The notes beneath the pieces are model-generated. The model was not told the origin of the DNA. It worked only from the letters and a program-made list of their open reading frames with translations, and did no database searches. Source: a phage. Taken from it: a DNA stretch of 64,000 nucleotides. The position numbers were made by a program, and so were the translations under genes. Of this stretch, positions 1-64,000 are shown piece after piece (position 1 is the first letter of the stretch; each line of letters opens with the position of its first letter). Where the stretch lies: sequence record PZ386967.1, one strand, 5' to 3'.

Positions 1-2211
1 ATGGCGTATCAGAAGCGTGATGTAGAATACGCCCCACTCAAGACGGGGTTTAAGACAGAAGACGTCAGACTGCGTATGGACCAAACGTTCATGCGCAAGC
101 CGTCTGTGCGCGCTCCTCGTGTGGAGTTGATGCTAACAGATGAGCAGGAATCGGAGTTCGTCGAGTGCGCGATGGACGCCCATTACTTCGCCGCCAACTA
201 CTACAAGATCACGACCATCGATAAAGGCTTCATCCTCTTTGACATGCACGATTACCAGAAGCAGTTGTTCCATGACTTCCAGGACTATCGATTCAATGCG
301 GTCGTCCAGGCTCGTCAGTCTGGGAAATGTGTAAAAGGTGACACGCTTGTCACAGTTTACGATACTCTCAGCCAAGAGCAGTTGCTCCTGACCATAGGGG
401 AGCTTCACAGCCGCTTCGAGGACGTCAACCACGCTGTGCCGCTGAATACCATTGGCAACCATGACAAGTTCGTGGACAGCCGCTTCGGCAAACGTTACTT
501 TGTGCAATCCGATAGTGGTTGGGTTCCGGTTATCGCAGCGCATAAGACGAAGAAATATGCGGAATTCGTTATTGTGACTGTTACTGGGCGGCGAATTAAC
601 GTGGCCGACGAACATATATTCTTCACTCCGGAAATGAAGGAGATATTTGCCAAAGACCTGAATTCTGGGTCATACATCATGACGTCAGAAGGTCCAGAAG
701 AAATCCGTGAGATTTGGCAGACTGGTGAGACGCATCACATGTATGACCTACAGGTGAAATCTAGTGATCAGCGCTACTACACCAACGGCTTCCTCAGCCA
801 CAACACGACAGTCGTGGCAGCGTTCCTGCTCTGGTATGCGATGTTCCACTCCGACAAAGAGATCGCAGTACTGGCGAACAAAGAGAAGCAGGCGATTGAA
901 ATCCTAGATCGTATTCGCAAAGCATATCAAGATTTGCCATTCTTCCTCCAACAGGGTTGTGAGAAGTTCGGTTCCACGCTGATCGAGTTCGAAAACGGAT
1001 CAAAGATCTACGCCTATGCGACATCTTCCGACTCCATCCGTGGTCGATCCGTATCGCTCCTGTATGTGGACGAAGTGGCGTTCATTGAAAACGACTTTGA
1101 ATTCTGGGAGTCTACATTCCCGGCGATTGCATCTGCAGAGACTTCACGTTGTATTCTGACCAGTACGCCGAAAGGTCAGCGCGGGTTGTTCTACGACATC
1201 GTCACCAAGGCGAACCCAGAACACCCACAATACAACGACTTCAAACTCACCGAGGTCCCATGGTATCGTGTTCCAACGTACACCAAAGATCCAGACTGGG
1301 AATCCAAACAAAGGGCGAAGCTGGGTGATGCACGTTTCGATCAAGAATTTGGCATTAAGTTCCGTGGTTCTGTGGGATCACTGATACCTGCCAAGTGTCT
1401 GGACAAGATGACCTCGAAGCTGTATCAGGAGCCGAACGAGTTCACCAAGATTTATCACGACTACGATCCTAAGCGCATCTATATGGGTATCGCAGATACA
1501 GGCAAGGGTGTCGAAGGGGATTATTCTGTGCTGACCATTATCGACATCACAGACTATCCTCACAAGATCGCAGCCAAGTATCGAAATAACACGATACCTC
1601 CAATGATGTACGCGTACACAATCGCCGATATGGGCGAGAAGTATGGAACGTGCCCGATGCTAGTCGAGACTAACAACGACGTGGGTGGTCAGGTGATCAC
1701 AATTCTATACCAGGAAATTGAATATCCCGAGATCATCTTCACTACAACAGATACCAAGGGCACAGGCAAGAGAATCGGTGGTCGCCGCCCTGAGCCTGGT
1801 ATCAATACCAACAAGAAGGTGCGCACAAACGGCTGTGCCAACCTGAAAGCCCTGATTGAACGTGAAATGCTGGTGATAGATGACCAGGACACGATAGATG
1901 AACTCAGTACATTCGTATGGACTGGAACAAGGTATGAAGCCGATGATGGTTGTCATGATGACTGTGTAATGCCCCTCGTGTTGTATGCATGGGCGGTGAA
2001 ACAAGAATGGTTTAGTGACCTCACCAACTCCAGTATCTCAGTCGACATGAGAGGACGGTTGTCTGCGATGGAAGAATCACAGATGCTACCATTTGGAGGT
2101 ATGATGTCGACGCCAGATCCTCACTCTGTGGAGAACATCCCAGGGTTCGGTGGAATTCAGGTTTATGACGACCGCTCTGGTATGTCTATGGAAGAATGGC
2201 TGAGACGGTGA
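1..2211 (+). CDS. gp17: Terminase large subunit (gp17-like), interrupted by a mini-intein; may be 5'-partial at window start
   Basis: Exteins match remembered T4 gp17: Walker A reads ARQSGK|TTVVAAF once residues 110-268 are removed; downstream LYVDEVAF and C-terminal nuclease-region similarity. Only ~109 aa precede the P-loop versus ~160 in T4, so the true start may lie upstream. Confidence 0.9.
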   Translation: MAYQKRDVEYAPLKTGFKTEDVRLRMDQTFMRKPSVRAPRVELMLTDEQESEFVECAMDAHYFAANYYKITTIDKGFILFDMHDYQKQLFHDFQDYRFNAVVQARQSGKCVKGDTLVTVYDTLSQEQLLLTIGELHSRFEDVNHAVPLNTIGNHDKFVDSRFGKRYFVQSDSGWVPVIAAHKTKKYAEFVIVTVTGRRINVADEHIFFTPEMKEIFAKDLNSGSYIMTSEGPEEIREIWQTGETHHMYDLQVKSSDQRYYTNGFLSHNTTVVAAFLLWYAMFHSDKEIAVLANKEKQAIEILDRIRKAYQDLPFFLQQGCEKFGSTLIEFENGSKIYAYATSSDSIRGRSVSLLYVDEVAFIENDFEFWESTFPAIASAETSRCILTSTPKGQRGLFYDIVTKANPEHPQYNDFKLTEVPWYRVPTYTKDPDWESKQRAKLGDARFDQEFGIKFRGSVGSLIPAKCLDKMTSKLYQEPNEFTKIYHDYDPKRIYMGIADTGKGVEGDYSVLTIIDITDYPHKIAAKYRNNTIPPMMYAYTIADMGEKYGTCPMLVETNNDVGGQVITILYQEIEYPEIIFTTTDTKGTGKRIGGRRPEPGINTNKKVRTNGCANLKALIEREMLVIDDQDTIDELSTFVWTGTRYEADDGCHDDCVMPLVLYAWAVKQEWFSDLTNSSISVDMRGRLSAMEESQMLPFGGMMSTPDPHSVENIPGFGGIQVYDDRSGMSMEEWLRR
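328..804 (+). other. Mini-intein (Hint domain, 159 aa, no endonuclease domain) inserted in the terminase P-loop
   Basis: Begins with Cys (CVKGDTLVTV, block A), ends MYDLQVKSSDQRYYTNGFLSHN followed by Thr (+1) (blocks F/G); removal restores the Walker A motif GKTT. Confidence 0.8.
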
Positions 2212-2263
2212 TCACTAAATATCTTTCAAATTGAGCGAAACTCTACAGAGAAGGAATAAGATT

Positions 2264-4159
2264 ATGGCAACTCAAAGCTTCAGCGTTGCGCCGTCCGTAC
2301 AGTGGACTGAGCGTGATGCCACGCTTCAGACGTCCCCATCCGTTGTTGTTCAGGGTGCGGCTGTCGGCAAATTCCAATGGGGTGAGGCAGAACTCCCTGT
2401 GTTGGTCACTGGTGGTGAAACTGGTCTGGTGAAGAAATTCTTCAAGCCAAACGATGCAACTGCCACCGACTTCTTAGTGATTGCTGACTTCCTGTCTTAC
2501 AGCTCTGTTGCATGGGTGACCCGTGTGGTCGGTCCGGCGGCACGCAACGCTGTAACCAAAGGTCAGACTGCAATCCTTATCCGCAACAAATTAGACTTCG
2601 AAACTGCGTCCCCATCTGCGTCTATTACCTGGACAGGCCGCTATGCTGGCTCTCTGGGTAACGACATTGCTGTGAACATCTGTGACGCTGCGCTGTTCCC
2701 GACCTGGGAATTCCGTAACAACTTCGCATATGCTCCGCAGGATGGCGAGTACCATATCGCCATCGTTGACAAAGTAGGTCGCATCACCGACTCTTCTGGC
2801 GCTGTTAGTCAGGTTGATCGTATCTCTGTATCCGGTACTGCCACCGCTGCTGGTTCCATCTCTGTTGCTGGTGAAGCCGTGGCGTACACTGACGCTGACA
2901 CCCCGGCGACTCTGGCGACAAAGATCGGAACTGCGCTGACGTCTCTGTCTGAAGTATATTCTTCTGTTGTCGTGAAGTCCAACACCGTCACCGTCACTCA
3001 CAAAGCAATCGGTCCTCAGGCTGCGACTGCGATTGTTCCAGACGCGAATGGCCTGACTGCTACCGCTGCCGTCACCACTGTTGGTGCTTCCGGTACGATC
3101 ATCGAGAAGTATGAACTGGTTCAGACCGCTCAGGGTTCTAAGAAATCTGATGGATCCAATGCATACTTCAAAGACGTGATCAACGGCACCTCAAATTGGG
3201 TGTACACCTTCGCCACTACCCTGGCTGCTGGTGTCATTGAACTCGAAGGTGGTGTAGACGATTACACTGGGAACCGTGTTGCGGCTATCCAGGCACTGAA
3301 CAACGCCGAAGCGTATGATGCCAAGCCAGTGTTCGGTTTCTGTGAAGAACTGATTGAGCAGCAGGCACTGATCGACCTGTCCACCGAGCGTAAAGACACA
3401 GTGTCCTTCGTGTCTCCTCTTCGCGATACGGTCGTCGGAAACCGTGGCCGTGAGATGGATGATGTTGTGGCCTGGCGTGAAAGTCTTGTTCGCGACTCCT
3501 CCTACTTCTTCATGGATGACAACTGGGCGTATGTGTACGACAAGTACAACGACAAAATGCGTTGGATTCCGGCTTGTGGCGGCACCGCAGGTGTTTGGGC
3601 GCGCAGCATTGAAATCGCGGGTATCTACAAATCTCCGGCGTTCCACAACCGTGGTAAATACAACAACTATAATCGAATGGCATGGTCTGCGTCTTCTGAT
3701 GAGCGTGCTGTGCTGTATCGCAACCAGATCAACAGCATTGTCACCTTCTCCAACGAAGGCATCGTGTTGTACGGCGACAAGACTGGCCTGACCCGCCCAT
3801 CTGCGTTCGACCGCATCAACGTTCGTGGTCTGTTCATTATGGCAGAGCAGAACATCGCAGCCATCGCCAAATACTACCTTGGTGAGAACAACGATGCATT
3901 CACTCGTGGGTTGTTCAGCAACGCTGTCCGCCCATATATCCGCCAGTTGGCCAACATGGGCGCGATCTATGACGGGATGGTGAAGTGTGATGAGGACAAC
4001 AACACTGCGGAAGTTATCGCTGCCAACCAGATGGTTGCTGGTATCTGGCTGAAGCCCGAGTACAGCATAAATTGGGTGTATCTCGACTTCGCCGCCGTTC
4101 GCCCGGACATGGAATTCAGTGAGATCGAATCCGGTGGTGGTATCGTAGCCGCTTCTTAA
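2264..4159 (+). CDS. gp18: Tail sheath protein (gp18-like)
   Basis: GKFQWG near N-terminus and C-terminal YGDKT...FDRINVRGLF resemble T4 gp18; ATG at 2264 has RBS GAAGGAA upstream (the track's 2231 start is TTG). Confidence 0.85.
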   Translation: MATQSFSVAPSVQWTERDATLQTSPSVVVQGAAVGKFQWGEAELPVLVTGGETGLVKKFFKPNDATATDFLVIADFLSYSSVAWVTRVVGPAARNAVTKGQTAILIRNKLDFETASPSASITWTGRYAGSLGNDIAVNICDAALFPTWEFRNNFAYAPQDGEYHIAIVDKVGRITDSSGAVSQVDRISVSGTATAAGSISVAGEAVAYTDADTPATLATKIGTALTSLSEVYSSVVVKSNTVTVTHKAIGPQAATAIVPDANGLTATAAVTTVGASGTIIEKYELVQTAQGSKKSDGSNAYFKDVINGTSNWVYTFATTLAAGVIELEGGVDDYTGNRVAAIQALNNAEAYDAKPVFGFCEELIEQQALIDLSTERKDTVSFVSPLRDTVVGNRGREMDDVVAWRESLVRDSSYFFMDDNWAYVYDKYNDKMRWIPACGGTAGVWARSIEIAGIYKSPAFHNRGKYNNYNRMAWSASSDERAVLYRNQINSIVTFSNEGIVLYGDKTGLTRPSAFDRINVRGLFIMAEQNIAAIAKYYLGENNDAFTRGLFSNAVRPYIRQLANMGAIYDGMVKCDEDNNTAEVIAANQMVAGIWLKPEYSINWVYLDFAAVRPDMEFSEIESGGGIVAAS

Positions 4160-4201
4160 TTTACTCCATGCCCTCTTCGGAGGGTACATTGAGGTATTGT
4201 T

Positions 4202-4504
4202 ATGAAAAGTTTTTCTCAATTTTTAGCAGAAGCAGGCCTAAAAGGTGACCTTCAGAAAGTTAAAGACTCCGTGATTGAATGGTTGGAAGACCAAGATGTA
4301 AGGCTCAAAAAGGGTGATATCGAAAATGGAGTATTTGGAGATTTCTTCCGCATAACCATTGATGATTTTGAATATACATATAATGGCAAAGAGATCAAAG
4401 TATTCGACCTGAAGAAAGATAAACAGGTTGTTAGCAAAGCTGCTGGAACTCGAGAAGCCCCAGGTGAACTCGGTAAATTGTTTAAGAAATACAGCAAAGT
4501 GTGA
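4202..4504 (+). CDS. Small basic protein with T4 internal-protein-like capsid targeting sequence
   Basis: N-terminus MKSFSQFLAE|AGL resembles T4 IP targeting sequence MKTYQEFIAE with L-x-E cleavage motif; followed by a terminator. Confidence 0.5.
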   Translation: MKSFSQFLAEAGLKGDLQKVKDSVIEWLEDQDVRLKKGDIENGVFGDFFRITIDDFEYTYNGKEIKVFDLKKDKQVVSKAAGTREAPGELGKLFKKYSKV

Positions 4505-4509
4505 CAAGA

Positions 4510-4537
4510 CCCCGCTTCGGCGGGGTTTTAAATTTTT
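4510..4537 (+). terminator. Rho-independent terminator
   Basis: Hairpin CCCCGC-TTCG-GCGGGG followed by a T-run. Confidence 0.7.
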
Positions 4538-4550
4538 CTAGATTATTTTA

Positions 4551-4578
4551 TTGAATTACTTTACTTCTTCAATAACTC
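4551..4578 (+). promoter_or_regulatory. T4-type early promoter (-35 TTTACT, 16-bp spacer, -10 TATAAT)
   Basis: Matches the repeated cassette; T4 early promoters have a GTTTAC-type -35. Conserved leader and start context follow. Confidence 0.55.
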
Positions 4579-4635
4579 ACGTATAATTCTAAACATAAGC
4601 AGTACGACACCAACTTGAAACGAAGGAACTATATC

Positions 4636-4992
4636 ATGACCAAGACCGAAATTAACGCTATCCTGAAAGAAATCGGCCTCTGCAACCTGAAACGCCGCGT
4701 CAATCCTTACCAGCCCGCAAAGCCAGTACGCGACAGCCAGGGAAAGATGATAAAAGGGATCTACTGTGCAGATGTTGGCCCAATGACTGTGACCAGTCCA
4801 CACATTGACAGATTTAACGCTATTGTTGAGGAGTTTTGTGGTAAGGTTCTGGGTGAACTAGCTAATGATTTATGCTCCCCAGATACCAAAGTTGTAGCTT
4901 TCGGGAGCCACCTCGTCACATTCCACCTCACCAGCTTCCGTGCCCACGGTGATTATCATGTGTATTATGCTCAGGTTAGCATTCGCAAATAG
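4636..4992 (+). CDS. Hypothetical early protein (119 aa)
   Basis: ATG inside the conserved GGAACTATATCATG start context; the track's 4615 start is an upstream TTG. Confidence 0.5.
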   Translation: MTKTEINAILKEIGLCNLKRRVNPYQPAKPVRDSQGKMIKGIYCADVGPMTVTSPHIDRFNAIVEEFCGKVLGELANDLCSPDTKVVAFGSHLVTFHLTSFRAHGDYHVYYAQVSIRK

Positions 4993-4998
4993 CAGTTT

Positions 4999-5025
4999 AC
5001 CCCGCTGAGGCGGGGTTTAGTTTTC
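4999..5025. terminator. Terminator hairpin between convergent genes
   Basis: ACCCCGC-TGAG-GCGGGGT followed by T-rich tract; lies between the + gene ending 4992 and the - gene ending 5017. Confidence 0.6.
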
Positions 5026-6801
5026 CAGTTCATACCGGATAAGACCACACCCCCAGATACGCCCCAACCCGGCTTCCACCGACAGCATATCCTCTGTTTT
5101 GCCTTCTATATCGTATCCAAGTTTAAGGAATTTCTCTTTCCTGAAATTGAATTTGTGTATACGTAAGCTATAGTCTGGTGTCACATATTTGTAATCAGGG
5201 GGAAGGATTTCCTTTTCAACAAATCCGTTATTCAGGTAAACATTTTTCAGACGACTGACAACACAACGATCACCAAAAGAATATACTGTCTCACCCCGAT
5301 GTCGAGCGATATAATATTTCAGCAAGCGTGAGAATGCGCCATGGCAATTGTTAGAAGCAAATCTCACCAATTCAATACCATGCACTCGTTTGGTAAACAA
5401 CATCACCGCCTGGATATTCCCAGTTTTGTCTACAAGGTGTATATAATCTGTCGCCACCACACCACCTTGTATATGGAATCGGTCGAGAAAGTCCTTGGAC
5501 GTCCTATAGGAGCCTTCCAAAATGGTATGTTGGCGAGCGTATGACAATGGTTTCCCTATCCCCAATTTTGCTTTTAGGAGTGATTTAACCACTTCCTGTT
5601 TGTCACGCCACTCATCTTCCCAGATATGGATTAATTGAATACCCTGGGATTCACAGTGCATAGTCTTTTCAAGATGGTAGTCTTTGTATCGATGTTTCTC
5701 CGAATGCCAATACAACCCATTAAATTCTATTGCCAACTTATGTTCTGGGCAGTATATGTCTATCTGGCGTGTGGTCGCCCTCCCGTCGAACATTTTACCT
5801 CTGAGGACGGAGAAATTACCAGATTCATAAACGACACCCAATGAATCCAGGTATGAACATATTTCTATTTCTGGCTGTGTTTGGCTTTGGCTGCTGGGGT
5901 ATGTGAAAGAGTTCCTATATTCTTCAGAAGAGAAATAGTGAGGTACGCCGTATTTTTCTTTTGAAATGATCCTGGTATTGGCCTGGCTTCTATCCCATAT
6001 AGCCTTTACCTTCAACGGATAATCAACCCCATATTTTAAGACGCATGTTTTCTTTCTCTTTTCTATAATGGAATTGAGGAACATTGGATGATCCACACCA
6101 TAGATCTTCCTCCAAGTCTCAATCACCCTTTCCCTCACTTCTGGCATTTTCATGACGTGTGATACGCCATAGCGTTCCATGACAGAAGCAGCCACTCTGT
6201 CCTTTATAACATCAGACTTCATAGGGTGGTCGACCCCATATTTCTTAAGGGCAGTTTCCCGTGACTTTTGTTTTACTTCTTCCAGTTGGAATATGTTGGC
6301 TACGCCATATTTCTCTGTTATGGCGTTTTCTAGGTTGGCCCGTTCTGAGCCTCCCACCTTCATTGATTCTCGTTGGCATTCTTCGGAACAAAACTTTTTG
6401 TATCTGGGCGGTTGGGCTTCCATTTCTAAGCCGACGTCAGCACCGCAAGTGGCACACTGCGACTTCGGAATATCGTACAGCCAAGCAGTTATCGCTTGTG
6501 GTTCTTCTAATAGGTCGTTGTGTGACACCACGTATCCAACAACATCAACCCCAGTATGGGCCGTGAGTAGGGGATGAGAGATAAGTTTGTAGTTCAACGA
6601 ACCATCTTTCTTCCTGAGTTTACTATCAACCCAAGAGCGGCATTCGGTTTCGGTCGTCGGGATGTCATCCAACAAACCCGGATTGCGTTTCATCGTTCCC
6701 AGCATGAATGATTTGCATTCGTCACTACAATACAACGCAGCCTTCCTGGTTGGGGTGAACGGTTTGTGGCAGCATAAACAATTTTTATCGGGGAATGGCA
6801 T
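5017..6801 (-). CDS. Free-standing homing-endonuclease-like protein: N-terminal zinc ribbon, five KYGV repeats, C-terminal PD-(D/E)XK-like nuclease domain
   Basis: CCHKPF...YCSDEC and CATCG...FCSEEC cysteine pairs; repeated ~28-aa units (EKYGVANIF, KKYGVDHPM, ERYGVSHVM, KIYGVDHPM, LKYGVDYPL, EKYGVPHYF); C-terminal IDIYCPEHKLAIEFNGLYWH...IWEDEW resembles Vsr/DUF559-type nucleases. Antisense insertion between gp18 and gp19. Likely ATG at 6801; the track starts at GTG 6816. Confidence 0.6.
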   Translation of the reverse strand: MPFPDKNCLCCHKPFTPTRKAALYCSDECKSFMLGTMKRNPGLLDDIPTTETECRSWVDSKLRKKDGSLNYKLISHPLLTAHTGVDVVGYVVSHNDLLEEPQAITAWLYDIPKSQCATCGADVGLEMEAQPPRYKKFCSEECQRESMKVGGSERANLENAITEKYGVANIFQLEEVKQKSRETALKKYGVDHPMKSDVIKDRVAASVMERYGVSHVMKMPEVRERVIETWRKIYGVDHPMFLNSIIEKRKKTCVLKYGVDYPLKVKAIWDRSQANTRIISKEKYGVPHYFSSEEYRNSFTYPSSQSQTQPEIEICSYLDSLGVVYESGNFSVLRGKMFDGRATTRQIDIYCPEHKLAIEFNGLYWHSEKHRYKDYHLEKTMHCESQGIQLIHIWEDEWRDKQEVVKSLLKAKLGIGKPLSYARQHTILEGSYRTSKDFLDRFHIQGGVVATDYIHLVDKTGNIQAVMLFTKRVHGIELVRFASNNCHGAFSRLLKYYIARHRGETVYSFGDRCVVSRLKNVYLNNGFVEKEILPPDYKYVTPDYSLRIHKFNFRKEKFLKLGYDIEGKTEDMLSVEAGLGRIWGCGLIRYELEN

Positions 6802-6882
6802 AATAAATATCCTCACTTTGGAGTATTTTAACCCCCATTTATTTCAAAACTAAATATTTACACTATTCAGAGGAGAACGACC

Positions 6883-7416
6883 ATGGCTACAGTTAATGAA
6901 TTCAGAGCAGCTATGTCACGCGGGGGTGGCGTTCAGCGCCAACACCGCTGGCGTGTGACTGTTAACTTCCCTTCCTTCGTGGCTGGAAGCGATACCATCC
7001 GTGATGTTTCGCTGTTGGCGGTGACCACAAATACCCCAACAGGCCAGCTCGGGGAGATACTCGTCCCATGGGGTGGTCGTGAACTTCCATTCCCAGGTGA
7101 CCGTCGTTTTGAGGCTCTGCCTGTAACGTTTATCAACGTTGTGGACAACGCCCCGTACAACGCATTCGAAGTCTGGCAGCAGTACATCAACGGCAGCAAC
7201 AACAACCGTGCGTCTGCTAACCCAGATGATTATTTCCGTGATGTAATCATGGAACTGCTGGATGCGAATGACAATGTCACCAAGACCTGGACCCTTCAGG
7301 GCGCCTGGCCTCAGAACCTCGGTCAGCTGGAACTGGACATGTCTGCAATGGACTCTTATACTCAGTTCACTGTTGACCTGCGTTACTTCCAGGCCATTTC
7401 AGACAAGTCTCTCTAA
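6883..7416 (+). CDS. gp19: Tail tube protein (gp19-like)
   Basis: C-terminal LQGAWPQNLGQLELDMSAMDSYTQFTVDL resembles T4 gp19 IKGLWPTNVGELQLDWDSNNEIQTFEVTL; RBS GAGGAG. Confidence 0.8.
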   Translation: MATVNEFRAAMSRGGGVQRQHRWRVTVNFPSFVAGSDTIRDVSLLAVTTNTPTGQLGEILVPWGGRELPFPGDRRFEALPVTFINVVDNAPYNAFEVWQQYINGSNNNRASANPDDYFRDVIMELLDANDNVTKTWTLQGAWPQNLGQLELDMSAMDSYTQFTVDLRYFQAISDKSL

Positions 7417-7482
7417 TGTCCTCAGTGCTGGGGGATCTATATTCCCCCTCACTAATTACAAGAAAATGTTGAGGACTTAATC

Positions 7483-9177
7483 ATGGCATTCGGTAATGGT
7501 GCATTCGGAAATGGGTTCTTCGGCTTGTTCGGCAGAGGCGGCAAAGTAGAAGCGCCGATTGATACCGACAAGATGGTCACGAACCAAGAAGAGAAGTTGC
7601 TTTCAAAAGCGACTGTTGTTGCGCTGGACGATTCTCAGGATGGTTCGATCATCCTCCAGGGCGGCGCGAACACATTCAATTTCGTTGGTGTTGAGAATGA
7701 GTTGCTCAACGTCAAACAGCTGGTCGAAGAGTACCAGTCTATGGCTCAGCAGCCTGAGATTCGTAAGGCTGTGGATATCATTGTCAACGACATCGTCACC
7801 TGTGAAGAGGACGAGACTCCTGTAACCATCAACCTGGAAAAGGTAGATGGCATCACAAACGAAGTCAAAGAGAAGATCACTGAAGCATTCAAAGAGATCA
7901 TGCATCTCCTTGACTTTGACAACACGGCGTATCAGAAGATCCGCAAATGGTATATTGAAGGCCGTCAGGCATTCCACGTTGTAGTGGACCCGAAGAACAA
8001 GAAAGCGGGTATCGCCAAACTCATCATGATGGACTCACGCTGTATCCGCCCAGTGTACATCGTTCAAAAGGCGATGCGCGACGGTATCGAAGTCATCAAT
8101 GACGTAAAACTTCAATACTACTACAACCCGAACTACAACCGCAACCAATTCACTGGCCAGTCCGGTACGTCTCAGAACTTCCAACCGTCACAGCAAGAGC
8201 TGGTGTTCGACGATGAGAGCATCGTGTATCTGGACAGTGGTGAAGAGCCTCTGGCGAATGGGGTTGTACCAAGCCTGCTGAACCCAGCTATCCGTCCCCT
8301 GAACAACCTTGTTACAACTGAAGATGCAACTGTGATCTATGCGATCACACGTGCTCCTGAGAAGCGAGCGTTCTATCTCGACGTGGGTACGCTGGGTAAG
8401 AAGTCGGCCGAAGAATACATGCAAGCCATGATGGGCAAATTCAAGAACCGTCTGGCGTATGATCGCACCACTGGTAAGGTGGCTGGTAACACTCATTTGA
8501 TGGGTATCGCTGAGGACTACTGGCTGCCACGTCGTGAAGGACAGAACGCAACCGAGATCTCCAACGTAGGCGGTGGCGATCAACTGGGTCAAATGGATCA
8601 TGTGGTATACTTCCGCGAGAAGCTCTACGAGGCTCTGATGATCCCTAAGAGCCGCCTGCAAGAGGAAGGTTCCATCAACATCGGTGGTTCCAATCTTGCT
8701 GAAATCACACAGGAAGAATTGCGCTTCAACAAGTTCTGTGCGAGCCTGCGCCGTCGTTATTCTTCTGGTATCTTCCTGGAACTTCTGCGCCGTCAGCTGA
8801 TATTGAAAGGCATTACAGATCAGGCTGACTGGAATGAGAAGATCAAGCCGTTCGTCAAGTTCGAATTCACTTCTGACAGCTTCATCCGTGAACAACAAGA
8901 GAACGAAATCTTGTCACAGCGTATGGCGGCTCTCGGTCAGATCGAACCATATATCGGCACTCTCTTCTCTATCGATTTTGCTCAACGCAATTTGCTGCGT
9001 ATGTCCGATGAAGACATCAAAGACCAGCAAGAGAAGATCGCGAAAGAGAAGAAAGAAGGCAAATACCCTGAAGTGCAGGCAGATGAGTCCGGCGGCTTCG
9101 GCAGCGGGGAAGTCAGTCCACTGAAATTCAGACCTAACGTCATCCCAGCGACTAACCCTCCTGGTGGTGAAGAATAA
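7483..9177 (+). CDS. gp20: Portal protein (gp20-like)
   Basis: 564-aa ORF in the gp19 to gp67/68/21 position of the T4 head module; good RBS. Confidence 0.75.
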   Translation: MAFGNGAFGNGFFGLFGRGGKVEAPIDTDKMVTNQEEKLLSKATVVALDDSQDGSIILQGGANTFNFVGVENELLNVKQLVEEYQSMAQQPEIRKAVDIIVNDIVTCEEDETPVTINLEKVDGITNEVKEKITEAFKEIMHLLDFDNTAYQKIRKWYIEGRQAFHVVVDPKNKKAGIAKLIMMDSRCIRPVYIVQKAMRDGIEVINDVKLQYYYNPNYNRNQFTGQSGTSQNFQPSQQELVFDDESIVYLDSGEEPLANGVVPSLLNPAIRPLNNLVTTEDATVIYAITRAPEKRAFYLDVGTLGKKSAEEYMQAMMGKFKNRLAYDRTTGKVAGNTHLMGIAEDYWLPRREGQNATEISNVGGGDQLGQMDHVVYFREKLYEALMIPKSRLQEEGSINIGGSNLAEITQEELRFNKFCASLRRRYSSGIFLELLRRQLILKGITDQADWNEKIKPFVKFEFTSDSFIREQQENEILSQRMAALGQIEPYIGTLFSIDFAQRNLLRMSDEDIKDQQEKIAKEKKEGKYPEVQADESGGFGSGEVSPLKFRPNVIPATNPPGGEE

Positions 9178-9214
9178 TTCGACTAAGTATAGAAAACATT
9201 TAGAGGATATGAAC

Positions 9215-9385
9215 ATGGCCGCTATCGATCTGGTAAAAGCAATCATCGCTGGTGATACTGATGCCGCTGCTGCTGAATGCGAAATGGAGCTGTCCGCTCG
9301 CGCCCAAGAACTGGTCCAGCAGGGTACTGAATATGTCTTGAACTCCCTGAGCCAAGACATGGGTCCTTTCGGCGACGACCAGTAA
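9215..9385 (+). CDS. gp67: Prohead core protein (gp67-like), small acidic
   Basis: Position between portal and gp68; small Ala/Glu-rich protein; ATG 9215 has the best RBS spacing (GAGGA, 7 nt). Confidence 0.45.
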   Translation: MAAIDLVKAIIAGDTDAAAAECEMELSARAQELVQQGTEYVLNSLSQDMGPFGDDQ

Positions 9386-9397
9386 GAGGAATGTATC

Positions 9398-9703
9398 ATG
9401 GAAATCGAAGAAGTTGCAACGTTCGCTGATTTCCTGGCTTCCCGCATGGATGAGCAGAAAGTCATTGACAAGGTGAACGCAAAAGGCAAACGCCGTCGCC
9501 GTCTGCAGTGTGCTCCTGGTTTCAAACTGTCTGCGGATGGTTCCCGTTGTGAGGTGATGGTCGCCAGTGAGCGCCGTACTCGCAAGCTGGGCAACCGCAA
9601 GGCGATCCGAGCCAAGAAACGCATGGGTATGGGATACCAGCGCAAAATCGAGCGTCGTAAGAAAAAAGCAATGAAGTTCCGTCGTATGATGGGGCTGAGT
9701 TAA
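9398..9703 (+). CDS. gp68: Prohead core protein (gp68-like), highly basic C-terminus
   Basis: Position between gp67 and gp21; KR-rich C-terminus. Confidence 0.45.
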   Translation: MEIEEVATFADFLASRMDEQKVIDKVNAKGKRRRRLQCAPGFKLSADGSRCEVMVASERRTRKLGNRKAIRAKKRMGMGYQRKIERRKKKAMKFRRMMGLS

Positions 9704-9710
9704 GGAGCGA

Positions 9711-10379
9711 ATGATGAAACTGTTGCGTGAGATCACTGCGATAGGGAAAGACCTTCAGATTGGTGAAGCGGCCACGGCTACTGGCGGCAAAGCCATGTAC
9801 ATCGAAGGTCCATTCGTGATGTGTAACCAGGTGAACCGTAATGGTCGCAACTACGATCTCCAAAAGGTGGGTATCCCTGCTGTCGAAGCATACGACAAAG
9901 AGTATATCCAGGATCGTCGTGCAATCGGTGAACTCAAGCATCCGGATTATCCTTTCCCCGATATCGAACACGCTGCACTCAAAACCGAATCTTTGCGCTG
10001 GGAAGGCACCAACGCTATCGGTCGAGCGCGGATCCTGAATACACCGAAAGGTCAGATCATTCGTGCTCTGGCTGAAGCAGACTTCAACCTGGCCGTGTCT
10101 ACACGTGGCCTTGGTGAGACCAAGTCAGTGAACGGCTATGATGACGTTCAACCCGGCTTTATGCTCACTGCTGTTGATGCAGTCGACCGTCCTTCTGGAC
10201 AAGTTTGTTATGTAAAGGCTGTGAGCGAATCTGTGGAATGGCAGCTTGATGAATCTTCAGGAATCTGGGTTCCTAAGGACATTAAGGGGCATGTGGTCGA
10301 TTCATTGGTGAAAACCAATATTCAGTTAGAAGACGACTTCCTGCGCCGCCTCGATATCGCATTGAAACATCTGGGCTGA
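9711..10379 (+). CDS. gp21: Prohead core scaffold/protease (gp21-like)
   Basis: AIGELKHPDYP...GRARIL...VSTRGLGE...LTAVDAV aligns with T4 gp21 ALGELNHPPR...GRARVI...VSSRGLGS...LTVGVDAV. Confidence 0.85.
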   Translation: MMKLLREITAIGKDLQIGEAATATGGKAMYIEGPFVMCNQVNRNGRNYDLQKVGIPAVEAYDKEYIQDRRAIGELKHPDYPFPDIEHAALKTESLRWEGTNAIGRARILNTPKGQIIRALAEADFNLAVSTRGLGETKSVNGYDDVQPGFMLTAVDAVDRPSGQVCYVKAVSESVEWQLDESSGIWVPKDIKGHVVDSLVKTNIQLEDDFLRRLDIALKHLG

Positions 10380-10424
10380 ATTCAGCCTCACTAAATACTG
10401 AAAATCGTTCAGAAGGAAACAATC

Positions 10425-11276
10425 ATGAAACCTGAATTGCAAAAACTGTTTGAGGGCGTTAACGGCCTCAGCACCGACTTCCTGGATAAAGTGTCTGGTC
10501 TGCTGGAATCTAAAGTAGAAGCCGCTCGCCTGACCGCTATTCAAGAAACCGAAAACGCTGCCAATATTGAGCGCCTGCGTCTGGTTGAAGCTCATCAGGC
10601 TGAGATTGCTCAGCTGAAAGAGTCTCACTTGATGGAAATTGCGACCAAAGTCGATGGCTTCCTGAACGCGGTTGTAGAAGAGTGGGCTAACAAGAACGCT
10701 CCTGCCATCGACGCTCAGATCAAACGTGAAGCGGCTGAAAATCTGCTGGCTGGCCTGACTGGTGTTCTGAAAGAAGCTGGTATCAACTTTGCCACCGACG
10801 AAAACGGCCAGATCGCTGCGCTGACTGCCCGCCTGACCGAAGCAGAACGACGTGCTGCGATTGCCGAAAGCGAAAACCGTCAAATCAAAGAAGCCGCGAA
10901 TGCGACTCTGCGTGACTCTGTGATCGCCCGTATCTGTGAAGGTATGGTCGACACCAAGAAAGCAACGGTTGTCAATCTGCTGGAAGCTGTGCAGTTCACC
11001 ACCGAAAGCGAATTCGCTTCCCGCGTACACACCTTCCGCAACCTGGTAGAAGGTAAGTCCGTGAAGAAAGAAGGCGATGACGATGACGATGACTTCCAAG
11101 ACAAAGTCGGCGGAAAAGACGGCGATGACGACAACAAAGATGTTAAAGCCGAAGGCAAAAAGCCTAAGAAAGAAGGCGATGAAGATGACGATGAAGATGA
11201 AACAGACAAAGAGCTGAAAGAATCTATCAAGCGTCAGTTGGCCGACTATAATCGTCGCTTCGGCATCAACGGCTAA
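10425..11276 (+). CDS. gp22: Prohead scaffolding protein (gp22-like), coiled-coil with acidic C-terminus
   Basis: Position between gp21 and gp23; alpha-helical Ala/Glu-rich sequence with poly-Asp/Glu tail. Confidence 0.7.
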   Translation: MKPELQKLFEGVNGLSTDFLDKVSGLLESKVEAARLTAIQETENAANIERLRLVEAHQAEIAQLKESHLMEIATKVDGFLNAVVEEWANKNAPAIDAQIKREAAENLLAGLTGVLKEAGINFATDENGQIAALTARLTEAERRAAIAESENRQIKEAANATLRDSVIARICEGMVDTKKATVVNLLEAVQFTTESEFASRVHTFRNLVEGKSVKKEGDDDDDDFQDKVGGKDGDDDNKDVKAEGKKPKKEGDEDDDEDETDKELKESIKRQLADYNRRFGING

Positions 11277-11358
11277 TTTTAGCAGCCACAGCCCTCGAAA
11301 GGGGGCTTGATTTTGAACTACTAAGTAATTTCAACTTAACTGAATATCAATGTAAGGA

Positions 11359-12693
11359 ATGACCATCATGGCTAAGAAACTTGTTACCGAACAAATGCGC
11401 GAGCAGTGGCTGCCAGTTCTTCAGAAAGAATCTGAAAGCATCCAGCCGCTTTCTGCCGAAAACGTTGCCGTCCGTCTGCTGCAAAACCAGGCTGAGTGGA
11501 ACGCCAAAAACCTGGGCGAATCCGACGCTCCTGGCTCCGTGAACGCCTCTGTGGGCAAATGGCAGCCAGTCCTGATCGACATGGCCAAACGTCTGGCTCC
11601 GGTCAACATCGCGATGGACTTCTTCGGCGTTCAGCCGCTGTCTGGTCCTGACGGTCAGATCTTTGCTCTGCGTGCTCGCCAGGGCATTTCAGACGGCGGA
11701 TCCAACACCCAACATTCCCGTAAAGAACTGTTCATGCAGGAAGCTGATTCTGGCTACTCTGGTGACGACACTGCTCAGGCTGGCGACCCATCTGGCTTTA
11801 CCCAGACTGAGATCGAAGGTTCCGGCGCTGCCACCACCACCATCGGTAAAGGCATGTCAACTTCCGACGCTGAACTGCTGGGCACCACCACTAACCCATG
11901 GGCACGTGTTGGTATCACCGTTCAGAAAGCAACCGTGACTGCGAAGTCTCGCGGCCTGTACGCTGACTACAGCCATGAACTGCGCCAGGACATGATGGCG
12001 ATCCACGGCGAAGACGTTGACAGCATCCTGTCCGACGTGATGGTAACTGAAATTCAGGCAGAGATGAACCGTGAGTTTATCCGCACCATGAACTTCAGCG
12101 CAGTACGCTTCAAAAAATTCGGCACCAACGGTATCGTAGATATCTCCACTGACATCTCCGGTCGTTGGGCGCTGGAAAAATGGAAGTACATGACTTTCAT
12201 GCTGGAAGTCGAAGCGAACGGCATCGGTGTTGACACCCGTCGTGGTAAAGGCAACCGTGTTCTGTGCTCCCCGAACGTAGCATCCGCTCTGGCGATGTCC
12301 GGCATGCTGGATTATGCTCCGGCGCTGCAGGAAAACACCAAGCTGGCGATTGATCCGACTGGCCAGACCTTCGCTGGTGTGCTGTCTAATGGTATGCGTG
12401 TCTACATCGACCCGTATGCAGTAGCAGAGTACATCACCCTGGCATACAAAGGCGCAACCGCGCTGGATGCTGGTATCTTCTTCGCCCCATACGTTCCGCT
12501 GGAGATGTACCGCACCCAGGGTGAAACCACCTTCGCACCGCGTATGGCGTTCAAGACCCGCTACGGGATTTGTGCTAACCCATTCGTTCAGATCCCAGCG
12601 AACCAGGATCCACAGGTCTATGTGACTGCGGATGGTATCGCCAAGGACACCAACGTGTATTTCCGCAAAGGGTTAATTAAGGGACTTTTCTAA
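11359..12693 (+). CDS. gp23: Major capsid protein (gp23-like)
   Basis: MDFFGVQPLSGPDGQIFALRA matches T4 gp23 FDICGVQPMNSPTGQVFALRA; the likely start is ATG 11368 (RBS AAGGA). Confidence 0.9.
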   Translation: MTIMAKKLVTEQMREQWLPVLQKESESIQPLSAENVAVRLLQNQAEWNAKNLGESDAPGSVNASVGKWQPVLIDMAKRLAPVNIAMDFFGVQPLSGPDGQIFALRARQGISDGGSNTQHSRKELFMQEADSGYSGDDTAQAGDPSGFTQTEIEGSGAATTTIGKGMSTSDAELLGTTTNPWARVGITVQKATVTAKSRGLYADYSHELRQDMMAIHGEDVDSILSDVMVTEIQAEMNREFIRTMNFSAVRFKKFGTNGIVDISTDISGRWALEKWKYMTFMLEVEANGIGVDTRRGKGNRVLCSPNVASALAMSGMLDYAPALQENTKLAIDPTGQTFAGVLSNGMRVYIDPYAVAEYITLAYKGATALDAGIFFAPYVPLEMYRTQGETTFAPRMAFKTRYGICANPFVQIPANQDPQVYVTADGIAKDTNVYFRKGLIKGLF

Positions 12694-12720
12694 TCGAATA
12701 GTTGTCCTTAACCCTGACAA

Positions 12721-12748
12721 ACCCCGCTTCGGCGGGGTTTTTCATTTT
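12721..12748 (+). terminator. Rho-independent terminator after gp23
   Basis: ACCCCGC-TTCG-GCGGGGT followed by TTTTTCATTTT. Confidence 0.75.
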
Positions 12749-12794
12749 GGGGATTCGTTATATGATGTGCCAAACTTAACCGGAGATAACGTGT

Positions 12795-12995
12795 ATGAGC
12801 CTGAAAGAAGATTCTGTAAACACCACAGTCGCCAACTCCACTTTCCGTGAGTGGCACGACGTATTGTGCAAAGTCGCGAAAAGCCAGGGCGGTTCAGCCG
12901 CCGACGCCGACGCCTGGCGTGATGATTACGAAGCAGGCAAGACCCCTCGCCAGTCTTGGGAAGATGAATGGGGTTGGGAAGAACAAGAAGGATAA
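12795..12995 (+). CDS. Hypothetical small acidic protein (66 aa)
   Basis: ORF with RBS GGAGA 8 nt upstream. Confidence 0.4.
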   Translation: MSLKEDSVNTTVANSTFREWHDVLCKVAKSQGGSAADADAWRDDYEAGKTPRQSWEDEWGWEEQEG

Positions 12996-13025
12996 CAGTT
13001 TTCAATAACGGGGCGAGAGGTATTA

Positions 13026-13280
13026 TTGCCCCGTCTACTATCCGAGGGTTGTGCCATGTACCTGAAAAAGACTGTGAAGAAGCCGAAAGGCGAAGTGATC
13101 GAAGTGTGCCTTATTGAGGCTTATGTTGACTCCTGGAACAATGAGCAGCGCTACTTCATGGTCAACACATTGGTGTATGTGCCAGCCTCTCACCTGAACC
13201 GTGATTTCATCACAACCGAGAACATCGTCCGCTGGGAGATTGCAACGCAGTCCGATATCGACAAACACATCATTCTTTGA
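13026..13280 (+). CDS. Hypothetical protein (84 aa)
   Basis: ORF in the early-gene array; start uncertain. Confidence 0.35.
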   Translation: MPRLLSEGCAMYLKKTVKKPKGEVIEVCLIEAYVDSWNNEQRYFMVNTLVYVPASHLNRDFITTENIVRWEIATQSDIDKHIIL

Positions 13281-13297
13281 AAGGAAGGAACTATATC

Positions 13298-13741
13298 ATG
13301 TCAAAAGAGAAATACATTTTTATCAGTCCAGCCACGAAGGAGTTCTTCATCTCTGACGTGAAAGACCGTGTTGAGAAGTTCCGCTACATGCGCAGCTATG
13401 GTCTGGCGTCTGGTGAGATCGATTACCAGTCCCTGGATAATGATCGCCAGGATCTGATTGATGACGGCTGGCGTTTGGTCCCATCCCCTCAGTATATCCA
13501 TATCAAGCTGTACTACATGAAGGACAGCGGGAAGTATTATTCTGAAGGTGAACTCGTCCTCAATCGTGGAGAGGCTGAAGCTGAACCTGCTAAGTCCTGG
13601 ATGGACACTATGGATAAAATCCGCTATCTTCTCGACTCAGGCAATTTGCCCGGTTTGGTTAAAGGTGCCCGGTACGAGGTCTTCGTGACCGGAGAAGGGC
13701 ATCCAGGTGGTTATCCACAACTGTTCCGCATTAACAACTGA
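13298..13741 (+). CDS. Hypothetical protein (147 aa)
   Basis: ATG in conserved GGAACTATATCATG context. Confidence 0.5.
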   Translation: MSKEKYIFISPATKEFFISDVKDRVEKFRYMRSYGLASGEIDYQSLDNDRQDLIDDGWRLVPSPQYIHIKLYYMKDSGKYYSEGELVLNRGEAEAEPAKSWMDTMDKIRYLLDSGNLPGLVKGARYEVFVTGEGHPGGYPQLFRINN

Positions 13742-13749
13742 GGTCAAAC

Positions 13750-13986
13750 ATGATTATCAAAAAGATCGGCGCAAGTCCTCTCACTGGTACTATATTCCAG
13801 GGCAGGTTGAACACCAAAACCAGCATGTGGGTTGGTGAGAAGACCGACGTGACAGATGACTGCGTGGCAGCTGTAGCTGAACACTTGCGACACATCAAGA
13901 AAGACTATTGCTTCCCAACGACGGATGGTAAGTTTCTGGTGCTGAGCGCCGAGGTTCACGACACCCTTCCCGACCGCTTCAAATAA
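13750..13986 (+). CDS. Hypothetical protein (78 aa)
   Basis: ORF immediately after the preceding gene with RBS-like GAGG. Confidence 0.4.
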   Translation: MIIKKIGASPLTGTIFQGRLNTKTSMWVGEKTDVTDDCVAAVAEHLRHIKKDYCFPTTDGKFLVLSAEVHDTLPDRFK

Positions 13987-14006
13987 ATTTTAAATTTATT
14001 CAATAT

Positions 14007-14040
14007 ACGGGGTTTAATTCTTCAATAAACCCCGTATACT
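14007..14040 (+). promoter_or_regulatory. Hairpin plus T4-type early promoter (-35 TTTAAT, -10 TATACT)
   Basis: 10-bp perfect stem ACGGGGTTTA/TAAACCCCGT encloses the TTCTTCAATAA box; -10 TATACT at 14035-14040; conserved leader follows. Confidence 0.5.
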
Positions 14041-14089
14041 TCATTCCATAAGCAGCACAACATTGACTCTGAAATGAAGGAAATATATC

Positions 14090-14419
14090 ATGACTTTTAA
14101 AGGCTTTGTAGCATTCGACGCAACCAAAACCAACGTGCTGAGCAACCCGCAGCTGGAAACCATCTCTGAAATGCGCCAGTGGGTGATGGGGATCACTGGC
14201 CATCAAACCCGAAAGGATCTTGAAGCGGAGTTCTATATCGAACCTGCTGAAGTCTTCTTCAATCGCCCTGAAGATGAACCGTTCATCCGTCAAGACTTGG
14301 ATGACAATGATATCACTCTCGCGATCTTCTCTGAAGCAAAAGCGGCTATGATCGTGGACGGCCTGTGTGATGAGTCCTTCACATACGATGAATACTGCGA
14401 TCAGTGTCAGGATCTGTGA
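14090..14419 (+). CDS. Hypothetical acidic protein (109 aa)
   Basis: ATG in conserved start context after the early promoter cassette. Confidence 0.5.
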   Translation: MTFKGFVAFDATKTNVLSNPQLETISEMRQWVMGITGHQTRKDLEAEFYIEPAEVFFNRPEDEPFIRQDLDDNDITLAIFSEAKAAMIVDGLCDESFTYDEYCDQCQDL

Positions 14420-14488
14420 TTTGTTCTAAACCTTTGAACAGGGTATGTTAACCGCATACCCTATCCCCTACAAATAGAGGACTTTACC

Positions 14489-14833
14489 ATGGCAGCAGAC
14501 ACCAAACTGAACAAATCCGTGGAGATCCCCCACATCGTCAAATTCGAAAAGCCGAGTGAGCGCAAGCCACGCAAAACGCGCCGCCTGACCACCAAACTGG
14601 ATATTCTGAAACAGAAGTTCGGCGACCACAGCGTGTTCACTCGCATTCGCAATGCAATAAAGGAAGGGCGAACTGAGCTGGAGCTATATCGACCGAACGG
14701 TTCGACACGCGCGTATCAGACCACTGACGGCTTACTGGAACTGATCCGCCTGAGCGGGATGACGATCGAACCTCGTTCGTCAGGCACTCCTCTGTGCTCC
14801 CTGTACGTAATCGGCAATCTTGGGGCGCTGTGA
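14489..14833 (+). CDS. Hypothetical basic protein (114 aa)
   Basis: RBS GAGGA upstream of ATG. Confidence 0.45.
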   Translation: MAADTKLNKSVEIPHIVKFEKPSERKPRKTRRLTTKLDILKQKFGDHSVFTRIRNAIKEGRTELELYRPNGSTRAYQTTDGLLELIRLSGMTIEPRSSGTPLCSLYVIGNLGAL

Positions 14834-14838
14834 GTTCT

Positions 14839-15261
14839 ATGAAGAAGTATATCGTTCTCATTACGGGTTCCCGCTCAATCACCGAGCGGGATAAGGTATT
14901 CGCCAAGCTGGACGAACTCCTCGATCCTCATGAAGTCTATACGTTGATCGAGGGTGAGGCCACGGGTGTCGACACGATTTGCCGTGATTGGGCTGAAATC
15001 AATTATGTTCATATCACCCCCATGCCGATCCCTCCGAGCTATTATGAAAAGTATGGGAACGGGATGGGTAACAAACGCAATCAGGACATGTTAGACAAGG
15101 CATTGGATCTCGTCAGGCAGACCAAGCTGGAAGTGTATCCGATTGCGATGTGGGATGGTTCGTCCACTGGCACCCTGGACATGATCAACCGTTGCAAGAA
15201 AGCTGGCCTCCCTGTGGATATCACTCTAATGGGTAAGCCGAAGACCAAGCGCCTTTTGTAA
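14839..15261 (+). CDS. SLOG/DprA-like Rossmann-fold protein (DUF2493-like)
   Basis: ITGSRSI...GEATGVDTICRDWA...IAMWDGSSTGT pattern resembles the phage SLOG family; recalled from memory. Confidence 0.4.
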   Translation: MKKYIVLITGSRSITERDKVFAKLDELLDPHEVYTLIEGEATGVDTICRDWAEINYVHITPMPIPPSYYEKYGNGMGNKRNQDMLDKALDLVRQTKLEVYPIAMWDGSSTGTLDMINRCKKAGLPVDITLMGKPKTKRLL

Positions 15262-15302
15262 CATATCATAAATAATTTGAGTACACACAGCGGAGATACA
15301 TC

Positions 15303-15473
15303 ATGTTTGTCGTCATCAATCTGTTCTGCTATATCTTCACGGCGTACTTCTTGGGCGCGGTATGGATCGAGACCTACAATGACCTGAAGGATGGGGAATA
15401 CGCCAACCGAATGGTTTATGTCAAGAAGTTTGTTCGTAAGTTCTGGTCCAACTTCGTTTACAAACTACCATGA
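15303..15473 (+). CDS. Small hydrophobic protein (56 aa)
   Basis: MFVVINLFCYIFTAYFLGAVWI transmembrane-like; stop overlaps the next ATG (ATGA). Confidence 0.3.
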   Translation: MFVVINLFCYIFTAYFLGAVWIETYNDLKDGEYANRMVYVKKFVRKFWSNFVYKLP

Positions 15474-16240
15474 TCCCTAAATACCCCCATCATCCATGGG
15501 GGTATTTTCTTATGAACGCACAGATCTATGACGCCCTATCGCAGGGCAACGCCTTTACCAATCCTCTCCCGTCCCTCAGCAGCGCCTCACAGGGGTTAAT
15601 CACCAGTGGTAAGGCGACTACAGCGTCACTGGCTAACACCGGAAATACGCAGATTCAGGAAGCGCTGACGGCAGGTGGGTTGACTACAGCCAAACTCAAC
15701 GAATCTACGGCGATGTTCGACTCAGCAAACACCAGCATCACCACGCTGATCAACTATGGCGACCAGTCAGTGAACGAGGCATATTCCCGCATCGGTACAT
15801 CTGTGTCGTATAAGTCCGCCCTGAAGTCTATAGGTCGAGAACCGAACAACTGTGATCTGATCAATAATGCATTTGGGGTTATTCAGAACCTCGGCAAACA
15901 GTGGATCAATACCATGCAAAGTGTTCTCACAACTATCACAAACAAGATGAATGAGTTGGCTGAATTGGTAGCTCAGGGTGTCAGTGCTGGTCTTGATGCT
16001 ATTCGGGCACTGGCTGCTGAAGTTACTCAGGCCATCGACACTGCTGTCGCATCAGTAGCCTCTATTGCTCAGGACATCACGAACGGTATTGCAGCAGAGT
16101 TAGCCCATATCCAAGACATGGTTGGTAAGTGTCTTAACTTCTCTTTTGCCAACGTGATCTCAGAGTGGGCGAAAGATATCTGCGCCGGAGGTGTCATCAA
16201 CAGCATTGGTTCCGATAATCTGAAGAACGCACTGAAGTAA
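15470..16240 (+). CDS. Hypothetical protein (256 aa), Ser/Thr/Ala-rich; function unknown
   Basis: Long ORF, start coupled to the preceding small ORF. Confidence 0.45.
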   Translation: MIPKYPHHPWGYFLMNAQIYDALSQGNAFTNPLPSLSSASQGLITSGKATTASLANTGNTQIQEALTAGGLTTAKLNESTAMFDSANTSITTLINYGDQSVNEAYSRIGTSVSYKSALKSIGREPNNCDLINNAFGVIQNLGKQWINTMQSVLTTITNKMNELAELVAQGVSAGLDAIRALAAEVTQAIDTAVASVASIAQDITNGIAAELAHIQDMVGKCLNFSFANVISEWAKDICAGGVINSIGSDNLKNALK

Positions 16241-16648
16241 TCAGTGCTCCCGCGCCGGAAGAACTCCCACTGGTTCGATGCCATCCAACAGCAGGGAGTT
16301 CACACCCACATTACTCAGTCTGATCAAGATCGTTCCCCCTGGGTTAACTTCAAAGATACTCATCCCATTTCCAACCGCGTCGTTGTTAACGAACACACCC
16401 TGAGTTGCGATTCGTACTGGTTTATCTGAGTCATTCATGATCTTGAACGTCACGATTATATCCGATGTTGTACCCAGTCGTCCAACCATGCGTTGCTTCA
16501 GCTTGGCATAGAATGATGGATTAAAAGTGATAATGATGCTGTTGTTCTGAGAGTAATAAATACTGGCTGAAAGGTATGGAATCTTCCCTTCATCGCCACG
16601 CCGCAGGAGAGGAATTGTGGTCTTCCAGTATGGCTTGAGGGTGCTCAT
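16241..16648 (-). CDS. Hypothetical protein (~135 aa), convergent with upstream gene
   Basis: Protein-like C-terminal part of the 16241..17056 minus ORF; internal ATG at 16648 avoids overlap with the + gene at 16920. Confidence 0.3.
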   Translation of the reverse strand: MSTLKPYWKTTIPLLRRGDEGKIPYLSASIYYSQNNSIIITFNPSFYAKLKQRMVGRLGTTSDIIVTFKIMNDSDKPVRIATQGVFVNNDAVGNGMSIFEVNPGGTILIRLSNVGVNSLLLDGIEPVGVLPAREH

Positions 16649-16919
16649 GTTCTCATCAAAGCAACCTAAAGGTACGAGCTTCTGGAAGGGCTGGAACTCT
16701 TGCACGATGATGTCCAGCATACCCTTGTTACAAGTGGGAACGCTGGCCGACAACATCACAGGTACGGTGCGCACTTCCGGGGTCCAGAGTTCGGAAACAG
16801 AAATTATTGGCGTGACAAAGATACGACAGCTCGTAAACAAGAGCATCGAGCATGCCAACAACAATCTACTGATCCCGCGCATCAGGGTCACAAAATATCT
16901 CCACAGCAAAGGTGCTATT

Positions 16920-17420
16920 ATGTCCAACGTACAATTCAAGAACGAAAACCCTAATTTCGCGGCGTCCGATAAGTGGCGTCTGACTATCGGAGACCTTGTA
17001 CTCCTAACCCGTAACATCCACGACTTCAGTATACCAGGGGTGTACTCCGAAGGCATCGATGGTCCGTCGCCAGGAGACGTACTGGTTTCTATTCCTTCAG
17101 AACGTTTAACCTATGATCCCGTCGTATTTACTTTCGTTATAGACGAGGACTGGAAATCATGGTTACAGATCCACCAATGGATTACCAGCAACGTCGGCAA
17201 GGATTTGCCTGTCAGCAAGGACATTACCATTGAATTGCTGGATAACCTCAACCGACCGATTGGCCTCACTCTAGTGCTGGAGGAAGCCCGCCCGACTGCT
17301 TTGGACAACGTACTGGTGGACGTAGACGCGGCTGTACCTCAGCTGGTGACGACAGTGACCTTCAAGTTCCAACAACTGGTTCCACTATCTGGTGGGAAGG
17401 CGATTGATTCTAATCAGTGA
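16920..17420 (+). CDS. Hypothetical protein (166 aa)
   Basis: Internal ATG of track ORF 16617..17420 with RBS AAAGG 8 nt upstream. Confidence 0.4.
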   Translation: MSNVQFKNENPNFAASDKWRLTIGDLVLLTRNIHDFSIPGVYSEGIDGPSPGDVLVSIPSERLTYDPVVFTFVIDEDWKSWLQIHQWITSNVGKDLPVSKDITIELLDNLNRPIGLTLVLEEARPTALDNVLVDVDAAVPQLVTTVTFKFQQLVPLSGGKAIDSNQ

Positions 17421-17464
17421 AATGCGGTATAATTCTCTATGACATTGACAAGCTGGGATATTTT

Positions 17465-17917
17465 ATGAAAGAACAACTACAGACAATGGCTACCGAGGAC
17501 ATCATGAACGAACTGGAGCCACTGATCACAGTGGACCCAGAAGACATGAACCTTGACCAGATCTCGCTGAAAATCGGGCGCTCTTGGATGGCTGTACAGC
17601 GGCATTATCTGCGCGAGGGGCGTTATCTTGAATTCCTCAATGGGCGCTTCCGTCAGATAGATCTCTATTTGCGCCGCTACTATGCAGGGGAGTTACCCCC
17701 GAACATCTACGCAGAGCGCCCCCTGAAGGTTCGCCCCCTGAAGTCTGACCTGGATACATGGGTCAAAGCAGACGATGACTATGTGGAGTTGTCTGTTCTG
17801 TTACAAGAACAAAAAGCAAAAGTCAAGTTCATAGAGACTTGTTTGGATCGCCTGAACAAACTGGGATACGAAGTGAAAAATGCTATTGAATGGAGAAAGT
17901 ATCTCGATGGTGTATAA
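17465..17917 (+). CDS. uvsY: Recombination mediator UvsY-like
   Basis: YLRRYYAGE...LDTWVKADDDYVEL...IETCLDRLNKLGYEVKNAIEWRKYLDG parallels T4 UvsY LDYYSG...DTSLQYWGILLDFCSGALDAIKSRGFAIKHIQDMRAFEAG. Confidence 0.65.
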   Translation: MKEQLQTMATEDIMNELEPLITVDPEDMNLDQISLKIGRSWMAVQRHYLREGRYLEFLNGRFRQIDLYLRRYYAGELPPNIYAERPLKVRPLKSDLDTWVKADDDYVELSVLLQEQKAKVKFIETCLDRLNKLGYEVKNAIEWRKYLDGV

Positions 17918-17932
17918 CAAGGATCACACATA

Positions 17933-18679
17933 ATGGCATCTCTCCAGGATCTACGCAAGCTGAATGACTTCGAAAACCGCCATTACACATTCCAGCAGTA
18001 CGAACTTCCTTACAAGGAACTGGAGTGTGTGACGACGGAAAACGGTCGTCATTATGTATCGCCGACTGGCGTCAAGCTGACATCCGTCACGACTATGCTG
18101 GGGCGTACTGGTGATCATGAATGGCTTGAGGCTTGGAGGAAGAAGCTAGGTGCAGAGGCCGCCGACCTTGAGACCATGCGTTGCGCTGACCGAGGGGAGA
18201 AGCTGCACCTTGCATGCGAACTGTATTTGAAGAACCGCCCAATGAAAGAAGTGTTGGAAGCGGCTGGCGAATACATGTTCATGTTCAAGCAGCTGTTCCC
18301 CTATCTGAACAAGATGACAAAGATCTATGCTCAGGAGATCCCATTATACAGCGAGGTGCTTGGTCTTGCAGGTCGAGTGGACCTTATTGGGATTTATGAG
18401 GGTAAACCTGCTATCATCGACTTCAAGACATCGAACATTATGAAGACGCGGGGAATGATCGAGGACTACAGTATCCAGCTGTGCTTATATTCGGTCATGT
18501 TCCAGCAGATGTTCGGTGTCAAGATCACCCGCCTCATCAATGTGATCGCCAACGAGTCTTCCCCTCTACCAACCGTCATTGAGTTCAACCGTGATGACAT
18601 CCTGACAAAGATGTTTGAGCGTGTTCGTCTGTACCATCGCATGGATAAAGAACAGAACGGAGTCTGGCCAGATCACTAA
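17933..18679 (+). CDS. Putative PD-(D/E)XK-family nuclease
   Basis: GRVDLIGIYEGKPAIIDFKTS resembles the D...E-x-K core of RecB/Cas4-like nucleases; between uvsY and uvsW. Confidence 0.4.
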   Translation: MASLQDLRKLNDFENRHYTFQQYELPYKELECVTTENGRHYVSPTGVKLTSVTTMLGRTGDHEWLEAWRKKLGAEAADLETMRCADRGEKLHLACELYLKNRPMKEVLEAAGEYMFMFKQLFPYLNKMTKIYAQEIPLYSEVLGLAGRVDLIGIYEGKPAIIDFKTSNIMKTRGMIEDYSIQLCLYSVMFQQMFGVKITRLINVIANESSPLPTVIEFNRDDILTKMFERVRLYHRMDKEQNGVWPDH

Positions 18680-18707
18680 ATACCCCATAATTCTTGGGAG
18701 ATTTTGT

Positions 18708-20216
18708 ATGGCAGACATCCAGATTGTTAAGGTTAACGAAGTCCGCATGCGTTGCATCGCAGATCTTTCTATCAGGGAAGAACTGAATGACTACTTCAAA
18801 TTCGAAGACCCGAACTTCGTTCCCAACCCCTTCTCTAAATGGGACGGGGTTGTTCGCTTGTTCACCAAGTCATCCGGCCTGATTGATATCGGCCTACTGT
18901 TTGAGGTGTTCAAGTTCTGCAAGAACAACAACTACACCATTGAACTGGATCCGGCTCTGAAGTACATTCAGGACATCCCAGACCAAGAAATCCATGACTT
19001 CATCAACAGTCTGCATCCAAAGATCCGCACCGAAAATCACGAATATATCGATGCCGAGACTCGTGACTACCAGTACGACACCATCGCCAAGGCTATGCGT
19101 CAAACCAGATGCGTCTGTGAACTGGCTACGAGTGCCGGTAAGTCCTTTATTCTGTATGTCATGGCGCGGTACTACAGGCAGCGCAGAGAAGCTCTCGAAA
19201 GTCCTCTGAAGACGCTTATCGTGGTTCCGTCAATTCACCTGGTCACTCAGCTGTACGACAACTTTGAAGAGTACGCACACGGCAGTGATTGGAAGCCCGT
19301 TGTCAACACTCAATTGATCTTTGAGGGCGCGACAAAGGAAATCAGCAAACCAATCGTCATCAGTACATGGCAGGGTATTCAAGACCAGCCGAAGGAATGG
19401 TTCCACCAGTTCGGTGATATCGTGGTGGATGAAGTGCACACCTCCAAGTCTGAGAAACTGTCTTACATCCTAAACAACTGCATCTATGCCGACCAGCGCC
19501 TGGGGGTTACAGGTACGCTGGCGAATACCAAAGTTGCCGGGCTTCAGGTGGTGGCTCACTTCGGGGCGTACCATAAGATCATCACGGCTCGCGATCTTAT
19601 CAATCTCGGGTACGCCACTGACATCAAAGTGAAGATGATTCAGCTGAAGCACACTCCGGCGGATGCTGTTGGTCTAGACGGGGATTATTCCAAGGAAATA
19701 GAATACCTTATCACACACCAGTCCCGCAACGAACTGATCGCCAAGATGGCACTGAATCTGAAAGGAAACGTGGCCATCATGTTCGAACGTATTGATGGTC
19801 ACATGATGGTCGTGTATGATATGCTGAGCGCAGTCAAGCCCAACGTGTTTGTCATCAACGGGGAAGTGAAGATCGAAGACCGCCGCCGCATACAGAAAGC
19901 GATGGAGGATGGAGAGGACATCACCCTGTTGGCATCATACGGGACAATGCAGCAGGGAGTGTCGATCAAGAAGCTACACCACCTTGTACTGGCACACCCG
20001 AGCAAGTCATATATCCGCGTCATACAGACATTGGGTCGTCTGATGCGTCAGCACTCCTCTAAGGACGTCGCGTGGATATGGGACTTAGTGGATGATGCAT
20101 CGTACAACGCCAGCACGAACCACGCTCTTAGGCACTCTCACGAGCGTTACAAGTTTTACCTGGCAGAGCGCCACCCTGTGGAATTCATGAAGGTGGCGCT
20201 GGGTAATCACGATTAA
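18708..20216 (+). CDS. uvsW: UvsW-like SF2 helicase
   Basis: ATSAGKS, IVVDEVH, GVSIKKLHHLVLAHPSKSYIRVIQTLGRLMR and WIWDLVDDA match T4 UvsW; RBS GGGAG. Confidence 0.85.
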   Translation: MADIQIVKVNEVRMRCIADLSIREELNDYFKFEDPNFVPNPFSKWDGVVRLFTKSSGLIDIGLLFEVFKFCKNNNYTIELDPALKYIQDIPDQEIHDFINSLHPKIRTENHEYIDAETRDYQYDTIAKAMRQTRCVCELATSAGKSFILYVMARYYRQRREALESPLKTLIVVPSIHLVTQLYDNFEEYAHGSDWKPVVNTQLIFEGATKEISKPIVISTWQGIQDQPKEWFHQFGDIVVDEVHTSKSEKLSYILNNCIYADQRLGVTGTLANTKVAGLQVVAHFGAYHKIITARDLINLGYATDIKVKMIQLKHTPADAVGLDGDYSKEIEYLITHQSRNELIAKMALNLKGNVAIMFERIDGHMMVVYDMLSAVKPNVFVINGEVKIEDRRRIQKAMEDGEDITLLASYGTMQQGVSIKKLHHLVLAHPSKSYIRVIQTLGRLMRQHSSKDVAWIWDLVDDASYNASTNHALRHSHERYKFYLAERHPVEFMKVALGNHD

Positions 20217-20584
20217 TCTTGATTCACATAGGCGGGGGTGGCCTCGCCTTCATCAGATACTACGCCGAACAATTTGTCCAGAGAAGCCAGACATTGTGAG
20301 TTCAGGTGTTCACTGATCGTATCCTTCAGCATTTGTTCGCTGCCCATTTTGAATGGTAGAACCTTCGCTTCGATGCCGTTTTCAAACGTCACAACACCGA
20401 CATACAGACCAACTTTCAGGCCTGTCATCAAGCCAAGAGGGACAAATCGCGGCTCCGATGGTAAGTTCTTGTCTGACGCCAGCTGTGCCAGATAAACTGG
20501 GGTGCCTGTGACAAATTGCCCTGCGGTGAGGATGGCGTCTGGCTTACTGCATCCGACCGCATATAATCCTACGAACTGTTTCAT
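20213..20584 (-). CDS. Hypothetical protein (123 aa)
   Basis: Minus-strand ORF convergent with uvsW, divergent from the AT-rich control region. Confidence 0.4.
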   Translation of the reverse strand: MKQFVGLYAVGCSKPDAILTAGQFVTGTPVYLAQLASDKNLPSEPRFVPLGLMTGLKVGLYVGVVTFENGIEAKVLPFKMGSEQMLKDTISEHLNSQCLASLDKLFGVVSDEGEATPAYVNQD

Positions 20585-20947
20585 ATATTACTCTCGTGTG
20601 TTGGTTAACCTGACATACATATTATTTCGCATGCATGTTTAGACCAAATTAAATTAATTTTGCTGTTGAATAAAAAATTGCTTTCCTGTTGAACAATGGC
20701 GTGGTATTATACGAGTTGTGAGTGTTAACGAACAACGAGTATTTGTTTTATGAGCGAAGCGAATAGGATTAATAAAGATTATTATCTTTAATAAAGGTTA
20801 TTATCTTTAATAAAGTCCATAAATGCCGAAGGCATTTATTAATAACGCGTAGCGCAATTTGCCACTTGTTCTATAAACAAAACACAGCGATACTAGATTG
20901 CGTCAAACATGACTTGAACCCCCACTATATTTTGAGGATACATACAA
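20585..20947. promoter_or_regulatory. AT-rich 360-bp divergent intergenic region with tandem repeat and hairpin
   Basis: Longest non-coding stretch in the window; 19-bp tandem repeat (A/G)TTATTATCTTTAATAAAG x2 at 20777-20814 and hairpin AAATGCC-GAA-GGCATTT at 20819-20835. Confidence 0.45.
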
Positions 20948-21616
20948 ATGCAAGAGATCACTCTCTCCGAACGTACACTTCAGTTGCTGGCCAACTTTGA
21001 GACCATCAACCCATCTATCGTCCTGACACCGGGTAAGATGCTGCGCAGCATTAACGATTCGTCTACTGTTATCGCCGTGGCACAGATCGAAGAAGACTTC
21101 CCGTTTGAGTTCCCTATCCTGGACCTGACCAAACTTCTGGCCATCCAGCGCCTGCCTTCCTTCAAAGGTGGTAAAGCCGAATTCCATCAGGACTACATCC
21201 TGTTGAAAGGCGAAAACTCTCAGCTGCAATTCTGGCGTTCTGCTAAAGAACTCACTGTTGTTCCGGCTGACACCATTGAACTGCCGTCTGTCGACTTTGA
21301 AGCGATCATCACTCCAGAGAAGATGAAAGAACTGACCCGCGCCTGTTCTACCCTCGGACACAAGACTGTGCGCCTGGTTGCTCAGGGTGGCAAAACTCGC
21401 CTGGTTGCAACCACCACTACCCTGGACAACTCCAACAACTACACTGTTGAGCTGGGCGAAACCGCGCTGCCGGACTTCGTAATGCCGCTGGATGTTGCCA
21501 ACCTGAAAATGATCGAAGGCAACTACACTCTGCGTGCCTGTGCTGATCTACAGATGGTGAACTTCCAATCATCCGACGCGACGATCAATTACTTCGTCGG
21601 CGCACAGATTGAGTAA
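20948..21616 (+). CDS. gp45: Sliding clamp (gp45-like)
   Basis: N-terminus LQLLANFETINPSIVL matches T4 gp45 ALLKNFATINSGIML; size 222 aa versus 228. Confidence 0.8.
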   Translation: MQEITLSERTLQLLANFETINPSIVLTPGKMLRSINDSSTVIAVAQIEEDFPFEFPILDLTKLLAIQRLPSFKGGKAEFHQDYILLKGENSQLQFWRSAKELTVVPADTIELPSVDFEAIITPEKMKELTRACSTLGHKTVRLVAQGGKTRLVATTTTLDNSNNYTVELGETALPDFVMPLDVANLKMIEGNYTLRACADLQMVNFQSSDATINYFVGAQIE

Positions 21617-21634
21617 TCAATCTCCAGCCTGATG

Positions 21635-21673
21635 CTATAATGTGTGGGCGGGGCGTTCCCCGCCTATTTGAAA
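21635..21673 (+). promoter_or_regulatory. Promoter -10 (TATAAT) followed by 5'-leader stem-loop
   Basis: TATAAT at 21635-21640, then GGCGGGG-CGTT-CCCCGCC hairpin and CTATTTGAAATG, the same hairpin-leader arrangement seen at 33273 and 33832. Confidence 0.4.
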
Positions 21674-21696
21674 TGATTCTTCTACACGAGGCTGAA

Positions 21697-22686
21697 ATGT
21701 CTAATATCACTATCGTTTCCGACCAGTACGCATGGGAAAACAAGTACCGCCCTGACAACCTGGACGAGATTATCATCCCTCAAGACGTCCGCGCTAAAAT
21801 CCATGGCTACATCACCAGCGGCAACGGCAACATCCCGTCTATGCTGTTCTACTCCCCTCAGCCTGGTACTGGCAAGACTACCTCCGCCCTGGCCGTGTGT
21901 AATGAAATCGGTTGTAAGCAACCACTGATGATCAACGCATCCCTGGACAACAGCATCGACGTTATCCGTGACCGCGTGATTCAGTACTCTACTGGTGTGA
22001 GCGTATTCGGTGGTCGCAAAGTCGTTATCCTCGACGAAGTAGAGCGTCTGTCTATGGCGGCACAGGAGTCGCTGAAGGGTATTGTGGAGAAGGTCTCCAA
22101 GAACTGTTCATTCATCCTGACCACCAACGCCAAGCAACGTGTGAACGAACCTCTGCGCTCTCGTTGCCGTGAAATCGACTTTATCTGGAATGAGGCTGAG
22201 GCTGATGAGGTAAAACTTCAGTTCATGCGCCGCTGTGCTGAAATCCTTCGCTGCGAAGGTGTTGAGTATGACCCTCCTGTGTTGGCTGCTATTGTCAAGC
22301 GCCATTTCCCTGATAACCGCCGCATCATGGGTGTTCTACAGGATAACGTCACCACTTACGGCAAGATCGACGAACGTGCACTGGCTGTGTTAAAATCGGC
22401 CGATATGGGCATGTTGGTGAATATGTTGAAGGATAATGACTGGGCTGGGATGAAGCAGTGGGTGACCGACAACCAGAACTATATCACTGAAGACTTCTAT
22501 TCCCGCTTCTTCCAGTTCTGTGTACCACAGGATAAAGAGAAGCAAATGTTGGTTCAGAATGAGTCTATCCCTGATCTGGTATGCGTGTGTGGTCAGTCTC
22601 AGATTGAACACCGTCAGGTCGGCGATGTCTGGCTGCATGCTGTGTATTTCCTGACCAACGTCATGCTCAACATCAAGTGGAAGTGA
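21697..22686 (+). CDS. gp44: Clamp loader large subunit (gp44-like AAA+ ATPase)
   Basis: YRPDNLDE, SPQPGTGKTT (Walker A), VVILDEVERL, SRCREIDF (SRC motif) align with T4 gp44. Confidence 0.85.
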   Translation: MSNITIVSDQYAWENKYRPDNLDEIIIPQDVRAKIHGYITSGNGNIPSMLFYSPQPGTGKTTSALAVCNEIGCKQPLMINASLDNSIDVIRDRVIQYSTGVSVFGGRKVVILDEVERLSMAAQESLKGIVEKVSKNCSFILTTNAKQRVNEPLRSRCREIDFIWNEAEADEVKLQFMRRCAEILRCEGVEYDPPVLAAIVKRHFPDNRRIMGVLQDNVTTYGKIDERALAVLKSADMGMLVNMLKDNDWAGMKQWVTDNQNYITEDFYSRFFQFCVPQDKEKQMLVQNESIPDLVCVCGQSQIEHRQVGDVWLHAVYFLTNVMLNIKWK

Positions 22687-22690
22687 TACT

Positions 22691-23113
22691 ATGGCCGCCC
22701 TTGGATTGTTCGATTACCTGTCTGCTCTGAACAGCAGCAAAGAAAACCTTCTGCGGACTGATGACCCAGAAGTGTTGAAAGGATTCGACCCGTTTATGAC
22801 GCGGCGTGGTTTAGCTCAGAGCAAAGACACTCTAGTGACCGCTCAGCAGATGAACAAACTGCATGCTGTTACTCCATGGATGCAATGGTCATATGCCTTT
22901 CACACCATTCCGGCGCGGAAACGCTACGACAAATGGTCTAAGAAAGGTCCGATTGATCCTGACGTGAAGTTACTCTCCGAGTACTTCTACATCAGCATGG
23001 AGAAGGCATCCGAGTACGTCCGTTTCTTGCCGAAGGAAGTCCTGGCCGAAATACGCGAGAAGATGAGACGCACTGAGCTGAACGCCAAAGCGAAACCGCG
23101 CAAGGCTAAGTAG
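22691..23113 (+). CDS. gp62: Clamp loader small subunit (gp62-like)
   Basis: Follows gp44; PARKRYDKWSKK resembles T4 gp62 PRGKRYGKWAK. Confidence 0.6.
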   Translation: MAALGLFDYLSALNSSKENLLRTDDPEVLKGFDPFMTRRGLAQSKDTLVTAQQMNKLHAVTPWMQWSYAFHTIPARKRYDKWSKKGPIDPDVKLLSEYFYISMEKASEYVRFLPKEVLAEIREKMRRTELNAKAKPRKAK

Positions 23114-23142
23114 TTCAAACTATTGTGAAAGGAGAATGAGTC

Positions 23143-23607
23143 ATGGCGCGCAATACGCTAGACATATTGAACATTTCAGCCGTCAACGATGAGGCCAGCA
23201 TCGTTGATTGTATGGTTGAAGTTCAATTGAACCAAGATCGGCCAGGAATATTCCTGGGGATCAAGGAAACACTGAGCCGGATTGGGGTAAACACGCGCCA
23301 AGAGCCGAATACTCTGTATCAGACTTGCCATATTCTTCATAAGTGTGGTAAGTATTATATCGTCCACTTTAAGCATCTATTCATGCTGGACGGGCATTAC
23401 AACGGATTTAACCGCGAAGATGTCCTGAGGATGAACCGCATCATCAAGCTGCTGGAGCAGTGGAACATGGTGAAGGTCATTCATCCCGAGCAGGTCACCG
23501 AAGCCGCCGATATGTCACGCATTAAAGTGGTTAAACACGATCAGGTTCCTGAATGGAAGCTGGTCCCAAAATACATTATCCGGCCTACGAAGGCCAAGAG
23601 CGAATAA
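23143..23607 (+). CDS. regA: Translational repressor RegA-like
   Basis: KETLSRIGV...LYQTCHILHKCGKYYIVHFKHLFMLDG and EWKLVPKYI match T4 RegA; about 23 extra N-terminal residues, alternative start 23212. Confidence 0.75.
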   Translation: MARNTLDILNISAVNDEASIVDCMVEVQLNQDRPGIFLGIKETLSRIGVNTRQEPNTLYQTCHILHKCGKYYIVHFKHLFMLDGHYNGFNREDVLRMNRIIKLLEQWNMVKVIHPEQVTEAADMSRIKVVKHDQVPEWKLVPKYIIRPTKAKSE

Positions 23608-23623
23608 CTGGAGTCGCTAAATC

Positions 23624-24496
23624 ATGACAACTACATTTTCTAAGAACGTGAATCTGAATCTGGCTTTCGGTAATGCAAAGGGCGACGTCACATCGCCTGA
23701 CTTTGGTAAGATCCGCAATCAGGCGAAACTGGTGCTGGAAGAGACCCGCGAACTGCTGGAAGCGGTGTTCTTTGACCATGATGTGAAGGTGGAATTCACT
23801 GCAACTCCACGAGTCCTGAAAGAACCTGCCGTTGTGGACATCAAAGGCATCATGCGCCAGATCATGGATGCCCAGGGCGACATCACAACAGTCAACGACG
23901 GTTTGGCTCATATTGCTGGTTTCGACGGCGACGAATGCCTACAGCGCGTGTATGCGTCTAACATGAGCAAGTTCATTCGCAATGAAGGTGAAGTTGTGCC
24001 TGCACTGGATTACTACTACAACAAAGGCTTCCCACGCGAAAGTCTGCGCATCGAAGGGGAATTCCCTCAGGCGTGCATCAAAGTGGTAGACACCATCACC
24101 GTCGACGGCAAAGAATACCCGGCTGGCAAGTTCCTGAAGAACATGGCAACCTTCAAAGAGCCTGACTTCTCTGATATGCTGACTGCCGAGCCTAAGCGCC
24201 AGATCACTGAAATCATTCTGACGGGTACGGCCATTCCAGGCCAGCTCGGCTCTAACGAACACGCTGGTGTTGCCTTCGCTCCGTTCGATTTTATTGACGA
24301 GATCATGGGATACACCAAGATGGGCTTCCAGGCGTTCTCTGGCGAAACAGTCGAGAGCTACATTCCCGTGTTTGTTTTCAATGAAGACAACTTCCCAACT
24401 CTACCGTTGATCTGGGGTGAATGGAAAGCCAACGTCCGTATCTATGTGGCCAGCCCAGTGCAATCATCTATCACCCAACTGACCCGTATCGATTAA
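23624..24496 (+). CDS. Hypothetical protein (290 aa); possible MazG-like NTP pyrophosphohydrolase N-terminal domain
   Basis: VLEETRELLEAV resembles the EExxE metal-binding helix of MazG/HisE-type enzymes; weak. Confidence 0.35.
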   Translation: MTTTFSKNVNLNLAFGNAKGDVTSPDFGKIRNQAKLVLEETRELLEAVFFDHDVKVEFTATPRVLKEPAVVDIKGIMRQIMDAQGDITTVNDGLAHIAGFDGDECLQRVYASNMSKFIRNEGEVVPALDYYYNKGFPRESLRIEGEFPQACIKVVDTITVDGKEYPAGKFLKNMATFKEPDFSDMLTAEPKRQITEIILTGTAIPGQLGSNEHAGVAFAPFDFIDEIMGYTKMGFQAFSGETVESYIPVFVFNEDNFPTLPLIWGEWKANVRIYVASPVQSSITQLTRID

Positions 24497-24564
24497 GATA
24501 TACGGTTATTCACTAAACAACAGAGGCTATAATGGCCTCTGTTTTCGTATTCTAAGAGGATACC

Positions 24565-25788
24565 ATGAAAGATAAACCATATGACATCCCATATTGCGGT
24601 GTCCGTGAAACCAAAATCAAATCAGCCCATCCTATGTTAAGTTCATTCCACCGTCAGCTGGCATATGAATGGATGAGGGATCGTTATGCGATACATGTCA
24701 AGAAGGACGTGCAATGCCTTCCAGCGCCATGGACGGATAATCCGGTATTACGCCAAGTCAAGTTTTGTAACGTGCGGAGAGAGCACGATAGACAGTCTCG
24801 AAATTTGATCAATAATATCATCCTCAATCAGGATCTCACGCTATCTGACAAAATGTTCAACTGTGTATTGTTCCGCATGTACAACATGTGGGAACCTATA
24901 CAGGCTTTGGGTGGTCCATGGACGATCGAAGAATTCGGAAACATAAATCTTGAATGGTGTCGAAGTGTTCTTCAGGAATTCGAATCTAAAGGTGGCAAAG
25001 TTTTCACCAATGCGTTTAATACAGGCGGTCTGAAACAATGCCTGGCTTTCCCCGAACTAGTTGTCAACCACAAGGAGCAGCGCTTCGGTGGGATGATGGT
25101 GAATCTGATCTGTAAAGACGGTTCAACCCAGAACATGGATTACAAGGAAGCCAAGGCCATCGCTGAAGCAGAGCCGGACTTCTACACCATCGAAGGTTGG
25201 GAACCGTACATGCCAATGCGTGTCATCCGCTCCCTGAAGGCATTCGTCAACAAACACCCTCATTACTTTGATCGCCTCAGGGAATTTAGCCGTCCCGACT
25301 CTGTTTACCAGGCGATGTATGACGACATTGAGGGGCTTGGACCATTCTTGGCATACCAGATTTGGGTTGATTTTACATACATCGATGAATATCCATTCAG
25401 TGAAAACCACTTCACTATCGCTGGTCCAGGTTGCCGTGCTGGTATCGATCTGTTATTTTTGGACAAGGACGGCATGACGCATGAAGAATGCATATTCTGG
25501 GTTCGTGATCATCAAGATCAATTGTTCGCTCAGTATGGGTATAAACGTAATGAATTTTGGTCGGCAGAAGAACCGGAAGATCGTTGCATGAATGTTATGC
25601 AGCTGGAGAACATGTTCTGTGAACTTCAGAAATATACCCGCTGTGTTGAGGCAGTGATGCGCGGGGAGAAACCTCGAGGAAAGGTGGGGTATGACGGGAA
25701 TGGTAGTGCGTATAAGCAACGTTGTGATGAAGTCGTGCTCAAACGTGGTTCCGTCAATTTGCTGGACCGTTTGAAGAAACCTGAATAA
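24565..25788 (+). CDS. Hypothetical protein (407 aa), function unknown
   Basis: Long ORF with RBS; no motif recognised by eye. Confidence 0.5.
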   Translation: MKDKPYDIPYCGVRETKIKSAHPMLSSFHRQLAYEWMRDRYAIHVKKDVQCLPAPWTDNPVLRQVKFCNVRREHDRQSRNLINNIILNQDLTLSDKMFNCVLFRMYNMWEPIQALGGPWTIEEFGNINLEWCRSVLQEFESKGGKVFTNAFNTGGLKQCLAFPELVVNHKEQRFGGMMVNLICKDGSTQNMDYKEAKAIAEAEPDFYTIEGWEPYMPMRVIRSLKAFVNKHPHYFDRLREFSRPDSVYQAMYDDIEGLGPFLAYQIWVDFTYIDEYPFSENHFTIAGPGCRAGIDLLFLDKDGMTHEECIFWVRDHQDQLFAQYGYKRNEFWSAEEPEDRCMNVMQLENMFCELQKYTRCVEAVMRGEKPRGKVGYDGNGSAYKQRCDEVVLKRGSVNLLDRLKKPE

Positions 25789-25796
25789 AGATTCCC

Positions 25797-25834
25797 TTTA
25801 CTTCGTTCTTCAATAACTCAATCCAGCGTATATT
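25797..25834 (+). promoter_or_regulatory. Early promoter cassette variant (TTTACT ... TATATT) with 9-bp insertion in the spacer
   Basis: Shares TTTACTTC and CTTCAATAACTCA boxes with the other cassettes but the -35 to -10 spacing is 26 bp. Confidence 0.3.
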
Positions 25835-25902
25835 AACCTCACTTAAACGAAGCGCCCTGGCAAACGGGGCGCACATTTGAACTGAAACAGGAAGATTACA
25901 TC

Positions 25903-27921
25903 ATGTCAGATTTTAAGCCCTTCGCAGTAGCTGTCAACAATAACGTGCTGGCCATGTCAGCAACTGGTCTGTTCATGACCAACATCGATAAAGATGCTCT
26001 GTGGGATCTGTATCTGTCTTCTTTCCCTGCTGGCACTAACCCGCTTTATCGTGAGCGTACCGAGCACGACTGCACCTGCTGTAAACAATTCATCCGTAAT
26101 ATCGGCGGTGTGGTCACCATCGACTCCGACCTGAACGTGATCTCTATCTGGGATAACATTCAGCTGGGTAACGAATACGACGTTGTCGCTGCGGCGCTGT
26201 CAGCATATGTTAAGCAGCACGCAATCGTCGACGTGTACTTCAACGACACCAAGAAAGTTGGTGTTGAGTCGAATCACGAAATGAAAGACGGTATTGTCCG
26301 CACCTACAACCACTTCCACACCGACCTGCTGGGTAGCTATGTTCTGCGGGCAGATACCATCGCTTCTAAGAAGGGCGAAATCCGCCAGGCGATTGAAGTG
26401 TTTGAGCGCGGTCTGCGCGAACTGTCTCTGGAATCGGCTGAAATCGTTCTGGAATTGATTGACCAGAATTCTCTGTATCGCGGTGAAGAGCACAAAGCGG
26501 CAGTGCAGGCGTTCGTGGTGAACAAGACCCTGTACGAACAAACTGCAGAAGAGAAACGCGCTCTGTGGGCTTGGCGCACTGGCTACCGTGCAAACGGTCA
26601 TACCCCTCACGGCATTCGTAATACCGTGATTGGCTCTCTGCTGGTAGACCTCAATGAAGGCCGGGATTTGGAAACCGCCGTGAAGTCCTTTGAAGCCAAA
26701 GTCGCCCCGACGAACTACAAGCGCCCAACCGCGCTGGTCACGAAGTCGATGATTGAAAACGCGCAGAAAGAAGTCGAAGCGCTGGGTCTGACTGATTCAC
26801 TGGGTCGCCGTTATGCCGTGTATGACGATCTGACCATCAACAACGTTCTGTTCGCCGATCTGGCAGCTCAGAAGAAGATGGACCCGTTTGCTCAGCTGGC
26901 GTCTGAAGTGAAGACTCCGACCAAGTCCCTGGACAAGGTTGAAGAGATCACGATCGACGACTTCCTGGCCAACGTGTTGCCAAAGGCGCATTCCCTGGAA
27001 GTGCTGGTCGAAAACTCTCACATTGGCAACCTGATGTCCCTGATCGCTCCGGCTACCGCAGGCGCTCCTAACCTGTTCAAATGGAACAACGGTTTCAGCT
27101 GGTCATACAACGGTGAAGTGGCCGACTCCATCAAAGAGCGCGTGAAGACAGCAGGCGGCAACGTTGACAGCTTCCTCCGGGTGTCACTGGCTTGGCATAA
27201 CAACGACGACCTGGATCTGAGCATGAACGATCCTCTTCACAACCACGTATATTTTCGCAACCGTCGTTCGACAACTGGCGCAACTCTGGACATCGACATG
27301 AACGGTATGGACGGCATTGACCCAAATCGCCGTCCGGTGGAGAACATCTTCTTCAGCGATGAACGCAAGCTACGTGACGGGAATTATGAGTTCTATGTCA
27401 CCAACTTCAACAAGCGTGAAACCTGTGACGTTGGTTTCGAAATCGAAGTCGAATACAAAGGCCAGACCAAGCGCTTCTCACACCCTGGCCTGGGTAACAA
27501 AGATCGCACGTTGGCTGTTGTGGTTCAGGTTCGCGCTGGTCAGGTGGTTGACATCAGTTCTACCCTGAAAGACGACGCTCGCTCTCAGGAAATCTGGGGC
27601 ATCAAGACCTCCGTCTTCCAGAAGGTACAGCTGGTTCTGAACTCACCAAACCATTGGGACGGCGAGCAGACGGGCAACAAGCACGTGTTCTTCATCCTGG
27701 AAGGTTGTGCTAACCCTGTCGGCACCCGTGGTTTCTATAACGAATATCTGAAGCCGGAACTTGATAAACACCGCAAGGTTTTTGAAATGTTAGGTGGTAA
27801 GATTAAAGTACAGCCAAGCAATGAGCAGCTGTCCGGTCTGGGCTTCTCTACCACCCAACGCAACCACGTGTTCGTGAAGGTGAGCGGTTCGTTCAACCGC
27901 ACTGTGAAAGTTGTGTTCTAA
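25903..27921 (+). CDS. Hypothetical large protein (672 aa), function unknown
   Basis: Long ORF after the cassette; N-terminal HDCTCC motif and C-terminal Asp-rich DIDMNGMDGID segment; no confident family assignment. Confidence 0.5.
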   Translation: MSDFKPFAVAVNNNVLAMSATGLFMTNIDKDALWDLYLSSFPAGTNPLYRERTEHDCTCCKQFIRNIGGVVTIDSDLNVISIWDNIQLGNEYDVVAAALSAYVKQHAIVDVYFNDTKKVGVESNHEMKDGIVRTYNHFHTDLLGSYVLRADTIASKKGEIRQAIEVFERGLRELSLESAEIVLELIDQNSLYRGEEHKAAVQAFVVNKTLYEQTAEEKRALWAWRTGYRANGHTPHGIRNTVIGSLLVDLNEGRDLETAVKSFEAKVAPTNYKRPTALVTKSMIENAQKEVEALGLTDSLGRRYAVYDDLTINNVLFADLAAQKKMDPFAQLASEVKTPTKSLDKVEEITIDDFLANVLPKAHSLEVLVENSHIGNLMSLIAPATAGAPNLFKWNNGFSWSYNGEVADSIKERVKTAGGNVDSFLRVSLAWHNNDDLDLSMNDPLHNHVYFRNRRSTTGATLDIDMNGMDGIDPNRRPVENIFFSDERKLRDGNYEFYVTNFNKRETCDVGFEIEVEYKGQTKRFSHPGLGNKDRTLAVVVQVRAGQVVDISSTLKDDARSQEIWGIKTSVFQKVQLVLNSPNHWDGEQTGNKHVFFILEGCANPVGTRGFYNEYLKPELDKHRKVFEMLGGKIKVQPSNEQLSGLGFSTTQRNHVFVKVSGSFNRTVKVVF

Positions 27922-27965
27922 ACCTGATTTGAAATTGTAACCCATTCATCATTGAGGATAGTAAA

Positions 27966-28337
27966 ATGTTTGATAAAGCAACCCGTATGAAACTGCGCTT
28001 CGAGTCTAACAAAGGCCTGTTGTCTGTTGAGCAGGTCTGGGACCTGAGCCTGACTGCCCTGAACGAAATGGCGAAAGGTCTGAGCCGTCAGGTGAAAGCA
28101 GCAGAAACCGATGAAGAAGATTTCATTGGTACCAAAAGCAACGTTGACTCCGAACTGCAGCTGCGCTTCGACGTTGTCAAGCACATCATCGGCGTTAAGC
28201 TGAAAGAACGTGACGACAGCAGAGACGCGGCAGAGCGTAAGGCGAACAACCAGATTATCCTGGAGCTGATCCAGCGTAAGAAACAGCAAGAGCTGGAAAG
28301 CAAATCTGTTGAAGAACTGGAAGCACTCCTGAAATAA
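27966..28337 (+). CDS. Hypothetical coiled-coil protein (123 aa)
   Basis: Charged helical sequence; RBS GAGGA. Confidence 0.45.
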   Translation: MFDKATRMKLRFESNKGLLSVEQVWDLSLTALNEMAKGLSRQVKAAETDEEDFIGTKSNVDSELQLRFDVVKHIIGVKLKERDDSRDAAERKANNQIILELIQRKKQQELESKSVEELEALLK

Positions 28338-28360
28338 TCTGTCTGACCTCAGCCTGAGCA

Positions 28361-28387
28361 ACCCCGCCATGTGCGGGGTTTCTTTTG
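28361..28387 (+). terminator. Rho-independent terminator
   Basis: AACCCCGC-CATGT-GCGGGGTT followed by TCTTTT. Confidence 0.7.
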
Positions 28388-28397
28388 GACAAAGAAT

Positions 28398-28772
28398 ATG
28401 AAACCTGTTATATGCGATTACTGTGGCCTCCCAGCCGAATTCGTCGGTGGTGATGTTCTCTACCCTCATCACCCTGACCTCCGCAATCTGAAGTTCTGGG
28501 TGTGCACTCCATGTGATGCCCGTGTCGGTTGCCATGCCCATGGCGACGGCAGACAACCTTTGGGAAGGATGGCGAATGCCGCTCTCCGTGCTGCTAAGCA
28601 AAAAGCCCATAGATCGTTTGACCCATTATGGAAAAGCGGAGAGAGGAGCAGGAGCGACGCTTACAGTTGGCTGGCGCATAAGCTGGGGATTAAGAAGCGC
28701 GATTGCCATATCGGCTTGTTCGATATCGACATGTGCCGTAAAGTAGTGGAGGTCTGTAAACAAATATCATAG
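28398..28772 (+). CDS. Zinc-ribbon protein (DUF3268-like)
   Basis: CDYCG...CTPCDARVGCH cysteine pattern near N-terminus. Confidence 0.4.
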   Translation: MKPVICDYCGLPAEFVGGDVLYPHHPDLRNLKFWVCTPCDARVGCHAHGDGRQPLGRMANAALRAAKQKAHRSFDPLWKSGERSRSDAYSWLAHKLGIKKRDCHIGLFDIDMCRKVVEVCKQIS

Positions 28773-28780
28773 GAGAACAC

Positions 28781-29653
28781 ATGACAACTCGCACTGGCAT
28801 CAAACTCACTCCTGAAGTCCTGAAGTCACATATCGCTGAGGTGATTTACGAAGACCGCGAAGTCGGCGGTCACCGGGCTATCACTTGTCATTTCAAGATG
28901 GATAACGGCTTCGTCGTTCACGGCACCAAGCCCAGCACATCCATAGACCCGGCCAACTTCGATGAAGCCCTGGGCAAAGAGATTTCCTACAATAACACCT
29001 TCGACCAGCTGTGGCAGCTGGAGGCGTACCGGGCGCTTGTTGAACAAGATCTGTTGGCCAAAGCCACGGAAACGGCAGAGATCCGGATCGATCAATACGC
29101 TGTTGAACGTAGCGCCCTCTGTCCGGCCTATCACCTCGGCTTCAATGTGATGATTCAGGAAGTGATGTTCAGAGCGGAAAATGGCGAGCGCTTCTTGGCG
29201 TCTTTCATTTGTGGGCCGGATGACATGGAACTTGTTGTTGAATCTCACAACGCCAAATCTCGTAAGGCTGTTAGTGATTTCCTGCGCGCCAACTCCAAAC
29301 TCGATCTCACTTATTCGCCATTGGTTCTGCGCATCGCCAAGATTTGTCATGAAGCCAACCGCGCATACTGCAAGTCTATTGGTGACGACTCTCAACTGCC
29401 TTGGGAACAATCTCCGGCCTGGCAGCGTGAGAGCGCTTGCAAAGGTGTTATCTTCCATCTCACTGGTGATCGTAAGCCCAGCGAATCGCATGAGAGATGG
29501 ATGGCGGAGAAGGAGTCTGAGGGATGGGTATATGGCCCAGTCAAAGACCCTCAGACCAAGCAACACCCTTGCATAGTTCCGTATGGAGAACTCCCGGTAC
29601 AACAACGCTCCAAAGATTATATTTTCAAATCCATTGTAGACTCCTTTAAATAA
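28781..29653 (+). CDS. Hypothetical protein with Gp49-like N-terminal domain and C-terminal RyR-like domain
   Basis: N-terminal AITCHFKMDNGFVVHGTKPSTSIDPANFDEALGKEISYNNTFDQLWQLEAYRA and C-terminal ICHEANRAYC...PWEQSPAWQRESACKGV pattern recalled as phage Gp49-like and RyR domains; from memory only. Confidence 0.4.
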   Translation: MTTRTGIKLTPEVLKSHIAEVIYEDREVGGHRAITCHFKMDNGFVVHGTKPSTSIDPANFDEALGKEISYNNTFDQLWQLEAYRALVEQDLLAKATETAEIRIDQYAVERSALCPAYHLGFNVMIQEVMFRAENGERFLASFICGPDDMELVVESHNAKSRKAVSDFLRANSKLDLTYSPLVLRIAKICHEANRAYCKSIGDDSQLPWEQSPAWQRESACKGVIFHLTGDRKPSESHERWMAEKESEGWVYGPVKDPQTKQHPCIVPYGELPVQQRSKDYIFKSIVDSFK

Positions 29654-29687
29654 GCTCTGAATAATATTTCAACCTGTCAATAATATA

Positions 29688-29720
29688 ATGCCCGGTTATA
29701 TTCAATCGGGCATTTTTATT
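29688..29720 (+). terminator. Terminator hairpin within promoter-like region
   Basis: AATGCCCG-(12 nt)-CGGGCATT followed by TTTTATT; flanked by TGTCAATAATATAATG and TGTCGTAATATAATAG boxes. Confidence 0.5.
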
Positions 29721-29804
29721 ATATTAATTGGCATCAATACCGCCTGTCGTAATATAATAGTCCCATGTTAAAATAGTTAGGAAATATAACTCACGAGAGC
29801 CTGA

Positions 29805-29981
29805 TGACCGACAACAAATTAAAACGTGTCGGACTTGATTGTCTTGACAATTCATTCCGCCCCAGTGATGTTCTGGTCGCCCAAATGGAAAACAACCGGG
29901 ATTTCATTGAAACTATGCTGGAGAACGCCGACGCGAACTCCAAACACTCCAAAGCCCAAAAAGGTCAAAACGATGATTGAA
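29805..29981 (+). CDS. Small protein (58 aa), coupled to the downstream vWA gene
   Basis: ATG 29805 to TGA 29979-29981, overlapping the vWA ATG (ATGATTGA); replaces the Pro/Thr-rich N-terminal extension in track ORF 29826. Confidence 0.35.
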
Positions 29982-32174
29982 TCATTAACATTTAAGAATG
30001 CGGTTGCGACCGTTGCGCCGTCTAACCATGTAATCGTTGTGGATATCTCCGGTTCCATGTATCGTTCACTTCCAGAAGTCCGTAAGCATCTGAAGGAGAA
30101 CCTGCCTTCCCTGGTGAAACCCGAAGATACTGTGAGCATCCTTTACTTTTCATCTCGCGGTGATTTCGGAACGGTATTTGCCGGACGCCAGATCGGTGTC
30201 GCATCTGACCTGAGCGAGCTGAATAAGCTGATCGATCGCTTCCTGCAACCGTCCGGATGTACTGGCTTTGTTGAGCCGTTGAAACTGGCGATGGACACTG
30301 CTCGTAGCCTGAAGAAGCCTGGCTATGTCAACAACCTGGCGTTCATGACTGACGGGTATGACAACTGCTGGCGTACCAACGAAATCTTACTGGTTGCTGA
30401 GACCCTGCCATTTGCTTTCGATAACATTACTTTCATCGAATACGGCTGGCACTGTAACCGCGAACTGCTGGCGCAGATGGCCGAACGCTCCGGTGCGACC
30501 CACGTGTTTGCCGAAGGTCAGACCGAATACCAGACCGAACTAGAAAACGTGCTGAAGTCATCAGTGCCGAAGGTGAAAGTTGATGTCCCAGTCATCTACA
30601 CCCATGCCATCTACGTCGAAAACGGTGTGGCAACAGTACTGGCGGTGCAGGACGATGACTCTCACCCGGTCGGCTATGTGAGCATCCCTGAGAGCGTCAC
30701 CAAGCTGTGGGTTGTAAACCCTAACATGATCGACCAGCTTGATGCGCTGGCGGACATCCAGGCGGCATACGTGCTGGCGTTCTACGGCGTACACATCATG
30801 GACGCAGACCTGGTATGGGCTGCGCTGAAGAAGACGGGCGACGTTCGCTTCATCAAACAGTACAGCAACTGCTTTACCAAGCAGGACTACTCCAACATCA
30901 AGAACGATCTGGTACAGGCGATTGTTGACGACCAGCTGCGCGGCGTTGACGGTATTGACTATGACCTGGTTCCGGCTGAAGATGCGACGACCGTCGTTGA
31001 CGTGCTGACGTATCTGGCTGAAGCTGGCGTGTCTGTTGCCACCAAACATCCTATGTTCTCCTACAAGAGCATTGGTCGCGGTACTGTGCAGAAAGCGGAC
31101 GATACCGAAGACAAACTGGCAGAACAGATCGCGAATGCTCAGTCCAAAGAAGAGCGTAAAGCCCTGGCTCTCAAGCTGGCTGAGCACGAAGAATGGACGC
31201 CGTCGTTTGAACCTGCCAACGATCTGGGCGTTATCTCAATCAGCGATCTGGTCTACAACTCTGAGCGCCCGAACATCAGTGTGCGCACTATTCAGCATGG
31301 TACTGTGACTGTCCCTGAGTTCGCACAGAAGAAGTTTGGTCTGCCTGAAGAACTGGATACTTTCCAGTGGCGCAACTACACCATCGTCAAAGATGGTATC
31401 ATCAACGTGAAGACCCTGCCGTTCAAGGCTGATATCGAAGTTGTACAGAAGCTGATCGAAATGGGCGTCCACGTGTTTGGTGGACCGGAAGTGTTTGTCC
31501 TGAACCTGGAAAGCGTACCGCTGGTCAACCGCGCCATGGTCAAGAACATCAGTGCTGCTCAGTTCTTTGCGGATAATGTCCGTTTGGAAGCCCTGAAAGG
31601 CAAGCAGAAGGTGCTGAAGTTCTATCGAGACGCCCTGGTTGGTAAAGGTAACGCCAAAGGCCTGGCAGTACAGTACGGCGCTGAGGCGGCCGAGTTCCTG
31701 TCCTCCTACGGCATCCGCGATTACGGCTTCTCACCGAAGACTGAGACCAAAGAGTCTACCGACTTCTACATGAGCCGGGAGCTGAACGTGAAGATCGCTG
31801 GCGCTTCATCTCTACCGTCTATCGCAGCGGTACAGAAGAAGATTGCCGAGAACAAGAAACTCAATGCTGGTGACTTGTTCATCGCCAATGCTCTGAAAGA
31901 GTACGAAGCATTCGTGAAGTCTCCTATGATCACTGCCGTGCCTGAAGCCTTACAGAAACAGCTGATCGAAAACTGGATCGACGCTGCTGCCAAGGCGGCC
32001 ATCACCGAAGTCCGTGCCCTGAACAAGACACTGTCTAAAGTGGTGTATGGTATCGTTGCTGGCCACGGCTGGTTCACCGACCTCGACCTGGAAGAGTCCA
32101 CCATGGAAGTTGAAGTGGATGGCGTGAAGTACAAGGTCACTGCCGAACTGACAGAGAAAGAAATCAAAATCTAA
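29973..32174 (+). CDS. von Willebrand factor A (vWA) domain protein, 733 aa
   Basis: MIDAS motif DISGSM near N-terminus followed by a vWA-like region (LAFMTDG); long C-terminal extension of unknown function. Confidence 0.6.
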   Translation: MIESLTFKNAVATVAPSNHVIVVDISGSMYRSLPEVRKHLKENLPSLVKPEDTVSILYFSSRGDFGTVFAGRQIGVASDLSELNKLIDRFLQPSGCTGFVEPLKLAMDTARSLKKPGYVNNLAFMTDGYDNCWRTNEILLVAETLPFAFDNITFIEYGWHCNRELLAQMAERSGATHVFAEGQTEYQTELENVLKSSVPKVKVDVPVIYTHAIYVENGVATVLAVQDDDSHPVGYVSIPESVTKLWVVNPNMIDQLDALADIQAAYVLAFYGVHIMDADLVWAALKKTGDVRFIKQYSNCFTKQDYSNIKNDLVQAIVDDQLRGVDGIDYDLVPAEDATTVVDVLTYLAEAGVSVATKHPMFSYKSIGRGTVQKADDTEDKLAEQIANAQSKEERKALALKLAEHEEWTPSFEPANDLGVISISDLVYNSERPNISVRTIQHGTVTVPEFAQKKFGLPEELDTFQWRNYTIVKDGIINVKTLPFKADIEVVQKLIEMGVHVFGGPEVFVLNLESVPLVNRAMVKNISAAQFFADNVRLEALKGKQKVLKFYRDALVGKGNAKGLAVQYGAEAAEFLSSYGIRDYGFSPKTETKESTDFYMSRELNVKIAGASSLPSIAAVQKKIAENKKLNAGDLFIANALKEYEAFVKSPMITAVPEALQKQLIENWIDAAAKAAITEVRALNKTLSKVVYGIVAGHGWFTDLDLEESTMEVEVDGVKYKVTAELTEKEIKI

Positions 32175-32216
32175 TCCAACGGGCGGGGCAACCCGCCTTT
32201 CTTTGGGAGAAGTAGC

Positions 32217-32540
32217 ATGAGCAGTAAACCAACATATGTTGAAGTCATGCGTCATCTGGCTCAGTACGCCACTGACAATCTGAACTTGGATCTGTGGCGT
32301 GACGATGACAAGCGCAAATTGCTGGACGACGTGGCATCTCAGAACGAGGACGCCCTAGACAAGCTGGCTGGCCTCCGCACCAAGAAAGACCTCGGCGGTG
32401 ATGAACTGGACGCTATCGAAATTGTAATGGACCTCGAAGAAGAGTTTCAGGTCGAAATCGACGATGGTTGGCTGGGCAGTAAAGGTGATGACCCGACCAT
32501 GGGTGAACTCGCTGAACTCGTGGTTGCCCTGCGCAAATAA
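32217..32540 (+). CDS. Acyl-carrier-protein-like acidic protein with the phosphopantetheine Ser replaced by Glu
   Basis: DLGGDELDAIEIVMDLEEEFQVEIDD aligns with E. coli ACP [26 protein letters not shown]; the attachment Ser is Glu here. Confidence 0.55.
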   Translation: MSSKPTYVEVMRHLAQYATDNLNLDLWRDDDKRKLLDDVASQNEDALDKLAGLRTKKDLGGDELDAIEIVMDLEEEFQVEIDDGWLGSKGDDPTMGELAELVVALRK

Positions 32541-32544
32541 CAGA

Positions 32545-32609
32545 AGTCCCCAACAAACGTTGGGGATTTTTACTTTTAGGGGTTTACTTCTATAATGTAA
32601 ATGCGTATT
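32545..32609 (+). promoter_or_regulatory. Terminator plus T4-type early promoter cassette (copy A)
   Basis: Hairpin TCCCCAAC-AAAC-GTTGGGGA with T-run, then -35 TTTACT (32581-32586), 17 bp, -10 TATTAT (32604-32609). Confidence 0.55.
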
Positions 32610-32660
32610 ATTGAATTCATAGAGCGGGGCGTTCCTGTTCATTGAAAGAAGGTATACATT

Positions 32661-32885
32661 ATGTCTGCTATATCATGTGTTGTTGATCTCACCCCATTTT
32701 GCCTGAACAATATTGCTAACCCTAAATTGGTCTTGTTTAAGGATCCCTCTAATTTCTGCTGGCTGGCAAGTTGTGATACCAACAACGGGCGTCGTGCTGT
32801 TTGGGAGTTTCCCGCAACTGATGAAGGCAGAATTTCTGCTATAAGAAAATTAGAACTAGAAAATTCAAGCCGAGAAATTAAATAG
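32661..32885 (+). CDS. Hypothetical Cys-containing small protein (74 aa)
   Basis: ORF flanked by near-identical cassette copies; RBS AAGAAGG. Confidence 0.4.
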   Translation: MSAISCVVDLTPFCLNNIANPKLVLFKDPSNFCWLASCDTNNGRRAVWEFPATDEGRISAIRKLELENSSREIK

Positions 32886-32902
32886 GCATAACTTTTATTA
32901 AA

Positions 32903-32968
32903 TCCCCAACAAACGTTGGGGATTTTTAACTTTTAGGGGTTTACTTCCTTTAAGGAATGTCCTATTAT
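32903..32968 (+). promoter_or_regulatory. Terminator plus T4-type early promoter cassette (copy B)
   Basis: Near-identical to copy A (1-bp indel); -35 TTTACT 32940-32945, -10 TATTAT 32963-32968. Confidence 0.55.
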
Positions 32969-33019
32969 TCAATAACTGGCGAACGATGGGTTCACCGGGT
33001 TGAAAGGTAAGATTATATC

Positions 33020-33259
33020 ATGAAGAACAAAATGGTCGAAACTTCAGTAGAGATTGATCGCAATTGGGGATTGCTCCGCGCTAAAGGGTTCCGTCGTGTG
33101 TATGCGACCAAAGAAGTCTACGCACAGCGCCGTGACGTTATCATCAGCAAGAAAGGCAAAGAGTGGGTTGCTGAAGAAGTTGATGTCGAGACAGGCATCG
33201 TAGGAAAGGTAAAGGCCAAGGCCGTGATCCTCTTCGCTCTTCTGAAGCACATCAGTTAA
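33020..33259 (+). CDS. Hypothetical protein (79 aa)
   Basis: ORF after cassette copy B with RBS AAAGG. Confidence 0.4.
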   Translation: MKNKMVETSVEIDRNWGLLRAKGFRRVYATKEVYAQRRDVIISKKGKEWVAEEVDVETGIVGKVKAKAVILFALLKHIS

Positions 33260-33318
33260 TTCTATAACTTTGGGCGGGGTATGATTACCCCGTCTATTTG
33301 AAATGCAGGAACTATACC

Positions 33319-33825
33319 ATGACCGATCAACAAATTCAAGATTTATTTTACCTCGTCCATGATAAGTCCCACATCATGCGCCCCGGTACTGTTTCCCCTG
33401 CCGTCCGTGATCTGGTGCAAGAATTGCGCGAACCACAGACGACCACACTTTATCGCGGGTTGCCTAAAGAGGACGTTGCGCGTTTAGAGATGATGTTTGA
33501 ACGAGGCGACATGTTCCAGACATGGGATTCTTGCCTTAGCTTCAGTGAACTGAAGCATGTGGCCAAAAAATTTTCTAAATCGTACGGAACCCAAGCTGTT
33601 GCCCGCATTTGTTACAAACATCGAAACAGACTCCCGGAGGGGCTTAATGTCTATGGTTCTCTAGAAAAATTTGTGAACAAAGGCGATGAATCAGAAATGG
33701 ATATGCTGGACTTGGCGTCCATGGAGAAAGAATGGATATTCTGCCAGCCTCGCGTCATACCAGTTTCAAGAAAAATGGCAACAGACGGCACGATGGTTTT
33801 TACCGTATCACTTGTTACCCTATAA
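33319..33825 (+). CDS. Hypothetical protein (168 aa)
   Basis: ATG in conserved GGAACTATACCATG context; flanked by identical 31-bp hairpin-leader repeats. Confidence 0.5.
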   Translation: MTDQQIQDLFYLVHDKSHIMRPGTVSPAVRDLVQELREPQTTTLYRGLPKEDVARLEMMFERGDMFQTWDSCLSFSELKHVAKKFSKSYGTQAVARICYKHRNRLPEGLNVYGSLEKFVNKGDESEMDMLDLASMEKEWIFCQPRVIPVSRKMATDGTMVFTVSLVTL

Positions 33826-33877
33826 ACCCACGGCGGGGTATGATTACCCCGTCTATTTGAAACCAAGAGACTATATC

Positions 33878-34255
33878 ATGAAAAAGTTAATCCTCGCTGT
33901 TGCCCTGCTGGGCGCTTCCTTTGCTGCTGTTTCCGCCCCTCCTGTCATCACCGGAGTGTCTACCAACGGTGTTTATGCTTTCAAGGCGTATGGCCAAGAC
34001 CTCGTTCTGTATAAGAACGGGAAGATGATTGAGCGCTGCGTATCAGACGACGTGAATCGTGGGATCGACAATCAGGGTAGCCCATACGTCCTGGACATCT
34101 ATTCCTGCTCCAACGGGACGAAGTCCTTTGGCGTCAAGACCTTTGGCAACGTCGCCGACGGTGGCTGGGGCTTCATGTTCGAAACCCGCAACCACCACCC
34201 GGTCAAGACCATGCAAGAAGAGTTCTTGATCTCTGTCGGGGGTGGAACATTATGA
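33878..34255 (+). CDS. Secreted protein with signal peptide (125 aa)
   Basis: MKKLILAVALLGASFAAVSA|PP signal peptide; conserved start context. Confidence 0.5.
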   Translation: MKKLILAVALLGASFAAVSAPPVITGVSTNGVYAFKAYGQDLVLYKNGKMIERCVSDDVNRGIDNQGSPYVLDIYSCSNGTKSFGVKTFGNVADGGWGFMFETRNHHPVKTMQEEFLISVGGGTL

Positions 34256-34539
34256 CGCCTGAACAACGCCGTTCCGTGAAAGTCATGGTGAAAGGTAAGA
34301 CTCAGCTGAGTTATGTCCAGTCTGCCAATGTTGTCCGCCTGATGGAAGTCAAGAACGACATCGACAACTCCCGATTCCAATCGGCACTCTACGGGCTTCT
34401 CGAGTTCGTTCTTCGCCAGGCTGATCTTGGTCCTGTCTATACTCTTGATGATCTGACCAAGCTGTTGAACACGGGCGGGGAAGGTTTCGACACTGCTCGT
34501 ATCCTGATTGACGGTGGACCTAAAGAAGACGAGGTATAA
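34252..34539 (+). CDS. Hypothetical protein (95 aa)
   Basis: Start overlaps the upstream stop (ATGA). Confidence 0.4.
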   Translation: MTPEQRRSVKVMVKGKTQLSYVQSANVVRLMEVKNDIDNSRFQSALYGLLEFVLRQADLGPVYTLDDLTKLLNTGGEGFDTARILIDGGPKEDEV

Positions 34540-34540
34540 T

Positions 34541-34699
34541 TTGGATAAAGAATTGGTTTGGGAAATTGTGAAGGGTGTCCTAGTAATAATCGCGGTGGTT
34601 TTCATCTTGGGTGGAAACTTCTTCTATTGGTTATTCCGATCCGACCAGAAACGTCGCGAACGCAAGGAGAAAGAGAGAAAGGATCGATGGATGCGCTAA
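34541..34699 (+). CDS. Small membrane protein (~52 aa), single TM helix and basic tail; start uncertain
   Basis: VLVIIAVVFILGGNFFYWLF hydrophobic segment followed by KRRERKEKERK; possible TTG start after GAGG. Confidence 0.25.
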   Translation: MDKELVWEIVKGVLVIIAVVFILGGNFFYWLFRSDQKRRERKEKERKDRWMR

Positions 34700-34731
34700 C
34701 TAAGGGATAACCCTATATCCCGAGGTGTGTC

Positions 34732-35181
34732 ATGTTCCTTACATCCTTTATTGACTGGTTGAACATCATTAACGGCCTGAGGATCCCTGTTGGGAACCTC
34801 GGGCTTTCTCGTTCTTCTATGCCGCAAATCGATGCCGACAAACAAGAAGATTTTCACAAATATCTTGAAGACAACGGCGTGTCCATAGATGCTGTGCAAG
34901 TGCCCATCAAAATGCTTCGTCTCACCCAGAACGAAATCAACAAGATGAAGGTCTGGAAGATCATGAAGCAGATCAGAAATAAGAAACCTATGGGTCGAGT
35001 TTGGGTGTCTTCTGACAATTACGTTGTTGACGGTTCTCACCGATTTGTCGCTGCGTTGAACATGGACGGCAAACAGCGCATGAAGGTCTACAAAGTTGAT
35101 TTGCCAGCGATGGAATTTGTTAAACTCGCTAAACAGTTTCAGGGTGTGCGATACAGAACGGTCAGCGATACCCGTTTCTGA
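34732..35181 (+). CDS. ParB-like nuclease-domain protein
   Basis: YVVDGSHRFVAA resembles the DGxHR motif of ParB/Srx-fold domains. Confidence 0.4.
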   Translation: MFLTSFIDWLNIINGLRIPVGNLGLSRSSMPQIDADKQEDFHKYLEDNGVSIDAVQVPIKMLRLTQNEINKMKVWKIMKQIRNKKPMGRVWVSSDNYVVDGSHRFVAALNMDGKQRMKVYKVDLPAMEFVKLAKQFQGVRYRTVSDTRF

Positions 35182-35260
35182 ATACGATAGTTTATTGAAA
35201 CCCTTTACTCATCATGGTGAGCCGCCTATCATTTCATCCAATGAAATAAGGAGAATCACC

Positions 35261-35947
35261 ATGAAACGTTTAATCCTCGGGGTCGTGCTGTCTGGTCTGG
35301 CATTACCCGCCGCTGCTAAGCTGAACCCCACAGGTGATAAACTGTGGTCCGACCTTTCCTATTGTGCTGGGTTCTCCCAGGCGGTTGCCATCGACAAGTC
35401 TGGTTCCATAGAGAACTTCGCTGAACTCTGGAACACAGGCAACGTCTCCACTGCTGTCGTCAATGCCGGAATTGAGTTCAACCGTTACAAACAGGGAGCC
35501 TATAACCTCAAGGGCTACCTCAATGACGACGAATTTAACCGTGGAGGCATGGAGGCTGGCGATTTGATCATGACTGGGCGTATGGGCACCCAAGGCCGAA
35601 TGACCGTAAGACAGTGCCGTTCGCTCCCTTCTCCGGCATTACAGAAGGGTGTGCAGGTTGGTCGCCGCCACCTGAACCTCATCAACGATGGCAACCAGTG
35701 CGTCAAAGTATTCGAATACAGCGCTACGCAGACCTCTGATCGCGTCCTGAAGAAGGAATGGCGCACCCGCGCTCTTGGTCTCAGAGCCTGGCTGGTTGAG
35801 AACGATTATTACTTTGAAGACAGGGTTCAGAACGGTCTGAAAGACCTGGCCACGAATCTGAGCGTGAACCTTGATGATCCTCGCATGTCGCGCGAACTCC
35901 AGCAGACTCGTGTTGACTGCGACAATATGATGAAGGAGAACGAGTGA
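35261..35947 (+). CDS. Secreted/periplasmic protein (228 aa)
   Basis: MKRLILGVVLSGLALPAAA|K signal peptide; RBS AGGAGA. Confidence 0.5.
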   Translation: MKRLILGVVLSGLALPAAAKLNPTGDKLWSDLSYCAGFSQAVAIDKSGSIENFAELWNTGNVSTAVVNAGIEFNRYKQGAYNLKGYLNDDEFNRGGMEAGDLIMTGRMGTQGRMTVRQCRSLPSPALQKGVQVGRRHLNLINDGNQCVKVFEYSATQTSDRVLKKEWRTRALGLRAWLVENDYYFEDRVQNGLKDLATNLSVNLDDPRMSRELQQTRVDCDNMMKENE

Positions 35948-36273
35948 TGAAATGTAAAATCTTGCTCTTGTTGGTACTGATAGCCGGATGTGTAAACGCC
36001 GCGCCACCGTCCAAACTGAACACATGTGTGGCATGGATGGAGACGTATCAGCAGTTCCACCCAGATGACAAAGACACATCTATCCTCCTGTCTGACTTTG
36101 AGGGAGAGCTGAAGCGCCTTGATCTGTTCAGTGTTGATCAGATAGAGAATGCGCTGGATCTTCCCATGATGCTGACTGCGGCTGATAACAGTCCACAAAC
36201 GAAGAAAGACCTGATGTATTGTCGGGGGATTGCCCAGGACTTTGTCGGATTTCAAAATAAAGTTTCGGGTTAA
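35944..36273 (+). CDS. Lipoprotein (109 aa)
   Basis: Signal peptide with lipobox LIAGC; start overlaps the upstream stop. Confidence 0.5.
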   Translation: MMKCKILLLLVLIAGCVNAAPPSKLNTCVAWMETYQQFHPDDKDTSILLSDFEGELKRLDLFSVDQIENALDLPMMLTAADNSPQTKKDLMYCRGIAQDFVGFQNKVSG

Positions 36274-36309
36274 AATTTAGCCCTACATTGTGAACTGAAG
36301 GAATACACT

Positions 36310-37179
36310 GTGATGCTCCTGACCAAAACAATCGCTGCGGCGATTATCGAAAAGAATAAGGCTTTTGCCCCCAACGTAGCCAAAGTTATGTTGGTACACG
36401 AAGACGCTCGCGTGATCTTCGCCGAGAAGTTCGAGATGGGCGCGAAGTTCTGGTATGCCGACAACTTACGTGAGAGCAAACTTCAGGGTATCATCCACAA
36501 ACTGACTCTGGTCGCCAAGCGTAATGACCAGGGTGACTGGGTCGGCGTTTCTGACTTCAGTACGAAGATCACCCCAAAGGCTCCGCTTTCTCGTCAAGAG
36601 CGCATTCTGGAAGCCCAGGAAAAGCTGCGTGCGGCTCGGAGTACCACAAAGGCGAAGCCAGATGCAAGCCCTGTCATCAAGCCAGCGGTTGTTCCTAAGT
36701 CCAAATACCTCCCGCCCGTGAGTCAAAAGTCTGTGGAGCAATTGGTTGAGAAGCGCAAGGGTGACGTTGTGATGAAGTCTGACTCTTCAGTGGAGTCGTT
36801 CAAGCCGGATCCAGCAGAAGTACAGGCGCTGGCAGAAAAGGTAAAGAATTCACAATTCATTTCCCTGCGCGAACTTGAACCGCCTACTCGCCGTCGTATC
36901 GCCAACGAGCTGTTTGTGTCGTTCAGGTCGGATGGCAAGATCGTCCTGTGCAAAGCCCTGCGCGATGCAATCCCTTGGACAACTCTGAACATGATGGTCA
37001 CTCGCGACTTCAAGCGTTTTGGTATCATGCAAGGCAAGGACTACAACGTCAACCAGAGCGGGACTTATGTTAATCGCGCCATGTGTGACAAACTGACCTT
37101 CCCAGAAGACACCGGAACGATCCGTGTCGTTCTGAATTGGGATGACAAGCTGAACATGTATGTTGGCGATTTCCAATAA
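36310..37179 (+). CDS. Hypothetical protein (289 aa)
   Basis: Long ORF with RBS GAAGGAA; GTG 36310 or ATG 36313 start. Confidence 0.45.
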   Translation: MMLLTKTIAAAIIEKNKAFAPNVAKVMLVHEDARVIFAEKFEMGAKFWYADNLRESKLQGIIHKLTLVAKRNDQGDWVGVSDFSTKITPKAPLSRQERILEAQEKLRAARSTTKAKPDASPVIKPAVVPKSKYLPPVSQKSVEQLVEKRKGDVVMKSDSSVESFKPDPAEVQALAEKVKNSQFISLRELEPPTRRRIANELFVSFRSDGKIVLCKALRDAIPWTTLNMMVTRDFKRFGIMQGKDYNVNQSGTYVNRAMCDKLTFPEDTGTIRVVLNWDDKLNMYVGDFQ

Positions 37180-37235
37180 TCAATAACCTCGGGCGGCTTA
37201 TCATAAAGCTGCCCTTTCATTTGAGAGACTATATC

Positions 37236-37898
37236 ATGGAAAAACTTTATTCTATTATCGTCGGTCCTGATCCTGACGGATTATTCTTCGCCTCGTTGTC
37301 TTATATTGCCCACGCCCGTATCGGTAGCTATTACGCATATTGCACACGTGGCCACGACGGTTCCAATATCCTCCATTATAGCCGCCTGAACGATTTCCTG
37401 GCACTTCAACCAGAAGATGTTGTGCTGGCGCGTCGCGTGTTCATCGACTTCAACGCGATGCACAACAACGAAATCGACGCTCGCTACCATGCCATGCGTT
37501 CTATGGACGGGGGAGATTGCATTTATCGTATCGACCATTTTAGTGAGTTTACCGAATGTATTGATTGGTTTATCTCTGATAAAGTGATGGGTGAAAGAAT
37601 CGTCACAACTCCGTGGGCACATGCGGAACAACTTCGTGTGTCTACCGATGCGTACAAAGAAGTCGACAATCTGTGCAACAAGTTCCGCATCTCGGTGACC
37701 TGTAATCAAGACCTGGGCGAAGAGATACAATGGACAGCTGAGTCTCCTCATTTCAGTGGCCTGGTGATGACGGCCGAAACCCGTTCCCGTGCTGTTGTCC
37801 AGTTAGTACTCTGGGCGTTCTACCAGCGCACCCCGTTCTCGTACATGGGGCAGAAAGAGATTGATGAACTCCTGAAGTCTCACGCGGTGGAGGTGTAA
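37236..37898 (+). CDS. Hypothetical protein (220 aa)
   Basis: ATG in conserved GAGACTATATCATG context after a hairpin. Confidence 0.5.
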   Translation: MEKLYSIIVGPDPDGLFFASLSYIAHARIGSYYAYCTRGHDGSNILHYSRLNDFLALQPEDVVLARRVFIDFNAMHNNEIDARYHAMRSMDGGDCIYRIDHFSEFTECIDWFISDKVMGERIVTTPWAHAEQLRVSTDAYKEVDNLCNKFRISVTCNQDLGEEIQWTAESPHFSGLVMTAETRSRAVVQLVLWAFYQRTPFSYMGQKEIDELLKSHAVEV

Positions 37899-37899
37899 T

Positions 37900-38178
37900 A
37901 TGGCTGGCGTATGGTGTGATGTCTTGCTGGTTCGTTACAGCGTAAATGGGTGTGTCCAAGTGCGTTCCGCCTTCTATCCAGTACCGTTCTCTTCCGGTGG
38001 CCTGACGGTTCAGCGAGTTCTCGATATTGAGGCAGAACTGAACAAAAAGTCTTTTGGTGTACAAGTCCTGGGGTACGATCTTCTGAATGAAATGATGGTT
38101 GAAGAAGACAAAGTTGAGACTGTCATTGGTCGTCAGGAGATGGAATCGTTAATCTCCAAATCGGAGGTCAAATCATGA
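37900..38178 (+). CDS. Hypothetical protein (92 aa)
   Basis: Tightly packed ORF immediately after the preceding stop. Confidence 0.35.
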   Translation: MAGVWCDVLLVRYSVNGCVQVRSAFYPVPFSSGGLTVQRVLDIEAELNKKSFGVQVLGYDLLNEMMVEEDKVETVIGRQEMESLISKSEVKS

Positions 38179-38426
38179 GTCCCAACATGGCAATAATCTG
38201 GGTTGGTGAATCGTCAATGCGTTGTCCTCACAAGACGATCACCTTCTTGGACGATGAGCGCCTGGCCGAACAACGGGTTGAAGTCCGCGAAATGCAGGTT
38301 TCTTCAAAGGTGGTGAACGTTCCTGTGACTAATATTCAGACTTTTAAGCCTTGCGTCAGAGTGATTTGTGAACGCTGTGGATGTTATGGCACGATGACGA
38401 CTGAAGACGTGGCGAAAGGCTATTAA
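38175..38426 (+). CDS. Hypothetical Cys-rich small protein (83 aa)
   Basis: Start overlaps the preceding stop; C-terminal CERCGCYG motif. Confidence 0.35.
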   Translation: MSPNMAIIWVGESSMRCPHKTITFLDDERLAEQRVEVREMQVSSKVVNVPVTNIQTFKPCVRVICERCGCYGTMTTEDVAKGY

Positions 38427-38516
38427 TTCCGCTTTATTCAATAAAATTTGTTAGTTAAACTGTAGTCCTCTTGTAGTGAACATGAAAGTAAACATTAACC
38501 CAACGGAGAAATCCAG

Positions 38517-38795
38517 ATGAATCGTACTGAATTTGTTGCCCACATTGCTTCGACCCAGAACATCACCAAAGGCGAAGCGGAGAAAGTAGTGGCATCCTTT
38601 ATCAACGGTGTTAAGACTGCAGTTGCTGCAGGCGCATCTGTACAGCTGGTCGGCTTCGGTGCGTTCGAAGTGAAACACCAAGAAGCGCGTGAAGGCCGCA
38701 ACCCTCTGGACGGCCAGACCATTCAGATCGCGGCGAAAAACGTTGTGAAATTCAAAGTGGGCGAAGGTCTGAAGAACGCTGCCAACGGCAAGTAA
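38517..38795 (+). CDS. hup: HU/IHF-family DNA-binding protein
   Basis: Canonical HU sequence: MNRTEFV...GFGAFEVKHQEAREGRNP..GQTIQIAAKNVVKFKVGEGLK. Confidence 0.85.
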   Translation: MNRTEFVAHIASTQNITKGEAEKVVASFINGVKTAVAAGASVQLVGFGAFEVKHQEAREGRNPLDGQTIQIAAKNVVKFKVGEGLKNAANGK

Positions 38796-38846
38796 TTCTA
38801 TCTGACGCGCGGCCAGGCTCTGCAATACAGGGCATGGCAAAGAGAA

Positions 38847-38876
38847 AGCCGGAGCATTGTACTCCGGCTTTTTCGT
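38847..38876 (+). terminator. Rho-independent terminator after HU gene
   Basis: AGCCGGAG-CATTGTA-CTCCGGCT followed by TTTTCG. Confidence 0.7.
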
Positions 38877-38923
38877 TCTTGGGGATCGGGTAAACTATAG
38901 GCGAATCCCATAGGAGGAAGAAA

Positions 38924-40642
38924 GTGACAGCATTCAACCAATATACCAAGGCGCTTGACGGCGTCGGACCAGTCAGCATAGACCGCATCAAGTCTCTTGC
39001 CACTGAGTTCTTCCCGTATGACACCGCCAACCCCGGCCAGATGGAATGCATCGTTGAAGCCATTGATGCCCTTGTGAATAAGAAATTCAAACACGTGATC
39101 ATCGAGGCTCCGACTGGTGTAGGTAAATCCCTCATCGGCACTACCATCCATAATGTGCTTCGCCATTTGGTTCTTGAGCACAACCCGTATGGTCAGTTCC
39201 GCACGTCTATCACGACGCCGACCAAAGGTTTACAGGATCAGTATGCAGCAGAGAAAGCCGTGGCGATAGACATCCTGAAGGGCAAGAAGAACTACCGTTG
39301 CCACATCAGTCCCGACCTATACTACAACGCCATTCAGTGCCGTATGGCATGCCGTGATGGCCACTGTAGTAAGAATCGTTGCCCATATGTTCAGGCGCGT
39401 CGACAGTGGACCGACGTCTCCTCCCTGCGCTGCACCAACGCCGCCATGATGGTGGAGATGTGTACGACGATTTGTATGAAGCCGGAAAACCGTGCCGATA
39501 TGCTGATCCTTGACGAGTGTCATAAGATGCCCTCTACGCTCCTAGAGCATACTATCATGGAATACAACATAAAGGCTGTGGAAGGGTTGCTTACGATCCC
39601 CGAGGGAGTGCCTATCGTGGAGACCATCAAGGATATCATCATCCGCACAGAGAACTATGAATTGGGCAAGCTGTATTCCCTGTCTGGTGAGATGCATGCG
39701 ATATTTGATGAACTACACGGCAAGGTTGAAGCCCTGTTGGAAACTCTTGAAGAACTGGTAGAGGATGAGCGCCTGACTGAAGCCCAGGTGATGAAGCTGT
39801 CTGATATTATTGATAATCTTCACAACCTCAGTGACTACTGCGGTATCATGGGGCAGACCAACGCCAGCACTTTCATCGTACAGGAGAAGGACAAGGGTAT
39901 GATTCAGTTCAAGCCTGTCATCGCCTCTGATGTATCCCAGTTCGGTCTGTTCCGCAAGGGTGACTACCACGTTCACATGTCGGCGACCATCTGCGGGATT
40001 GACTCGTACGCCCGGTCACTGGGTATCCGCGAGGGTGAGTACCACAAGATACAGATCGGCAACCCTATCCCGATTGAGAACCGGAAAGTCAACTACATGC
40101 CCATCATGAAGATGACAGCGAACATGGGTGACTACGAGATGAAGAAGCTGGCTGAATACGTGGATGAAATTATCGCGTTCCACCCTGGGCAGTCTGGCAT
40201 CATTCACACAGTCAGTTATGACCGCGCCCTGGCTCTACAAAAGTTCAGTAAGTACCGGAATATGATTCACGTTCCTCGTACTCGTAAGGCTCTGATGGAC
40301 ATCATGGAAAACGCGTTCAGGACGAAGACGCCTTGTGTCATCGCCAGTCCGGCCATGGAAGAGGGGTATGACTTCAAAGGCGATTATAGTCGATTTCAGA
40401 TCTTGATCAAGGTGCCATACGATTACCTTGGTGATCCTCTGGTGGCCCACGTCAACAGTGTGGACCCATCGGCGTACTTCAGGATGGCGGTACTGCGTAT
40501 CGTTCAGATGTGTGGGCGTTCGGTCAGGGGTGTGAATGACTGGGCTGCGACGTACATCCTTGATTCTTCTTTTGAATCACTGATGATGCGCAACCCAGAG
40601 TTCTTCCCCGCTTGGTTCACTGATGCCGTGTTTGAGGTTTAG
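38924..40642 (+). CDS. DinG/Rad3(XPD)-family SF2 helicase with Fe-S cluster cysteines
   Basis: Q-motif PGQ, Walker A APTGVGKS, four Cys between motifs (CHISPDLYYNAIQCRMACRDGHCSKNRC), DEAH box LDECH. Confidence 0.75.
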   Translation: MTAFNQYTKALDGVGPVSIDRIKSLATEFFPYDTANPGQMECIVEAIDALVNKKFKHVIIEAPTGVGKSLIGTTIHNVLRHLVLEHNPYGQFRTSITTPTKGLQDQYAAEKAVAIDILKGKKNYRCHISPDLYYNAIQCRMACRDGHCSKNRCPYVQARRQWTDVSSLRCTNAAMMVEMCTTICMKPENRADMLILDECHKMPSTLLEHTIMEYNIKAVEGLLTIPEGVPIVETIKDIIIRTENYELGKLYSLSGEMHAIFDELHGKVEALLETLEELVEDERLTEAQVMKLSDIIDNLHNLSDYCGIMGQTNASTFIVQEKDKGMIQFKPVIASDVSQFGLFRKGDYHVHMSATICGIDSYARSLGIREGEYHKIQIGNPIPIENRKVNYMPIMKMTANMGDYEMKKLAEYVDEIIAFHPGQSGIIHTVSYDRALALQKFSKYRNMIHVPRTRKALMDIMENAFRTKTPCVIASPAMEEGYDFKGDYSRFQILIKVPYDYLGDPLVAHVNSVDPSAYFRMAVLRIVQMCGRSVRGVNDWAATYILDSSFESLMMRNPEFFPAWFTDAVFEV

Positions 40643-41406
40643 TAACCCGCAACGAAGGACAGATGGCACTTGACATTCGGTTCCAACGACGTCACAGAAA
40701 CCGTCATATTGTCCGTATCTTGGCTGAAGTCAATGGTGGCGAGAGGTTTGGTCTGAATATGGTTGTAAACACTGTAGATCAGATCCTCGCCACGATACCC
40801 TACCTTCCCGTCGGTGTCTTGCCAATGACCCAGTGTCTCATCGTAGACATGCACTCTGAACTCGATCATATGGAAGAGTGCCTTGGGGATGTCCTTGAGT
40901 ACGCTGGTGCCAACCACGGGAATCTCTATGCTGGAATCATTGGAGTTCCCTTCATATACCGAAGCCCATGCAAAGGTGGGATCTCCCCCAGCAACAGGGG
41001 TTCGCTTCCAGTATTGGAATTCTGGGTTGCCTGAAGCGTTCTTCTGAAGTAGAATGACCTCACCACCTTTGAAGTTCGAAGTATCGATGTCGCCTCGCTG
41101 AAGTTCATCTGCTGGAGATCCAATAAATTTCCAGCCTTCGCGATCCAGTAAAGACTTATAATAGTCGGTGAACACGTTGCTGTCTTCTGCATCGTTGATG
41201 GCATCTTTGAGACCTTGGCCTGTCACCATCTCGTTGAGCTTCAACCACATGTTCTTGACAGCAGACGCTGCTGCGACTTGTCCAGCAGTCCCACCTGCAG
41301 CATAATCATAGATGATATCTTCTGACTTGATAGCATCATAGATAGAGAGGAGCAATTGCTCAATCTGCGGGGCGGTGAGACTGAAACGATATGCGCGGGG
41401 TGTCAT
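40639..41406 (-). CDS. Hypothetical late protein (255 aa), possibly structural
   Basis: Minus-strand ORF from internal ATG 41406 with RBS AAGAGGA; canonical T4 late promoter TATAAATA about 36 nt upstream on the same strand. Confidence 0.45.
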   Translation of the reverse strand: MTPRAYRFSLTAPQIEQLLLSIYDAIKSEDIIYDYAAGGTAGQVAAASAVKNMWLKLNEMVTGQGLKDAINDAEDSNVFTDYYKSLLDREGWKFIGSPADELQRGDIDTSNFKGGEVILLQKNASGNPEFQYWKRTPVAGGDPTFAWASVYEGNSNDSSIEIPVVGTSVLKDIPKALFHMIEFRVHVYDETLGHWQDTDGKVGYRGEDLIYSVYNHIQTKPLATIDFSQDTDNMTVSVTSLEPNVKCHLSFVAGY

Positions 41407-41441
41407 AGTTTCATTCCTCTTTCTATAAAACCAGTTTGGGA

Positions 41442-41449
41442 TATTTATA
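41442..41449 (-). promoter_or_regulatory. T4-type late promoter (TATAAATA) on minus strand
   Basis: Exact TATAAATA (plus-strand TATTTATA) upstream of the minus-strand gene. Confidence 0.5.
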
Positions 41450-41451
41450 TC

Positions 41452-41979
41452 ATGATAGAAATTTATTCTGACGGGGGTTCTAACCCGAAGACCAACCAGG
41501 CCGCAGGCTGGGCATTTGTCATCAGGCCAATAACGGGTATGCAATGGAAGGTGTTCTTCGGCCATCTACCTCCCCCGTCCACTAACAATATCGCCGAGTT
41601 GTTGGGTGTGACCAACGCATTGAAGCTACTGTGGGCATTCTCAGGAAAGGGTGAGCGCAGAATACCAAAGGCAACAATTTGGTCTGACAGCCAATATGCC
41701 ATCAAGAGTGTCACCGAATGGCGAGCGAAGTGGGAGTATCAGGGTTTCCCAGAAAAGAACGTTGAACTCATCAAAGATCTGTTCAGAATCTATGATCTCG
41801 TTTGTTCAATTTGTGATGTTGAACTAAAATGGGTTAAGGGTCATGCGGGGCACGAAGGCAACGAACTTGCCGATGACTGGGCCACAGCAGCCAAAAACGA
41901 CAGCAACTTCCTGATTGAGAATGACAAGATCTCAGTGAAGAAGGTTGTTGGATCTTTTGATGAATTTATCGGTATCTGA
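41452..41979 (+). CDS. rnhA: Ribonuclease HI (bacterial-type RNase H)
   Basis: IYSDGGS...GWAFV, TNNIAEL, IWSDSQY, WVKGHAGHEGNELADDWA correspond to RNase HI catalytic motifs. Confidence 0.8.
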   Translation: MIEIYSDGGSNPKTNQAAGWAFVIRPITGMQWKVFFGHLPPPSTNNIAELLGVTNALKLLWAFSGKGERRIPKATIWSDSQYAIKSVTEWRAKWEYQGFPEKNVELIKDLFRIYDLVCSICDVELKWVKGHAGHEGNELADDWATAAKNDSNFLIENDKISVKKVVGSFDEFIGI

Positions 41980-41990
41980 GGGCTTTCATA

Positions 41991-42782
41991 ATGGGAATGA
42001 ACTTCGTGGACAGAGGGGAGAATGTCGTCAAATATTTCACGGACGAAGACAACGAGCGTGTCATTAGTATCCTTCGTGATTGGATCCCCGCCCGCAAGAA
42101 AGCACTTGCTGAGGGCACCAGGCTTCCAAAGATCCCCAACTATGTTGCTCTGCAGGTCCAGCGCATCATCACCAAGATGAGTACCCGCTACAACTATCGC
42201 GACTATCCCTTCCGTGAAGACATGGTCTCTGAAGCAATAGTCAACATCCTGCGCTACCTCCACACCTTTGACGTCGAACACATTGGAAAGAAAGGGAAGA
42301 TCAACTTCTTCTCTTGGGTGACCATGTGCGCTGATCGATCATTCGCTCGTAAACTGAATATCGAAGAAGAACACACGTACATCAAATTGCGCTCATTTGA
42401 AGAGGCGGGTGGGTTCGCAGGCCTGGCAGACGATCCCGACTTCCAACAAGAGATCTTTGTTGACGCGACAGGGATTGGTATGGACTTCCGTGAGCGTATC
42501 GGTAACTTTGAGAACAAAAAGGACGCTCAAAGGCAGAAGGAGCGAGAGAAGGTGGAGGCGGCTCGTCTCGCAGAATCGAATAAAAAGATTGCGAAAGGCA
42601 TACTTCAATACATGGCGCAGGCTAAGAATACGGTAACAGCGCAGGCCGAAGACAATTCAGATCAGGACTTTGGCAAAACCCAATTCAATCTGGAAGATGA
42701 TATCTGTGCGATGGAACCAGATTGGGAAGCCCTCAAACAAAGATTAGAAGAACGGGAGAAAAAGAATAATGGCGATTGCTAA
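41991..42782 (+). CDS. gp55: Late sigma factor (gp55-like) with acidic/coiled C-terminal extension
   Basis: ISILRDWIPARKKALAEG...MVSEAIVNILRYLHTFDVEH...FFSWVTMCADRSFARKL parallels T4 gp55 LQAIIDWKTEL...[20 protein letters not shown]...AYITQACFNAFVQRIKK. Confidence 0.7.
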   Translation: MGMNFVDRGENVVKYFTDEDNERVISILRDWIPARKKALAEGTRLPKIPNYVALQVQRIITKMSTRYNYRDYPFREDMVSEAIVNILRYLHTFDVEHIGKKGKINFFSWVTMCADRSFARKLNIEEEHTYIKLRSFEEAGGFAGLADDPDFQQEIFVDATGIGMDFRERIGNFENKKDAQRQKEREKVEAARLAESNKKIAKGILQYMAQAKNTVTAQAEDNSDQDFGKTQFNLEDDICAMEPDWEALKQRLEEREKKNNGDC

Positions 42783-43884
42783 AATCGGCGATCTGCATAT
42801 CGGGAGCCGTAATGGTTCCCGATACGTTCGCGACTTCATCAAGAACTACCTCATCAATTATTTCATCCCTGAACTTGTCGCCTCCGACATCCATGAGGTC
42901 TGGCAGTTTGGTGACACATTTGACGTCCGCAAATTCATGTACGGGCGTGACAAGGACTGGTTGAAAGATGAGCTGACTCCGGCGCTGAAAGCTGCTGGGA
43001 TCAAGTGGAATGGTATTGTTGGCAACCACGACATCACCCTGGAAGAGTCTAACCGCATCAACTGGCCATCCTACCTGAACGAACTCGACCCAGATGTATA
43101 CTGCTATTATAGCGAACCGACCGAAGTGATGATCGAGGGTGTCAAGACTCTGCTCCTACCGTGGATCAACAAGGAGAACTATGATGCGTCTATTAAGGCG
43201 TTACAAGATACAGACGCCGAGTACTGTTTTGCGCATCTGGAGTTGGCAGGGTTCAAAATGTACCAGTCCTCTACTTGTGATCACGGTCAGATCGACGTTG
43301 CGTTGCTTTCCAAGTTTACCAGGGTCGACACGGGGCATTTCCATACCCGTTCGATGGAAGGTAACATTCAGTATCTTGGGACTCCGTATCACCTGAACTG
43401 GGAAGACTACAAAGATGGCACCAACCGTGGCTTCTATGTGGACGACATGCGCGGCGGTGAGGTATTCATTCCCAACAGCGAGCACCAGACGTTGTTCCGC
43501 TATGTGGAATATGATTACACCAAGTTGTCCTCAGACGATGAGGGTAACTGGATCGACCCGGAATGGTTGAACACAGGCTTGGGTATTGAAGGGCAAATCG
43601 TTAAGGTTATTGTACAGAATCGCGACAATGCTAAGCATTATGAAAAGTTCTGTGATGCAATGAAGCGATGCAAGTGTATTGACTACAACTTCATCGACCG
43701 GACTATTACCGTAGCGGCTGAGAAGGTTGAGGTCACCGAAGAGATGGTGGCAACCGACGCAGTGGAAGTCCTAAAGAAGGATATCCGCGCCGGGAACAAC
43801 ATCCAGCGCCCTGAAAACGTCTGCAAGCTAGCAGAGCACTTCTACAACGCTGCCCAACAACGCCTGAATACACTGGATGCATAA
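42769..43884 (+). CDS. gp47: Recombination endonuclease subunit (gp47-like, Mre11/SbcD family)
   Basis: IGDLHIG, QFGDTFDVRKF, IVGNHD, GHFH and YLGTPYHL match T4 gp47 phosphoesterase motifs. Confidence 0.85.
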   Translation: MAIAKIGDLHIGSRNGSRYVRDFIKNYLINYFIPELVASDIHEVWQFGDTFDVRKFMYGRDKDWLKDELTPALKAAGIKWNGIVGNHDITLEESNRINWPSYLNELDPDVYCYYSEPTEVMIEGVKTLLLPWINKENYDASIKALQDTDAEYCFAHLELAGFKMYQSSTCDHGQIDVALLSKFTRVDTGHFHTRSMEGNIQYLGTPYHLNWEDYKDGTNRGFYVDDMRGGEVFIPNSEHQTLFRYVEYDYTKLSSDDEGNWIDPEWLNTGLGIEGQIVKVIVQNRDNAKHYEKFCDAMKRCKCIDYNFIDRTITVAAEKVEVTEEMVATDAVEVLKKDIRAGNNIQRPENVCKLAEHFYNAAQQRLNTLDA

Positions 43885-46222
43885 CATGACTCAAAGTACA
43901 GATATCCTGGCCAAATTTGGCAATCTTTTGAAGGAAGCTGACACCCCGGTAGAGGTGGAAGTCCCATTTGAAGTGCGTGATAACGTTACGCACAAACTGA
44001 CTTTCCGCAAAGGTCGCGCCAAGAACTTCCGCTCCATCGGCAATCAGTTCATGGAGATTGATTATCAGCGCAACCCAGCCACCCTTGTCACGTCTGATGA
44101 CAACGGCGCGGGTAAATCCACGATGTTGGTATGGCTGCTGTTCTTCGTACTGTACAACACCACGTACAGTAAGAAGGAGAAGAAGGCAGGCCTGGTTAAC
44201 TCACAAAGCCGCAAGGAATGTGTGGGTGAGGTAGAGTTTGCCTGTCGTGGTAGTGAATGGAAAGTTCGCCGGGGTATCAAGCCCGACTTTGTTGAAGTCT
44301 ACCAGATGGTGGACGGTAAGTGGTTGCAGATCGATAACGAAGCAGCCAAGGCCGACATGAACAAGTACATCGTGAACCTCATCGGTGTAGACCAGAAGAT
44401 GTTTGAGAACTCTCTGGTGCTGGGTAAAGAGAAGTTCATTCCGTTTACGGAGATGTACACTGCCGACCGTCGCGCCATGGTGGAGACAATTTGGGACTTG
44501 GGCTTCTTCAGCCTGATGAACGAAGATGTCAAGGCCGCCATCAAAAAGGCAAATACAACTCTGGACTCCATATCTAACGAATGCGCACTGAAGGTTATTG
44601 ACCACACCAACAAGAAGACGCAGCTTCAGCAGATCGAGCAATCCAACGCTCTGATCCAACAGCAGTCGGCCGATATCCTTGTACAGCAACAGGAAGCCCT
44701 GAATTCCCTGGATGCTGACATCGCTTCCCAGAACGAAGAGCGCAGCCGCCTCACTGCGGTTGAGTTCGAAGCCACCCAGGAAATGAAGACGGTAGAAAAT
44801 CGCCTGAATGATGAATCCATGGTGGAGATCGAGGCTATCAAGAAAGACTTTGATGCCAAGATCCAGGCGGTGAAGGATGCCGCTCAGGAAAAGGCCGATG
44901 ATTATGAGCGCATCGAAGTGTCTACTGCGGAGCATGAACTTCAGGTCTTGCGTGACCGTGCCTTTACAGTGGCCGAAAGCAAGAACACCCTGCTCACCGA
45001 GCGCAACACAAACCTGGACGCCCTGAACGCTGCTATTCAGCGCCGCCAGCAGGGTGAGAACTTCCGCATCAAGTTCCAGACCGAAATGGACGGACATCAG
45101 TCGGCCATCAAGCGCTTCCACGACATGGGGACTTGCCCTACCTGTACCCAACTGGTGTCTGATGACACCAAGGCGCGGATTGAGAGTGAGTACAATCCTC
45201 AGATCCAGGAACTACAGTCGAAGTTAGATCAACTAGACAAAGTTACCGCCGATATCAATGTCCTGATCGATGATCACAAGGCTCAGGATGATAAGTTGGT
45301 TGCTGACATTGCTGTGTTGGACACTGAACTGGATGCAATGCGCAAGCAGGCTGACGAAATCGTTGACAACATCAAGCAGCTGCGCCGTGATATTCAAGGT
45401 TTTCATGATGCTGCCACGATTGAGTGTAATTCACTGAACCGTGAATGTCAACAGAAGATCCTTGACATCCGTAAGGCACTGAACGTTCGTTTTGAAGACA
45501 TCACTGCGTCACTACAACAAACTCGAGAGAATGCCGTCAGCGGGATTAAAGCCGTCGATGATAAGATCGCCGAGCTGAAAGCCCGTCGTGCTCCTCTCGT
45601 GGCGTCTATTGCCGATCTGGAGCGTAAACTGGCTGTACAGCCAACACCTACCACCGACCTGGAGAACTCTATCGCTGCGTTGGAAGGTGAACTGGAGTCT
45701 CTGTATGAACTCCGTGAAGATGCAGATGAGGAACTCCAGGACTTACAGCACCTGCTGTTCTTCTTGAAAGATGACCAGACCAAGGCGCGTATCATCGCCC
45801 TGTATCTGCCATTCCTCAATAGCAAGATCAACGAGTATCTTGAAGCCCTCAACATGTTCTTGGATATCGTTGTTGACGATACCTTTGAGATCACCATGAG
45901 CGCAGCAGGCCGCAAGGGGCAGAGTATCTTCTCCCTGTCTACTGGCCAACGCAGTCGTCTGAACCTGGCTGTGACATTAGCTCTGCGCGATGTGGCTAAC
46001 CTCAAGGCATCGGTGCAATGTAACCTGTTTGTCCTGGATGAAATCCTTGAGAACATGAGCGAGCGCGGGGTGCAGGAATCGGTTGAGATGTTGAAGCATA
46101 AGTTCGGCGGGAACAACCTGTTTGTTATTAGCCAGCGCGAACAGGAGTTCCAAGAATACTTCCAACACAACATTCGCTACGGCCTGCGAAACGGCCTGAC
46201 TGAAGTTATCAAGAAGGATTGA
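43877..46222 (+). CDS. gp46: Recombination endonuclease ATPase subunit (gp46-like, Rad50/SbcC family)
   Basis: Walker A DNGAGKST, long coiled-coil with zinc-hook CPTC, signature STGQRSRLNLA, Walker B FVLDEIL. Confidence 0.85.
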   Translation: MHNMTQSTDILAKFGNLLKEADTPVEVEVPFEVRDNVTHKLTFRKGRAKNFRSIGNQFMEIDYQRNPATLVTSDDNGAGKSTMLVWLLFFVLYNTTYSKKEKKAGLVNSQSRKECVGEVEFACRGSEWKVRRGIKPDFVEVYQMVDGKWLQIDNEAAKADMNKYIVNLIGVDQKMFENSLVLGKEKFIPFTEMYTADRRAMVETIWDLGFFSLMNEDVKAAIKKANTTLDSISNECALKVIDHTNKKTQLQQIEQSNALIQQQSADILVQQQEALNSLDADIASQNEERSRLTAVEFEATQEMKTVENRLNDESMVEIEAIKKDFDAKIQAVKDAAQEKADDYERIEVSTAEHELQVLRDRAFTVAESKNTLLTERNTNLDALNAAIQRRQQGENFRIKFQTEMDGHQSAIKRFHDMGTCPTCTQLVSDDTKARIESEYNPQIQELQSKLDQLDKVTADINVLIDDHKAQDDKLVADIAVLDTELDAMRKQADEIVDNIKQLRRDIQGFHDAATIECNSLNRECQQKILDIRKALNVRFEDITASLQQTRENAVSGIKAVDDKIAELKARRAPLVASIADLERKLAVQPTPTTDLENSIAALEGELESLYELREDADEELQDLQHLLFFLKDDQTKARIIALYLPFLNSKINEYLEALNMFLDIVVDDTFEITMSAAGRKGQSIFSLSTGQRSRLNLAVTLALRDVANLKASVQCNLFVLDEILENMSERGVQESVEMLKHKFGGNNLFVISQREQEFQEYFQHNIRYGLRNGLTEVIKKD

Positions 46223-46224
46223 TC

Positions 46225-46389
46225 ATGAACTACGAACAAATTAAACTCGCAATACTGATCTTTGCATGCATCATTGACATCGTTGCGTTTTCTCGTGAAG
46301 TCGAAAGGAAAAACTACCTGAAATCACTGGGGTATCTCGGGTTCTCTGTCTGGTTCTGTTATCTACTTGCAGGTCAAATCCTGAAATGA
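46225..46389 (+). CDS. Small membrane protein (54 aa)
   Basis: Two hydrophobic segments; start 4 nt after the gp46 stop, stop overlaps the next ATG. Confidence 0.3.
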   Translation: MNYEQIKLAILIFACIIDIVAFSREVERKNYLKSLGYLGFSVWFCYLLAGQILK

Positions 46390-46715
46390 AAGTCGTCCAC
46401 TTCAAGAAGGAGCCATATGACGTCTACATTGGTCGGCCTGGTAAATGGGGGAACCCGTTTGAGGTCAAAGACCATGGACGAGGCGTCTGTATCGAGCTGT
46501 TTGAGGACGACCTGTATGTGCGCCTGGTTGAAGGGGATATCACTGAGGATGAACTCCTTGAGCTTGACGGGAAGGTATTGGGGTGCTGGTGTAAGCCACG
46601 CCCCTGCCACGGGGATGTTTACGTCAAAGTCATTGGTCGTATTAAACTATTCCGCAAGCTGGGTAAATCCTTTACTGAACACCTGAGACAAACATATGTC
46701 AGAATCAAAAGATGA
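46386..46715 (+). CDS. DUF4326-like protein
   Basis: YDVYIGRPGKWGNPF...CWCKPRPCHGDV pattern recalled as DUF4326. Confidence 0.45.
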   Translation: MKVVHFKKEPYDVYIGRPGKWGNPFEVKDHGRGVCIELFEDDLYVRLVEGDITEDELLELDGKVLGCWCKPRPCHGDVYVKVIGRIKLFRKLGKSFTEHLRQTYVRIKR

Positions 46716-46980
46716 AATCCAAGACTCCTGTGACATTGCAGTTGAAACCTGGAACCGTCGGAACCCGCATTACCAGGTGACTGTCACTCCGAATCGTTAT
46801 CTTGAGCAGGGCGGCCTGATTGTGGTTGATGCTGTACTCGCTTTCAACAAGTACCAAGATATGCAGATCCTGGACGGCAACTTTACCGTCGCGACCAAGA
46901 CGGCATGGGATGACCCTCTACAGTTCGTCTACGGCTGGCTGGAGTGTATCGAGGAATCCTACCACCTCATCTACGAATGA
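46696..46980 (+). CDS. Hypothetical protein (94 aa)
   Basis: ORF followed by a hairpin plus T-tract at 46987-47016. Confidence 0.4.
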   Translation: MSESKDEIQDSCDIAVETWNRRNPHYQVTVTPNRYLEQGGLIVVDAVLAFNKYQDMQILDGNFTVATKTAWDDPLQFVYGWLECIEESYHLIYE

Positions 46981-47077
46981 GGCTGAAGGGCACTAAATAT
47001 CACGTGCCCTTTATCTTTTAACCCCTGTCAGGAGGCTCAAGCGAGCTGCAAGTCGACAAAACATAAGGAACGCCATC

Positions 47078-47692
47078 ATGACGATGACAACGTTGAAGGC
47101 CATGGCCTTGTCCGTGACCTTTACCATTGCCAGCGGGAATGTGCACGCTTCCCAAAGTACCACCCAATGTGATTATAATTTCTCCGAGCAACAACTCAAT
47201 ACACTGGCAACTGCCTACCATGTAGGCAAGACACAAGACCTTGGTTACACCCTGGCTGCAATATCCTGGCGAGAGAGCCGCGCTGGTGAAGATGTAGTGT
47301 CAATGCGATACGGCCTCAAGGCGGCCAACATGGGAGCCTTTCAGAACAAGGTGAAGACAGTTGGTGATCGCGAAGGTTGTAAGAATCGCAAGTGCTATGC
47401 CAATGTCGCCATAAAGTTGCTGACCGACCAAGAATATGCCGCGCAAGCCGCCCTCGATGAGATGCAGTTCTGGCTGACCTATCACAATCAGAATATCCGC
47501 AAATCCCTCTCCTCTTACAATGCTGGCTTCGCCCGTAATCCTGCATCGAACGCTTATGCTGCCGACGTCGTGAAGAAAGCTAAATATCTTCAGAAATGTG
47601 TGTCTTTCGAAGGCCGGACCATCTCCGAGGTAGATCCTCGGGTGATCGCCATGAACAAGCACACAATAGAGAAACTGAAGAGGACAAGATAA
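47078..47692 (+). CDS. Secreted lytic-transglycosylase-like protein (SLT domain)
   Basis: Signal peptide MTMTTLKAMALSVTFTIASGNVHA|S; AISWRESRAGE (catalytic ES), MGAFQ, SYNAG resemble SLT-domain motifs. Confidence 0.5.
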   Translation: MTMTTLKAMALSVTFTIASGNVHASQSTTQCDYNFSEQQLNTLATAYHVGKTQDLGYTLAAISWRESRAGEDVVSMRYGLKAANMGAFQNKVKTVGDREGCKNRKCYANVAIKLLTDQEYAAQAALDEMQFWLTYHNQNIRKSLSSYNAGFARNPASNAYAADVVKKAKYLQKCVSFEGRTISEVDPRVIAMNKHTIEKLKRTR

Positions 47693-48330
47693 TGAACATC
47701 ACTCCATCTCAGGCCGGATATGAACATATCTTGGTCTTCATTGCTCTACAGGGTGCGAAGGAAGGCATCATCGTATCCGAGTACTCAGGCACGGTTCGCC
47801 TTGCCGATTATGTCGCACCAGAGGCATTTATCAAGAAGTGTATTGACGCATGGTGTCTCTATGCCCTCAGCACATACCCTGCTCCTCCTGAGGGTGAGCT
47901 GTTGTTTACTGTACCGACTCCGGCTGTTGGGGATACGGATGCCATCTTTGCCGATATGCTGGCGAAGGGGTATCTGGTGTATGACATCACCCACGATGTC
48001 TACTCTTTTACTTCGCTGAACACCGTGTTTGGATTCACCATCACATCTGAAGCCAACATCCCTGACTGGGGTATCTTGGCATGGGGTGTTGACGGCCTGG
48101 GTGCAACCTACGCATCGTCTGACGTCGGTGCAGTTCTGATTGATGAGGGTGTCACCATGGAGCAGTACCTTGCCCAGTTCCCTCAGCACAATATCACAGG
48201 CAGCGACATCATTTTGGTCCAGCCTGGCGCTATCGCTCTCCCCCGTTTGGTGGATGGATGGAATCCTCGGCTGAAGGGCATCATCGCAGGTATTCGATCC
48301 CACATTCCGATTGTGAATCCGACGCCGTAA
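47692..48330 (+). CDS. Hypothetical protein (212 aa)
   Basis: Start overlaps the upstream stop (TAATG). Confidence 0.45.
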   Translation: MNITPSQAGYEHILVFIALQGAKEGIIVSEYSGTVRLADYVAPEAFIKKCIDAWCLYALSTYPAPPEGELLFTVPTPAVGDTDAIFADMLAKGYLVYDITHDVYSFTSLNTVFGFTITSEANIPDWGILAWGVDGLGATYASSDVGAVLIDEGVTMEQYLAQFPQHNITGSDIILVQPGAIALPRLVDGWNPRLKGIIAGIRSHIPIVNPTP

Positions 48331-48343
48331 AATAATTCAATAA

Positions 48344-48388
48344 AAGGGGCTTTTGCCCCTTTACTTCTTCAATATCCTTCCCTATACT
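48344..48388 (+). promoter_or_regulatory. Terminator plus T4-type early promoter cassette
   Basis: Hairpin AAGGGGC-TTTT-GCCCCTT, then -35 TTTACT (48360-48365), 17 bp, -10 TATACT (48383-48388); conserved leader. Confidence 0.55.
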
Positions 48389-48436
48389 TCATTCCATAAG
48401 CAACACAACACCAACTTGAAAAGCAGGAACTACACC

Positions 48437-48712
48437 ATGAAAATTATCCTCGACGCATATATCCGCCACGGTCAGAAATACCTGATGGCCAAGGTTTACG
48501 ACGGCGAAGAATTGATCCACGCCCAGACCGCCCCAGCTGCCCAGCTGCGAGAAATCATGTCACGCGACTTCCCTGGTGTTGAAATGGTAGAGCCTACCAA
48601 CCAGGCCGAAGTAGACAAAGAGTGGGAGCGCGAATGGAGTCCAGCGGCTATCGCTCGGGCTGAAAAGAATTGGTCTAACCGCGAAAACGCAAACCGCCCT
48701 TTCCGCCGTTAA
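48437..48712 (+). CDS. Hypothetical protein (91 aa)
   Basis: ATG in conserved GGAACTACACCATG context. Confidence 0.45.
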   Translation: MKIILDAYIRHGQKYLMAKVYDGEELIHAQTAPAAQLREIMSRDFPGVEMVEPTNQAEVDKEWEREWSPAAIARAEKNWSNRENANRPFRR

Positions 48713-48734
48713 TTTGAACCGAAGGAACTATATC

Positions 48735-49070
48735 ATGACACAACTCAAGAACTTCACCGCCGATGACATGTTTGCCTTCCAGGGTGCTGAGCACTTTGCT
48801 GACGGCTCCGTACCTCGCATCTACTACTTCTCCGACGAAGAAATGGAAGATTTCTTCGCCCTGATGGAAAAGGACTACGAACCAGACGACTTCGTTTATA
48901 TCATCCATCACGCCGAAGGACTGACATTGGGCTGGACGGCCAACAATGAACCAGAAGAAGTAAACTTCCCTGAAGGTATCATGTCAGAGCGCGTCGAATA
49001 TCTACTGGAAGCCCTGGACCCCCACACCCTCCCGCTCTGGGCGATGTCTGTAGCCCAAGTTCAAAAATAA
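48735..49070 (+). CDS. Hypothetical acidic protein (111 aa)
   Basis: ATG in conserved GGAACTATATCATG context. Confidence 0.45.
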   Translation: MTQLKNFTADDMFAFQGAEHFADGSVPRIYYFSDEEMEDFFALMEKDYEPDDFVYIIHHAEGLTLGWTANNEPEEVNFPEGIMSERVEYLLEALDPHTLPLWAMSVAQVQK

Positions 49071-49145
49071 GATAAGGGGGCTGACGCTCCCTTTTGGTTT
49101 CGCTAATTAGAAGAAACCGCCGTTAATTCAATCAGGAGATATAAA

Positions 49146-52130
49146 ATGTCAAAGCCAAGTTTCCTCCAGTTCATGCAGGAAAGAGATCAGTTGGACGAAG
49201 CGTTCAACTCCGCTCCGTATGAGCTGACCATGGGTAAGAAGAACGCAGGCGATGTGTTCTTCACCTTCGTCGACGAAGATGATAAGGAATACCGCATTCA
49301 GTTCTATACTCCTCAGGGACTGGGCAAGAGCGTTCGTCAGGTTTTCATCGGCCAGAAGCGCGGCTCCGTCTATCCTGACGCCATCGCTCGCTTCAAGAAC
49401 CCAATGCGCGTTATTGCTTCCATGATCGAAGCGACCAAACAATTCATGGCGACTCCTCTGGGCAAAACTATCGATGGCTATGCTGTCAACTTCTCGAAGA
49501 AAGCGCTGGATCGCGGTATGACCCTGATTCCTAAGATCATCCGCCAGTCCGGTCTGAAGCAGAAACTGAATGTCATGGACCTGACCTACGCGCCTGTCCC
49601 TGACCGTGGTTATGTGTGGCTAGTTCGTAAGGGCAAAGATCCGGCTCAGGTATTCGACGGTCCGAAGATGCAGGGTATCACCTGGGATGATCCAGACAAG
49701 GTCGGTGACGTTCCGGTTCAGAACAATACTCCGGATGTGGGTGTGTCATCTTCTGTTGATAATTCCAACGGATGGAAATTAACTTCAAACGGGGATCAGC
49801 CCATGTTGATATGGGCTGGTAAGGAGAGAGGCCGCACGAATACGGCAAATATCGCTCCCCACTACAATGAGCCGGGCGTGTATGTTGGCGCATACATGAA
49901 TGAGAAACCTGTGCGTGGGCAAAGTGCTGATTTCATTGCTCGTCAGTTGAAATTACCACAAGTCCCTATCAGTATCCTGAATGATTTCACCACGGCGTCC
50001 ACAAAATTTTGGAAAGGTTCTCAACAGAAATCTGCGCCTGTTGTGCCGGCAGGTTCGGACAGAAATAACCCAGCCAACATTATCGGTTCTGGAACTGCTG
50101 TTATTGATGCCAAACGGCTTGGTGCTCAGGAAGTAAACGTGGAACGATTCAAAAACGGCGTTCGCATGCGTTCTCGAAACGGTGACGTCGACATCAGTAT
50201 TTCTGACCCAGACTTTTCAAATGCAGCAAGTGCGGCTGATGCTGCCACAGCCTCTGTTGTGGTCAAGAACGGGCGTTACGAAGGTGCCATCAATTCAAAG
50301 CGCAAGATTGCCCGCACCTCGAACGAGCAGGGTACTGAATGGGATATCATCGGTGTCAACGGGGAAACCCTTGTCTCTATCAAGTTGAACAAAGTGTCTA
50401 AATCCACATCAGATTCGACCGAGGGTGCAACCAGTGTTGATCAATTACGTGACAGCGGTTTCATCGCTCGTGTTCTGGGTATCATTGATACCAACGTTGG
50501 GCTGGACACTTCTATTCTTCCTGGTGAAAACATCCGTCGCGTGGGCGCTGGTCGTTACACGACGGCAGGCGGGTTGGTTATCGTTGTCAACTTCACAAAC
50601 GTCCTCGCTGGTTTCGTTCAATACTCAGTTTTCAGCGAAATTGCTGAAGAGGAGAACGTGGCCAAAGGTAGCGCCCGTGACGTCGCCAAGGCGGTAATTG
50701 CGTCCATCTTTGAGGTTGCTAAGACCCAGTACACTGGCAAATGGGAAATTAGCGCAGTGCCAACAAGCGCTCCATATCCTATCAAAGCCATTCGCCGTTC
50801 TCGGGGCTGGGGTTATGTGGAAACCGCAAACTGGACTCTGACAGTGTCCGACGCTGTCCTGAATCGTGTGAAGCCAGGGAACACTGCTCTACTGGAACTC
50901 ATCAAAGAACCTCCGCGTGGCAAGCACCCGCTGGAAATCATCCCAGAGAAGGGCGACAAGACCCTGATGCTGAAAGATCGTATCACCGGGGCCATCTATG
51001 GTTCTATCGACCTGAATGCCCAAGGCGCTGATCTGGTCAACTCTGGAACCCTGAAGATACCAAGCAACGCCATGGTGTTTGGTGAGACTGTCAACGGTAT
51101 GTCCATTCGGTGGGATGTCAATTTCCCCGAAACGGGAAAATACGCCGGTACTTCTATGATAACCAACGTGACCTATTACTACGACAAAGGTAAAGTTGCA
51201 TTCACCCCAATTGTCTCTCAGAAAGGGCGTACCCTGAACAATCCGAAGACATATGAACTTCCTTTAAACAAAGATATGGTCCAGAGTGTGATTGATGAGA
51301 TTTCATCAAAAATGGTATATCTTTCCAGAAACCTCCAACAGTTGAAAAGTCAGTCATACAACCCAAACCAGGTGTTCTTGAACGATATAACCATCACGGA
51401 TAAAGGTGAAGTGATTTGGAATGATTACAACTTGTCTGACGGCAAAGTTACACAAATTATGCTGTCCATGATAAGCGCAGAAAATAAACGCCTGGAGAAA
51501 GTAGCAAACACGCCGGATATCAATATCACATTGCCCAAGAAACAAGCTGAAGTGGTAGAATTTATAAACCGGATGATCGATGTCGATCTCACCCCTTATG
51601 TGAGAACCCCCAAAAAACGTGATGTGGTATTATTTGACTCTTCTGAATTGTCGATAAACCAACTCAACAACATAGAACGCCTGGGAAGAGAAACAGGAAA
51701 ATGGTCTCTTCAGCCAAACGGTGGTATGGGTCATGCACTACTTCTGAAAAGCACGTCGCACAATCCGAAGGACGACCTTGCGGCATACGCCGACTCCATT
51801 CGCGACAACGCACCAAAAGGTCGCGACCTGGATTGGCAGATCTATGCAAGCCGTGATGGTCAGACTCTGAACGTGGACTGGGATATCACCTTCCGCCGCA
51901 ACACAACTGAAGGGGCATATCGCGAGTTCAAAGCTCAGATTGACCGCGCCAACCAGTACCTGCAGACACTGTACCGGGATGCGAAGTCCAAGGGTTACAA
52001 CCCGACTGAACCAAACCTGATGACTCTGGATAGCGCCCAGCAGTCTGACCAGTGGGCACGAGACTACGGGGAAGGCGCATACAGCGAGTACGAGCAGTCC
52101 CTGGGTGGCAACATGCAGATTAAGATCTGA
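49146..52130 (+). CDS. Large (994 aa) protein with internal-protein-like N-terminal capsid targeting sequence; candidate packaged/injected protein
   Basis: N-terminus MSKPSFLQFMQERDQLDE|AF resembles the T4 targeting sequence with L-x-E cleavage motif; RBS AGGAGA; no catalytic family recognised. Confidence 0.55.
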   Translation: MSKPSFLQFMQERDQLDEAFNSAPYELTMGKKNAGDVFFTFVDEDDKEYRIQFYTPQGLGKSVRQVFIGQKRGSVYPDAIARFKNPMRVIASMIEATKQFMATPLGKTIDGYAVNFSKKALDRGMTLIPKIIRQSGLKQKLNVMDLTYAPVPDRGYVWLVRKGKDPAQVFDGPKMQGITWDDPDKVGDVPVQNNTPDVGVSSSVDNSNGWKLTSNGDQPMLIWAGKERGRTNTANIAPHYNEPGVYVGAYMNEKPVRGQSADFIARQLKLPQVPISILNDFTTASTKFWKGSQQKSAPVVPAGSDRNNPANIIGSGTAVIDAKRLGAQEVNVERFKNGVRMRSRNGDVDISISDPDFSNAASAADAATASVVVKNGRYEGAINSKRKIARTSNEQGTEWDIIGVNGETLVSIKLNKVSKSTSDSTEGATSVDQLRDSGFIARVLGIIDTNVGLDTSILPGENIRRVGAGRYTTAGGLVIVVNFTNVLAGFVQYSVFSEIAEEENVAKGSARDVAKAVIASIFEVAKTQYTGKWEISAVPTSAPYPIKAIRRSRGWGYVETANWTLTVSDAVLNRVKPGNTALLELIKEPPRGKHPLEIIPEKGDKTLMLKDRITGAIYGSIDLNAQGADLVNSGTLKIPSNAMVFGETVNGMSIRWDVNFPETGKYAGTSMITNVTYYYDKGKVAFTPIVSQKGRTLNNPKTYELPLNKDMVQSVIDEISSKMVYLSRNLQQLKSQSYNPNQVFLNDITITDKGEVIWNDYNLSDGKVTQIMLSMISAENKRLEKVANTPDINITLPKKQAEVVEFINRMIDVDLTPYVRTPKKRDVVLFDSSELSINQLNNIERLGRETGKWSLQPNGGMGHALLLKSTSHNPKDDLAAYADSIRDNAPKGRDLDWQIYASRDGQTLNVDWDITFRRNTTEGAYREFKAQIDRANQYLQTLYRDAKSKGYNPTEPNLMTLDSAQQSDQWARDYGEGAYSEYEQSLGGNMQIKI

Positions 52131-52154
52131 TCATTGAAAGCCCCTTCGGGGGCT

Positions 52155-52162
52155 TATAAATA
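52155..52162 (+). promoter_or_regulatory. T4-type late promoter (TATAAATA)
   Basis: Exact TATAAATA 26 nt upstream of the ATG at 52188. Confidence 0.5.
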
Positions 52163-52187
52163 ACTGAAATCCCCGAGGAGAGATCCA

Positions 52188-52493
52188 ATGAAACCTTTTA
52201 TCGAATATTTTAAAGAACAAGCCGCTCAACCCCAGACCCATGCTGGTGTCCAGGGTAAGACCGTATCCATCACCAAGCAAGCTGACGGCACCCAGTGGTG
52301 TTCCGGCGCTACCGTGACCCAGATTACCCCTGACAATCAGGCGGATGTATATAACCTGGAGTTAACCAACGGCAACACTATCAAGGTGAAGCTGACCCCA
52401 GACCAGACTCACGGTATCTCCCAAGGTCAGGAAGTCGTTGCTGTTCATGACGGCTTCGAATTCTTCTTTGGCAAGTCTATCGACAAAGACTAA
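52188..52493 (+). CDS. Internal-protein-like small protein with capsid targeting sequence
   Basis: MKPFIEYFKE|QAA resembles T4 IPI/IPII/IPIII N-termini; canonical late promoter and RBS GAGGAGA upstream. Confidence 0.5.
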   Translation: MKPFIEYFKEQAAQPQTHAGVQGKTVSITKQADGTQWCSGATVTQITPDNQADVYNLELTNGNTIKVKLTPDQTHGISQGQEVVAVHDGFEFFFGKSIDKD

Positions 52494-52578
52494 GTGAAAC
52501 CATCAAGATGACTCTTGTCAAGCCATGATCATAATCCCCCTTAAATACAGGGGGATTTCTTTTTCTGAGGACAACATC

Positions 52579-52932
52579 ATGGTCAATGCGAGTATTTTCA
52601 TCAACCGTGGACTGCTTGCTATAGCCCACTCTCATGCCTTGCACTTCGTTACAACATCCTATGCCAAGCACAAGGCACTCGGGGAGTTCTACGGGGAATT
52701 GGAGGGCTTGCTGGACACGTTTACCGAAGCATACATCGGTGCGGGTGGTCAGTATGTTCCATCATTCGAGAATATCAAATTGTACAACCCAGACCCTATC
52801 TCCTATATTAACAGTGTGGTGATAGACGTCGATGGCATCTACAAGCAGTGTGACTCCCACCTTCAGAGCACTCTTGACGATATCAAGACACTGTGCTACC
52901 AGACGATCTACAAACTGAAGCAGCTGTCGTAA
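52579..52932 (+). CDS. Hypothetical protein (117 aa)
   Basis: Internal ATG of the track ORF with RBS GAGGA 8 nt upstream. Confidence 0.4.
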   Translation: MVNASIFINRGLLAIAHSHALHFVTTSYAKHKALGEFYGELEGLLDTFTEAYIGAGGQYVPSFENIKLYNPDPISYINSVVIDVDGIYKQCDSHLQSTLDDIKTLCYQTIYKLKQLS

Positions 52933-53175
52933 GTCAATACGAAATAAAGGCATATAATTTTGCTCATTATTCGCCAAAAGGAAAGGACAATGAGCAAAAT
53001 CTTTACCCCGACACATGCGCAGCTACATGAATCTCTTGGACGGCTTCGCCCACTTCGAGCGCAACACGGCTGATAAACAGAATATATTGTATGGGGCTTG
53101 ACGACAACTGTGTATAGCTCAAAGTCGTGATGTAGACTATACTGTGACCGAAGTGTTCCAGAGGCAGAAGATCTA

Positions 53176-54237
53176 ATGAAATTTCTTGATGAACAATTCA
53201 TAAATTACGTTGCTCCTAGACTCGATAAATTCAAGTGGGAACGTGTTGGGTCTGTCGCAAATTTTAGATGCCCAATTTGTGGAGATTCTCTCAAAAGTGC
53301 TAACAAGCGACGCGGTTATTTTTTCTTCGATCGAGATAATGATTGCTTTCGGTTTAAATGTCATAATTGCCATAACATGAGTGGCTGGGCGTTTGAGTTC
53401 TGGTTGAAGAAGTTTGATGAACGCTTGTCCACTGAGTACAACATGGAGAAGTTCCGTCTGCTGGGTGATTCATCTTCCAAGCCGCTCCCGGCGCTGAAGC
53501 CTTTGCCAAAGCTGACACAATCAGCCCGTATCGGTTCAATGGAGGCTAAACGCGACGAGAGCCTCCTCGGCAATATGCTCCGGCTTGATCTGCTACCGCC
53601 TGACCATAAGGCTCGGCAGTACGTACAGGGCAGGGGAATGCCGGAGAGCACGTTGCCCCTCCTGTATTACACCCAACACTTCCGCCAGGATCTACTCCAG
53701 TTCGAAACGAATCCCGAGAAGCAGCTGAAAATCCCCGATGACGAGCGGCTGGTGATTCCGTTCTGGACTCAGGATGGTCGCATGAAGATCGTCCAGGGAC
53801 GTGCATTTGAAGTGCGTGATGGGGTACTGCGTTACTCTACTGTCAAGCCGCGCGATGAAGACACTAAGGTCTATGGTGAAGACCGGGTGAACTTTCACAA
53901 GACCAAGCTGGTTGTGGAAGGTCCGATTGACAGCCTGTTCCTACCCAACTGTCTTGCATCAGCCGACGCCGATCTACTGAGTGTGAAGGGTGACATCTAT
54001 ATCCCCGACAACCAGTACCGAAACCCGCAGGTATGTGATGGCATTCAGAAGATGATAGATAAAGGTGTCAAGGTCGTCCTCTTCCCGCCGAACATTCCGT
54101 GGAAGGACATCAATGATATGGTCATGCCTTCGAAGGGTAACATGGCCATACGAGACCTCCTGAAGCTGATTGCACAGAACGTCTACCAGGGGATGGCCGC
54201 ATCACTGCAATTTGCTGAACTGAGGAAAGTGAGATGA
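53176..54237 (+). CDS. gp61: DNA primase (gp61-like)
   Basis: Zinc ribbon FRCPICGDS...FKCHNCHN; LVIPFW, QGRAF, VEGPIDSLFL and C-terminal NIPWKDINDM align with T4 gp61. Confidence 0.8.
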   Translation: MKFLDEQFINYVAPRLDKFKWERVGSVANFRCPICGDSLKSANKRRGYFFFDRDNDCFRFKCHNCHNMSGWAFEFWLKKFDERLSTEYNMEKFRLLGDSSSKPLPALKPLPKLTQSARIGSMEAKRDESLLGNMLRLDLLPPDHKARQYVQGRGMPESTLPLLYYTQHFRQDLLQFETNPEKQLKIPDDERLVIPFWTQDGRMKIVQGRAFEVRDGVLRYSTVKPRDEDTKVYGEDRVNFHKTKLVVEGPIDSLFLPNCLASADADLLSVKGDIYIPDNQYRNPQVCDGIQKMIDKGVKVVLFPPNIPWKDINDMVMPSKGNMAIRDLLKLIAQNVYQGMAASLQFAELRKVR

Positions 54238-54440
54238 CATTAGAAGAACTGAACAAACTGGACGACGGAGAGATCTTGCGGGGGTACTTGAAATCTCGTG
54301 AGGGATATGTCCTATCTGGGGAAGAGTCTCCGAGTTTCATCCACGGCTGGAAGAATGGTCAGGTGGACTTCCATGGGGTTCCCATCAGTGCTGAGCAAGC
54401 CGAATTGGCTCGCGAGTTTGTAAGATTTCGCCCGAACTAA
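54234..54440 (+). CDS. Hypothetical protein (68 aa)
   Basis: Start overlaps the primase stop (ATGA). Confidence 0.4.
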   Translation: MTLEELNKLDDGEILRGYLKSREGYVLSGEESPSFIHGWKNGQVDFHGVPISAEQAELAREFVRFRPN

Positions 54441-54468
54441 AACTTTTTACTTCACATTACTTCCATCC

Positions 54469-54563
54469 AGGCCTCATTCGACGAGGCCTTTTAAAATACT
54501 TCAAAAATAATTTTAAAAAATTATTGAAAAAGACTTTACTCTTCAATAATGATGCACTATTAT
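54469..54563 (+). promoter_or_regulatory. Terminator followed by AT-rich region and T4-type early promoter
   Basis: Hairpin AGGCCTC-ATTCGAC-GAGGCCT with T-run; -35 TTTACT 54535-54540, 17 bp, -10 TATTAT 54558-54563. Confidence 0.55.
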
Positions 54564-54636
54564 AGTTCACATAGGGCGGTAACACACCGCCGAATGAAAA
54601 GTGAAATGAACCAACTACATTATGAGGAATTACATC

Positions 54637-55125
54637 ATGGCTACCACCAAAACTCTGATCACCAACGGCACCATCTCTTTCGAACTGAACACCGAAGTTG
54701 CTAAAGTTGAAATGTTCCGCATCGCTCAGGCAGCTGGCTTCACTGGTGGCAAAACTTCCTTCATGAACCTGCTGAACGGTAAAGTGAAAGCGACTAACGG
54801 CTTCACCCTGGTAGAGCAGGTTGTGGTTGATAAAGCTGTGGTTGCTAAGACTGCCGACAAAGTTGGTATGCTGAAAAACCTGGGTCACGACATCCACATT
54901 GTCGAAGCAAGCACCGAAACTTACGGCACCATCGTAGTCGGTAAAGGTCGCATCCAGCTGAACCCGCTGAACAACGGTTCCTTCTCTGTGATGGTCTTCC
55001 CTAAGAAGGGGTACGACAACACCGACATCGTGAAAGCTGTTGGCGGCGAAGCAAAAGCTCAGTACGTCAAAATGGGTAAACTGAGCGCCGACGCAGTTGA
55101 AGCTCTGGTGAACAAACTGGCTTAA
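54637..55125 (+). CDS. Hypothetical protein (162 aa), likely early gene
   Basis: Early promoter cassette and RBS GAGGA upstream; Ala/Val/Lys/Thr-rich composition. Confidence 0.5.
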   Translation: MATTKTLITNGTISFELNTEVAKVEMFRIAQAAGFTGGKTSFMNLLNGKVKATNGFTLVEQVVVDKAVVAKTADKVGMLKNLGHDIHIVEASTETYGTIVVGKGRIQLNPLNNGSFSVMVFPKKGYDNTDIVKAVGGEAKAQYVKMGKLSADAVEALVNKLA

Positions 55126-55307
55126 TCCAGACGTGTAACATAGGGGAGGCAACTCCCCCTATCAGGTCTTTGGAGGAGATCGCAGTCATTCAATCCTCTT
55201 TGGTGCTCTCTGGGTTGCTGACACATCCAGAACAAAGTCTCCCCCAGCTCCTCGAGTAGTTCACTTTCACTTTAAATACCTCTGCATTCATTGTGGAGGT
55301 ATTTCTT

Positions 55308-56102
55308 ATGGCCATTCTAAAACTTGGCAACCGTGGCACTGAAGTGAAGGCACTTCAGAATAGCCTCAACAAAATCGGCTTCACCCTCGTCGCTGATGGT
55401 ATCTTTGGCAAGGCAACAGAGAACGCCGTCAAGACTGTTCAGGCGGGTGCGGGGCTTGTCATTGATGGTATCGTGGGTCCAAAGACCTCCTATGCTATTC
55501 GCAACGCCGGAGACGCCCATCAGGATCATCTAACTGAGTCAGACCTGATTGATGCTGCTAACGATCTGGGTGTTGACCTCGCCTCTGTCAAGGCGGTGAA
55601 TCAGGTTGAGTCGCGCGGCACGGGCTTCACCAAGTCAGGTAAGATCAAGACATTATTTGAGCGCCACATCATGTATAAGAAGCTGATGGCGAAGTTCGGA
55701 CAGGCTCGAGCGAATGCCATGGGACATATGTACCCGACGTTGGTCAGTCCTTCCGCAGGCGGGTACACGGGAGGCGACGCGGAGTTGGATCGACTTCATG
55801 CGGCCATCAACATCGATGAGGATTGTGCGTACGAGAGCGCCTCTTACGGTCTCTTCCAGATCATGGGATTCAACTGCCAGATCTGTGGATATGCCAACGC
55901 CAAGGAGATGTTCAACGACTTCCTGACAGGAGAACGTGCTCATTTGATGGCATTCGTGAAGTTCATCAAGGCTGACGCCAAGCTCTGGCAGGCTCTGAAG
56001 GACAAGAACTGGTCTGAATTTGCACGGCGCTATAATGGTCCGGCGTATGCCAAGAACCAGTACGACAAGAAGCTCGCAGCAGCATACAAGAGTTTCAGTT
56101 AA
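55308..56102 (+). CDS. Endolysin: N-terminal peptidoglycan-binding domain plus C-terminal muramidase-like domain
   Basis: LKLGNRGTEVKALQNSLNKIGF...DGIFGKATENAVKTVQ is a PG_binding_1-type repeat; C-terminal EDCAYESASYGLFQIMGFN...YNGPAY resembles DUF3380-type N-acetylmuramidases; RBS GGAGGT. Confidence 0.7.
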   Translation: MAILKLGNRGTEVKALQNSLNKIGFTLVADGIFGKATENAVKTVQAGAGLVIDGIVGPKTSYAIRNAGDAHQDHLTESDLIDAANDLGVDLASVKAVNQVESRGTGFTKSGKIKTLFERHIMYKKLMAKFGQARANAMGHMYPTLVSPSAGGYTGGDAELDRLHAAINIDEDCAYESASYGLFQIMGFNCQICGYANAKEMFNDFLTGERAHLMAFVKFIKADAKLWQALKDKNWSEFARRYNGPAYAKNQYDKKLAAAYKSFS

Positions 56103-56106
56103 CTCA

Positions 56107-56130
56107 AAGGCCGGAAACGGCCTTTTCTTT
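56107..56130 (+). terminator. Rho-independent terminator after endolysin
   Basis: AAGGCCG-GAAA-CGGCCTT followed by TTCTTT. Confidence 0.65.
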
Positions 56131-56204
56131 ATCCAATCCTCAGGTATGCTGGGGTTGTCACCTTAATTAGAGGTGATGACACCCTGAGATATAGGAAGGT
56201 TCCC

Positions 56205-57047
56205 ATGCAATCTGCCACCAAAGTTGTAAGTAAGAAGCCAGCGGGTAAGACCAAGTCAGCACGTAAGAAAGAGACAATTCAGAAAGAAGATGACTGGATG
56301 AAGTTCTCTAAAGGTGACTTCAGAATCGCTCCATTCAATGGCCTCTCAGAAAATCAGAACCTCGCGTATCAATCTGCTCTTGAAGAAAACCTCACCATCG
56401 CAATCGGTCCGGCAGGCACAGGTAAATCGTATTGTGGTGCCTCAGCCGCCGCCAAGCTCCTGATCGATAAAGTGGTCAGCAAGATCGTCATCACGCGCTC
56501 TCCGCTGCCAACAGGCCAGACTGCAGGCTTCCGCCCTGGCGACACATACGAAAAACTGATGCCATATCTGATGCCCCTGATTCAGACGCTGAAGAAGGTG
56601 CTGAAGACTGACACAGGTAGCGACGGTTTCTTCAACTATCTGTGGGAGAAGCGGATCATTGAGATCCAGGATCTGGAGACCATCAAGGGGATGACCTTCG
56701 ACGACACCTTCCTGATCATTGAAGAAGCGCAGGAATGTGATATGGAGCAGCTGAAGAACCTACTGACCCGCGCATCCGACTCGACTTATATCTTTGTCAA
56801 CGGTGACATCAAACAGTCCAACAAGCGCCTGCGCGACAGCGCCCTTGAAAAGTACGTCAGTTCCTTCCGCGACTTCAACGCCAAGCTGGAGGCCGGAACC
56901 CTGAAGATCGATGGTATTGACGTCGGTGATGAGTACCCTGAATGGGTTCAGCCGTTCAGTATCATCGAGTTCGACAAGTCTGACCGCAACGGGCGCGGCG
57001 ACTTCACCCGCCTGATGCTGGAAGTCAACGATCTGTACGACATTTAA
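56205..57047 (+). CDS. phoH: PhoH-like ATPase
   Basis: Walker A GPAGTGKS, LPTGQTAGFRPGDTYEKLMPYLMPL, Walker B FLIIEEAQE, LTRASDSTYIFVNGD match the PhoH family. Confidence 0.8.
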   Translation: MQSATKVVSKKPAGKTKSARKKETIQKEDDWMKFSKGDFRIAPFNGLSENQNLAYQSALEENLTIAIGPAGTGKSYCGASAAAKLLIDKVVSKIVITRSPLPTGQTAGFRPGDTYEKLMPYLMPLIQTLKKVLKTDTGSDGFFNYLWEKRIIEIQDLETIKGMTFDDTFLIIEEAQECDMEQLKNLLTRASDSTYIFVNGDIKQSNKRLRDSALEKYVSSFRDFNAKLEAGTLKIDGIDVGDEYPEWVQPFSIIEFDKSDRNGRGDFTRLMLEVNDLYDI

Positions 57048-57130
57048 GTAACTCGCCAACCCTCCCCGCCGCCTTCAATCTACGAGGGCGGCGTATAATA
57101 AAACCTGCGTAAACAAACCCGAGGAACACC

Positions 57131-59413
57131 ATGATTAACGTTATAAAACGTGACGGATCTTCTGTCCCATTTGATATTGAGAAACTACACGCAGTCGTAG
57201 ACCGCGCATGTGATGGCCTGTCTGGTGTGTCAATGTCAGAGGTGATCGCTGCATCGAAGATTCAGTTCACCGACAACATGAGAACAGATCGCATTCAGGA
57301 TATCCTCATCCAGGCTGCGGCTTCACTGATCTCTGTAGAGAAACCCAACTACCAGTATGTGGCCGCTCGCCTGAAGTCATATGATCTGCGCAAGGCTGTC
57401 TATGGCCAGTACAAGCCGCCTCACCTGCTGGACATCTTCGTCAAGAACATCAAACAGCGCGTGTATGATCGTGAGTTCCTTGATCTCTACACGACCGAAG
57501 AGTTCAACGAGCTGAACGATGTTATTAACCACAAACGTGACAAGAACTTCACGTGGGCGGCCATGGGCCAGCTGACAGAGAAGTATCTGCTGCGCGACCG
57601 TTCCAAGAAAGACAGCAAGATCTTCTATGAAACTCCACAGGTCATGTACATGGGCATCGCCATGGCGTTGTTCTCCAACTGGGACAAAGCCAGCCGCCTG
57701 GAGATGGTGAAAAAGTTCTATGAATATGCCAGCACAGGCAAGTTCAGTCTTCCCACCCCGATTATGGCAGGTGTTCGTACTCCTACCCGTCAGTTCAGTT
57801 CCTGTGTGTTAATCAAGACGGATGACACCCTGAACTCTATCAACGCAACAGCCAAGACCATCGTTGACTATGTGTCCAAACGTGCGGGTATCGGCTTCGA
57901 TGTCGGGGCAATCCGTGGGATTGGTAGTCCTATTCGCGGCGGAGAGATGGTTCACACAGGCCTGATCCCGTTCATCAAGTATCTCACTGGGGCACTCAAA
58001 TCGTGCTCTCAGGGCGGCATTCGTGGTGGTGCAGCAACAGCGTACATCCCTCTGTGGCATTACCAGTTCGATGACGTCGTTGTTCTGAAGAACAACCGTG
58101 GTACTGAAGAAAACCGCGAACGCCGTATCGACTATGGCATTCAGATCAACCGCGTGATGTTTGAGCGCCTGGTTGCCAAGCAGCCTCTGTATCTGTTCGA
58201 CCCGAAAGACAACCGCGAAATGTATGAAGCATACTTCGCTGACGTTGACAAGTTCCGTACTCTGTATGAGAACATGATCAAGGCCGCTGATGCTGGTTTG
58301 GTTCGTGCTAAAAAGTTGCAGGCAGAAGAGGTGTTCCAGATGCTGTTAGACCAGCGTTCAGACACAGGCCGCATCTACATCGCATTTGTCGATCACATGA
58401 ATGAATACAGTCCATTCAACCTAGACACGATTTATTCTTCAAATCTTTGTTTAGAAATCGCCCTGCCGACCCGTGAGTTTGAGCAGTACAACGATGAAAA
58501 CGGGCGCGTGGCTCTGTGCACCCTGGCTTCCTTCAACCTGACAGCGTTCGAAGATCCTACGGAAATGGAAGACGTGGCGTTCGTGTTGGTGTCTGCGCTG
58601 GACATGCTGTTGGAATATCAGGACTATCCAGCGATTCAGGCTCGCAAGGCTGTTGAAGACTATCGTCCTCTGGGTGTTGGTATCGTGAACGTGGCTCACT
58701 TCCTGGCCAAGAACTTCACGGGCTATGGCTCACCAGCTGGTCTTGAAATGCTGGATGCGTGGATGGCACACCTGCACTTCTATCTGGTCAAGGCGTCCAA
58801 CCGTCTGGCCATGAAGTTCGGGGCGTGTAAACGCAGAACCATCCACAATAATGGGCAGGTCACCGCCGACCTTCAGCCGCTTCCACTTGATATCCTACCA
58901 AATGGCAAGAAGCCAGAAGGGATGGCATACGGGCTGGATTGGGATGAGTTGAAGGATAATCTGAAGACCTATGGTATCCGCAACGCCACTCTGCTGGCAG
59001 TAGCCCCTACCGAAAGCTCCTCACAGGTCCTCAACGCAACGAACGGCATTGAGCCACCGAAGGGCTTGGTGAGCATCAAGGGTAGCAAGGACGGCACTTA
59101 TAAGCAGGTCGTCCCGGACGTTGAGACCCTTGGACCGATGTATGACCTCAAGTGGGACCTGGACTGTATTGAGTACCTGAAGACCGCTGCTGTCATCCAG
59201 CGCTGGGTTGACCAGTCCATCAGTACCAACACGTGGTATGACCCAGAGAAGTACCCTGACAGCAAGATCCCTCGCGCCAAGATGATGCAGGATATCCTGT
59301 CGTTCTATATGTGGGGTGGCAAGACTCTGTATTACAACACAAACAAGGACGCCAAGGAAGACGAAGAGCTGAAGCAGGCTGAGGAAACTCAGTGCGATAG
59401 CTGTGTTGTATAA
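57131..59413 (+). CDS. nrdA: Ribonucleotide reductase large subunit (NrdA, class Ia)
   Basis: N-terminal ATP-cone (VIKRDGSSVPFDIEKL); active-site region SSCVLI; 760 aa like E. coli NrdA; C-terminal Cys pair. Confidence 0.9.
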   Translation: MINVIKRDGSSVPFDIEKLHAVVDRACDGLSGVSMSEVIAASKIQFTDNMRTDRIQDILIQAAASLISVEKPNYQYVAARLKSYDLRKAVYGQYKPPHLLDIFVKNIKQRVYDREFLDLYTTEEFNELNDVINHKRDKNFTWAAMGQLTEKYLLRDRSKKDSKIFYETPQVMYMGIAMALFSNWDKASRLEMVKKFYEYASTGKFSLPTPIMAGVRTPTRQFSSCVLIKTDDTLNSINATAKTIVDYVSKRAGIGFDVGAIRGIGSPIRGGEMVHTGLIPFIKYLTGALKSCSQGGIRGGAATAYIPLWHYQFDDVVVLKNNRGTEENRERRIDYGIQINRVMFERLVAKQPLYLFDPKDNREMYEAYFADVDKFRTLYENMIKAADAGLVRAKKLQAEEVFQMLLDQRSDTGRIYIAFVDHMNEYSPFNLDTIYSSNLCLEIALPTREFEQYNDENGRVALCTLASFNLTAFEDPTEMEDVAFVLVSALDMLLEYQDYPAIQARKAVEDYRPLGVGIVNVAHFLAKNFTGYGSPAGLEMLDAWMAHLHFYLVKASNRLAMKFGACKRRTIHNNGQVTADLQPLPLDILPNGKKPEGMAYGLDWDELKDNLKTYGIRNATLLAVAPTESSSQVLNATNGIEPPKGLVSIKGSKDGTYKQVVPDVETLGPMYDLKWDLDCIEYLKTAAVIQRWVDQSISTNTWYDPEKYPDSKIPRAKMMQDILSFYMWGGKTLYYNTNKDAKEDEELKQAEETQCDSCVV

Positions 59414-59482
59414 ATTGGTCTAAACCTACTACCGTTATATCATCAGGGGTGAGAGATCACCCCTATTCATCAGGAGTTCTAT

Positions 59483-59776
59483 ATGTTCCAAACGTTATTG
59501 TTAGTCCCTGGCCAACCAGGTATCTTGCTCGAACACAACAGCAAAATGGAAGCGGAGAATGTTCTGCGCAACGTGAAGGTGGCCACTGCTTGGCACAACG
59601 GCGGCGAAGTCACGGCTATCCCGTTGAACTACACGGATCCAATGGATACTGTGAACCGTACTCACATCCTTCTAGACCTCAGCAAATTACCTGCAGACAA
59701 ACGCCGGGATTTTGTTGTTAACATCAAGAATTACATTACCACCGAACAGATCAAACTCCACGAAGGCAAGGCATAA
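59483..59776 (+). CDS. Hypothetical protein (97 aa) between nrdA and nrdB
   Basis: RBS AGGAG 5 nt upstream; the alternative-frame ORF 59449..59721 looks non-protein-like. Confidence 0.4.
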   Translation: MFQTLLLVPGQPGILLEHNSKMEAENVLRNVKVATAWHNGGEVTAIPLNYTDPMDTVNRTHILLDLSKLPADKRRDFVVNIKNYITTEQIKLHEGKA

Positions 59777-59777
59777 C

Positions 59778-60881
59778 ATGAGCGAACAGAAACAATTCTC
59801 CGTATTCGACCCAAGCTCCGATAACACTGGTCTGCCGTTCTTCGGTGACCCAGTGAGCATTCAGCGTTACGATGTCGTGGCCTGGCCATTCGTACAGAAG
59901 TGGTATGAGAAAGGTCTCAGTCAATTCTGGCGTCCTGAAGAGGTGGACATCACCAAGGACAAGGCAGACTTCGCTACTCTGAACGAAGCAGAGAAACATG
60001 TCTACTTCAGCAACCTGAAGCGCCAGACCATGCTGGACTCTATCCAGGGTGCGGCTCCGTTCGAGGCGTTTGGTCCATGGGCGTCTACCCCTGAAATGCA
60101 GTTTGCTGTCCTTGAATGGACGCGCCAGGAAGCCATTCACTCTTTATCTTACACCCACATTTTGCGCAATACTGTGAACGATCCAGGTATTGTGTTTGAC
60201 CACGTACTGGATGTTGTGGAGATCGTGGACTGTGCTCACCAGATCAGTGTGTACTACGATGACATGGTACAGTACAGTGGCATGCGTATGGCCGGACGCA
60301 TCTTCACCCGAGAAGATCTGATGAATGCCAAACGCGCATTCTGGCGTGCTCTGTTTGCTGCCAACACACTGGAAGGCATCCGCTTCTACGTGTCCTTTGC
60401 ATGCTCTTGGGCATTCACACAGTTCCAGAAGAAGATGGAAGGCAATGCCAAAATCATTCGACAGATCGCCCGTGATGAGCAGGATCACCTGATCCTGACC
60501 CAGACGCTGCTAAACCGCCTGCCTGGTATGGACCCTGACTTTGCAATCATCCGTGAGGAACTGCGTGGTGAGATGACCCAGATGTTCCTGGACGTGGTTC
60601 ATCAAGAGAAGGAGTGGGCGAACTACCTATTCAAAGACGGTTCCATCCTGGGGCTGAACGCCAAGATCCTTCATCAGATGGTAGACTGGCTGGCAACCCA
60701 CCGAATGGGCGCTATCGGGCATCCATATCCCGGTGAACCTCGCAAGGAGAACCCAGTCCCATGGATTAATGACTGGCTAGATAATAAGGCAATGCAGTAC
60801 GCGTTGCAGGAAGCGGAAGCTCCTGATTATCTGATGGGTGTACTGACTGGTTCGGTATCCGATGGCCTCAAATTCGCTTAA
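59778..60881 (+). CDS. nrdB: Ribonucleotide reductase small subunit (NrdB)
   Basis: Di-iron/tyrosyl radical region (EAIHSLSYTHIL, REDLMNAKRAFWRA), about 367 aa; real start at internal ATG 59778. Confidence 0.85.
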   Translation: MSEQKQFSVFDPSSDNTGLPFFGDPVSIQRYDVVAWPFVQKWYEKGLSQFWRPEEVDITKDKADFATLNEAEKHVYFSNLKRQTMLDSIQGAAPFEAFGPWASTPEMQFAVLEWTRQEAIHSLSYTHILRNTVNDPGIVFDHVLDVVEIVDCAHQISVYYDDMVQYSGMRMAGRIFTREDLMNAKRAFWRALFAANTLEGIRFYVSFACSWAFTQFQKKMEGNAKIIRQIARDEQDHLILTQTLLNRLPGMDPDFAIIREELRGEMTQMFLDVVHQEKEWANYLFKDGSILGLNAKILHQMVDWLATHRMGAIGHPYPGEPRKENPVPWINDWLDNKAMQYALQEAEAPDYLMGVLTGSVSDGLKFA

Positions 60882-60890
60882 AGGTGAGAA

Positions 60891-61115
60891 ATGATTACTA
60901 TCTATTCCAAACAAGGTTGCGCTCAGTGTGTAACAGCCGAAAATCTGTGCAAAATGAAAGGGCTGGAACACAAGATCCTCAAGCTGGACAAAGATTACCG
61001 GCTGGAAGAACTTCAGCAGTTGACGGGTAAGCCGCGCGTGTCGATGCCTGTAATCGTCCTCGCTGACCAGACCGTGACCGACGTTAATGGACTCGCCGCC
61101 AGCCTTAAACGCTGA
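60891..61115 (+). CDS. nrdC: NrdC-like glutaredoxin/thioredoxin
   Basis: IYSKQGCAQCVTAENL redox CxxC motif; immediately downstream of nrdB. Confidence 0.55.
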   Translation: MITIYSKQGCAQCVTAENLCKMKGLEHKILKLDKDYRLEELQQLTGKPRVSMPVIVLADQTVTDVNGLAASLKR

Positions 61116-61123
61116 CAAGCCAA

Positions 61124-61170
61124 AGCCCCTCAATGAGGGGCTTTACTTCTATAATCCCTGCGCTTATACT
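61124..61170 (+). promoter_or_regulatory. Terminator plus T4-type early promoter cassette
   Basis: Hairpin GCCCCTCA-A-TGAGGGGC, then -35 TTTACT (61142-61147), 17 bp, -10 TATACT (61165-61170). Confidence 0.55.
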
Positions 61171-61221
61171 TCCCAGTAATTCATTGGCATTCGCCACAAA
61201 TTGAACAGCAGGAACTATATC

Positions 61222-61461
61222 ATGACCGACTCTGAAGTCTACGACACCTCAATGAAATACCACGCCATGACAGCCAAACGCGGCTGTGCTGCTAACAAGG
61301 CATATTGGATAGGTGAACTCAGAACCCTCCGCGCCGTGGTCAACCACGAAATCATTATGAATCACGACAACAACGGTCAAGGTAAAGACCGAGAAGAATT
61401 GAAGGTTGCTCGTGAACGTCTTCGCTTTGGTCTGACCAAAGCCCTTGAATATGTGAAATAA
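61222..61461 (+). CDS. Hypothetical protein (79 aa)
   Basis: ATG in conserved GGAACTATATCATG context. Confidence 0.45.
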   Translation: MTDSEVYDTSMKYHAMTAKRGCAANKAYWIGELRTLRAVVNHEIIMNHDNNGQGKDREELKVARERLRFGLTKALEYVK

Positions 61462-61472
61462 GGAACTATATC

Positions 61473-61934
61473 ATGACAAACAAAGTACTCACCAACCCAC
61501 TGCACAACTTCGGTTACATTCAACTCCCTCTGGTGATCGACACCCTGTACGCCGACGACAAAGAAGAGATCTGCTGGTCACCCACCGCACTGATTGAACG
61601 CGAAATCTTCAAGTCTGTTGTTGATGTCATGTTCCGTATCGGTCGCAATGGACCTCTGGTCTACCTCGGCAAGGTGACTGAGTTGAAGACAAGCCACAAC
61701 GAACGCTTCCTTCGTATCGATACAACGGGGTGCTCTCATCAGGACTTCAACACATTGCGCAATTATGTTCTGGTCAACCGCCCGGTCAGTCAACACCGCC
61801 CGTATCTGACGTCAATGCACATCGACAATTTCATCACCGACGTACACCTCCGCGCCGAAACCCTCCATGAAGAGGAAACAGGCCGAGCTATCGACACAGT
61901 CTTAAATATGGTTGTGATCACCCTGGCGGAGTAG
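61473..61934 (+). CDS. Hypothetical protein (153 aa)
   Basis: ATG in conserved GGAACTATATCATG context. Confidence 0.45.
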   Translation: MTNKVLTNPLHNFGYIQLPLVIDTLYADDKEEICWSPTALIEREIFKSVVDVMFRIGRNGPLVYLGKVTELKTSHNERFLRIDTTGCSHQDFNTLRNYVLVNRPVSQHRPYLTSMHIDNFITDVHLRAETLHEEETGRAIDTVLNMVVITLAE

Positions 61935-61939
61935 TCCTC

Positions 61940-62290
61940 ATGCAAGATTACAAAGAGTTGAGAATGCAGCTGGCAGTCCCCATACCAGACAAAGGTTTAT
62001 ACCAGAACCTGCATCATCTGATGTCTGAAGGGCATATGCTGCCCTTGCGGTCTGAGGATGGATCTCAGATCGGTTATGCCACCAGTTGCGTGGTCTACGA
62101 CAAACCAGGAGACGAAGAGCGCGGAAAGGTCAGTGTGGGTTCCAGATTTGTGTTGAACAAGAAGCTGGAGGGATCAGTGGTTGACGTCAGGCCGATGATT
62201 ATCCTCTACCAATTCAACGGCAAAGAAATGTTCAGGTTATTGAGCCACTTCATGTTAGTCGTGGCTCCGGCATTCAGGACGAAATTCTAA
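61940..62290 (+). CDS. Hypothetical protein (116 aa)
   Basis: ORF 5 nt after the preceding stop. Confidence 0.4.
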   Translation: MQDYKELRMQLAVPIPDKGLYQNLHHLMSEGHMLPLRSEDGSQIGYATSCVVYDKPGDEERGKVSVGSRFVLNKKLEGSVVDVRPMIILYQFNGKEMFRLLSHFMLVVAPAFRTKF

Positions 62291-62667
62291 TTCGTCCTTT
62301 TCAACCACACGGTGTCTGTTATTGGATCTGGATTGTTGACCACATAGAATGTGATGGTCACGCCCAGAGAGTGGTAATCCTCTGACAGACTCACCGTGAC
62401 TTCTTCTACCTCTGCTCTGGGTTCATACAGGGCGATGGCGTCCTCTACTTTGTTCTTCACATCTACCTGGATAGTCGGTGTCGTGTTTTCACCCAGCAGC
62501 CCATAAAGTCCCGCGCCGATCCCAGGATAAGTGGGCCAGTCCCCGACTGAAGACATGACGATATTCCGCACGGATTGTAAGACAGCATACACACCTGATT
62601 TCATGGTGACATCTTTGGTCACCGGATGCATGCCGAACTTCAGATCGACATCTTTATACTCTTTCAT
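62287..62667 (-). CDS. gp25: Baseplate wedge protein (gp25-like)
   Basis: AIALYEPRAEVEEVTV matches T4 gp25 AVRNYEPRIDKLAVNV; 126 aa versus 132. Confidence 0.75.
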   Translation of the reverse strand: MKEYKDVDLKFGMHPVTKDVTMKSGVYAVLQSVRNIVMSSVGDWPTYPGIGAGLYGLLGENTTPTIQVDVKNKVEDAIALYEPRAEVEEVTVSLSEDYHSLGVTITFYVVNNPDPITDTVWLKRTN

Positions 62668-62740
62668 TTCGCGATCCTCTCAGGATGCCTATAAGGAGCA
62701 GAGAGACGTGCTGTCCCTCTGCCACTAAACTTATACCAAC

Positions 62741-64000
62741 TTACTCTTTGGTGCCGAAATTACCACCATTGTCTTTTAATTCTGCCTTGATGTCAATCTC
62801 ACCCGGACCCGTAGGGGATGCAGGGGTTGCACCTGACAGAGAAGAAGCGCGACCAGCACCTTCGGCATATATGATGTTACCATTGATCGTCTGAGCGACA
62901 GTCAGTTTGTCAGCGATTATCTCAGTCGTTAGAATCTTAGGAACCTTCAATGTCCCACCGACCTCCAGAGTCTCGCAGATAATGCGCAGAATATTCTGCG
63001 CTTGCATTTCCGCTAGGTCACTGAATTTCATCAGCGCTGTGCCCGCAACCACGTTGGAGTAATTGTTGGAATGCAAATGATAGACCTCACCTGTCTTGCG
63101 CTGAACTTCAGTTCCTTTGACCGTCAGGTTGTGGTCCCCGCCGACATAATAACGCTTGTTGAACATCGTCAGGTCATAGTGGTCTTTGACGGACTTGTTG
63201 ACCACATCACCATCCGGCAACATTTGCTTGTAAGACCCAGACTTATGCATCCAGTGAAGACGTTCACCACCAGGGGTGTCGTCCACTTCCATAATATGCC
63301 CAGCTCGGGACACCATGACGTTATTGTACGGGTATTTAGATCCACCCGCAGCCGGAACCATGGTTTCTCCAGTGTTGTCAATATCCTGTACTCGCCCAGT
63401 AGGAGCCGGAGTCGGTTGTTCCTTTGGGGTACGATCTGGGATAGGTTCTGACCATTTACCATTCTGCTGCGCAGGCGCGGCTGTGGCTGTGTTAGCAGGA
63501 CCAGGCCAACGATATCCCAAGACCGAAGAACGTCTGAAACGACTGACCTTCACTGAATCGGATTGGTTGCCACCAATACACCAGACATAGTTTGCATCGA
63601 ACTTCTGCACAAACGCTACGTGTCCAAATGTGGGGTTGTTACCACGCCGGAAGACTACGATAGCGCCATATTGTGGTGCTGACAGTGCAGTACCCCATGT
63701 AAGGTAAGATCGGGCAAGAGCGGAGCGTGTAGACGTGTATCCAGCCTGTATCATAACCCAACCCACGAACGCCGCACACCACGACACTTCATCTTCAGAA
63801 GCACCAAGGGAGGTTGTCTTGTGATATTCTATAATGCGCGGGTTGTTGTTGAACTTTCCGGCATACTCCTTGATACCTAATTCGCCACGAGCGATTGTCA
63901 TCCACTTCTCTGGATCATACCCACCAACAGGTGGTTGTGGATCTGGTTGTGGTTCGTCTTCTTGTTTCACAGGAACGTCAGTGACAGCGTTGTACGCCTG
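62741..64000 (-). CDS. Baseplate hub-like protein with CHAP/NlpC-P60-type peptidase domain; N-terminus beyond window end
   Basis: SWCAAFVGWVMIQAGY...GAIVVF...GHVAFV Cys-His pattern; minus-strand reading frame stays open to position 64000; adjacent to gp25. Confidence 0.55.
   Translation of the reverse strand, partial: QAYNAVTDVPVKQEDEPQPDPQPPVGGYDPEKWMTIARGELGIKEYAGKFNNNPRIIEYHKTTSLGASEDEVSWCAAFVGWVMIQAGYTSTRSALARSYLTWGTALSAPQYGAIVVFRRGNNPTFGHVAFVQKFDANYVWCIGGNQSDSVKVSRFRRSSVLGYRWPGPANTATAAPAQQNGKWSEPIPDRTPKEQPTPAPTGRVQDIDNTGETMVPAAGGSKYPYNNVMVSRAGHIMEVDDTPGGERLHWMHKSGSYKQMLPDGDVVNKSVKDHYDLTMFNKRYYVGGDHNLTVKGTEVQRKTGEVYHLHSNNYSNVVAGTALMKFSDLAEMQAQNILRIICETLEVGGTLKVPKILTTEIIADKLTVAQTINGNIIYAEGAGRASSLSGATPASPTGPGEIDIKAELKDNGGNFGTKE

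Follow-up and report, generated by a model that had tools for sequence, protein, structure and literature searches.

A predicted class 1 mini-intein in the Walker A P-loop of the large terminase of a Vi1-like phage, with evidence of partial exchange between Ackermannviridae lineages

Terminases are a common target of inteins (PMC4760082), and the site between Lys and Thr of the P-loop (K/T site) was termed 'classic' for inteins by Kelley et al. (2016, mBio; PMC5050341). In the same work, five representative terminase inteins at other sites were reported to splice efficiently (three in TerL1, one in TerL6, and one in the terminase-like Pham3880), and splicing was argued to be needed for formation of the TerL active site in mycobacteriophages (PMC5050341). 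In mycobacteriophage TerL1-a, as in the protein described here, the P-loop intein follows the invariant Lys of Walker A and precedes the nucleophilic Thr (PMC5050341); however, the host protein there belongs to the terminase_1 family, whereas the present host protein is of the terminase_6 (T4 gp17) type. The terminase_6 inteins of Kelley et al., in turn, sat in the C-motif and not in the P-loop (PMC5050341).

In sister phages of the one analyzed here, the TerL intein is already annotated and published. The genome announcement of phage Marshall (2013) reports it (PMC3853055), and that of Klebsiella phage Magnus (2019) states that the large terminase gene 'harbors an intein element' (PMC6763660). 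The protein database contains a 159-aa 'intein' of the Salmonella phages Maynard and Marshall (YP_008772116.1) with C...SHN boundaries, and one Dickeya phage record labels the terL gene 'pretoxin HINT domain protein'. The Marshall/Maynard and Magnus inteins share the host protein, the K/T site, the length of 159 aa, and the C...SHN boundaries with the intein studied here; the Marshall/Maynard intein is 76% identical to it and represents a different allele. A literature search retrieved neither a dedicated study of the intein in Ackermannviridae, Kuttervirus, or Viunalikevirus nor a published splicing assay of it.

The window, a stretch of 64,000 nt from sequence record PZ386967.1, derives from a Vi1-like phage of the Ackermannviridae. 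Its genes are arranged in the order terS-terL-sheath-tube-portal-protease-capsid, and a single copy of terL was found. With the annotated terminase large subunit genes of the Escherichia phages vB_EcoM-RPN242 and LHE287 (Ackermannviridae, Aglimvirinae), terL shares 98.5% DNA identity; in the equally similar YX22 record the gene is labeled 'hypothetical protein'. The following features were assigned in the gene:

1..2211, plus strand: precursor ORF of TerL (gp17-type large terminase), 736 aa plus stop
1..327, plus strand: N-extein, aa 1-109, placed by alignment to T4 gp17 and intein-free homologs
226..675, plus strand: approximate mosaic tract, running from the last part of the N-extein through the N-terminal two-thirds of the intein, based on sliding-window identities and dS
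328..804, plus strand: predicted class 1 mini-intein, 159 aa, HINT fold only (NCBIfam, Pfam, family profile, AF2, Foldseek)
328..330, plus strand: Cys1 of the intein (residue 110, TGT), block A nucleophile, invariant in 20/20 homologous inteins
604..615, plus strand: block B, A-D-E-H, aa 202-205, from the alignment of homologs; paired with 'TPTH' of the CDC21 intein in the phmmer match
739..789, plus strand: block F, MYDLQVKSSDQRYYTNG, aa 247-263, from the family alignment and profile
790..807, plus strand: block G, F-L-S-H-N plus the +1 Thr (His267, Asn268, Thr269)
805..2208, plus strand: C-extein, aa 269-736, from the T4 gp17 alignment and Pfam

Pfam analysis of the TerL precursor identified Terminase_6N (PF03237) at aa 269-461 (63.5 bits) and Terminase_6C (PF17289) at aa 498-655 (29.1 bits), and PHROGs matches were to large-terminase families only. 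The Terminase_6N match enters at profile position 11, directly after the insert. With the intein removed, TerL matched T4 gp17 (3EZK, 3CPE) with an E value of about 4e-72. The junction aligned without gaps ('arqsgkttvvaafl' to 'srqlgkttvvaifl'). Walker B (LLYVDE to MIYIDE), the C-motif (TSTPKG to TTTPNG), and the HDD motif of the nuclease were aligned with their T4 counterparts as well. The exteins are thus homologous over the full length to T4 gp17 (3CPE, 3EZK, 2O0H), which, unlike the TerL of the window, is without an intein. On these matches the host protein is a Terminase_6, T4 gp17-type TerL, for which both an N-terminal ASCE ATPase (Walker A, Walker B with the catalytic Glu, C-motif) and a C-terminal RNase H-like nuclease are predicted.

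Walker A is divided between the exteins: its first half, A-R-Q-S-G-K (nt 310-327), closes the N-extein and places the Walker A Lys at −1. The C-extein opens with the Walker A Thr, and the nuclease domain as well as Walker B (LLYVDE) and the C-motif (TSTP) lie within it. The insert closes with S-H-N at residues 266-268 (nt 796-804, with AAC of the Asn at 802-804), and the +1 residue, Thr269 (ACG, nt 805-807), is at the same time the Walker A Thr. Removal of the 159 codons gives ...VVQARQSGK/TTVVAAFLLW... in a protein of 577 aa, and restoration of a P-loop in this way is far beyond chance. A first-pass annotation of the DNA had placed an intein at codons 110-268 (nt 328-804), beginning with Cys, ending with SHN, and followed by Thr; these positions proved exact on re-reading of the ORF. 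Its further claim that the deletion joins QSGK and TTVVAAF into a canonical P-loop agrees with both the T4 gp17 alignment and the intein-free TerLs described below. A peptide spanning the Lys109-Thr269 junction of the spliced product is predicted, for example after chymotryptic cleavage, to read ...QARQSGKTTVVAAF. The GC content of the intein (49.1%) and the C-extein (49.2%) revealed no foreign signature.

Searches with the insert against generic intein models gave scores close to the thresholds. NCBIfam intein_Nterm matched insert residues 1-100 with 25.2 bits (cut-off 24.5), Pfam Intein_splicing reached 35.7 bits (cut-off 35.8), TIGR01443 was under its cut-off, and PHROGs yielded no match with the insert alone as query. 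Weak phmmer matches were obtained to the Cat consensus, CDC21, gp41-1, VidaL, and GyrA inteins, in which the C-terminal '...YYTNGxxSHN' of the insert was aligned. From TerL homologs, 25 homologous inserts at the K/T site were collected (150-181 aa, and one of 443 aa), 20 of which were aligned. The aligned inteins are 35-77% identical to that of the window (the lowest 35-43%), and their length differences are limited to the loop between block A and the 'KFVDS' strand. Cys1, His96 (block B), Asp140 (block F), and His158 and Asn159 (block G) are invariant in all 20. The profile built from this alignment matched PDB sequences of gp41-1 (6.3e-11), VidaL (2.4e-10), and Cat (3.9e-8).

An AlphaFold2 model calculated on the same alignment (pLDDT 95.6, pTM 0.88) comprises an all-beta horseshoe with two short helices. 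In a Foldseek comparison of this model with the PDB, the top 50 matches were all inteins or the related BIL domain, with the best E value for VidaL (4.6e-11) and TM scores of up to 0.81 (TFIIB mini-intein). The insert is thus predicted to adopt a HINT fold, shared at TM 0.7-0.8 with the solved gp41-1 (6QAZ), VidaL (6VGV), Cat (6DSL), NpuDnaB, TFIIB, and CDC21 mini-inteins. Homology to these is best in blocks B, F, and G ('YDL..V....YYTNGIxSHN'), with an identity of only 15-25%. The solved mini- or split inteins have other host proteins, or they are split, either in nature or by engineering, whereas the intein of the window is contiguous.

No LAGLIDADG, HNH, or GIY-YIG domain was detected in the insert with Pfam and NCBIfam at E values up to 1; the matches in this range were Pfam Intein_splicing, the NCBIfam intein N- and C-terminal models, and two NCBIfam models of intein-containing proteins. 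The insert is classified as a mini-intein because no endonuclease domain was detected and the stretch from block B to block F (H96 to D140 in intein numbering) is only about 40 residues long. Pfam, NCBIfam, the predicted model, and Foldseek thus agree with the initial proposal of a HINT-only mini-intein lacking LAGLIDADG and HNH blocks. The profile search of residues 110-268 suggested at that stage gave modest but specific matches to intein models, and the matches of the family profile to solved inteins are convincing. The assignment to class 1 follows from the presence of Cys1 and from Asp, not the Cys of class 3, at the block F position. A class 3 intein, with its triplet of block B Trp, block F Cys, and block G Thr and a branched intermediate on the block F Cys, was considered and ruled out by the block F Asp249, the penultimate His of block G, and Cys1. 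A contiguous version of the split TerL inteins was likewise rejected. AceL-TerL, GOS-TerL, and Cat-TerL have Cys at +1, which suggests another insertion site, whereas Thr occupies +1 here, and the likeness is limited to generic blocks; the split TerL inteins are therefore treated as probably distant relatives only.

We assign a probability of about 0.9 to the reading that a class 1 mini-intein without an endonuclease is encoded by nt 328-804, that its splicing yields a TerL of 577 aa, and that packaging should need this splicing. The proposed steps are the standard ones known for class 1 inteins. At Lys109-Cys110, the block B His205 (intein H96, nt 613-615), which is invariant and aligns with solved inteins, would assist an N-S acyl shift. 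The hydroxyl group of Thr269 would then attack the thioester to give a branched intermediate. Cyclization of Asn268, assisted by His267 and by the block F Asp249 (intein D140, nt 745-747; invariant and aligned to gp41-1 and VidaL), would release the intein of roughly 18 kDa. A final O-N acyl shift would form the Lys-Thr peptide bond and restore the GKT of Walker A, so that the spliced TerL would have 577 aa and an unbroken ARQSGKTT P-loop. We infer that this splicing occurs. The unspliced TerL would not be able to bind ATP, and the gp17 ATPase fold leaves no place for a 159-aa domain within the P-loop; TerL should thus be inactive before splicing, and there is strong reason to expect that headful DNA packaging requires it. 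The position of the Thr in the textbook TxxH of block B is occupied by an invariant Ala (A-D-x-H) across the family, and at +1 a Thr is less nucleophilic than a Cys. In view of both points, the splicing efficiency is not to be assumed.

The distribution of the intein was analyzed at the DNA level. A megablast search with the full gene retrieved 254 phage records, 251 of which cover the insert; their hosts are Salmonella, Klebsiella, Escherichia, Dickeya, Serratia, Shigella, and Enterobacter. When a 122-aa peptide across the virtual junction was used as tblastn query, all sampled phage records with at least 80% identity were matched in two pieces over 843 nt (366 + 477), as expected for presence of the intein. 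Vibrio phages at about 70% identity and more than 2000 T4-like phages were matched in one piece (about 360 nt in the Vibrio phages), as expected for its absence. Nei-Gojobori dN/dS ratios were calculated from codon-aligned pairs with unsaturated dS, several pairs being saturated, and amounted to 0.06-0.20 for the intein and 0.003-0.03 for the exteins. These values indicate that the intein is constrained by purifying selection, less strongly than the terminase.

Such data would also fit a functional intein with conditional splicing that responds to redox state, temperature, or binding of DNA or the small terminase, and serves as a post-translational switch timing terminase activation. A switch would account for the retention, in every record sampled at that junction identity and in nearly all megablast records, of an intein that has no homing endonuclease and is under purifying selection. 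The position of the intein would disable the ATPase until excision, and regulatory roles of inteins have been discussed in general by Kelley et al. and Novikova et al. However, an intein is hard to delete precisely from a P-loop that is essential, which accounts for fixation just as well; splicing residues should be under purifying selection wherever an intein interrupts an essential gene; and intein-free relatives clearly manage without it. Conditional splicing is considered improbable on balance. A slightly lower chance still is given to the proposal that virtually all enterobacterial Ackermannviridae retain the intein for its usefulness as a switch, and not just for want of a way to lose it; the switch would delay the ATPase to late infection or to a particular cellular state, while recombination would shuffle the intein alleles between genera.

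The noncanonical block B and the near-threshold scores with generic models could alternatively be taken as signs of a degenerate HINT insertion, an intein relic that no longer splices and either stays in the mature protein or inactivates a gene copy. This is very unlikely: the essential catalytic residues are all invariant in distant homologs, dN/dS is far under 1, and a 159-aa domain in the P-loop does not fit the ATPase fold of T4 gp17. Moreover, the GK/T motif is split in the only TerL found in the window, yet the phages are viable isolates.

The splicing mini-intein is also favored by comparison with intein-free relatives. These were gathered by a homolog search with the whole TerL; with the 159-aa insert alone, the homolog search retrieved two proteins only, one of which was the GenBank 'intein' record. 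Five intein-free TerLs (P0015-P0019; 575-581 aa), with exteins 73-85% identical to the TerL of the window, read QARQSGKTTVVAAFLLW without interruption, and their P-loop sequence is the same as that of the spliced TerL. One of them (P0016) is encoded on a 118-kb contig with the same gp13-gp14-gp15-terS-terL-sheath-tube-portal order. Alignment of the insert as a native terminase subdomain in such homologs had been named beforehand as an outcome that would overturn the intein reading; instead, the insert is missing from them to the residue. A native, lineage-specific subdomain or an assembly or annotation artefact, for which nothing but the constant length of 159 aa in enterobacterial Ackermannviridae speaks, is refuted for practical purposes, because the insert is missing to the residue from T4 gp17, from the T4-like TerL genes, and from the Vibrio phage and metagenomic homologs, is present at the same coordinates in more than 250 independently sequenced genomes, and has a predicted intein fold in the Foldseek comparison.

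The origin of the intein allele was traced by comparing identities along terL. The exteins of the window are closest to Agtrevirus. In comparison with Ag3, DNA identity was 87% for the N-extein, 90% for the C-extein, and 77% for the intein, whereas in comparison with the Kuttervirus phage PhaxI, a member of a different subfamily, it was 84% and 74% for the exteins and 93% for the intein, with a peak of 97% over nt 300-525. The mosaic tract is 90-97% identical to PhaxI, whereas the flanking TerL DNA is only 69-85% identical. In agreement, dS between the window and PhaxI was 0.33 for the intein and about 1.5 or more, or saturated, for the exteins. Two intein alleles with about 78% protein identity, the Marshall type and the PhaxI type, coexist in Kuttervirus. 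The intein of the window represents the PhaxI type (96-97% amino acid identity to PhaxI, GG32, and SenALZ1; 76-79% to the Marshall type). The data provide evidence that the N-terminal two-thirds of the intein were exchanged between Aglimvirinae and Kuttervirus lineages. Since the tract has one end in the N-extein and the other within the intein, its origin looks like ordinary homologous recombination between co-infecting phages and not like precise homing, which fits the lack of an endonuclease in the intein.

The biology of this intein is already on record for sister phages; the exchange of part of it between subfamilies is a modest addition, and its presence in all phage records sampled at 80% identity or more a minor one. 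The intein is a further example of the documented preference of inteins for P-loops of essential ATPases. In practice, phylogenies, length comparisons, and structure models of Ackermannviridae TerLs should use the 577-aa spliced sequence. A compact intein of coliphage origin with Thr at +1, for which cis-splicing is deduced, could be of interest to protein engineers.

A tblastn search with the insert as query gave 310 records. Distant versions were among them: those from Campylobacter, Vibrio, and Salicola phages have TerL as host protein, and those from Pseudomonas jumbo phages have other host proteins. In PA5oct (MK797984.1) and Cassandra (OR805292.1), relatives at about 31% identity over the C-terminal 100 aa occur in nonterminase genes, annotated as 'structural protein' and 'UvsX-like recombinase'. 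In the Klebsiella phage TTM-TASP117 (PV588649.1), the intein match is in two pieces (680 nt versus 477) distributed over two 'hypothetical protein' CDSs, which points to an insertion or a frameshift. The record of 'Enterococcus phage Efm 3-10' (OR844942.1) contains an Ackermannviridae-type TerL intein, suggesting that it is mislabeled or contaminated. In the 738-aa TerL of Vibrio phage VP-1 (P0059), a P-loop intein and the ATPase are followed by a GIY-YIG domain (aa 506-589). P0052, P0056, and P0088 have the same arrangement, and the Terminase_6C nuclease domain was not detected in any of the four, which suggests that terL genes of this type are interrupted by, or fused to, a GIY-YIG endonuclease. 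A metagenomic TerL (P0063; ENA metagenome scaffold, L003) carries the 443-aa insert at the K/T site. In the adjacent T4-type portal gene, which runs off the locus, an Intein_splicing domain was flagged (L003 8755-8952); the contig would thus carry two inteins in adjacent packaging genes. In the 64,000-nt window, the family HMM detected no second intein of the TerL-intein family.

No tRNA genes were found in the window. The 2.7-kb spacer between the sheath and tube genes (4160-6882), the first roughly 345 nt of which are absent in most relatives, contains three ORFs:

4202-4504, plus strand: 100-aa ORF, between the sheath gene and the 599-aa ORF
4615-4992, plus strand: 125-aa ORF, between the sheath gene and the 599-aa ORF
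5017-6816, minus strand: 599-aa ORF, on the strand opposite to the structural genes

The 100-aa and 125-aa ORFs gave no Pfam match. The 599-aa ORF contains 'KYGV.HP' repeats and matched Pfam DUF7487 (1.4e-25); Vsr/DUF559-type nuclease matches were below the Pfam cut-offs (MTES_1575 23.7 bits, DUF559 19.9 bits). Its relatives are annotated as putative homing endonucleases (F-LimVIII type in LIMEstone1). As a candidate free-standing endonuclease, the 599-aa ORF was considered as mobilizer of the intein and rejected, because it belongs to the sheath-tube site and nothing connects it with terL. At the same sheath-tube site, the closest relative, RPN242, harbors a 714-nt GIY-YIG endonuclease gene in place of the 599-aa ORF, indicating that different free-standing endonucleases use one site.

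Follow-up and report, generated by a model that had tools for sequence, protein, structure and literature searches.

The window analysed here is a 64,000-nucleotide stretch from an Ackermannviridae phage (Aglimvirinae, Agtrevirus-like) that is 96-97% identical to Escherichia phages ZQ1, A221 and AV101. By computation we obtained a short motif, its placement and conservation, the hairpins fused to it and the presence of protein factors that might read it; its 7-mer core marks about 17 sites in the window and about 35 in AV101. Among the head and tail genes, all on the plus strand, CACTAAATA provides candidate late promoters at 2213-2221, 42 nt before the ATG of gp18 (tail sheath, 2264), where it is kept in Vi01, RC-2014, May and phiMAM1, and at 10389-10397, 27 nt before the ATG of gp22 (scaffold, 10425), where it is identical in six of the six genomes compared. 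The candidate for gp19 (tail tube) is CTAAATA at 6850-6856, 26 nt before the ATG at 6883; the equivalent site reads CTAATTA in relatives and CTAAATA in phiMAM1, and the region upstream of gp19 has been remodelled by an endonuclease-like ORF (5017-6801, minus strand). The first-pass annotation had listed CTAAATA 26-43 nt upstream of these three genes, together with motifs before uvsW and the endolysin gene; all of them are present at the positions it gave. It was mistaken, however, in holding that gp23 (major capsid protein) has no such element, since the variant CTAAGTA lies at 11321-11327, 40 nt before the gp23 ATG at 11368, and the orthologous phiMAM1 site is CTAAATA. This CTAAGTA sits directly 3' of a terminator-like hairpin (11290-11307). 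A CTAATTA variant at 7452-7458 is the candidate for gp20 (portal, ATG 7483), with CTAAATA again at the orthologous position of phiMAM1, and CTAAGTA at 9183-9189 precedes a 56-aa ORF (9215-9385, an orf190 homologue) whose orthologous site is CTAAATA in Vi01, May and phiMAM1. The latter copy stands at the head of the gp68-like/gp21 block.

Further sites are spread over the rest of the window, on the plus strand unless stated. ATAAATA at 15268-15274, also found at the same site in AV101, lies 28 nt before a 56-aa ORF (15303-15473), and CTAAATA at 15477-15483 is joined to a hairpin, AAAUACCCCCAU/AUGGGGGUAUUU (the whole spanning 15477-15509), before the ATG at 15512 of a gene assigned to Pfam DUF7217; the 3' arm of this hairpin, which is kept in five genera, holds the Shine-Dalgarno sequence of the gene. 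The candidate promoter of uvsW (helicase), CACTAAATA at 18674-18682, lies 25 nt before the ATG at 18708 and is kept in all genera compared, in a leader with a weak hairpin over the Shine-Dalgarno sequence that is stronger in Vi01. In T4, uvsW is a late gene; a motif before it is no oddity here. On the minus strand, TATAAATA at 41442-41449 lies 35 nt before the ATG (41406) of a Vi01_105 homologue, the Vi01 orthologue having TATAAGTA. CTAAATA at 46993-46999 occupies the loop of a terminator-like hairpin, GAAGGGCAC/GUGCCCUU with a U-run (46988-47019), which is conserved in Vi01 and lies 78 nt before an ATG at 47078, and CTAATTA at 49103-49109, CTAAATA at the orthologous phiMAM1 site, lies 36 nt before the ATG (49146) of a gene for a 994-aa protein. 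A terminator (49074-49093) ends directly 5' of this copy. Then follow TATAAATA at 52155-52162, 25 nt before a 101-aa ORF (ATG 52188), and TTAAATA at 52541-52547, which a terminator scan and folding place in a terminator hairpin loop (52533-52557) 31 nt before an ATG at 52579, and which is CTAAATA in AV101 and Vi01. The endolysin gene, whose product carries the Pfam domains Muramidase and PG_binding_1, is preceded by TTTAAATA (55271-55278), 29 nt before its ATG at 55308 and joined to a hairpin, AAAUACCUCUGCA/UGUGGAGGUAUUU (55271-55304), that covers its Shine-Dalgarno sequence and that phiMAM1 keeps with a different stem.

Two sites are uncertain: CTAAGTA at 23106-23112, inside the end of the gp62 gene and 30 nt before the regA ATG (23143), and TTAAATA at 61902-61908, inside the ORF preceding a 116-aa ORF (ATG 61940) and 31 nt from that ATG. 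Since the element has only 7 nt and two relaxed positions, single sites may be false, possible cases being these two (23106 and 61902) and two copies inside genes, at 47580 and 63333. Copies also precede genes that are not expected to be late, namely regA in the window and the DNA polymerase gene in AV101. When upstream regions were compared across genera, a clear copy was absent before some virion genes, for instance gp3 and gp25; at a suitable distance gp3 has only a CACAA(A/G/T)TA-like sequence, a looser match that we did not count as a site.

A position matrix was built from 35 AV101 sites, for which the search pattern itself dictated T-11, A-10, A-9, T-7 and A-6. Position -12 is C in 20 of these, A in 7, T in 6 and G in 2; position -8 is A in 29, G in 3 and T in 3; and the predicted +1 is A in 23. 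Because there is no conservation upstream of -13, the element has no -35 counterpart. The working consensus is thus C>A/T at -12 followed by TAA(A>G/T)TA and a preference for A at the predicted +1; its fuller form is (A/C)-C-T-A-A-A-T-A, where -12 is C>A,T and -8 is A>G,T. The first-pass annotation had counted just two exact TATAAATA elements in the window, which we confirm (41442-41449 and 52155-52162), but its view of the motif as a degenerate TATAAATA does not hold, as the lineage has a consensus of its own that favours C at -12. Its proposal of a relaxed NTAAATA core captures the relaxation at -12 (C>A,T>>G) and is incomplete at -8, which is relaxed as well (A>G,T), so that NTAAATA misses gp23, gp20, the 56-aa ORF at 9215 and the gene for the 994-aa protein. 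The motif holds the same position in Kuttervirus Vi01, Limestonevirus RC-2014, Taipeivirus May and Miltonvirus phiMAM1, giving five genera in all, and in the gp18 leader of phiMAM1 the motif is kept and little else is conserved. Orthologous sites exchange CTAAATA for CTAAGTA, CTAATTA or TATAAATA; at the orthologue of the TATAAATA at 52155 Vi01 has gCTAAATA, so A and C interchange at -12.

Over the window as a whole the excess of CTAAATA is modest (8 copies against 3.4 expected from dinucleotide shuffles, 3 of 100 of which reach 8; 7 of the 8 copies lie on the plus strand), while its excess by position is strong. The -70 to -12 zones of predicted starts hold 10 of the 21 copies of TAAATA, the top enriched 6-mer there (p 2.5e-9), and of 28 matches in the window to NTAAATA or CTAA[G/T]TA, 18 have a Shine-Dalgarno sequence and start codon 15-70 nt downstream, where 4.2 are expected (p 3.6e-9). 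Enrichment before genes in a complete genome, which the first-pass annotation had put forward as a check, was found in AV101: there, 13 of 18 copies of CTAAATA lie 15-70 nt upstream of a same-strand start (0.6 expected, p 1e-15), as do 4/4 copies of TATAAATA and 6/15 of CTAA[G/T]TA. The AV101 targets comprise gp18, gp19, gp20, gp22, gp23, gp14, gp6, gp48, gp4, gp54, gp2, gp5, vriC, four tail-spike or fibre genes, the endolysin gene and uvsW.

The window also encodes homologues of proteins that serve late transcription in T4. The presumed late sigma factor is a 263-aa gp55 homologue (41991-42782, plus strand) that matches phrog_234, 'late sigma transcription factor', with E 3.4e-52, gives tblastn matches to annotated gp55 of cyanophages, nt-1 and KP15, and is also annotated in AV101. 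BLASTP gave no direct link to T4 gp55, phmmer none to PDB chains, and there was no Pfam match; the protein is tied to the gp55 family through PHROGs, tblastn to intermediate phages and a multiple alignment, in which it is about 17% identical to the 185-aa T4 protein, from which it differs by a long C-terminal extension. Residues of the T4 base pocket are partly conserved (N13, R57, F86, T99), and the substitutions at pocket positions are L54M, H95F and Y97W, compared with L54F, R57H and T99S in gp55 of Aeromonas phage Aeh1. We looked for a pocket substitution common to the two lineages with C at -12, Aeh1 and the Ackermannviridae, and rejected this idea: only L54 is replaced in both, by different residues. 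A gp45 sliding-clamp homologue (20948-21616, plus strand) is identified by the annotation of AV101, Vi01 and May and by a weak Pfam gp45-slide_C match below the cut-off; clamp-loader genes follow it (21640-22686 and 22691-23113), and the AV101 annotation lists gp33 at 59707-59952, which falls outside the window.

Roughly one site in three has the motif in the 5' arm or loop of a hairpin that is predicted to mask the ribosome-binding site or to work as a terminator. A stable hairpin covers the Shine-Dalgarno zone in 12 of 34 motif-bearing leaders and in 9 of 165 others (Fisher p 1e-5), and the same genes bear hairpins in other genera. The hairpin at 15477 folds with a dG of -17.2 kcal/mol (z -4.4), whereas the predicted late RNA, from 15489, reaches only -4.5; the corresponding values for the endolysin hairpin at 55272 are -16.1 kcal/mol (z -6.5) and -1.2, and the hairpin at 46993 has a dG of -14.6 kcal/mol (z -5.5). 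Evidence of covariation is confined to phiMAM1 against the other genomes and to differences between paralogous sites, the stems of the DUF7217 hairpin being invariant among the nine close relatives found with the DUF7217 protein.

These observations bear on three other ways of accounting for the motif. Chance clustering of an A/T-rich word within A/T-rich intergenic DNA would fit the modest excess in the window, 8 copies against 3.4, and intergenic DNA is generally rich in A/T words, as pooled permutations of the motif reach 10.8% against a background of 3.6%. CTAAATA nevertheless ranks first among 105 words of the same composition in AV101, at 72% against that pooled 10.8%; its one-mismatch control words are not enriched (CTAAAT[CGT] 0/17, CTAAA[ACG]A 3/29), it is oriented with respect to the downstream gene (13 sense against 2 antisense), and it is conserved across genera at fixed positions. 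Contradicted by the composition and mismatch controls, chance is rejected as a full explanation and we regard it as extremely improbable. It is likewise very unlikely that the motif is just A/T-rich sequence flanking intrinsic terminators or RNA hairpins (AAAUACCCC...GGGGUAUUU), conserved for RNA structure only. The copies at 15477, 46993, 52541 and 55272 do lie in or beside strong hairpins followed by U-runs, and the annotators of phage May labelled the DUF7217 site a terminator; most sites, however, including gp18, gp19, gp20, gp22, gp23, gp48, gp5 and vriC, have no significant hairpin, the conserved C and T at -12 and -11 fall outside the stems, the 3' arm has no conserved complementary base following UAUUU, and at two sites the motif is in the loop and not in the stem. 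The hairpin-free sites, the strand bias and the C and T outside the stems lead us to reject this as the whole explanation, although in the hairpin-linked subset part of the AAATA conservation could come from stem pairing and not from sigma recognition.

The third alternative is a promoter or operator read by a factor other than gp55, either host sigma-70 through a -10-like box or another phage factor. In its favour, TAAATA looks like a -10 hexamer and the gp55 homologue is very diverged, has its long extension and was assigned by sequence similarity. We nonetheless judge it very unlikely: upstream of the motif neither a -35-like nor an extended -10 element is conserved, the same genome has a separate sigma-70-like class, TTCAAT-N14-TATAAT (7 matches against 0.22 expected), the targets are virion and lysis genes, Aeh1 pairs the same C(-12) variant with a diverged gp55, and the T4 pocket residues named above are partly retained. 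The first-pass suggestion of a late-promoter variant read by a gp55-type sigma found support in every sequence test that we ran, namely positional and strand enrichment, mismatch and composition controls, conservation over five genera, a link to virion and lysis genes, and the occurrence of gp55 and gp45 homologues in the window and of gp33 in AV101. CTAAATA close upstream of tail, head and lysis genes is, judged on these grounds, almost certainly the late-gene promoter of this ViI-like (Ackermannviridae) phage, and its identification as the -12 to -6 core of this phage's late promoters, the best explanation as a whole, appears highly probable.

The element resembles the T4 late promoter, TATAAATA, in being a single -10-like element at -13 to -6 with no -35, in sharing TAAATA, in preceding virion and lysis genes, in the presence of gp55, gp33 and gp45 homologues, and in that exact TATAAATA is used at some sites here too (41442, 52155). 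It differs in that -12 is mostly C where T4 has A, -13 is a base other than T, G or T is tolerated at -8, and the segment downstream of the box is C-rich and not A/T-rich. The A at -12 is the base that T4 gp55 flips into its pocket (PMC7892883), and a second, independent lineage with C in its place would make a useful test of how gp55-type sigma factors read DNA. The first such lineage is Aeh1, of a different family (Straboviridae), whose late promoters were described as 'CTAAATA beginning at -12' (Nolan et al. 2006, PMC1524935; also PMC2988020): the 7-mer is identical, in the same register, and was found in silico before late-gene orthologues in a phage with a diverged gp55. C is the commonest -12 base in AV101 as well.

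An 11-mer, CTAAATAcCcc, reportedly goes back to Adriaenssens et al. 2012 in Arch Virol ('Viunalikevirus'). Its matches in the window are at 15477 (CTAAATAccccc) and 18676 (CTAAATAcccca), and it covers only the hairpin-linked subset, whereas the functional core would be the 7-mer; the 'cCcc' tail corresponds to the hairpin 5' arm and is not necessarily part of sigma recognition. The 11-mer is quoted as a regulatory motif of ViI-like phages, with five copies listed for EspM4VN (PMC7283392). Our late-promoter reading agrees with these published in-silico conclusions, and since the CTAAATA variant has already been described for ViI-like phages and Aeh1, the first-pass finding is correct but not new and, as given, adds nothing to the existing literature. 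A literature search for Ackermannviridae transcriptomes or transcript 5'-end maps found none.

Taking T4 as a guide to promoter activity and to the position of +1, we infer that host core RNA polymerase carrying the gp55-type sigma (41991-42782) would open DNA at the -10-like element without a -35, probably assisted by the gp33 homologue and the gp45 clamp, and would start about 6 nt downstream of the motif, mostly at A. Each block of head, tail, tail-spike, baseplate or lysis genes has its own copy, which usually stands just behind or within an intrinsic terminator. At roughly one site in three, AAATA and the C-rich -5 to -1 segment form the hairpin 5' arm, and the 3' arm (GGGGUAUUU or GGAGGUAUUU) holds the Shine-Dalgarno sequence. 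With that sequence paired, read-through RNA from upstream would, we propose, be terminated or untranslatable, while RNA from the late promoter, lacking the 5' arm, would be translatable.

In T4 genes e, soc, 49 and I-TevI, too, the ribosome-binding site is sequestered by a hairpin whose 5' strand contains a late promoter, and the gene e leader of Aeh1 has no apparent RNA structure (PMC3014915). As in T4 gene e, the box here overlaps the 5' arm, a lysis enzyme gene is among the targets, and a predicted late RNA without the 5' arm would leave the Shine-Dalgarno sequence free; at 15477 and 55272 the 5' arm lies upstream of the predicted late start, and translational gating is predicted for both. 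The endolysin differs from that of T4 in belonging to another enzyme family (PF11860 muramidase), the stems here are followed by U-runs and so may also terminate transcription, and the layout, known here from folding predictions, extends to roughly one late promoter in three (tail spikes, gp14, DUF7217, endolysin). We put forward tentatively, at slightly less than even odds, that CTAAATAcCcc combines the late-promoter core with the 5' arm of a read-through-silencing hairpin, that the insulation is systematic and genome-wide, and that C(-12) reflects a remodelled gp55 pocket (L54M, Y97W). If so, about a third of the late promoters would lie inside a terminator or ribosome-binding-site lock, with the box in a terminator loop as a second layout, a genome-wide scheme as against the few isolated cases of T4.

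This group of phages is widely used in biocontrol and therapy (Salmonella, E. coli O157, Dickeya, Klebsiella). A correct late-promoter consensus would permit proper operon maps for the Ackermannviridae, help to pick late-expression sites for engineered payloads and correct start-codon calls such as that of the DUF7217 gene of AV101, whose annotated start sits upstream of the gene's own putative promoter.

In megablast searches, the Escherichia phages ZQ1, A221, PC3 and AV101 match the first 20 kb of the window at 96-97% identity and ViI-like phages of Dickeya, Shigella, Salmonella, Klebsiella and Serratia match at lower identity, so that the window is a section of the genome of an Agtrevirus-like phage (Ackermannviridae, subfamily Aglimvirinae). 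It spans the large terminase, the head, tail and replication genes and the endolysin, as far as gp5, and according to the AV101 annotation it includes genes for a gp55-type late sigma factor (41991-42782) and a gp45 clamp (20948-21616).

CTAAATA, which we read as the -12 to -6 core of candidate late promoters, occurs 8 times in the window against 3.4 expected. This is only a modest excess, yet the copies are placed non-randomly: no 6-mer is more enriched than TAAATA between -70 and -12 of predicted start codons, where 10 of its 21 copies lie (p 2.5e-9), and, by an annotation-free criterion, 18 of the 28 matches to NTAAATA or CTAA[G/T]TA are followed 15-70 nt downstream by a Shine-Dalgarno sequence and a start, where 4.2 are expected. 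The motif observation made in the first-pass annotation is confirmed, as are its count of two exact TATAAATA elements in the window and its five named sites, before gp18 (2213-2221), gp19 (6850-6856), gp22 (10389-10397), uvsW (18674-18682) and the endolysin (55271), with correct start-codon spacings of 25-42 nt.

The whole-genome enrichment check suggested at that stage was run in AV101, assembled as a complete genome (156,759 bp, 199 annotated genes), by counting how many copies of a word have a start on their own strand 15-70 nt downstream. Of the 18 CTAAATA copies, 13 do (0.6 expected, p 1e-15), as do all 4 copies of TATAAATA and 6 of the 15 of CTAA[G/T]TA; for the controls CTAAAT[CGT], CTAAA[ACG]A and CTA[CGT]ATA, the figures are 0 of 17, 3 of 29 and 2 of 12. 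CTAAATA ranks first among 105 words of equal composition (72% against a pooled 10.8%), followed by its own shifted versions or members of the early TTCAAT promoter class, and sense and antisense copies in upstream zones stand at 13 to 2. Coding sequence makes up 92% of the genome, yet only about 3 of the 18 copies lie truly within a gene. Given this placement, word rank and sense bias, the motif is not equally frequent within coding regions, the outcome that the first-pass annotation had set against its own reading.

The motif or a one-base variant lies upstream of the AV101 genes gp18, gp19, gp20, gp22, gp23, gp14, gp6, gp48, gp4, gp54, gp2, gp5 and vriC, of four tail-spike or fibre genes, and of the endolysin, uvsW and several small ORFs; the upstream regions of the tight-operon genes gp21, gp13 and gp15-17 lack it. 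Since uvsW is a late gene in T4, its presence fits this pattern. When orthologous upstream regions were compared in Vi01 (Kuttervirus), RC-2014 (Limestonevirus), May (Taipeivirus) and phiMAM1 (Miltonvirus), the motif was found at the same position before gp18, gp22, uvsW, gp14, DUF7217 and the endolysin, and in the phiMAM1 gp18 leader it is retained with little else conserved. Sites with a variant in the window phage show the consensus in another genus: CTAAGTA at gp23 and CTAATTA at both gp20 and the gene for a 994-aa protein (ATG at 49146) are CTAAATA in phiMAM1, CTAAGTA at a 56-aa ORF (9215) is CTAAATA in Vi01, May and phiMAM1, and TATAAATA at 52155 and 41442 corresponds in Vi01 to gCTAAATA and TATAAGTA, respectively. 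Because of these exchanges, gp23, which had been described as lacking an element, is no exception, and the relaxed positions are -12 and -8. A position matrix built from 35 AV101 sites has C 20, A 7, T 6 and G 2 at -12, A 29, G 3 and T 3 at -8, a C/T-rich segment from -5 to -2, and no conservation upstream of -13; 23 of the 35 have A as the predicted +1 base.

The extended form CTAAATAcCcc reportedly goes back to Adriaenssens et al. 2012; the 2011 papers on the ViI-like phages AG3 and CBA120 had not yet found the element. PMC7283392 names two regulatory motifs for the ViI-like group, this one and TTCAAT[N14]TATAAT, and Aeromonas phage Aeh1 has late promoters with CTAAATA from -12 on and a diverged gp55 (Nolan et al. 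2006, PMC1524935), as restated in the review by Geiduschek and Kassavetis (PMC2988020). A literature search for 5'-end mapping or a transcriptome in Ackermannviridae found none. In view of the Aeh1 and ViI-like reports, the finding is correct yet already known, published as an in-silico inference. The relaxed late-promoter interpretation is supported once it is corrected for a consensus that prefers C, for -8 as a second relaxed position and for the inclusion of gp23. Of more interest than the known motif are the -12 pocket question and the hairpin architecture.

T4 gp55 recognises the non-template strand of the open complex, flipping A-12, A-9 and A-8 into pockets lined by N13, L54, R57, F86, H95, Y97 and T99 (PMC7892883). 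The window protein is assigned to the gp55 family by its match to phrog_234 (E 3.4e-52) and by tblastn hits to gp55 of P-SSM2, nt-1 and KP15; neither BLASTP nor phmmer links it directly to T4 gp55, and pocket residues were compared in an alignment via intermediate sequences. In this alignment the window homologue retains N13, R57, F86 and T99 and carries L54->M, H95->F and Y97->W, Aeh1 gp55, the other C(-12) user, carries L54->F, R57->H and T99->S, and position 54 is L in every A(-12) user aligned. This pattern would suit a remodelled -12 pocket, although it is no more than suggestive. The homologue is 263 aa long (185 aa in T4), with an acidic C-terminal extension of ~55-80 residues past the segment aligned to the T4 clamp-binding tail (42600-42782). 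For the Vibrio members of Ackermannviridae, gp55 identity is about 35%. In ViI-like phage DNA the thymidines are partly hypermodified, with a possible effect on how T-11 and T-7 are recognised.

When all AV101 motif-to-ATG leaders were folded, 11 sites emerged as a distinct subclass with a stable hairpin (z <= -3.8), in which AAAUA and the C-rich bases from -5 to -1 form the 5' arm, and the 3' arm, GGGGUAUUU or GGAGGUAUUU, contains the Shine-Dalgarno sequence and immediately precedes the AUG. With a predicted start 6 nt past the box, the late RNA would be left without the 5' arm and with almost no structure. The window members of this subclass are the DUF7217 gene (15477; -17.2 kcal/mol, versus -4.5 kcal/mol for the late RNA with its predicted +1 at 15489) and the endolysin (55272; -16.1 versus -1.2 kcal/mol, predicted +1 at 55284). 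The 5' arm also accounts for 'cCcc' at the end of the published 11-mer. Shine-Dalgarno-zone hairpins occur in 12 of 34 motif-bearing leaders versus 9 of 165 others (p 1e-5), and Vi01, May and phiMAM1 have hairpins at the same genes, with partly different stems. Boxes also lie within terminator hairpin loops (46993 and 52541) or directly after a terminator (gp23 and the 994-aa gene). The T4 genes e, soc, 49 and I-TevI follow the same promoter-hairpin logic (PMC3014915), although the arrangement is apparently used much more widely here. Which late genes carry a Shine-Dalgarno hairpin varies by genus, which suggests that the arrangement has been repeatedly gained and lost. The AV101 gp5 leader folds into no significant hairpin; that of phiMAM1 (comparison sequences L006/L017) has complementary arms, ACCCTGA...TCAGGGT, a candidate pairing over the Shine-Dalgarno sequence. 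In the AV101 annotation the DUF7217 gene begins with the ATG that corresponds to 15470 and lies upstream of the gene's own box and hairpin (15470-15514); Vi01, RC-2014, May and phiMAM1 instead keep the start at 15512.

The second published motif, TTCAAT-N14-TATAAT, has 7 copies at <=1 mismatch in the window (57074-57099, 13001, 21616, 25809, 29733, 41805 and 52933) against 0.22 expected. The perfect copy, upstream of nrdA, has a GC-rich hairpin, CGCCGCC...GGCGGCG, between its hexamers, so that terminators may contain early-type promoters as well. Eight small ORFs on the + strand share a near-identical 23-nt leader, TGAAAnGnAGGAACTATATC-ATG (4616, 13278, 14070, 33299, 33858, 48417, 48715 and 61202), with 0 expected by shuffling. 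It looks like a common 5'UTR and translation-initiation cassette and could be a regulator binding site; the ORFs behind it are probably early genes. Between gp18 and gp19 lies a 594-aa endonuclease-like ORF on the - strand (5017-6801, within the region 5017-6861), whose RC-2014 counterpart is a homing endonuclease and which replaces the gp19 upstream region of AV101, Vi01 and May. The new gp19 junction carries a palindrome, CTAAATATTTAC, that supplies CTAAATA to gp19 on the + strand and, on the - strand, a GTAAATA located 53 nt before the endonuclease ORF.

Follow-up and report, generated by a model that had tools for sequence, protein, structure and literature searches.

The 2,723 bp between the tail sheath gene (gp18, stop codon at 4159) and the tail tube gene (gp19, ATG at 6883) of this phage are best read, with a probability of roughly 0.78, as a recombination hotspot that would hold a homing cassette of the Hef type with co-converted flanks and two further cassettes carrying small open reading frames (ORF-A and ORF-B). 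The window, i.e., the whole 64,000-nucleotide stretch analysed (PZ386967.1), comes from a Vi1-like member of the Ackermannviridae and is 97.5% identical in nucleotide sequence to Escherichia phage ZQ1, in which gene order is the same and the antisense gene of the spacer is annotated as a 'putative homing endonuclease'. The first-pass annotation, which placed about 2.7 kb with two small open reading frames and an antisense gene of 594 codons between gp18 and gp19, was accurate on each of these points. Its description of this DNA as an accessory insertion with a homing-endonuclease-like gene held in its core, with refinements. The DNA is accessory and such a gene is present, but a single insertion was rejected since the three parts of the spacer differ in distribution and borders, and replacement rather than insertion into an empty junction was indicated. 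As read from the sequence, three cassettes make up the spacer, each mobile on its own, with terminator hairpins at their borders. The G+C content of the spacer is 0.36–0.47 as opposed to 0.50–0.54 in the flanks, and no paralogs of ORF-A, ORF-B or the Hef-like gene were found elsewhere in the window.

The left edge of the variable region is marked by the hairpin CCCTCTTCGGAGGG just 3' of the sheath stop codon (4171–4184, plus strand), which RPN242, XF4 and Magnus also have behind their sheath genes; the other relatives have a CCCGCTTCGGCGGG hairpin at this place. The ORF-A cassette (4185–4508) is followed by an intrinsic-terminator hairpin, CCCCGCTTCGGCGGGG (4506–4529, plus strand), at its border with the ORF-B cassette (4509–4998), and homology to PC3 begins at 4509 while homology to Magnus extends up to 4530. 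The same hairpin recurs after the major capsid gene (12722–12737), after the sheath gene in PC3 and after ORF-A in Magnus. The Hef cassette (4999–6882) starts with the hairpin ACCCCGCTGAGGCGGGGT (4999–5016), which lies between the convergent stop codons of ORF-B and the Hef-like gene, and homology to LIMEstone1 starts at the same position, 4999.

The antisense gene (5017–6801, minus strand) was identified as an ortholog of F-LimVIII of Dickeya phage LIMEstone1, a 'Hef-like' homing endonuclease named in 2012 (Adriaenssens et al., PMC3296691), from 90% amino acid identity at the same locus and from the match of the 594-aa protein to phrog_3339 ('homing endonuclease', E=2e-191). This orthology bears out the earlier call of a homing-endonuclease-like gene, and the profile search that had been proposed for the protein returned, besides phrog_3339, a Vsr-like fold. 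More than 3,300 homologs were found; amino acid identity is 96% within Agtrevirus-like phages, 90% to Limestonevirus and 80% to Kuttervirus, and the same Hef annotation appears in ZQ1, PC3, maane and Mutine. The gene starts at ATG 6801, which is served by a GAGGA Shine-Dalgarno sequence, so that the length of 594 aa given earlier is correct but the gene end at 6816 is not, the latter being an upstream in-frame GTG that gives 599 aa.

From the N to the C terminus, the sequence of the protein is interpreted as zinc ribbon(s), six 23-aa helical repeats, a Vsr-like nuclease domain and a Mom-like GNAT domain. The zinc ribbon noted earlier is present as a Cys4 motif, although there are two cysteine clusters, of which the N-terminal one (C8/C10/C11...C25/C29; 6715–6780, minus strand) is conserved only among close orthologs and the second, zinc-ribbon-like one (C116/C119...C138/C142; 6376–6456, minus strand) is nearly invariant in 44 homologs. 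In place of the five KYGV repeats counted before, six repeats with the core xYGV were found at aa 164, 187, 210, 233, 256 and 283 (5926–6363, minus strand; Pfam DUF7487, E=1.4e-25; helices in the structure model), four of them exactly KYGV and the others RYGV and IYGV. This array is a probable DNA-recognition array. Two swapped alleles of it occur among near-identical orthologs, with 54% identity in the array compared with 92–100% in the other three regions of the protein, and no nucleotide similarity was found between the window and maane across 5875–6202. Exchange of the array between otherwise identical orthologs would be expected of a programmable DNA-recognition module.

The nuclease domain (aa 306–415; 5557–5886, minus strand) has, by fold and profile searches, a PD-(D/E)XK fold of the Vsr type and belongs with the I-Bth0305I family, as the earlier reading of a PD-(D/E)XK-like domain had suggested. 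Similarity to I-Bth0305I itself (PDB 3r3p) was detected by phmmer at E=0.0035 and with the family profile at E=4e-6, while matches of the window protein to Pfam MTES_1575, DUF559 and Vsr stayed under the curated cut-offs. Hef-type enzymes are assigned to the Vsr-like EDxHD family in PMC3239194. In the homologs, E311, D348 and H366 do not vary, and N361 (41 of 44 homologs) aligns with N208 of I-Bth0305I. Four of the five EDxHD residues thus match, and the fifth is substituted, an invariant histidine (H376) standing where I-Bth0305I has its final aspartate, D222, which counts against the preferred reading. The two enzymes also differ in setting and in build. I-Bth0305I is intron-encoded and 266 aa long, with a C-terminal nuclease domain behind N-terminal NUMOD/HTH DNA-binding motifs (PMC3239194), whereas the gene described here is free-standing, its DNA-binding part consists of a zinc ribbon and six 23-aa repeats, and a Mom-like domain follows the nuclease.

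This C-terminal domain (aa 420–594; 5020–5544, minus strand), which was absent from the earlier reading of the gene, has a GNAT fold and was found to be Mom-like by fold and profile searches. Pfam Mom (PF25680) did not match the window protein at E<=0.1 or E<=0.01 but was matched by 5 of 44 aligned homologs (best E=2.7e-10), and a profile comparison by hhalign gave a probability of 74% (E=2.8e-5). Since the window protein misses PF25680, homology to Mom is drawn transitively through these homologs and from the profile comparison. In an alignment of moderate confidence, the residues that are essential in Mu Mom (H58, R111, S124, D149, R151 and Y159) correspond to H443 (44/44), R480 (44/44), S491 (39/44), D511 (44/44), R512 (31/44, offset by one residue) and Y522 (44/44). 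Likeness to Mu Mom, a DNA adenine-modifying enzyme of GNAT fold (PDB 8bv8; PMC13219725), covers the C-terminal 175 aa and includes the motif pairs ELxRF / ELNRMW, SFADR / SFADER and GxxY..GF / GVVYQASNF; in contrast with Mom, the domain is here fused to a nuclease, and its genomic behaviour is that of a homing element. A plain homing-endonuclease model leaves the conserved Mom-type catalytic residues unexplained. In the literature searched, 'Hef-like' and 'acetyltransferase' were not found together.

It is conceivable, although we hold it to be rather unlikely, that Hef-type enzymes, the one described here among them, are bifunctional, with a Mom-like domain that acts catalytically on DNA and a swappable 23-aa array that sets target specificity. 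One possibility is that the Mom-like domain modifies an adenine within the site that the enzyme itself recognises, or next to that site, in which case the carrier would be protected by modification rather than by a change of target sequence, and the element, if so, would be a site-specific one in a single polypeptide that resembles a restriction-modification system. Alternatively, the domain could be a base-flipping recognition module.

In a further reading, the gene is not in the first place a site-specific homing element. Mom-REase fusions have been noted in jumbo phages (PMC7824862), and the Hef-like gene might, as predicted for those fusions, be a single-chain conflict system of modification and nuclease, in which the Mom-like domain would modify adenines in the phage's own DNA, whereas host DNA and the DNA of superinfecting phages, being unmodified, would be degraded by the Vsr-like domain. 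This is improbable, given that a genome can carry several diverged paralogs, each in another intergenic place (up to four places per Dickeya phage genome and 10–12 in Campylobacter phages), which fits selfish site-specific elements better than one genome-wide protection system, that the gene is present, absent or decayed among near-identical phages, that exchanged tracts centre on its own locus, and that the variable N-terminal repeat array suggests sequence-specific targeting. The DNA modification reported for ViI-like phages is a thymidine hypermodification and we know of no report of adenine modification in them, which also counts against a conflict system. In PMC2988022, moreover, the Hef enzyme of phage U5 is reported as a homing endonuclease.

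Mobility of the cassette is supported by comparison of the junction among relatives. In every relative compared (Ackermannviridae, five genera) the junction holds an endonuclease gene, usually of the GIY-YIG family, in place of which a Hef-like gene occurs in about 26 of 284 records from three genera. Six junction states were distinguished, and the junction is thus polymorphic, the opposite of one shared insertion in conserved synteny. These findings indicate that the Hef gene is a replacement of another endonuclease gene and not an insertion into an empty junction. In LIMEstone1, the Hef gene is separated from the tube gene by a hairpin and a 3' remnant of the GIY-YIG gene, and in LHE287 the Hef gene is a pseudogene with a stop at codon 6 and a 1.46-kb deletion. 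The earlier suggestion of selfish-element traffic between gp18 and gp19 is therefore supported by the orthology with F-LimVIII, the Vsr-type fold and the polymorphic junction.

Tracts of exchanged sequence were found on both sides of the gene. LIMEstone1 and XF4, which belong to the same species, show 5 differences in 3,281 nt upstream, followed by 40 within the terminal 151 nt of the sheath gene; on the other side there are 58 differences in tube nt 21–342, and the 1,690 nt that follow are identical. The mosaic 3' end of the sheath gene (4009–4159, plus strand) is likewise only 84–90% identical between the window and ZQ1, compared with 97–100% over the rest of the gene. The 5' part of the tube gene (6883–7224, plus strand) travels with the Hef cassette, as tube nt 1–180 are 94–95% identical to the window in the Hef-bearing phages LIMEstone1 and maane but 78–81% identical in XF4, Vi01, SFP10 and Magnus, which bear GIY-YIG genes. 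Past nt 180, LIMEstone1 and maane are no nearer to the window than are their GIY-YIG congeners, and each is 89–100% identical to its own genus. The flanks that move with the Hef gene thus amount to about 150 nt at the 3' end of the sheath gene and 180–340 nt at the 5' end of the tube gene. Ordinary recombination combined with selection can also leave short tracts of this kind around a gene, without a targeted break.

The same comparisons bear on the view that the spacer is ordinary accessory DNA passed on by vertical descent, patchy through differential loss, with a nuclease-like gene that is inactive or domesticated and immobile. Strict conservation of gene order around the junction, the constant place and orientation of the Hef gene and the broad scaling of its divergence with genus distance (96%, 90% and 80% aa identity) would agree with this view. 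Yet dS between genera is 0.41–0.49 for the Hef gene and 0.79–1.39 for the sheath gene and 1.48–1.58 for the tube gene (GIY-YIG phages), i.e., half to a third of the values for flanking genes, and the Agtrevirus-type tube 5' tract occurs in Hef-bearing LIMEstone1 and maane and is missing from their GIY-YIG congeners. Vertical descent is also at odds with two phages of one species (LIMEstone1 and XF4) that differ only in the cassette and its flanks, with the GIY-YIG remnant that adjoins the Hef gene in LIMEstone1, and with intact catalytic residues and a Hef dN/dS of 0.13–0.27, which indicates purifying selection. It is accordingly regarded as very improbable.

Under the preferred reading of a homing cassette, the enzyme would, in a mixed infection, cut the DNA of a related phage that lacks the Hef gene close to the sheath-tube junction. 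Repair of the break from the Hef-carrying genome would then copy the gene together with the flanking sheath (about 150 nt) and tube (about 180–340 nt) ends, and in this way the cassette would have displaced the GIY-YIG gene otherwise present at the junction in the relatives compared and moved between Agtrevirus-like phages, Limestonevirus and Kuttervirus. The data show gene identity, domain folds, the polymorphic junction, flank tracts, the contrast in dS, purifying selection and a decayed copy; cleavage, the target site, expression timing and what the Mom-like domain, ORF-A and ORF-B do are the parts of this account that we infer. A search for the cleavage site among differences between Hef-plus and Hef-minus alleles named none, because these alleles differ all along the tract and because Agtrevirus phages with GIY-YIG genes share the Hef-plus tube sequence. 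Thus, RPN242, a GIY-YIG-bearing Agtrevirus, does not differ from the Hef-bearing phages at the tube 5' end, so that no obviously sensitive allele is seen in the window's own genus.

The palindrome TAAATATTTA (6851–6860) is a candidate pair of divergent late promoters for the tube gene (plus strand) and the Hef-like gene (minus strand). The motif is identical in LIMEstone1, whose annotation gives it as a pair of putative late -10 signals that overlap, one on each strand. Only two copies of TATAAATA, the consensus of T4 late promoters, occur in the 64 kb, and none was found in the spacer, so the late-promoter assignment draws on the LIMEstone1 annotation of TAAATA. F-LimVIII thus shares with the gene described here the sheath-tube locus, the minus strand and the palindrome upstream; LIMEstone1 differs in having neither ORF-A nor ORF-B, and in the window the Hef upstream region abuts the tube ATG.

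The locus resembles homing systems of T4-like phages. U5 Hef (Sandegren et al. 2005, cited in PMC2988022 and PMC3239194, and as cleaving nrdB in PMC2988022) and the T4-like 'Hef-like' enzymes are likewise encoded by free-standing genes between conserved essential genes, and another endonuclease gene is replaced at the same site, mobE in U5 and a GIY-YIG gene here. Among the matches from T4-like genomes, many bear the annotation 'Hef-like', with alignments that span aa ~110–590 or ~300–590; identity to these copies is 25–30%, and the zinc-ribbon and repeat region at the N terminus is longer in the window protein. The free-standing seg and mob genes of T4 (PMC2988022) are similar in being intergenic, promoter-carrying endonuclease genes that spread by break repair between co-infecting phages with co-conversion of flanking markers, and in that different endonuclease families compete for one locus. 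They differ in catalytic family (GIY-YIG or HNH as opposed to Vsr-like), and the evidence for spread is here comparative.

ORF-A (4202–4504, plus strand; ribosome binding site GAGG at 4191–4194) encodes an orphan protein of 100 aa, for which no match was found in Pfam, PHROG or NCBIfam. Its family is small (four clusters in 5.8 billion proteins and three matches in 1.84 billion representatives), and homologs lie 3' of the sheath gene (ZQ1, LHE287, Magnus) or of the major capsid gene (SKML-39, CAU_YEP3). The N terminus, MKSFSQFLAE, resembles the capsid-targeting sequence of T4, MKTYQEFIAE (PMC8442874), sharing 5 of its 10 residues and differing conservatively at 4 more, a resemblance for which pattern rarity is the one available statistic; M1, F4, L8 and E10 are invariant in all eight homologs, and the motif was not found in any other open reading frame of the 64-kb window. 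The earlier call of ORF-A as internal-protein-like, for which this similarity is the sole basis, is plausible, but the mature protein, with a pI of 8.1 and 18 K+R against 17 D+E, is not highly basic as T4-type internal proteins are. The L-x-E of this N terminus, invariant in all eight homologs, is a candidate prohead-protease site (L/I-x-E). ORF-A shares with those proteins (PMC8442874, PMC3012670) a small, highly variable and lineage-restricted family and a position behind a strongly expressed late gene, and departs from them in its pI and in lying outside any internal-protein locus. ORF-A is probably a late protein expressed by read-through and, because of its T4-like leader, may be an internal protein packaged in the head. 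An exhaustive HMMER scan of the 1.84 billion representatives, which otherwise returned only ORF-A's own family, also matched a 3,495-aa RTX/cadherin-repeat adhesin (P0131); this relationship is probably spurious (seven weak repeat matches, each with a pairwise E of ~0.01) and could, at the most, hint that ORF-A is a small beta-sandwich.

ORF-B (4636–4992, plus strand; 118 aa, phrog_13016) begins as a mechanical reading frame at TTG 4615, and the start annotated in ZQ1, 4636, is the best reading. Upstream lies TTTACT-16-TATAAT (4560–4587, plus strand), a sigma-70-like site of the early type with 10 of 12 consensus positions, the sole one of this quality in the region and unique in the window, which agrees with the previous description of an early-promoter-driven reading frame. 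An 81-nt stretch with this promoter is 81% identical to sequence upstream of another gene in SKML-39. ORF-B would thus be a small early-promoter-driven gene in a cassette like the PeSL cassettes of T4-type phages (PMC2839356, PMC4122927), with which it shares a stem-loop terminator followed by an early-type promoter, flanking small novel reading frames and recurrence of the hairpin at other cassette borders. PeSL cassettes were described for Tevenvirinae-type phages, whereas here there are three hairpin copies in 64 kb and a single such promoter.

The terminase intein, which together with the junction had been taken as a sign of selfish-element traffic, is real but records an old invasion and not current traffic. 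It is a mini-intein of 159 aa (aa 110–268 of TerL; Cys1...His-Asn|Thr) in the Walker A loop and lacks an endonuclease domain. Its junctions, ...ARQSGK|CVKGD...FLSHN|TTVV, are those of an intein, as excision restores the Walker A motif GKT(T); the Pfam Intein_splicing score is 29.5 bits, below the cut-off of 35.8, and in phage Magnus the corresponding, homologous segment carries an intein annotation. Since TerL is about 2.2 kb in every relative compared, the intein is probably fixed.

Selfish nuclease genes are known to land at the sheath-tube junction, and the finding, although real, is largely ordinary. Little in it is new, because F-LimVIII, the same gene in the same position, was named in 2012 and the gene is annotated in the nearest GenBank relative, and because variation of endonuclease genes at fixed positions in these phages is already in the literature. 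Two side results may be worth a specialist's time, namely the Mom-like domain, which is found throughout the Hef-like family with its active-site constellation intact, and the exchange of the 23-aa repeat array between orthologs. For Ackermannviridae considered as phage therapy candidates, the region is accessory and recombinogenic, and none of the findings indicates a safety concern. The locus offers a clean natural example of homing-type gene replacement, in which GIY-YIG and Hef-like families alternate at one junction in three of the five genera compared, co-conversion tracts are measurable and the decayed copy in LHE287 marks the end of the cycle.

The window opened with a T4-type large terminase gene (1–2211), and 2,723 bp separated the stop of the tail sheath gene gp18 (4159) from the tail tube gene gp19 (6883–7416), which was followed by the portal gene (7483–9177); in T4, genes 18 and 19 are neighbours. 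A hairpin directly 3' of the sheath stop (4171–4184) was followed by ORF-A (4202–4504, 100 aa) and a terminator hairpin (4506–4529), the best sigma-70-like promoter match in the region (TTTACT-16-TATAAT, 4560–4587), ORF-B (4636–4992, 118 aa), a hairpin situated exactly between two convergent stop codons (4999–5016), the Hef-like gene of 594 aa on the minus strand (5017–6801, ATG with GAGGA upstream) and the palindrome TAAATATTTA between this gene and the tube gene (6851–6860). The G+C content of the spacer was 0.36–0.47 compared with 0.50–0.54 in the flanks. Since all of its listed features were found in the gap, the first-pass annotation, which had described an insertion with two small ORFs and an antisense 594-aa gene, was accurate apart from two corrections. 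The repeats counted there as five KYGV units numbered six; each was 23 aa long around an xYGV core, which read exactly KYGV in four of them. The end of the region placed at 6816 was an in-frame GTG upstream of the likely ATG start of the gene.

Escherichia phage vB_EcoM-ZQ1 (ZQ1; Ackermannviridae, Aglimvirinae) was 97.5% identical over the full length of the region and carried the same five genes, the large one annotated as a putative homing endonuclease. F-LimVIII of Dickeya phage LIMEstone1 shared 90% identity with the 594-aa protein; it has the same position and orientation, is listed among the "Hef-like" free-standing homing endonucleases of that phage and has been commented on as a mobile element within the structural module (PMC3296691). 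Later papers on Dickeya phages describe endonuclease genes that vary among isolates at constant positions, some of them decayed. Given these papers, the F-LimVIII report and the ZQ1 annotation, the finding as originally stated had been both published and annotated in GenBank before.

The comparison of sheath-tube junctions proposed with the first-pass annotation drew on a listing of 60 of 284 records. An endonuclease gene was present at every Ackermannviridae junction inspected. This was a short GIY-YIG gene in Vi01, SFP10 and Magnus, a long one in RPN242 and XF4, two GIY-YIG genes in phiMAM1 and two endonuclease genes in some Salmonella and Klebsiella phages; the IME250 junction contained an unannotated ORF of the size of the short GIY-YIG gene. 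Long and short GIY-YIG proteins were homologous (40–44% identity). The Hef-like gene occupied the site in approximately 26 of the 284 matching records, and its carriers spanned three genera (Agtrevirus-like coliphages, Limestonevirus and Kuttervirus). The junction is a polymorphic hotspot, at which the Hef-like gene stands in place of a GIY-YIG gene. Between its Hef and tube genes, LIMEstone1 retained a hairpin of the sheath type as well as the final codons of a GIY-YIG gene (LIMEstone1 5330–5539), which shows that the Hef gene arrived on top of a GIY-YIG allele. A window-type ribosome binding site and ATG of the tube gene were noted immediately upstream of the retained hairpin. The LIMEstone1 layout suggests that the arrangement in the window may have arisen by further deletion at CCATG/ATG microhomology.

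The selfish-element traffic proposed for this homing-endonuclease-like gene was supported by exchange of its flanks as well as by the polymorphic junction and the F-LimVIII ortholog. LIMEstone1 (Hef) and XF4 (GIY-YIG) are of one species and showed 5 differences in 3,281 nt upstream followed by 40 in the final 151 nt of the sheath gene, different cassettes past that gene, 58 differences in tube nt 21–342 and none in the next 1,690 nt. Over tube nt 1–180, identity to the window was 95% for LIMEstone1 and 94% for maane, both Hef-bearing, as opposed to 78–81% for the GIY-YIG-bearing phages XF4, Vi01, SFP10 and Magnus. Past nt 180, LIMEstone1 and maane were no nearer to the window than their GIY-YIG-bearing congeners and returned to the type of their own genus (97% identity between maane and Vi01). 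The window-type tube sequence was present in all Agtrevirus-like phages irrespective of endonuclease, and the simplest reading of these alignments is that the cassette, together with its flanks, was exported from an Agtrevirus-like donor into Limestonevirus and Kuttervirus. Values of dS between genera were 0.41–0.49 for Hef versus 0.79–1.39 for the sheath gene and 1.48–1.58 for unconverted tube sequence. The dN/dS of the Hef gene was 0.13–0.27, which indicates that the protein is under selection. Escherichia phage LHE287, 97% identical to the window, had a dead copy (LHE287 4264–4679) in which codon 6 was a stop and 1.46 kb had been deleted internally at AGTT microhomology. In the window itself, the last 150 nt or so of the sheath gene (4009–4159) were 84–90% identical to ZQ1, PC3, LHE287 and RPN242 compared with mostly 97–100% for the remainder of the gene; this is a private mosaic tract. 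In the established model of its life cycle, a homing-endonuclease gene invades together with co-converted flanks, is maintained for a time by selection and eventually decays, and these are the stages read from sequence at this locus.

The terminase intein, which had also been taken as a sign of selfish traffic, was confirmed as an intein but does little to strengthen the argument for traffic today. It comprised residues 110–268 (nt 328–804) with Cys1 and His-Asn|Thr junctions and interrupted the Walker A loop (ARQSGK|...|TTVV), from which excision restores GKTT. This mini-intein of 159 aa was without an endonuclease domain and too small for one. All relatives inspected had a terminase gene of approximately 2.2 kb, and Klebsiella phage Magnus carries an intein annotation on the homologous segment; the intein is an old and probably fixed invasion.

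Borders of homology within the spacer coincided with terminator hairpins. Magnus matched the window from the 3' end of the sheath gene across the ORF-A cassette as far as 4530, whereas the matches to PC3 and maane, which include ORF-B and Hef, began at 4504–4509 and that to LIMEstone1 (Hef only) began at 4999. The spacer is composite, and it resembles the PeSL promoter-terminator cassettes of T4-type phages (PMC2839356, PMC4122927). The terminator hairpin trailing ORF-A, CCCCGCTTCGGCGGGG, was found again right after the major capsid gene (12722–12737), and homologs of ORF-A (76% identical) in SKML-39 and CAU_YEP3 (at 4001–4321 of these genomes) followed the capsid gene rather than the sheath gene. 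Two stretches of SKML-39 (5782–5862 and 5049–5072), each upstream of another small gene, were 81–96% identical to the promoter and 5' leader of ORF-B (window 4560–4639), which points to reuse of a regulatory cassette.

ORF-A had no family assignment and was a near-orphan, for which a search of 5.8 billion proteins gave 4 clusters and one of 1.84 billion representatives gave 3 hits. Its N-terminus, MKSFSQFLAE, resembled MKTYQEFIAE, the sequence that targets T4 proteins to the capsid and behind which the prohead protease cleaves (PMC8442874); L8 and E10 were invariant in all homologs, and the gene always lay behind a heavily expressed late gene (sheath or major capsid). For these reasons a head-packaged internal protein would be its most likely role, a tentative assignment against which it counts that the protein was not basic. 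Weak repeated similarity (approximately 28% identity, each pairwise E approximately 0.01) was noted between ORF-A aa 15–78 (window 4244–4435) and cadherin-like repeats of a 3,495-aa RTX-type adhesin (P0131); ORF-A is possibly a small beta-sandwich, or this similarity possibly arose by chance. ORF-B belonged to phrog_13016 and was distantly related to proteins of other Ackermannviridae and of T4-like genomes, and fold comparison of ORF-B gave no informative match. A Magnus homolog, 55% identical, was located several kb downstream of the Magnus sheath-tube junction. The description of ORF-B as driven by an early promoter held as a consensus match only. In LIMEstone1, a sequence identical to TAAATATTTA carries the annotation of a putative late promoter on each strand, the two overlapping, and the canonical T4 late motif TATAAATA was absent from the spacer; late divergent transcription is therefore an annotation borrowed from LIMEstone1.

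The PD-(D/E)XK-like nuclease domain noted earlier was placed by profile search, in which the family matched I-Bth0305I (E=4e-6), in agreement with the assignment of Hef-type enzymes to the I-Bth0305I (EDxHD) family by Taylor et al. (PMC3239194). Residues E311, D348, N361 and H366 aligned with the active-site residues of I-Bth0305I, whereas the final Asp of its EDxHD motif corresponded to an invariant His (H376). An AlphaFold2 model of the 594-aa protein was built on 44 homologs (mean pLDDT 87). A nearly invariant Cys4 motif (C116, C119, C138, C142) and the six repeats, which were helical (Pfam DUF7487), preceded the nuclease. Compared with the window protein, the ortholog P0003 was 99% identical in the N-terminal part, 92% in the nuclease and 100% in the C-terminal part but only 54% in the repeats, and its alternative array was also seen in the maane ortholog. 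The array (window 5875–6202, aa approximately 199–312) thus had two alleles, swapped between otherwise 92–100% identical orthologs, with type 1 in the window, LIMEstone1 and P0002 and type 2 in maane, P0003 and P0004; paralogs had fewer repeats. This variable array behaves as would be expected of a specificity-determining module, and its swap may be a change of target specificity.

The C-terminal part of the protein (aa 420–594, window 5020–5544) was a Mom-like GNAT domain. The essential residues of Mu Mom, H58, R111, S124, D149, R151 and Y159 (PMC13219725) aligned with H443, R480, S491, D511, R512 and Y522, which were invariant or nearly so across the Hef-like family. Nuclease and Mom-like domain together formed the conserved core of all "Hef-like" proteins of T4-like, Campylobacter, Acinetobacter and jumbo phages; two Acinetobacter phage records name the core protein "nuclease/acetyltransferase", and "Hef-like" together with "acetyltransferase" appeared in no paper of the literature searched. 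Places matching the core numbered 10–12 in Campylobacter phages (F356, F361, CPX and others) and 3–6 in jumbo phages (Lak, PA5oct, RaK2). For Mom domains of jumbo phages fused to restriction-endonuclease-fold domains, Iyer et al. predicted a modification-plus-restriction role (PMC7824862), and, in the main rival reading, the Hef-like protein might likewise be such a system rather than a homing element. This reading was placed below homing because of the many diverged paralogs in each genome, a gene that near-identical phages may carry, lack or have in decayed form, the exchange tracts centred on the locus and the variable targeting array. The conserved Mom-type active site still calls for explanation, and on it is built a more speculative reading, in which site-specific adenine modification by the Mom-like domain would serve self-protection or target recognition. 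Both the element and the hotspot that it occupies are of known kinds, and what makes this example interesting is chiefly how cleanly the comparison reads and the presence of a Mom-like domain throughout the family.

Follow-up and report, generated by a model that had tools for sequence, protein, structure and literature searches.

A small gene behind the tail sheath gene of an Ackermannviridae phage is a candidate gene for a T4-type internal head protein

Introduction

A small open reading frame directly behind the tail sheath gene of an Ackermannviridae phage (hereafter the target ORF) probably encodes an internal head protein of the T4 type, one that would be packaged into the head, trimmed and injected into the host. 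Proteins of this class are the first of a phage's proteins that the host encounters, and those of T4 include one that specifically inhibits a modification-dependent restriction enzyme. Phages of the Ackermannviridae are used in biocontrol and diagnostics, and their DNA is hypermodified. The ORF lies in a stretch of 64,000 nucleotides (PZ386967.1), the whole of which we call the window. A nucleotide search assigned the window to the ViI-like myoviruses of the Ackermannviridae, with 96–97% identity to the Escherichia phages vB_EcoM-ZQ1 (ZQ1) and LHE287 of the subfamily Aglimvirinae; over 200 relatives among the Salmonella, Klebsiella and Escherichia phages matched it less closely.

The sequence comparisons reported here support the view that the target is a protein with a T4-type capsid targeting sequence (CTS) and an orphan cargo, in a family in which such proteins have not been described before. 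The words 'internal', 'prohead', 'injected' and 'anti-defen' are all absent from a 2024 review of the Ackermannviridae. Our searches of literature full text returned no paper with the phrase 'internal head protein' alongside Ackermannviridae names, and for ViI-like phages we found nothing usable on internal proteins or on the processing of the capsid protein.

Results

The target ORF sits in a cassette at the 3′ end of the tail sheath gene

The preliminary description of this DNA, made from the letters of the window alone, had placed the gene directly downstream of the tail sheath gene, and this proved correct: the ORF starts 42 nt past the sheath stop codon (4157–4159) and has a GAGG ribosome-binding site 8 nt 5′ of its ATG (Table 1). 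The same description had called the protein small and Lys-rich like the T4 internal proteins. Its size and lysine content do match (100 aa and 16% Lys, compared to 100 aa and 15% for T4 IPII), but it is not basic, with a pI of only 7.8 compared to 8.9–9.5 for IPI–III, because it contains many acidic residues besides Lys. At 37.6%, the target gene is lower in GC than both the whole window (49.5%) and the sheath gene (53%).

The GC-rich hairpin that separates the sheath stop codon from the target ORF was not called by terminator prediction, and alignment revealed counterparts of it in phage Magnus and in loci L005 and L007. The intrinsic terminator behind the ORF is common to PC3 and is therefore taken to be the sheath operon's own. 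Upstream of the sheath gene, the TAAATA box is the likely source of a transcript carrying both the sheath and the target ORF. Neither TATAAATA nor TAAATA was present within 100 nt upstream of the target ORF, and on this ground we rejected a late promoter of its own for the target gene. Lying past the sheath stop codon but ahead of the sheath terminator, and without its own promoter, the cassette is probably co-transcribed late with the sheath gene.

Table 1. Positions in the window of the target ORF, its cassette and related features
Feature	Position	Strand	Details or basis
Target ORF	4202–4504	+	ATG 4202, TGA 4502–4504; encodes 100 aa
Inserted accessory cassette	4160–4513	+	Hairpin, ribosome-binding site and ORF
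GC-rich hairpin GCCCTCTTCGGAGGGT, without T-run	4170–4185	+	Between sheath stop codon and target ORF
Codons 1–10 (MKSFSQFLAE), predicted capsid targeting sequence	4202–4231	+	Ends at predicted protease site L-A-E/A
Predicted mature 90-aa domain and stop codon	4232–4504	+	AF2 model, dN/dS
Intrinsic terminator, 10-bp stem then T-run	4506–4539	+	Also in PC3
Tail sheath gene (gp18 homolog)	2264–4159	+	ZQ1 and Magnus annotations; cassette at 3′ end
Late-promoter-like TAAATA box	2216–2221	+	Within CACTAAATAT, ~45 nt 5′ of sheath start
Prohead protease (gp21 homolog), predicted remover of leader	9711–10379	+	39% identity to T4 gp21
Scaffolding core protein (gp22 homolog), presumed leader docking partner	10425–11276	+	Annotations, motif count
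994-aa leader-bearing gene	49146–52130	+	N-terminus MSKPSFLQFMQE...LDE/A
101-aa leader-bearing gene, MKPFIEYFKE/Q	52188–52493	+	TATAAATA at 52155–52162

Two further genes lie between the target ORF and the tail tube gene. A 118-aa ORF (4636–4992, plus strand; phrog_13016) has its own sigma70-like promoter at 4560–4587 and adjoins a gene for a 599-aa free-standing homing endonuclease (5017–6816, minus strand; phrog_3339), which contains DUF7487 and a DUF559/Vsr-like nuclease. The promoter and 5′ UTR of the 118-aa ORF also precede Sajous1 gp213, just 5′ of the leader-protein locus of Sajous1. A repeated early-promoter cassette beside the target was considered and rejected, as this 37-nt promoter/5′ UTR segment has no second copy in the window and a search for local repeats found none. 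A 15-nt element, AGGAACTATATCATG, is present in seven plus-strand copies with at most one mismatch (4624, 13286, 14078, 33307, 48723, 61210 and 61461), where none would be expected by chance. Each copy lies where a small ORF begins, and the element seems to be a context for translation initiation that small genes of one class have in common.

The N-terminus resembles the T4 capsid targeting sequence

We compared the N-terminus of the target with the leaders of the T4 internal proteins in the T4 record (NC_000866), in which IPII and IPIII begin with MKTYQEFIAE/A and IPI with MKTFKEF...ITE/A (the slash marks the protease site). Scored with BLOSUM62 against MKTYQEFIAEA, the target N-terminus, MKSFSQFLAE/A, reached 32 and ranked first among the window's 2179 candidate ORF starts, whose scores averaged −2.5 (sd 5.3; second-best 22; z about 6.5 for the target), bearing out the earlier statement that it is the closest match in the window to the T4 targeting sequence. 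BLASTP aligned the target with T4 IPII over residues 1–11 only, with 6 of 11 positions identical and 10 of 11 positive; within the 10-residue leader, 6 of 10 residues are identical to the T4 type and 3 are conservative replacements, and Ala follows in both. The target thus shares with IPII, IPIII and IPI the 10-residue label MK[ST][FY]x[QE]F[LI]AE followed by Ala, and in all of them the label ends in the (L/I)xE prohead-protease motif. The IPII precursor and the target, which are equally long and similar in lysine, have nothing conserved past the label. By our own arithmetic from amino-acid frequencies, the chance of a regex-level match to the leader is ~1e-9 per protein N-terminus. In T4, the CTS by itself has been reported to be enough to encapsidate foreign proteins (PMC3012670).

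The target protein has no [LI]xE motif besides the L8-A9-E10/A11 site, and M1, F4, L8 and E10 are invariant across all target homologs, with positions 3, 5, 6, 7, 9 and 11 of the leader being variable. In the Agtrevirus allele, five extra residues create a second L-S-E site (MRTFSKFLAE-RALSE-G), an arrangement that resembles T4 IPII, which is doubly processed. AF2 modeled the leader (residues 4–12) as a low-confidence helix with a pLDDT of about 57, a result that is uninformative either way.

The window encodes T4-type head-assembly machinery

The first 13 kb of the window form a late module of the T4 type, in the order terminase large subunit, tail sheath, target ORF, 118-aa ORF, homing endonuclease (minus strand), tail tube, portal, gp67-/gp68-like core proteins, gp21-like protease, gp22-like scaffold and major capsid protein, with the scaffold and core protein genes occupying 9164–11276. 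The gp21 homolog retains GELxHP and VSxRGLG, the motifs that surround the catalytic His and Ser, and Peptidase_S77 was recorded for the gp21 homolog of locus L005. We counted protease motifs, [LI]xE followed by a small residue, in several of the phage's proteins. In the scaffold (283 aa) there are 13 of them, or 4.6 per 100 aa; the terminase, sheath, tube, portal, capsid and helicase proteins have 0–0.5 per 100 aa, and the enrichment of the scaffold is put at well over tenfold. The one motif of the major capsid protein (11359–12693) is at residue 54 (NLGE/S), where the T4 propeptide boundary would fall. The motif-rich scaffold, the single capsid site and the single site in the target argue for a protease specificity like that of T4, which the gp21 homolog of the window very probably has; T4-like degradation of the scaffold and a 54-residue capsid propeptide are predicted on this basis. 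With its only motif at residue 10, the target would be cut once, at the end of its leader, and be resistant to the protease from then on. Expected peptides would be an N-terminal AGLKGDLQK for the cleaved protein and SFSQFLAEAGLK for the uncleaved one.

The source phage also encodes homologs of gp55 and gp33. TAAATA is strongly biased in strand over the window (17 copies on plus, 4 on minus) and precedes the genes for sheath, tube, scaffold and the 101-aa leader protein, and the exact T4 box TATAAATA is found only twice. From this bias and placement, together with the rarity of the exact box, the late promoter of the family seems to be a relaxed (C/A)TAAATA. At the beginning of the module, the ORF for the terminase large subunit (1–2211, 736 aa) contains an intein-like insertion at about 328–804 (CVKGDTL...FLSHNT), and the terminase homolog of Magnus is annotated as a precursor with an intein.

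Homologs of sibling leader-bearing proteins are found in virions

The target had been counted as the third gene of its kind, and two further leader-bearing genes do lie in the window (Table 1); in the whole genome of ZQ1, only three real genes have such a leader, namely the target, one for a protein of ~1000 aa and one for a protein of 101 aa. The sole LxE/A site of the 994-aa protein is at residue 18, and a segment of this protein matches phrog_7673, 'internal head protein'. The 101-aa leader gene is core and occurs in 277 Ackermannviridae records. Homologs of the 994-aa protein are Sajous1 gp214 and LIMEstone1 ORF081/082, and those of the 101-aa protein are gp215 and ORF080. The Sajous1 locus encodes three leaders, MAIPSFLNFLEE in gp214, MKPFIEYFKE in gp215 and MKGFPDFLKE in gp216, followed by the Dps-like gp217.

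In CsCl-purified whole virions of the Salmonella phage Sajous1, 196 spectra were recorded for gp214, 32 for gp215, 20 for gp216 and 10 for gp217, and the authors took gp214–217 as tail-associated (PMC10892097). The homologs in the Dickeya phage LIMEstone1 (ORF080, ORF081/082 and ORF078), likewise identified in virions by mass spectrometry, were listed as 'confirmed structural proteins' (PMC3296691). The leaders suggest that the proteins of the corresponding locus in the window (49146–52932) are head-internal rather than tail proteins. If they are cleaved as expected, the new N-termini would be AFNSAPYELTMGK for the 994-aa protein (after LDE18) and QAAQPQTHAGVQGK for the 101-aa protein, and peptides of the cleaved Sajous1 siblings would include QAQQPQTHGGIQGK for gp215 and AKVDHR for gp216.

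The siblings (Sajous1 gp214–216 and LIMEstone1 ORF080–082) share with the target the phage family, location among late genes and a motif of the form [S/T/P]F..[F/Y][L/F/M].E among residues 1–12. They are, however, core genes (~277 records) at one conserved locus, whereas the target is rare and mobile, and their leaders depart more from the T4 consensus than does that of the target, which is the most T4-like. In its own right, the conserved late locus at 49146–52932 combines two leader-bearing genes with a following gene for a Dps/ferritin-like protein (DUF5856), and its homologs in Sajous1 and LIMEstone1 have been read as tail or 'ferrojan horse' proteins.

The target gene is conserved in sequence and mobile in position

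Homologs of the target were found in five phage records only (ZQ1, LHE287, Magnus, SKML-39 and CAU_YEP3) and in four metagenome clusters, all in Ackermannviridae contexts, and a search of 5.8 billion proteins returned only four close clusters. Amino-acid identity among the homologs is 76–100%, synonymous sites are saturated between lineages, and dN/dS is 0.04–0.12 where computable. These values confirm that the target ORF is a real gene under strong purifying selection, and we rejected the reading that it is not a gene on the same values. The gene occurs in a handful of about 280 Ackermannviridae records and is therefore dispensable.

Comparing the locus across related phages, a check proposed at the outset, revealed that the cassette is missing in PC3 (95% identical), in which the terminator ACCCCGCTTCGGCGGGGTTTT comes immediately after the sheath stop codon. 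SKML-39 and CAU_YEP3, which are Agtrevirus phages, have the target homolog directly 3′ of the major capsid gene. The allele common to the window and Magnus has a GC3 of 0.34, compared to 0.60–0.67 in the other alleles, and nucleotide identity between the window and Magnus is 96–98% in the ORF but 78–88% in the adjoining sheath gene. The ORF being closer to Magnus than the flanking sheath gene is, recent transfer is indicated: an Escherichia phage of the Aglimvirinae and a Klebsiella Taipeivirus either exchanged the gene or received it from a common donor of low GC. The gap between sheath and tube holds genes for GIY-YIG or other homing endonucleases in Menlow, RPN242, PC3 and Magnus; on this comparison of genomes, mobile genes in general land in this gap. 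The target has the marks of an accessory cassette (moron), being present or absent among close relatives, atypical in composition and located between core genes, and we propose that it is a horizontally mobile cassette that inserts at the 3′ ends of the most highly expressed late genes, either sheath or major capsid.

This mobility bears on two other explanations of the gene. It might be a selfish passenger of homing-endonuclease traffic, spread by co-conversion and of no benefit to the phage, as homing endonuclease genes adjoin it both in the window (5017–6816, minus strand) and in Magnus (GIY-YIG), its exchange between genera was recent and its GC3 is foreign. Such an explanation accounts for the movement of the gene but not for its role. 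Moreover, in L005 and L006 the target homolog is the single gene between sheath and tube, unaccompanied by an endonuclease gene, the protein has no nuclease domain, and purifying selection on it persists past synonymous saturation; we regard this explanation as very improbable. Alternatively, the protein could be a virion component outside the head interior, such as a tail, neck or capsid-surface accessory. Its location between the sheath and tube genes and the tail assignment that the Sajous1 authors gave to the siblings gp214–217 (PMC10892097) fit this possibility, but the Agtrevirus homolog follows the capsid gene instead of the sheath gene, the sheath–tube gap receives GIY-YIG and other mobile genes in general, the target has no similarity to structural families, and its leader is the T4 head-core tag. 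A place elsewhere in the virion is thus quite improbable in our judgment, and a protein of the head interior remains the reading that we favor.

The leader heads many unrelated proteins in metagenomes

We back-translated the leader pattern M-K-[S/T/R]-F-x-x-F-[L/F]-A-E-A to a DNA pattern and scanned it over IMG/VR. The scan matched 51 loci (L011–L061), each time at an ORF start, whereas two controls in which the codons of the pattern had been permuted matched 0 and 0 loci. The leader ATG lies at most 25 codons downstream of an in-frame stop in all but 6 of the 51 loci, and these 6 are members of a 7-locus family located directly 3′ of a capsid gene, behind the perfect T4 late promoter TATAAATA. 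One of the matches, L046, is the target gene itself on a 154-kb contig. The proteins of the 51 loci fall into 26 cargo families with no mutual similarity beyond residue 11. Many of the contigs have 33–46% GC and T4-type core genes (portal, terminase, sheath and gp21-gp22-gp23). One cargo is an Alt-like ADP-ribosyltransferase, another is a PHROG 'virion structural protein', and others contain motifs resembling those of nucleotidyltransferases, GNAT, ligase and HAD proteins. As judged from sequence, the 26 leader-bearing families look like a broad repertoire of capsid-targeted cargo.

These results bear on a more ordinary explanation, namely that the target is a cytoplasmic late accessory protein (moron) that is never packaged and whose CTS-like start is a coincidence or the first helix of its fold. 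A sporadic, dispensable gene, a product that is not basic and the AF2 helix at residues 4–12 would all fit such a protein. Coincidence, however, is hard to reconcile with a match at the ~1e-9 level, with the first rank among 2179 N-termini, with an 11-mer that heads 26 unrelated families when permuted controls find none, and with the invariance of L8 and E10 while neighboring leader positions vary. We therefore consider a cytoplasmic role unlikely, though it is an alternative to be taken seriously, and prefer packaging in the head.

The mature domain may be a binder or inhibitor

Past the leader, the AF2 model of the target (pLDDT 72.8) contains an antiparallel sheet of five strands between a first helix and a C-terminal one. 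The protein matched no Pfam or PHROG family, and searches of structure libraries with the model gave no convincing fold match. A profile search for distant homologs among 1.84 billion representatives yielded weak multi-repeat matches to giant surface proteins that carry Listeria-Bacteroides or cadherin/VCBS-like repeats; these were judged non-homologous and rejected, because the likeness consists of a beta-hairpin motif (WLxDxD...EYTY). We also rejected the target as a homing endonuclease, as Pfam and PHROG searches detected no GIY-YIG, HNH, LAGLIDADG or PD-(D/E)XK domain and AF2 predicts a small alpha/beta sandwich. The small size of the mature form (90 aa) and its lack of an enzymatic domain make a binder or inhibitor more likely than an enzyme, and a stable alpha/beta domain of this kind, delivered with the DNA, would fit such a role.

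In ViI-like phages, about 40% of thymidine is replaced by 5-NeOmdU (PMC5889632). T4 DNA carries glucosyl-hmC, and T4 IPI* is an injected inhibitor of GmrSD (PMC3012670). The parallel between 5-NeOmdU DNA and the T4 pair of glucosyl-hmC and IPI* makes an anti-defense role plausible, and by this analogy we speculate that the target domain may have one.

Discussion

The preliminary description had called the target an internal-protein-like gene, and the CTS match, the modular leader, the protease and scaffold genes and the virion proteins among the siblings support that proposal at the level of sequence. We envisage the following course of events. The anatomy of the locus suggests that the target would be transcribed late, on the tail sheath message. 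During prohead assembly, the leader MKSFSQFLAE would, by T4 precedent, dock the protein into a core of the gp22/gp67/gp68 type, and the gp21-like protease would cut after Glu10 at L-A-E/A. Cleavage would free a protease-resistant alpha/beta domain of 90 aa, which would be kept in the head with the DNA. More speculatively, this domain may be ejected into the host with the genome and act before any phage gene is expressed, and its most plausible target may be a host defense or takeover target.

The target resembles the T4 internal proteins in occupying a variable, dispensable locus as well as in its label. The T4 proteins, however, belong to the Straboviridae and are basic, whereas the target belongs to the Ackermannviridae, is near neutral, represents an orphan cargo family and is known from sequence alone; and T4 ip loci have their own promoters, whereas the target rides the late transcript of the sheath or capsid gene as an inserted cassette. 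With T4 Alt and other injected proteins packaged in the head, the target shares the concept of delivery with the DNA and action before phage transcription, and an Alt-like metagenomic protein bears a leader identical to that of the target. The target differs in its mature length of only 90 aa and in lacking an enzymatic domain.

A bolder reading, to which we lend tentative and rather doubtful credence, is that the T4 CTS is a universal portable label across the T4 superfamily, Ackermannviridae and many uncultured aquatic myoviruses among them, and that the target is a cross-genus injected effector able to work in any head with a gp21/gp22 core, a new inhibitor of host defense that might act, for example, on the sensing of 5-NeOmdU DNA. 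Were the label universal in this way, searching for the leader would mine injected anti-defense and takeover proteins straight from sequence. If the leader works as it does in T4, the 11-residue tag would find injected effectors in metagenomes, where one strict pattern gave 26 families, and it would be usable for loading foreign proteins into Ackermannviridae heads. On the same condition, the Ackermannviridae would package and inject three core proteins together with mobile extras such as the target.
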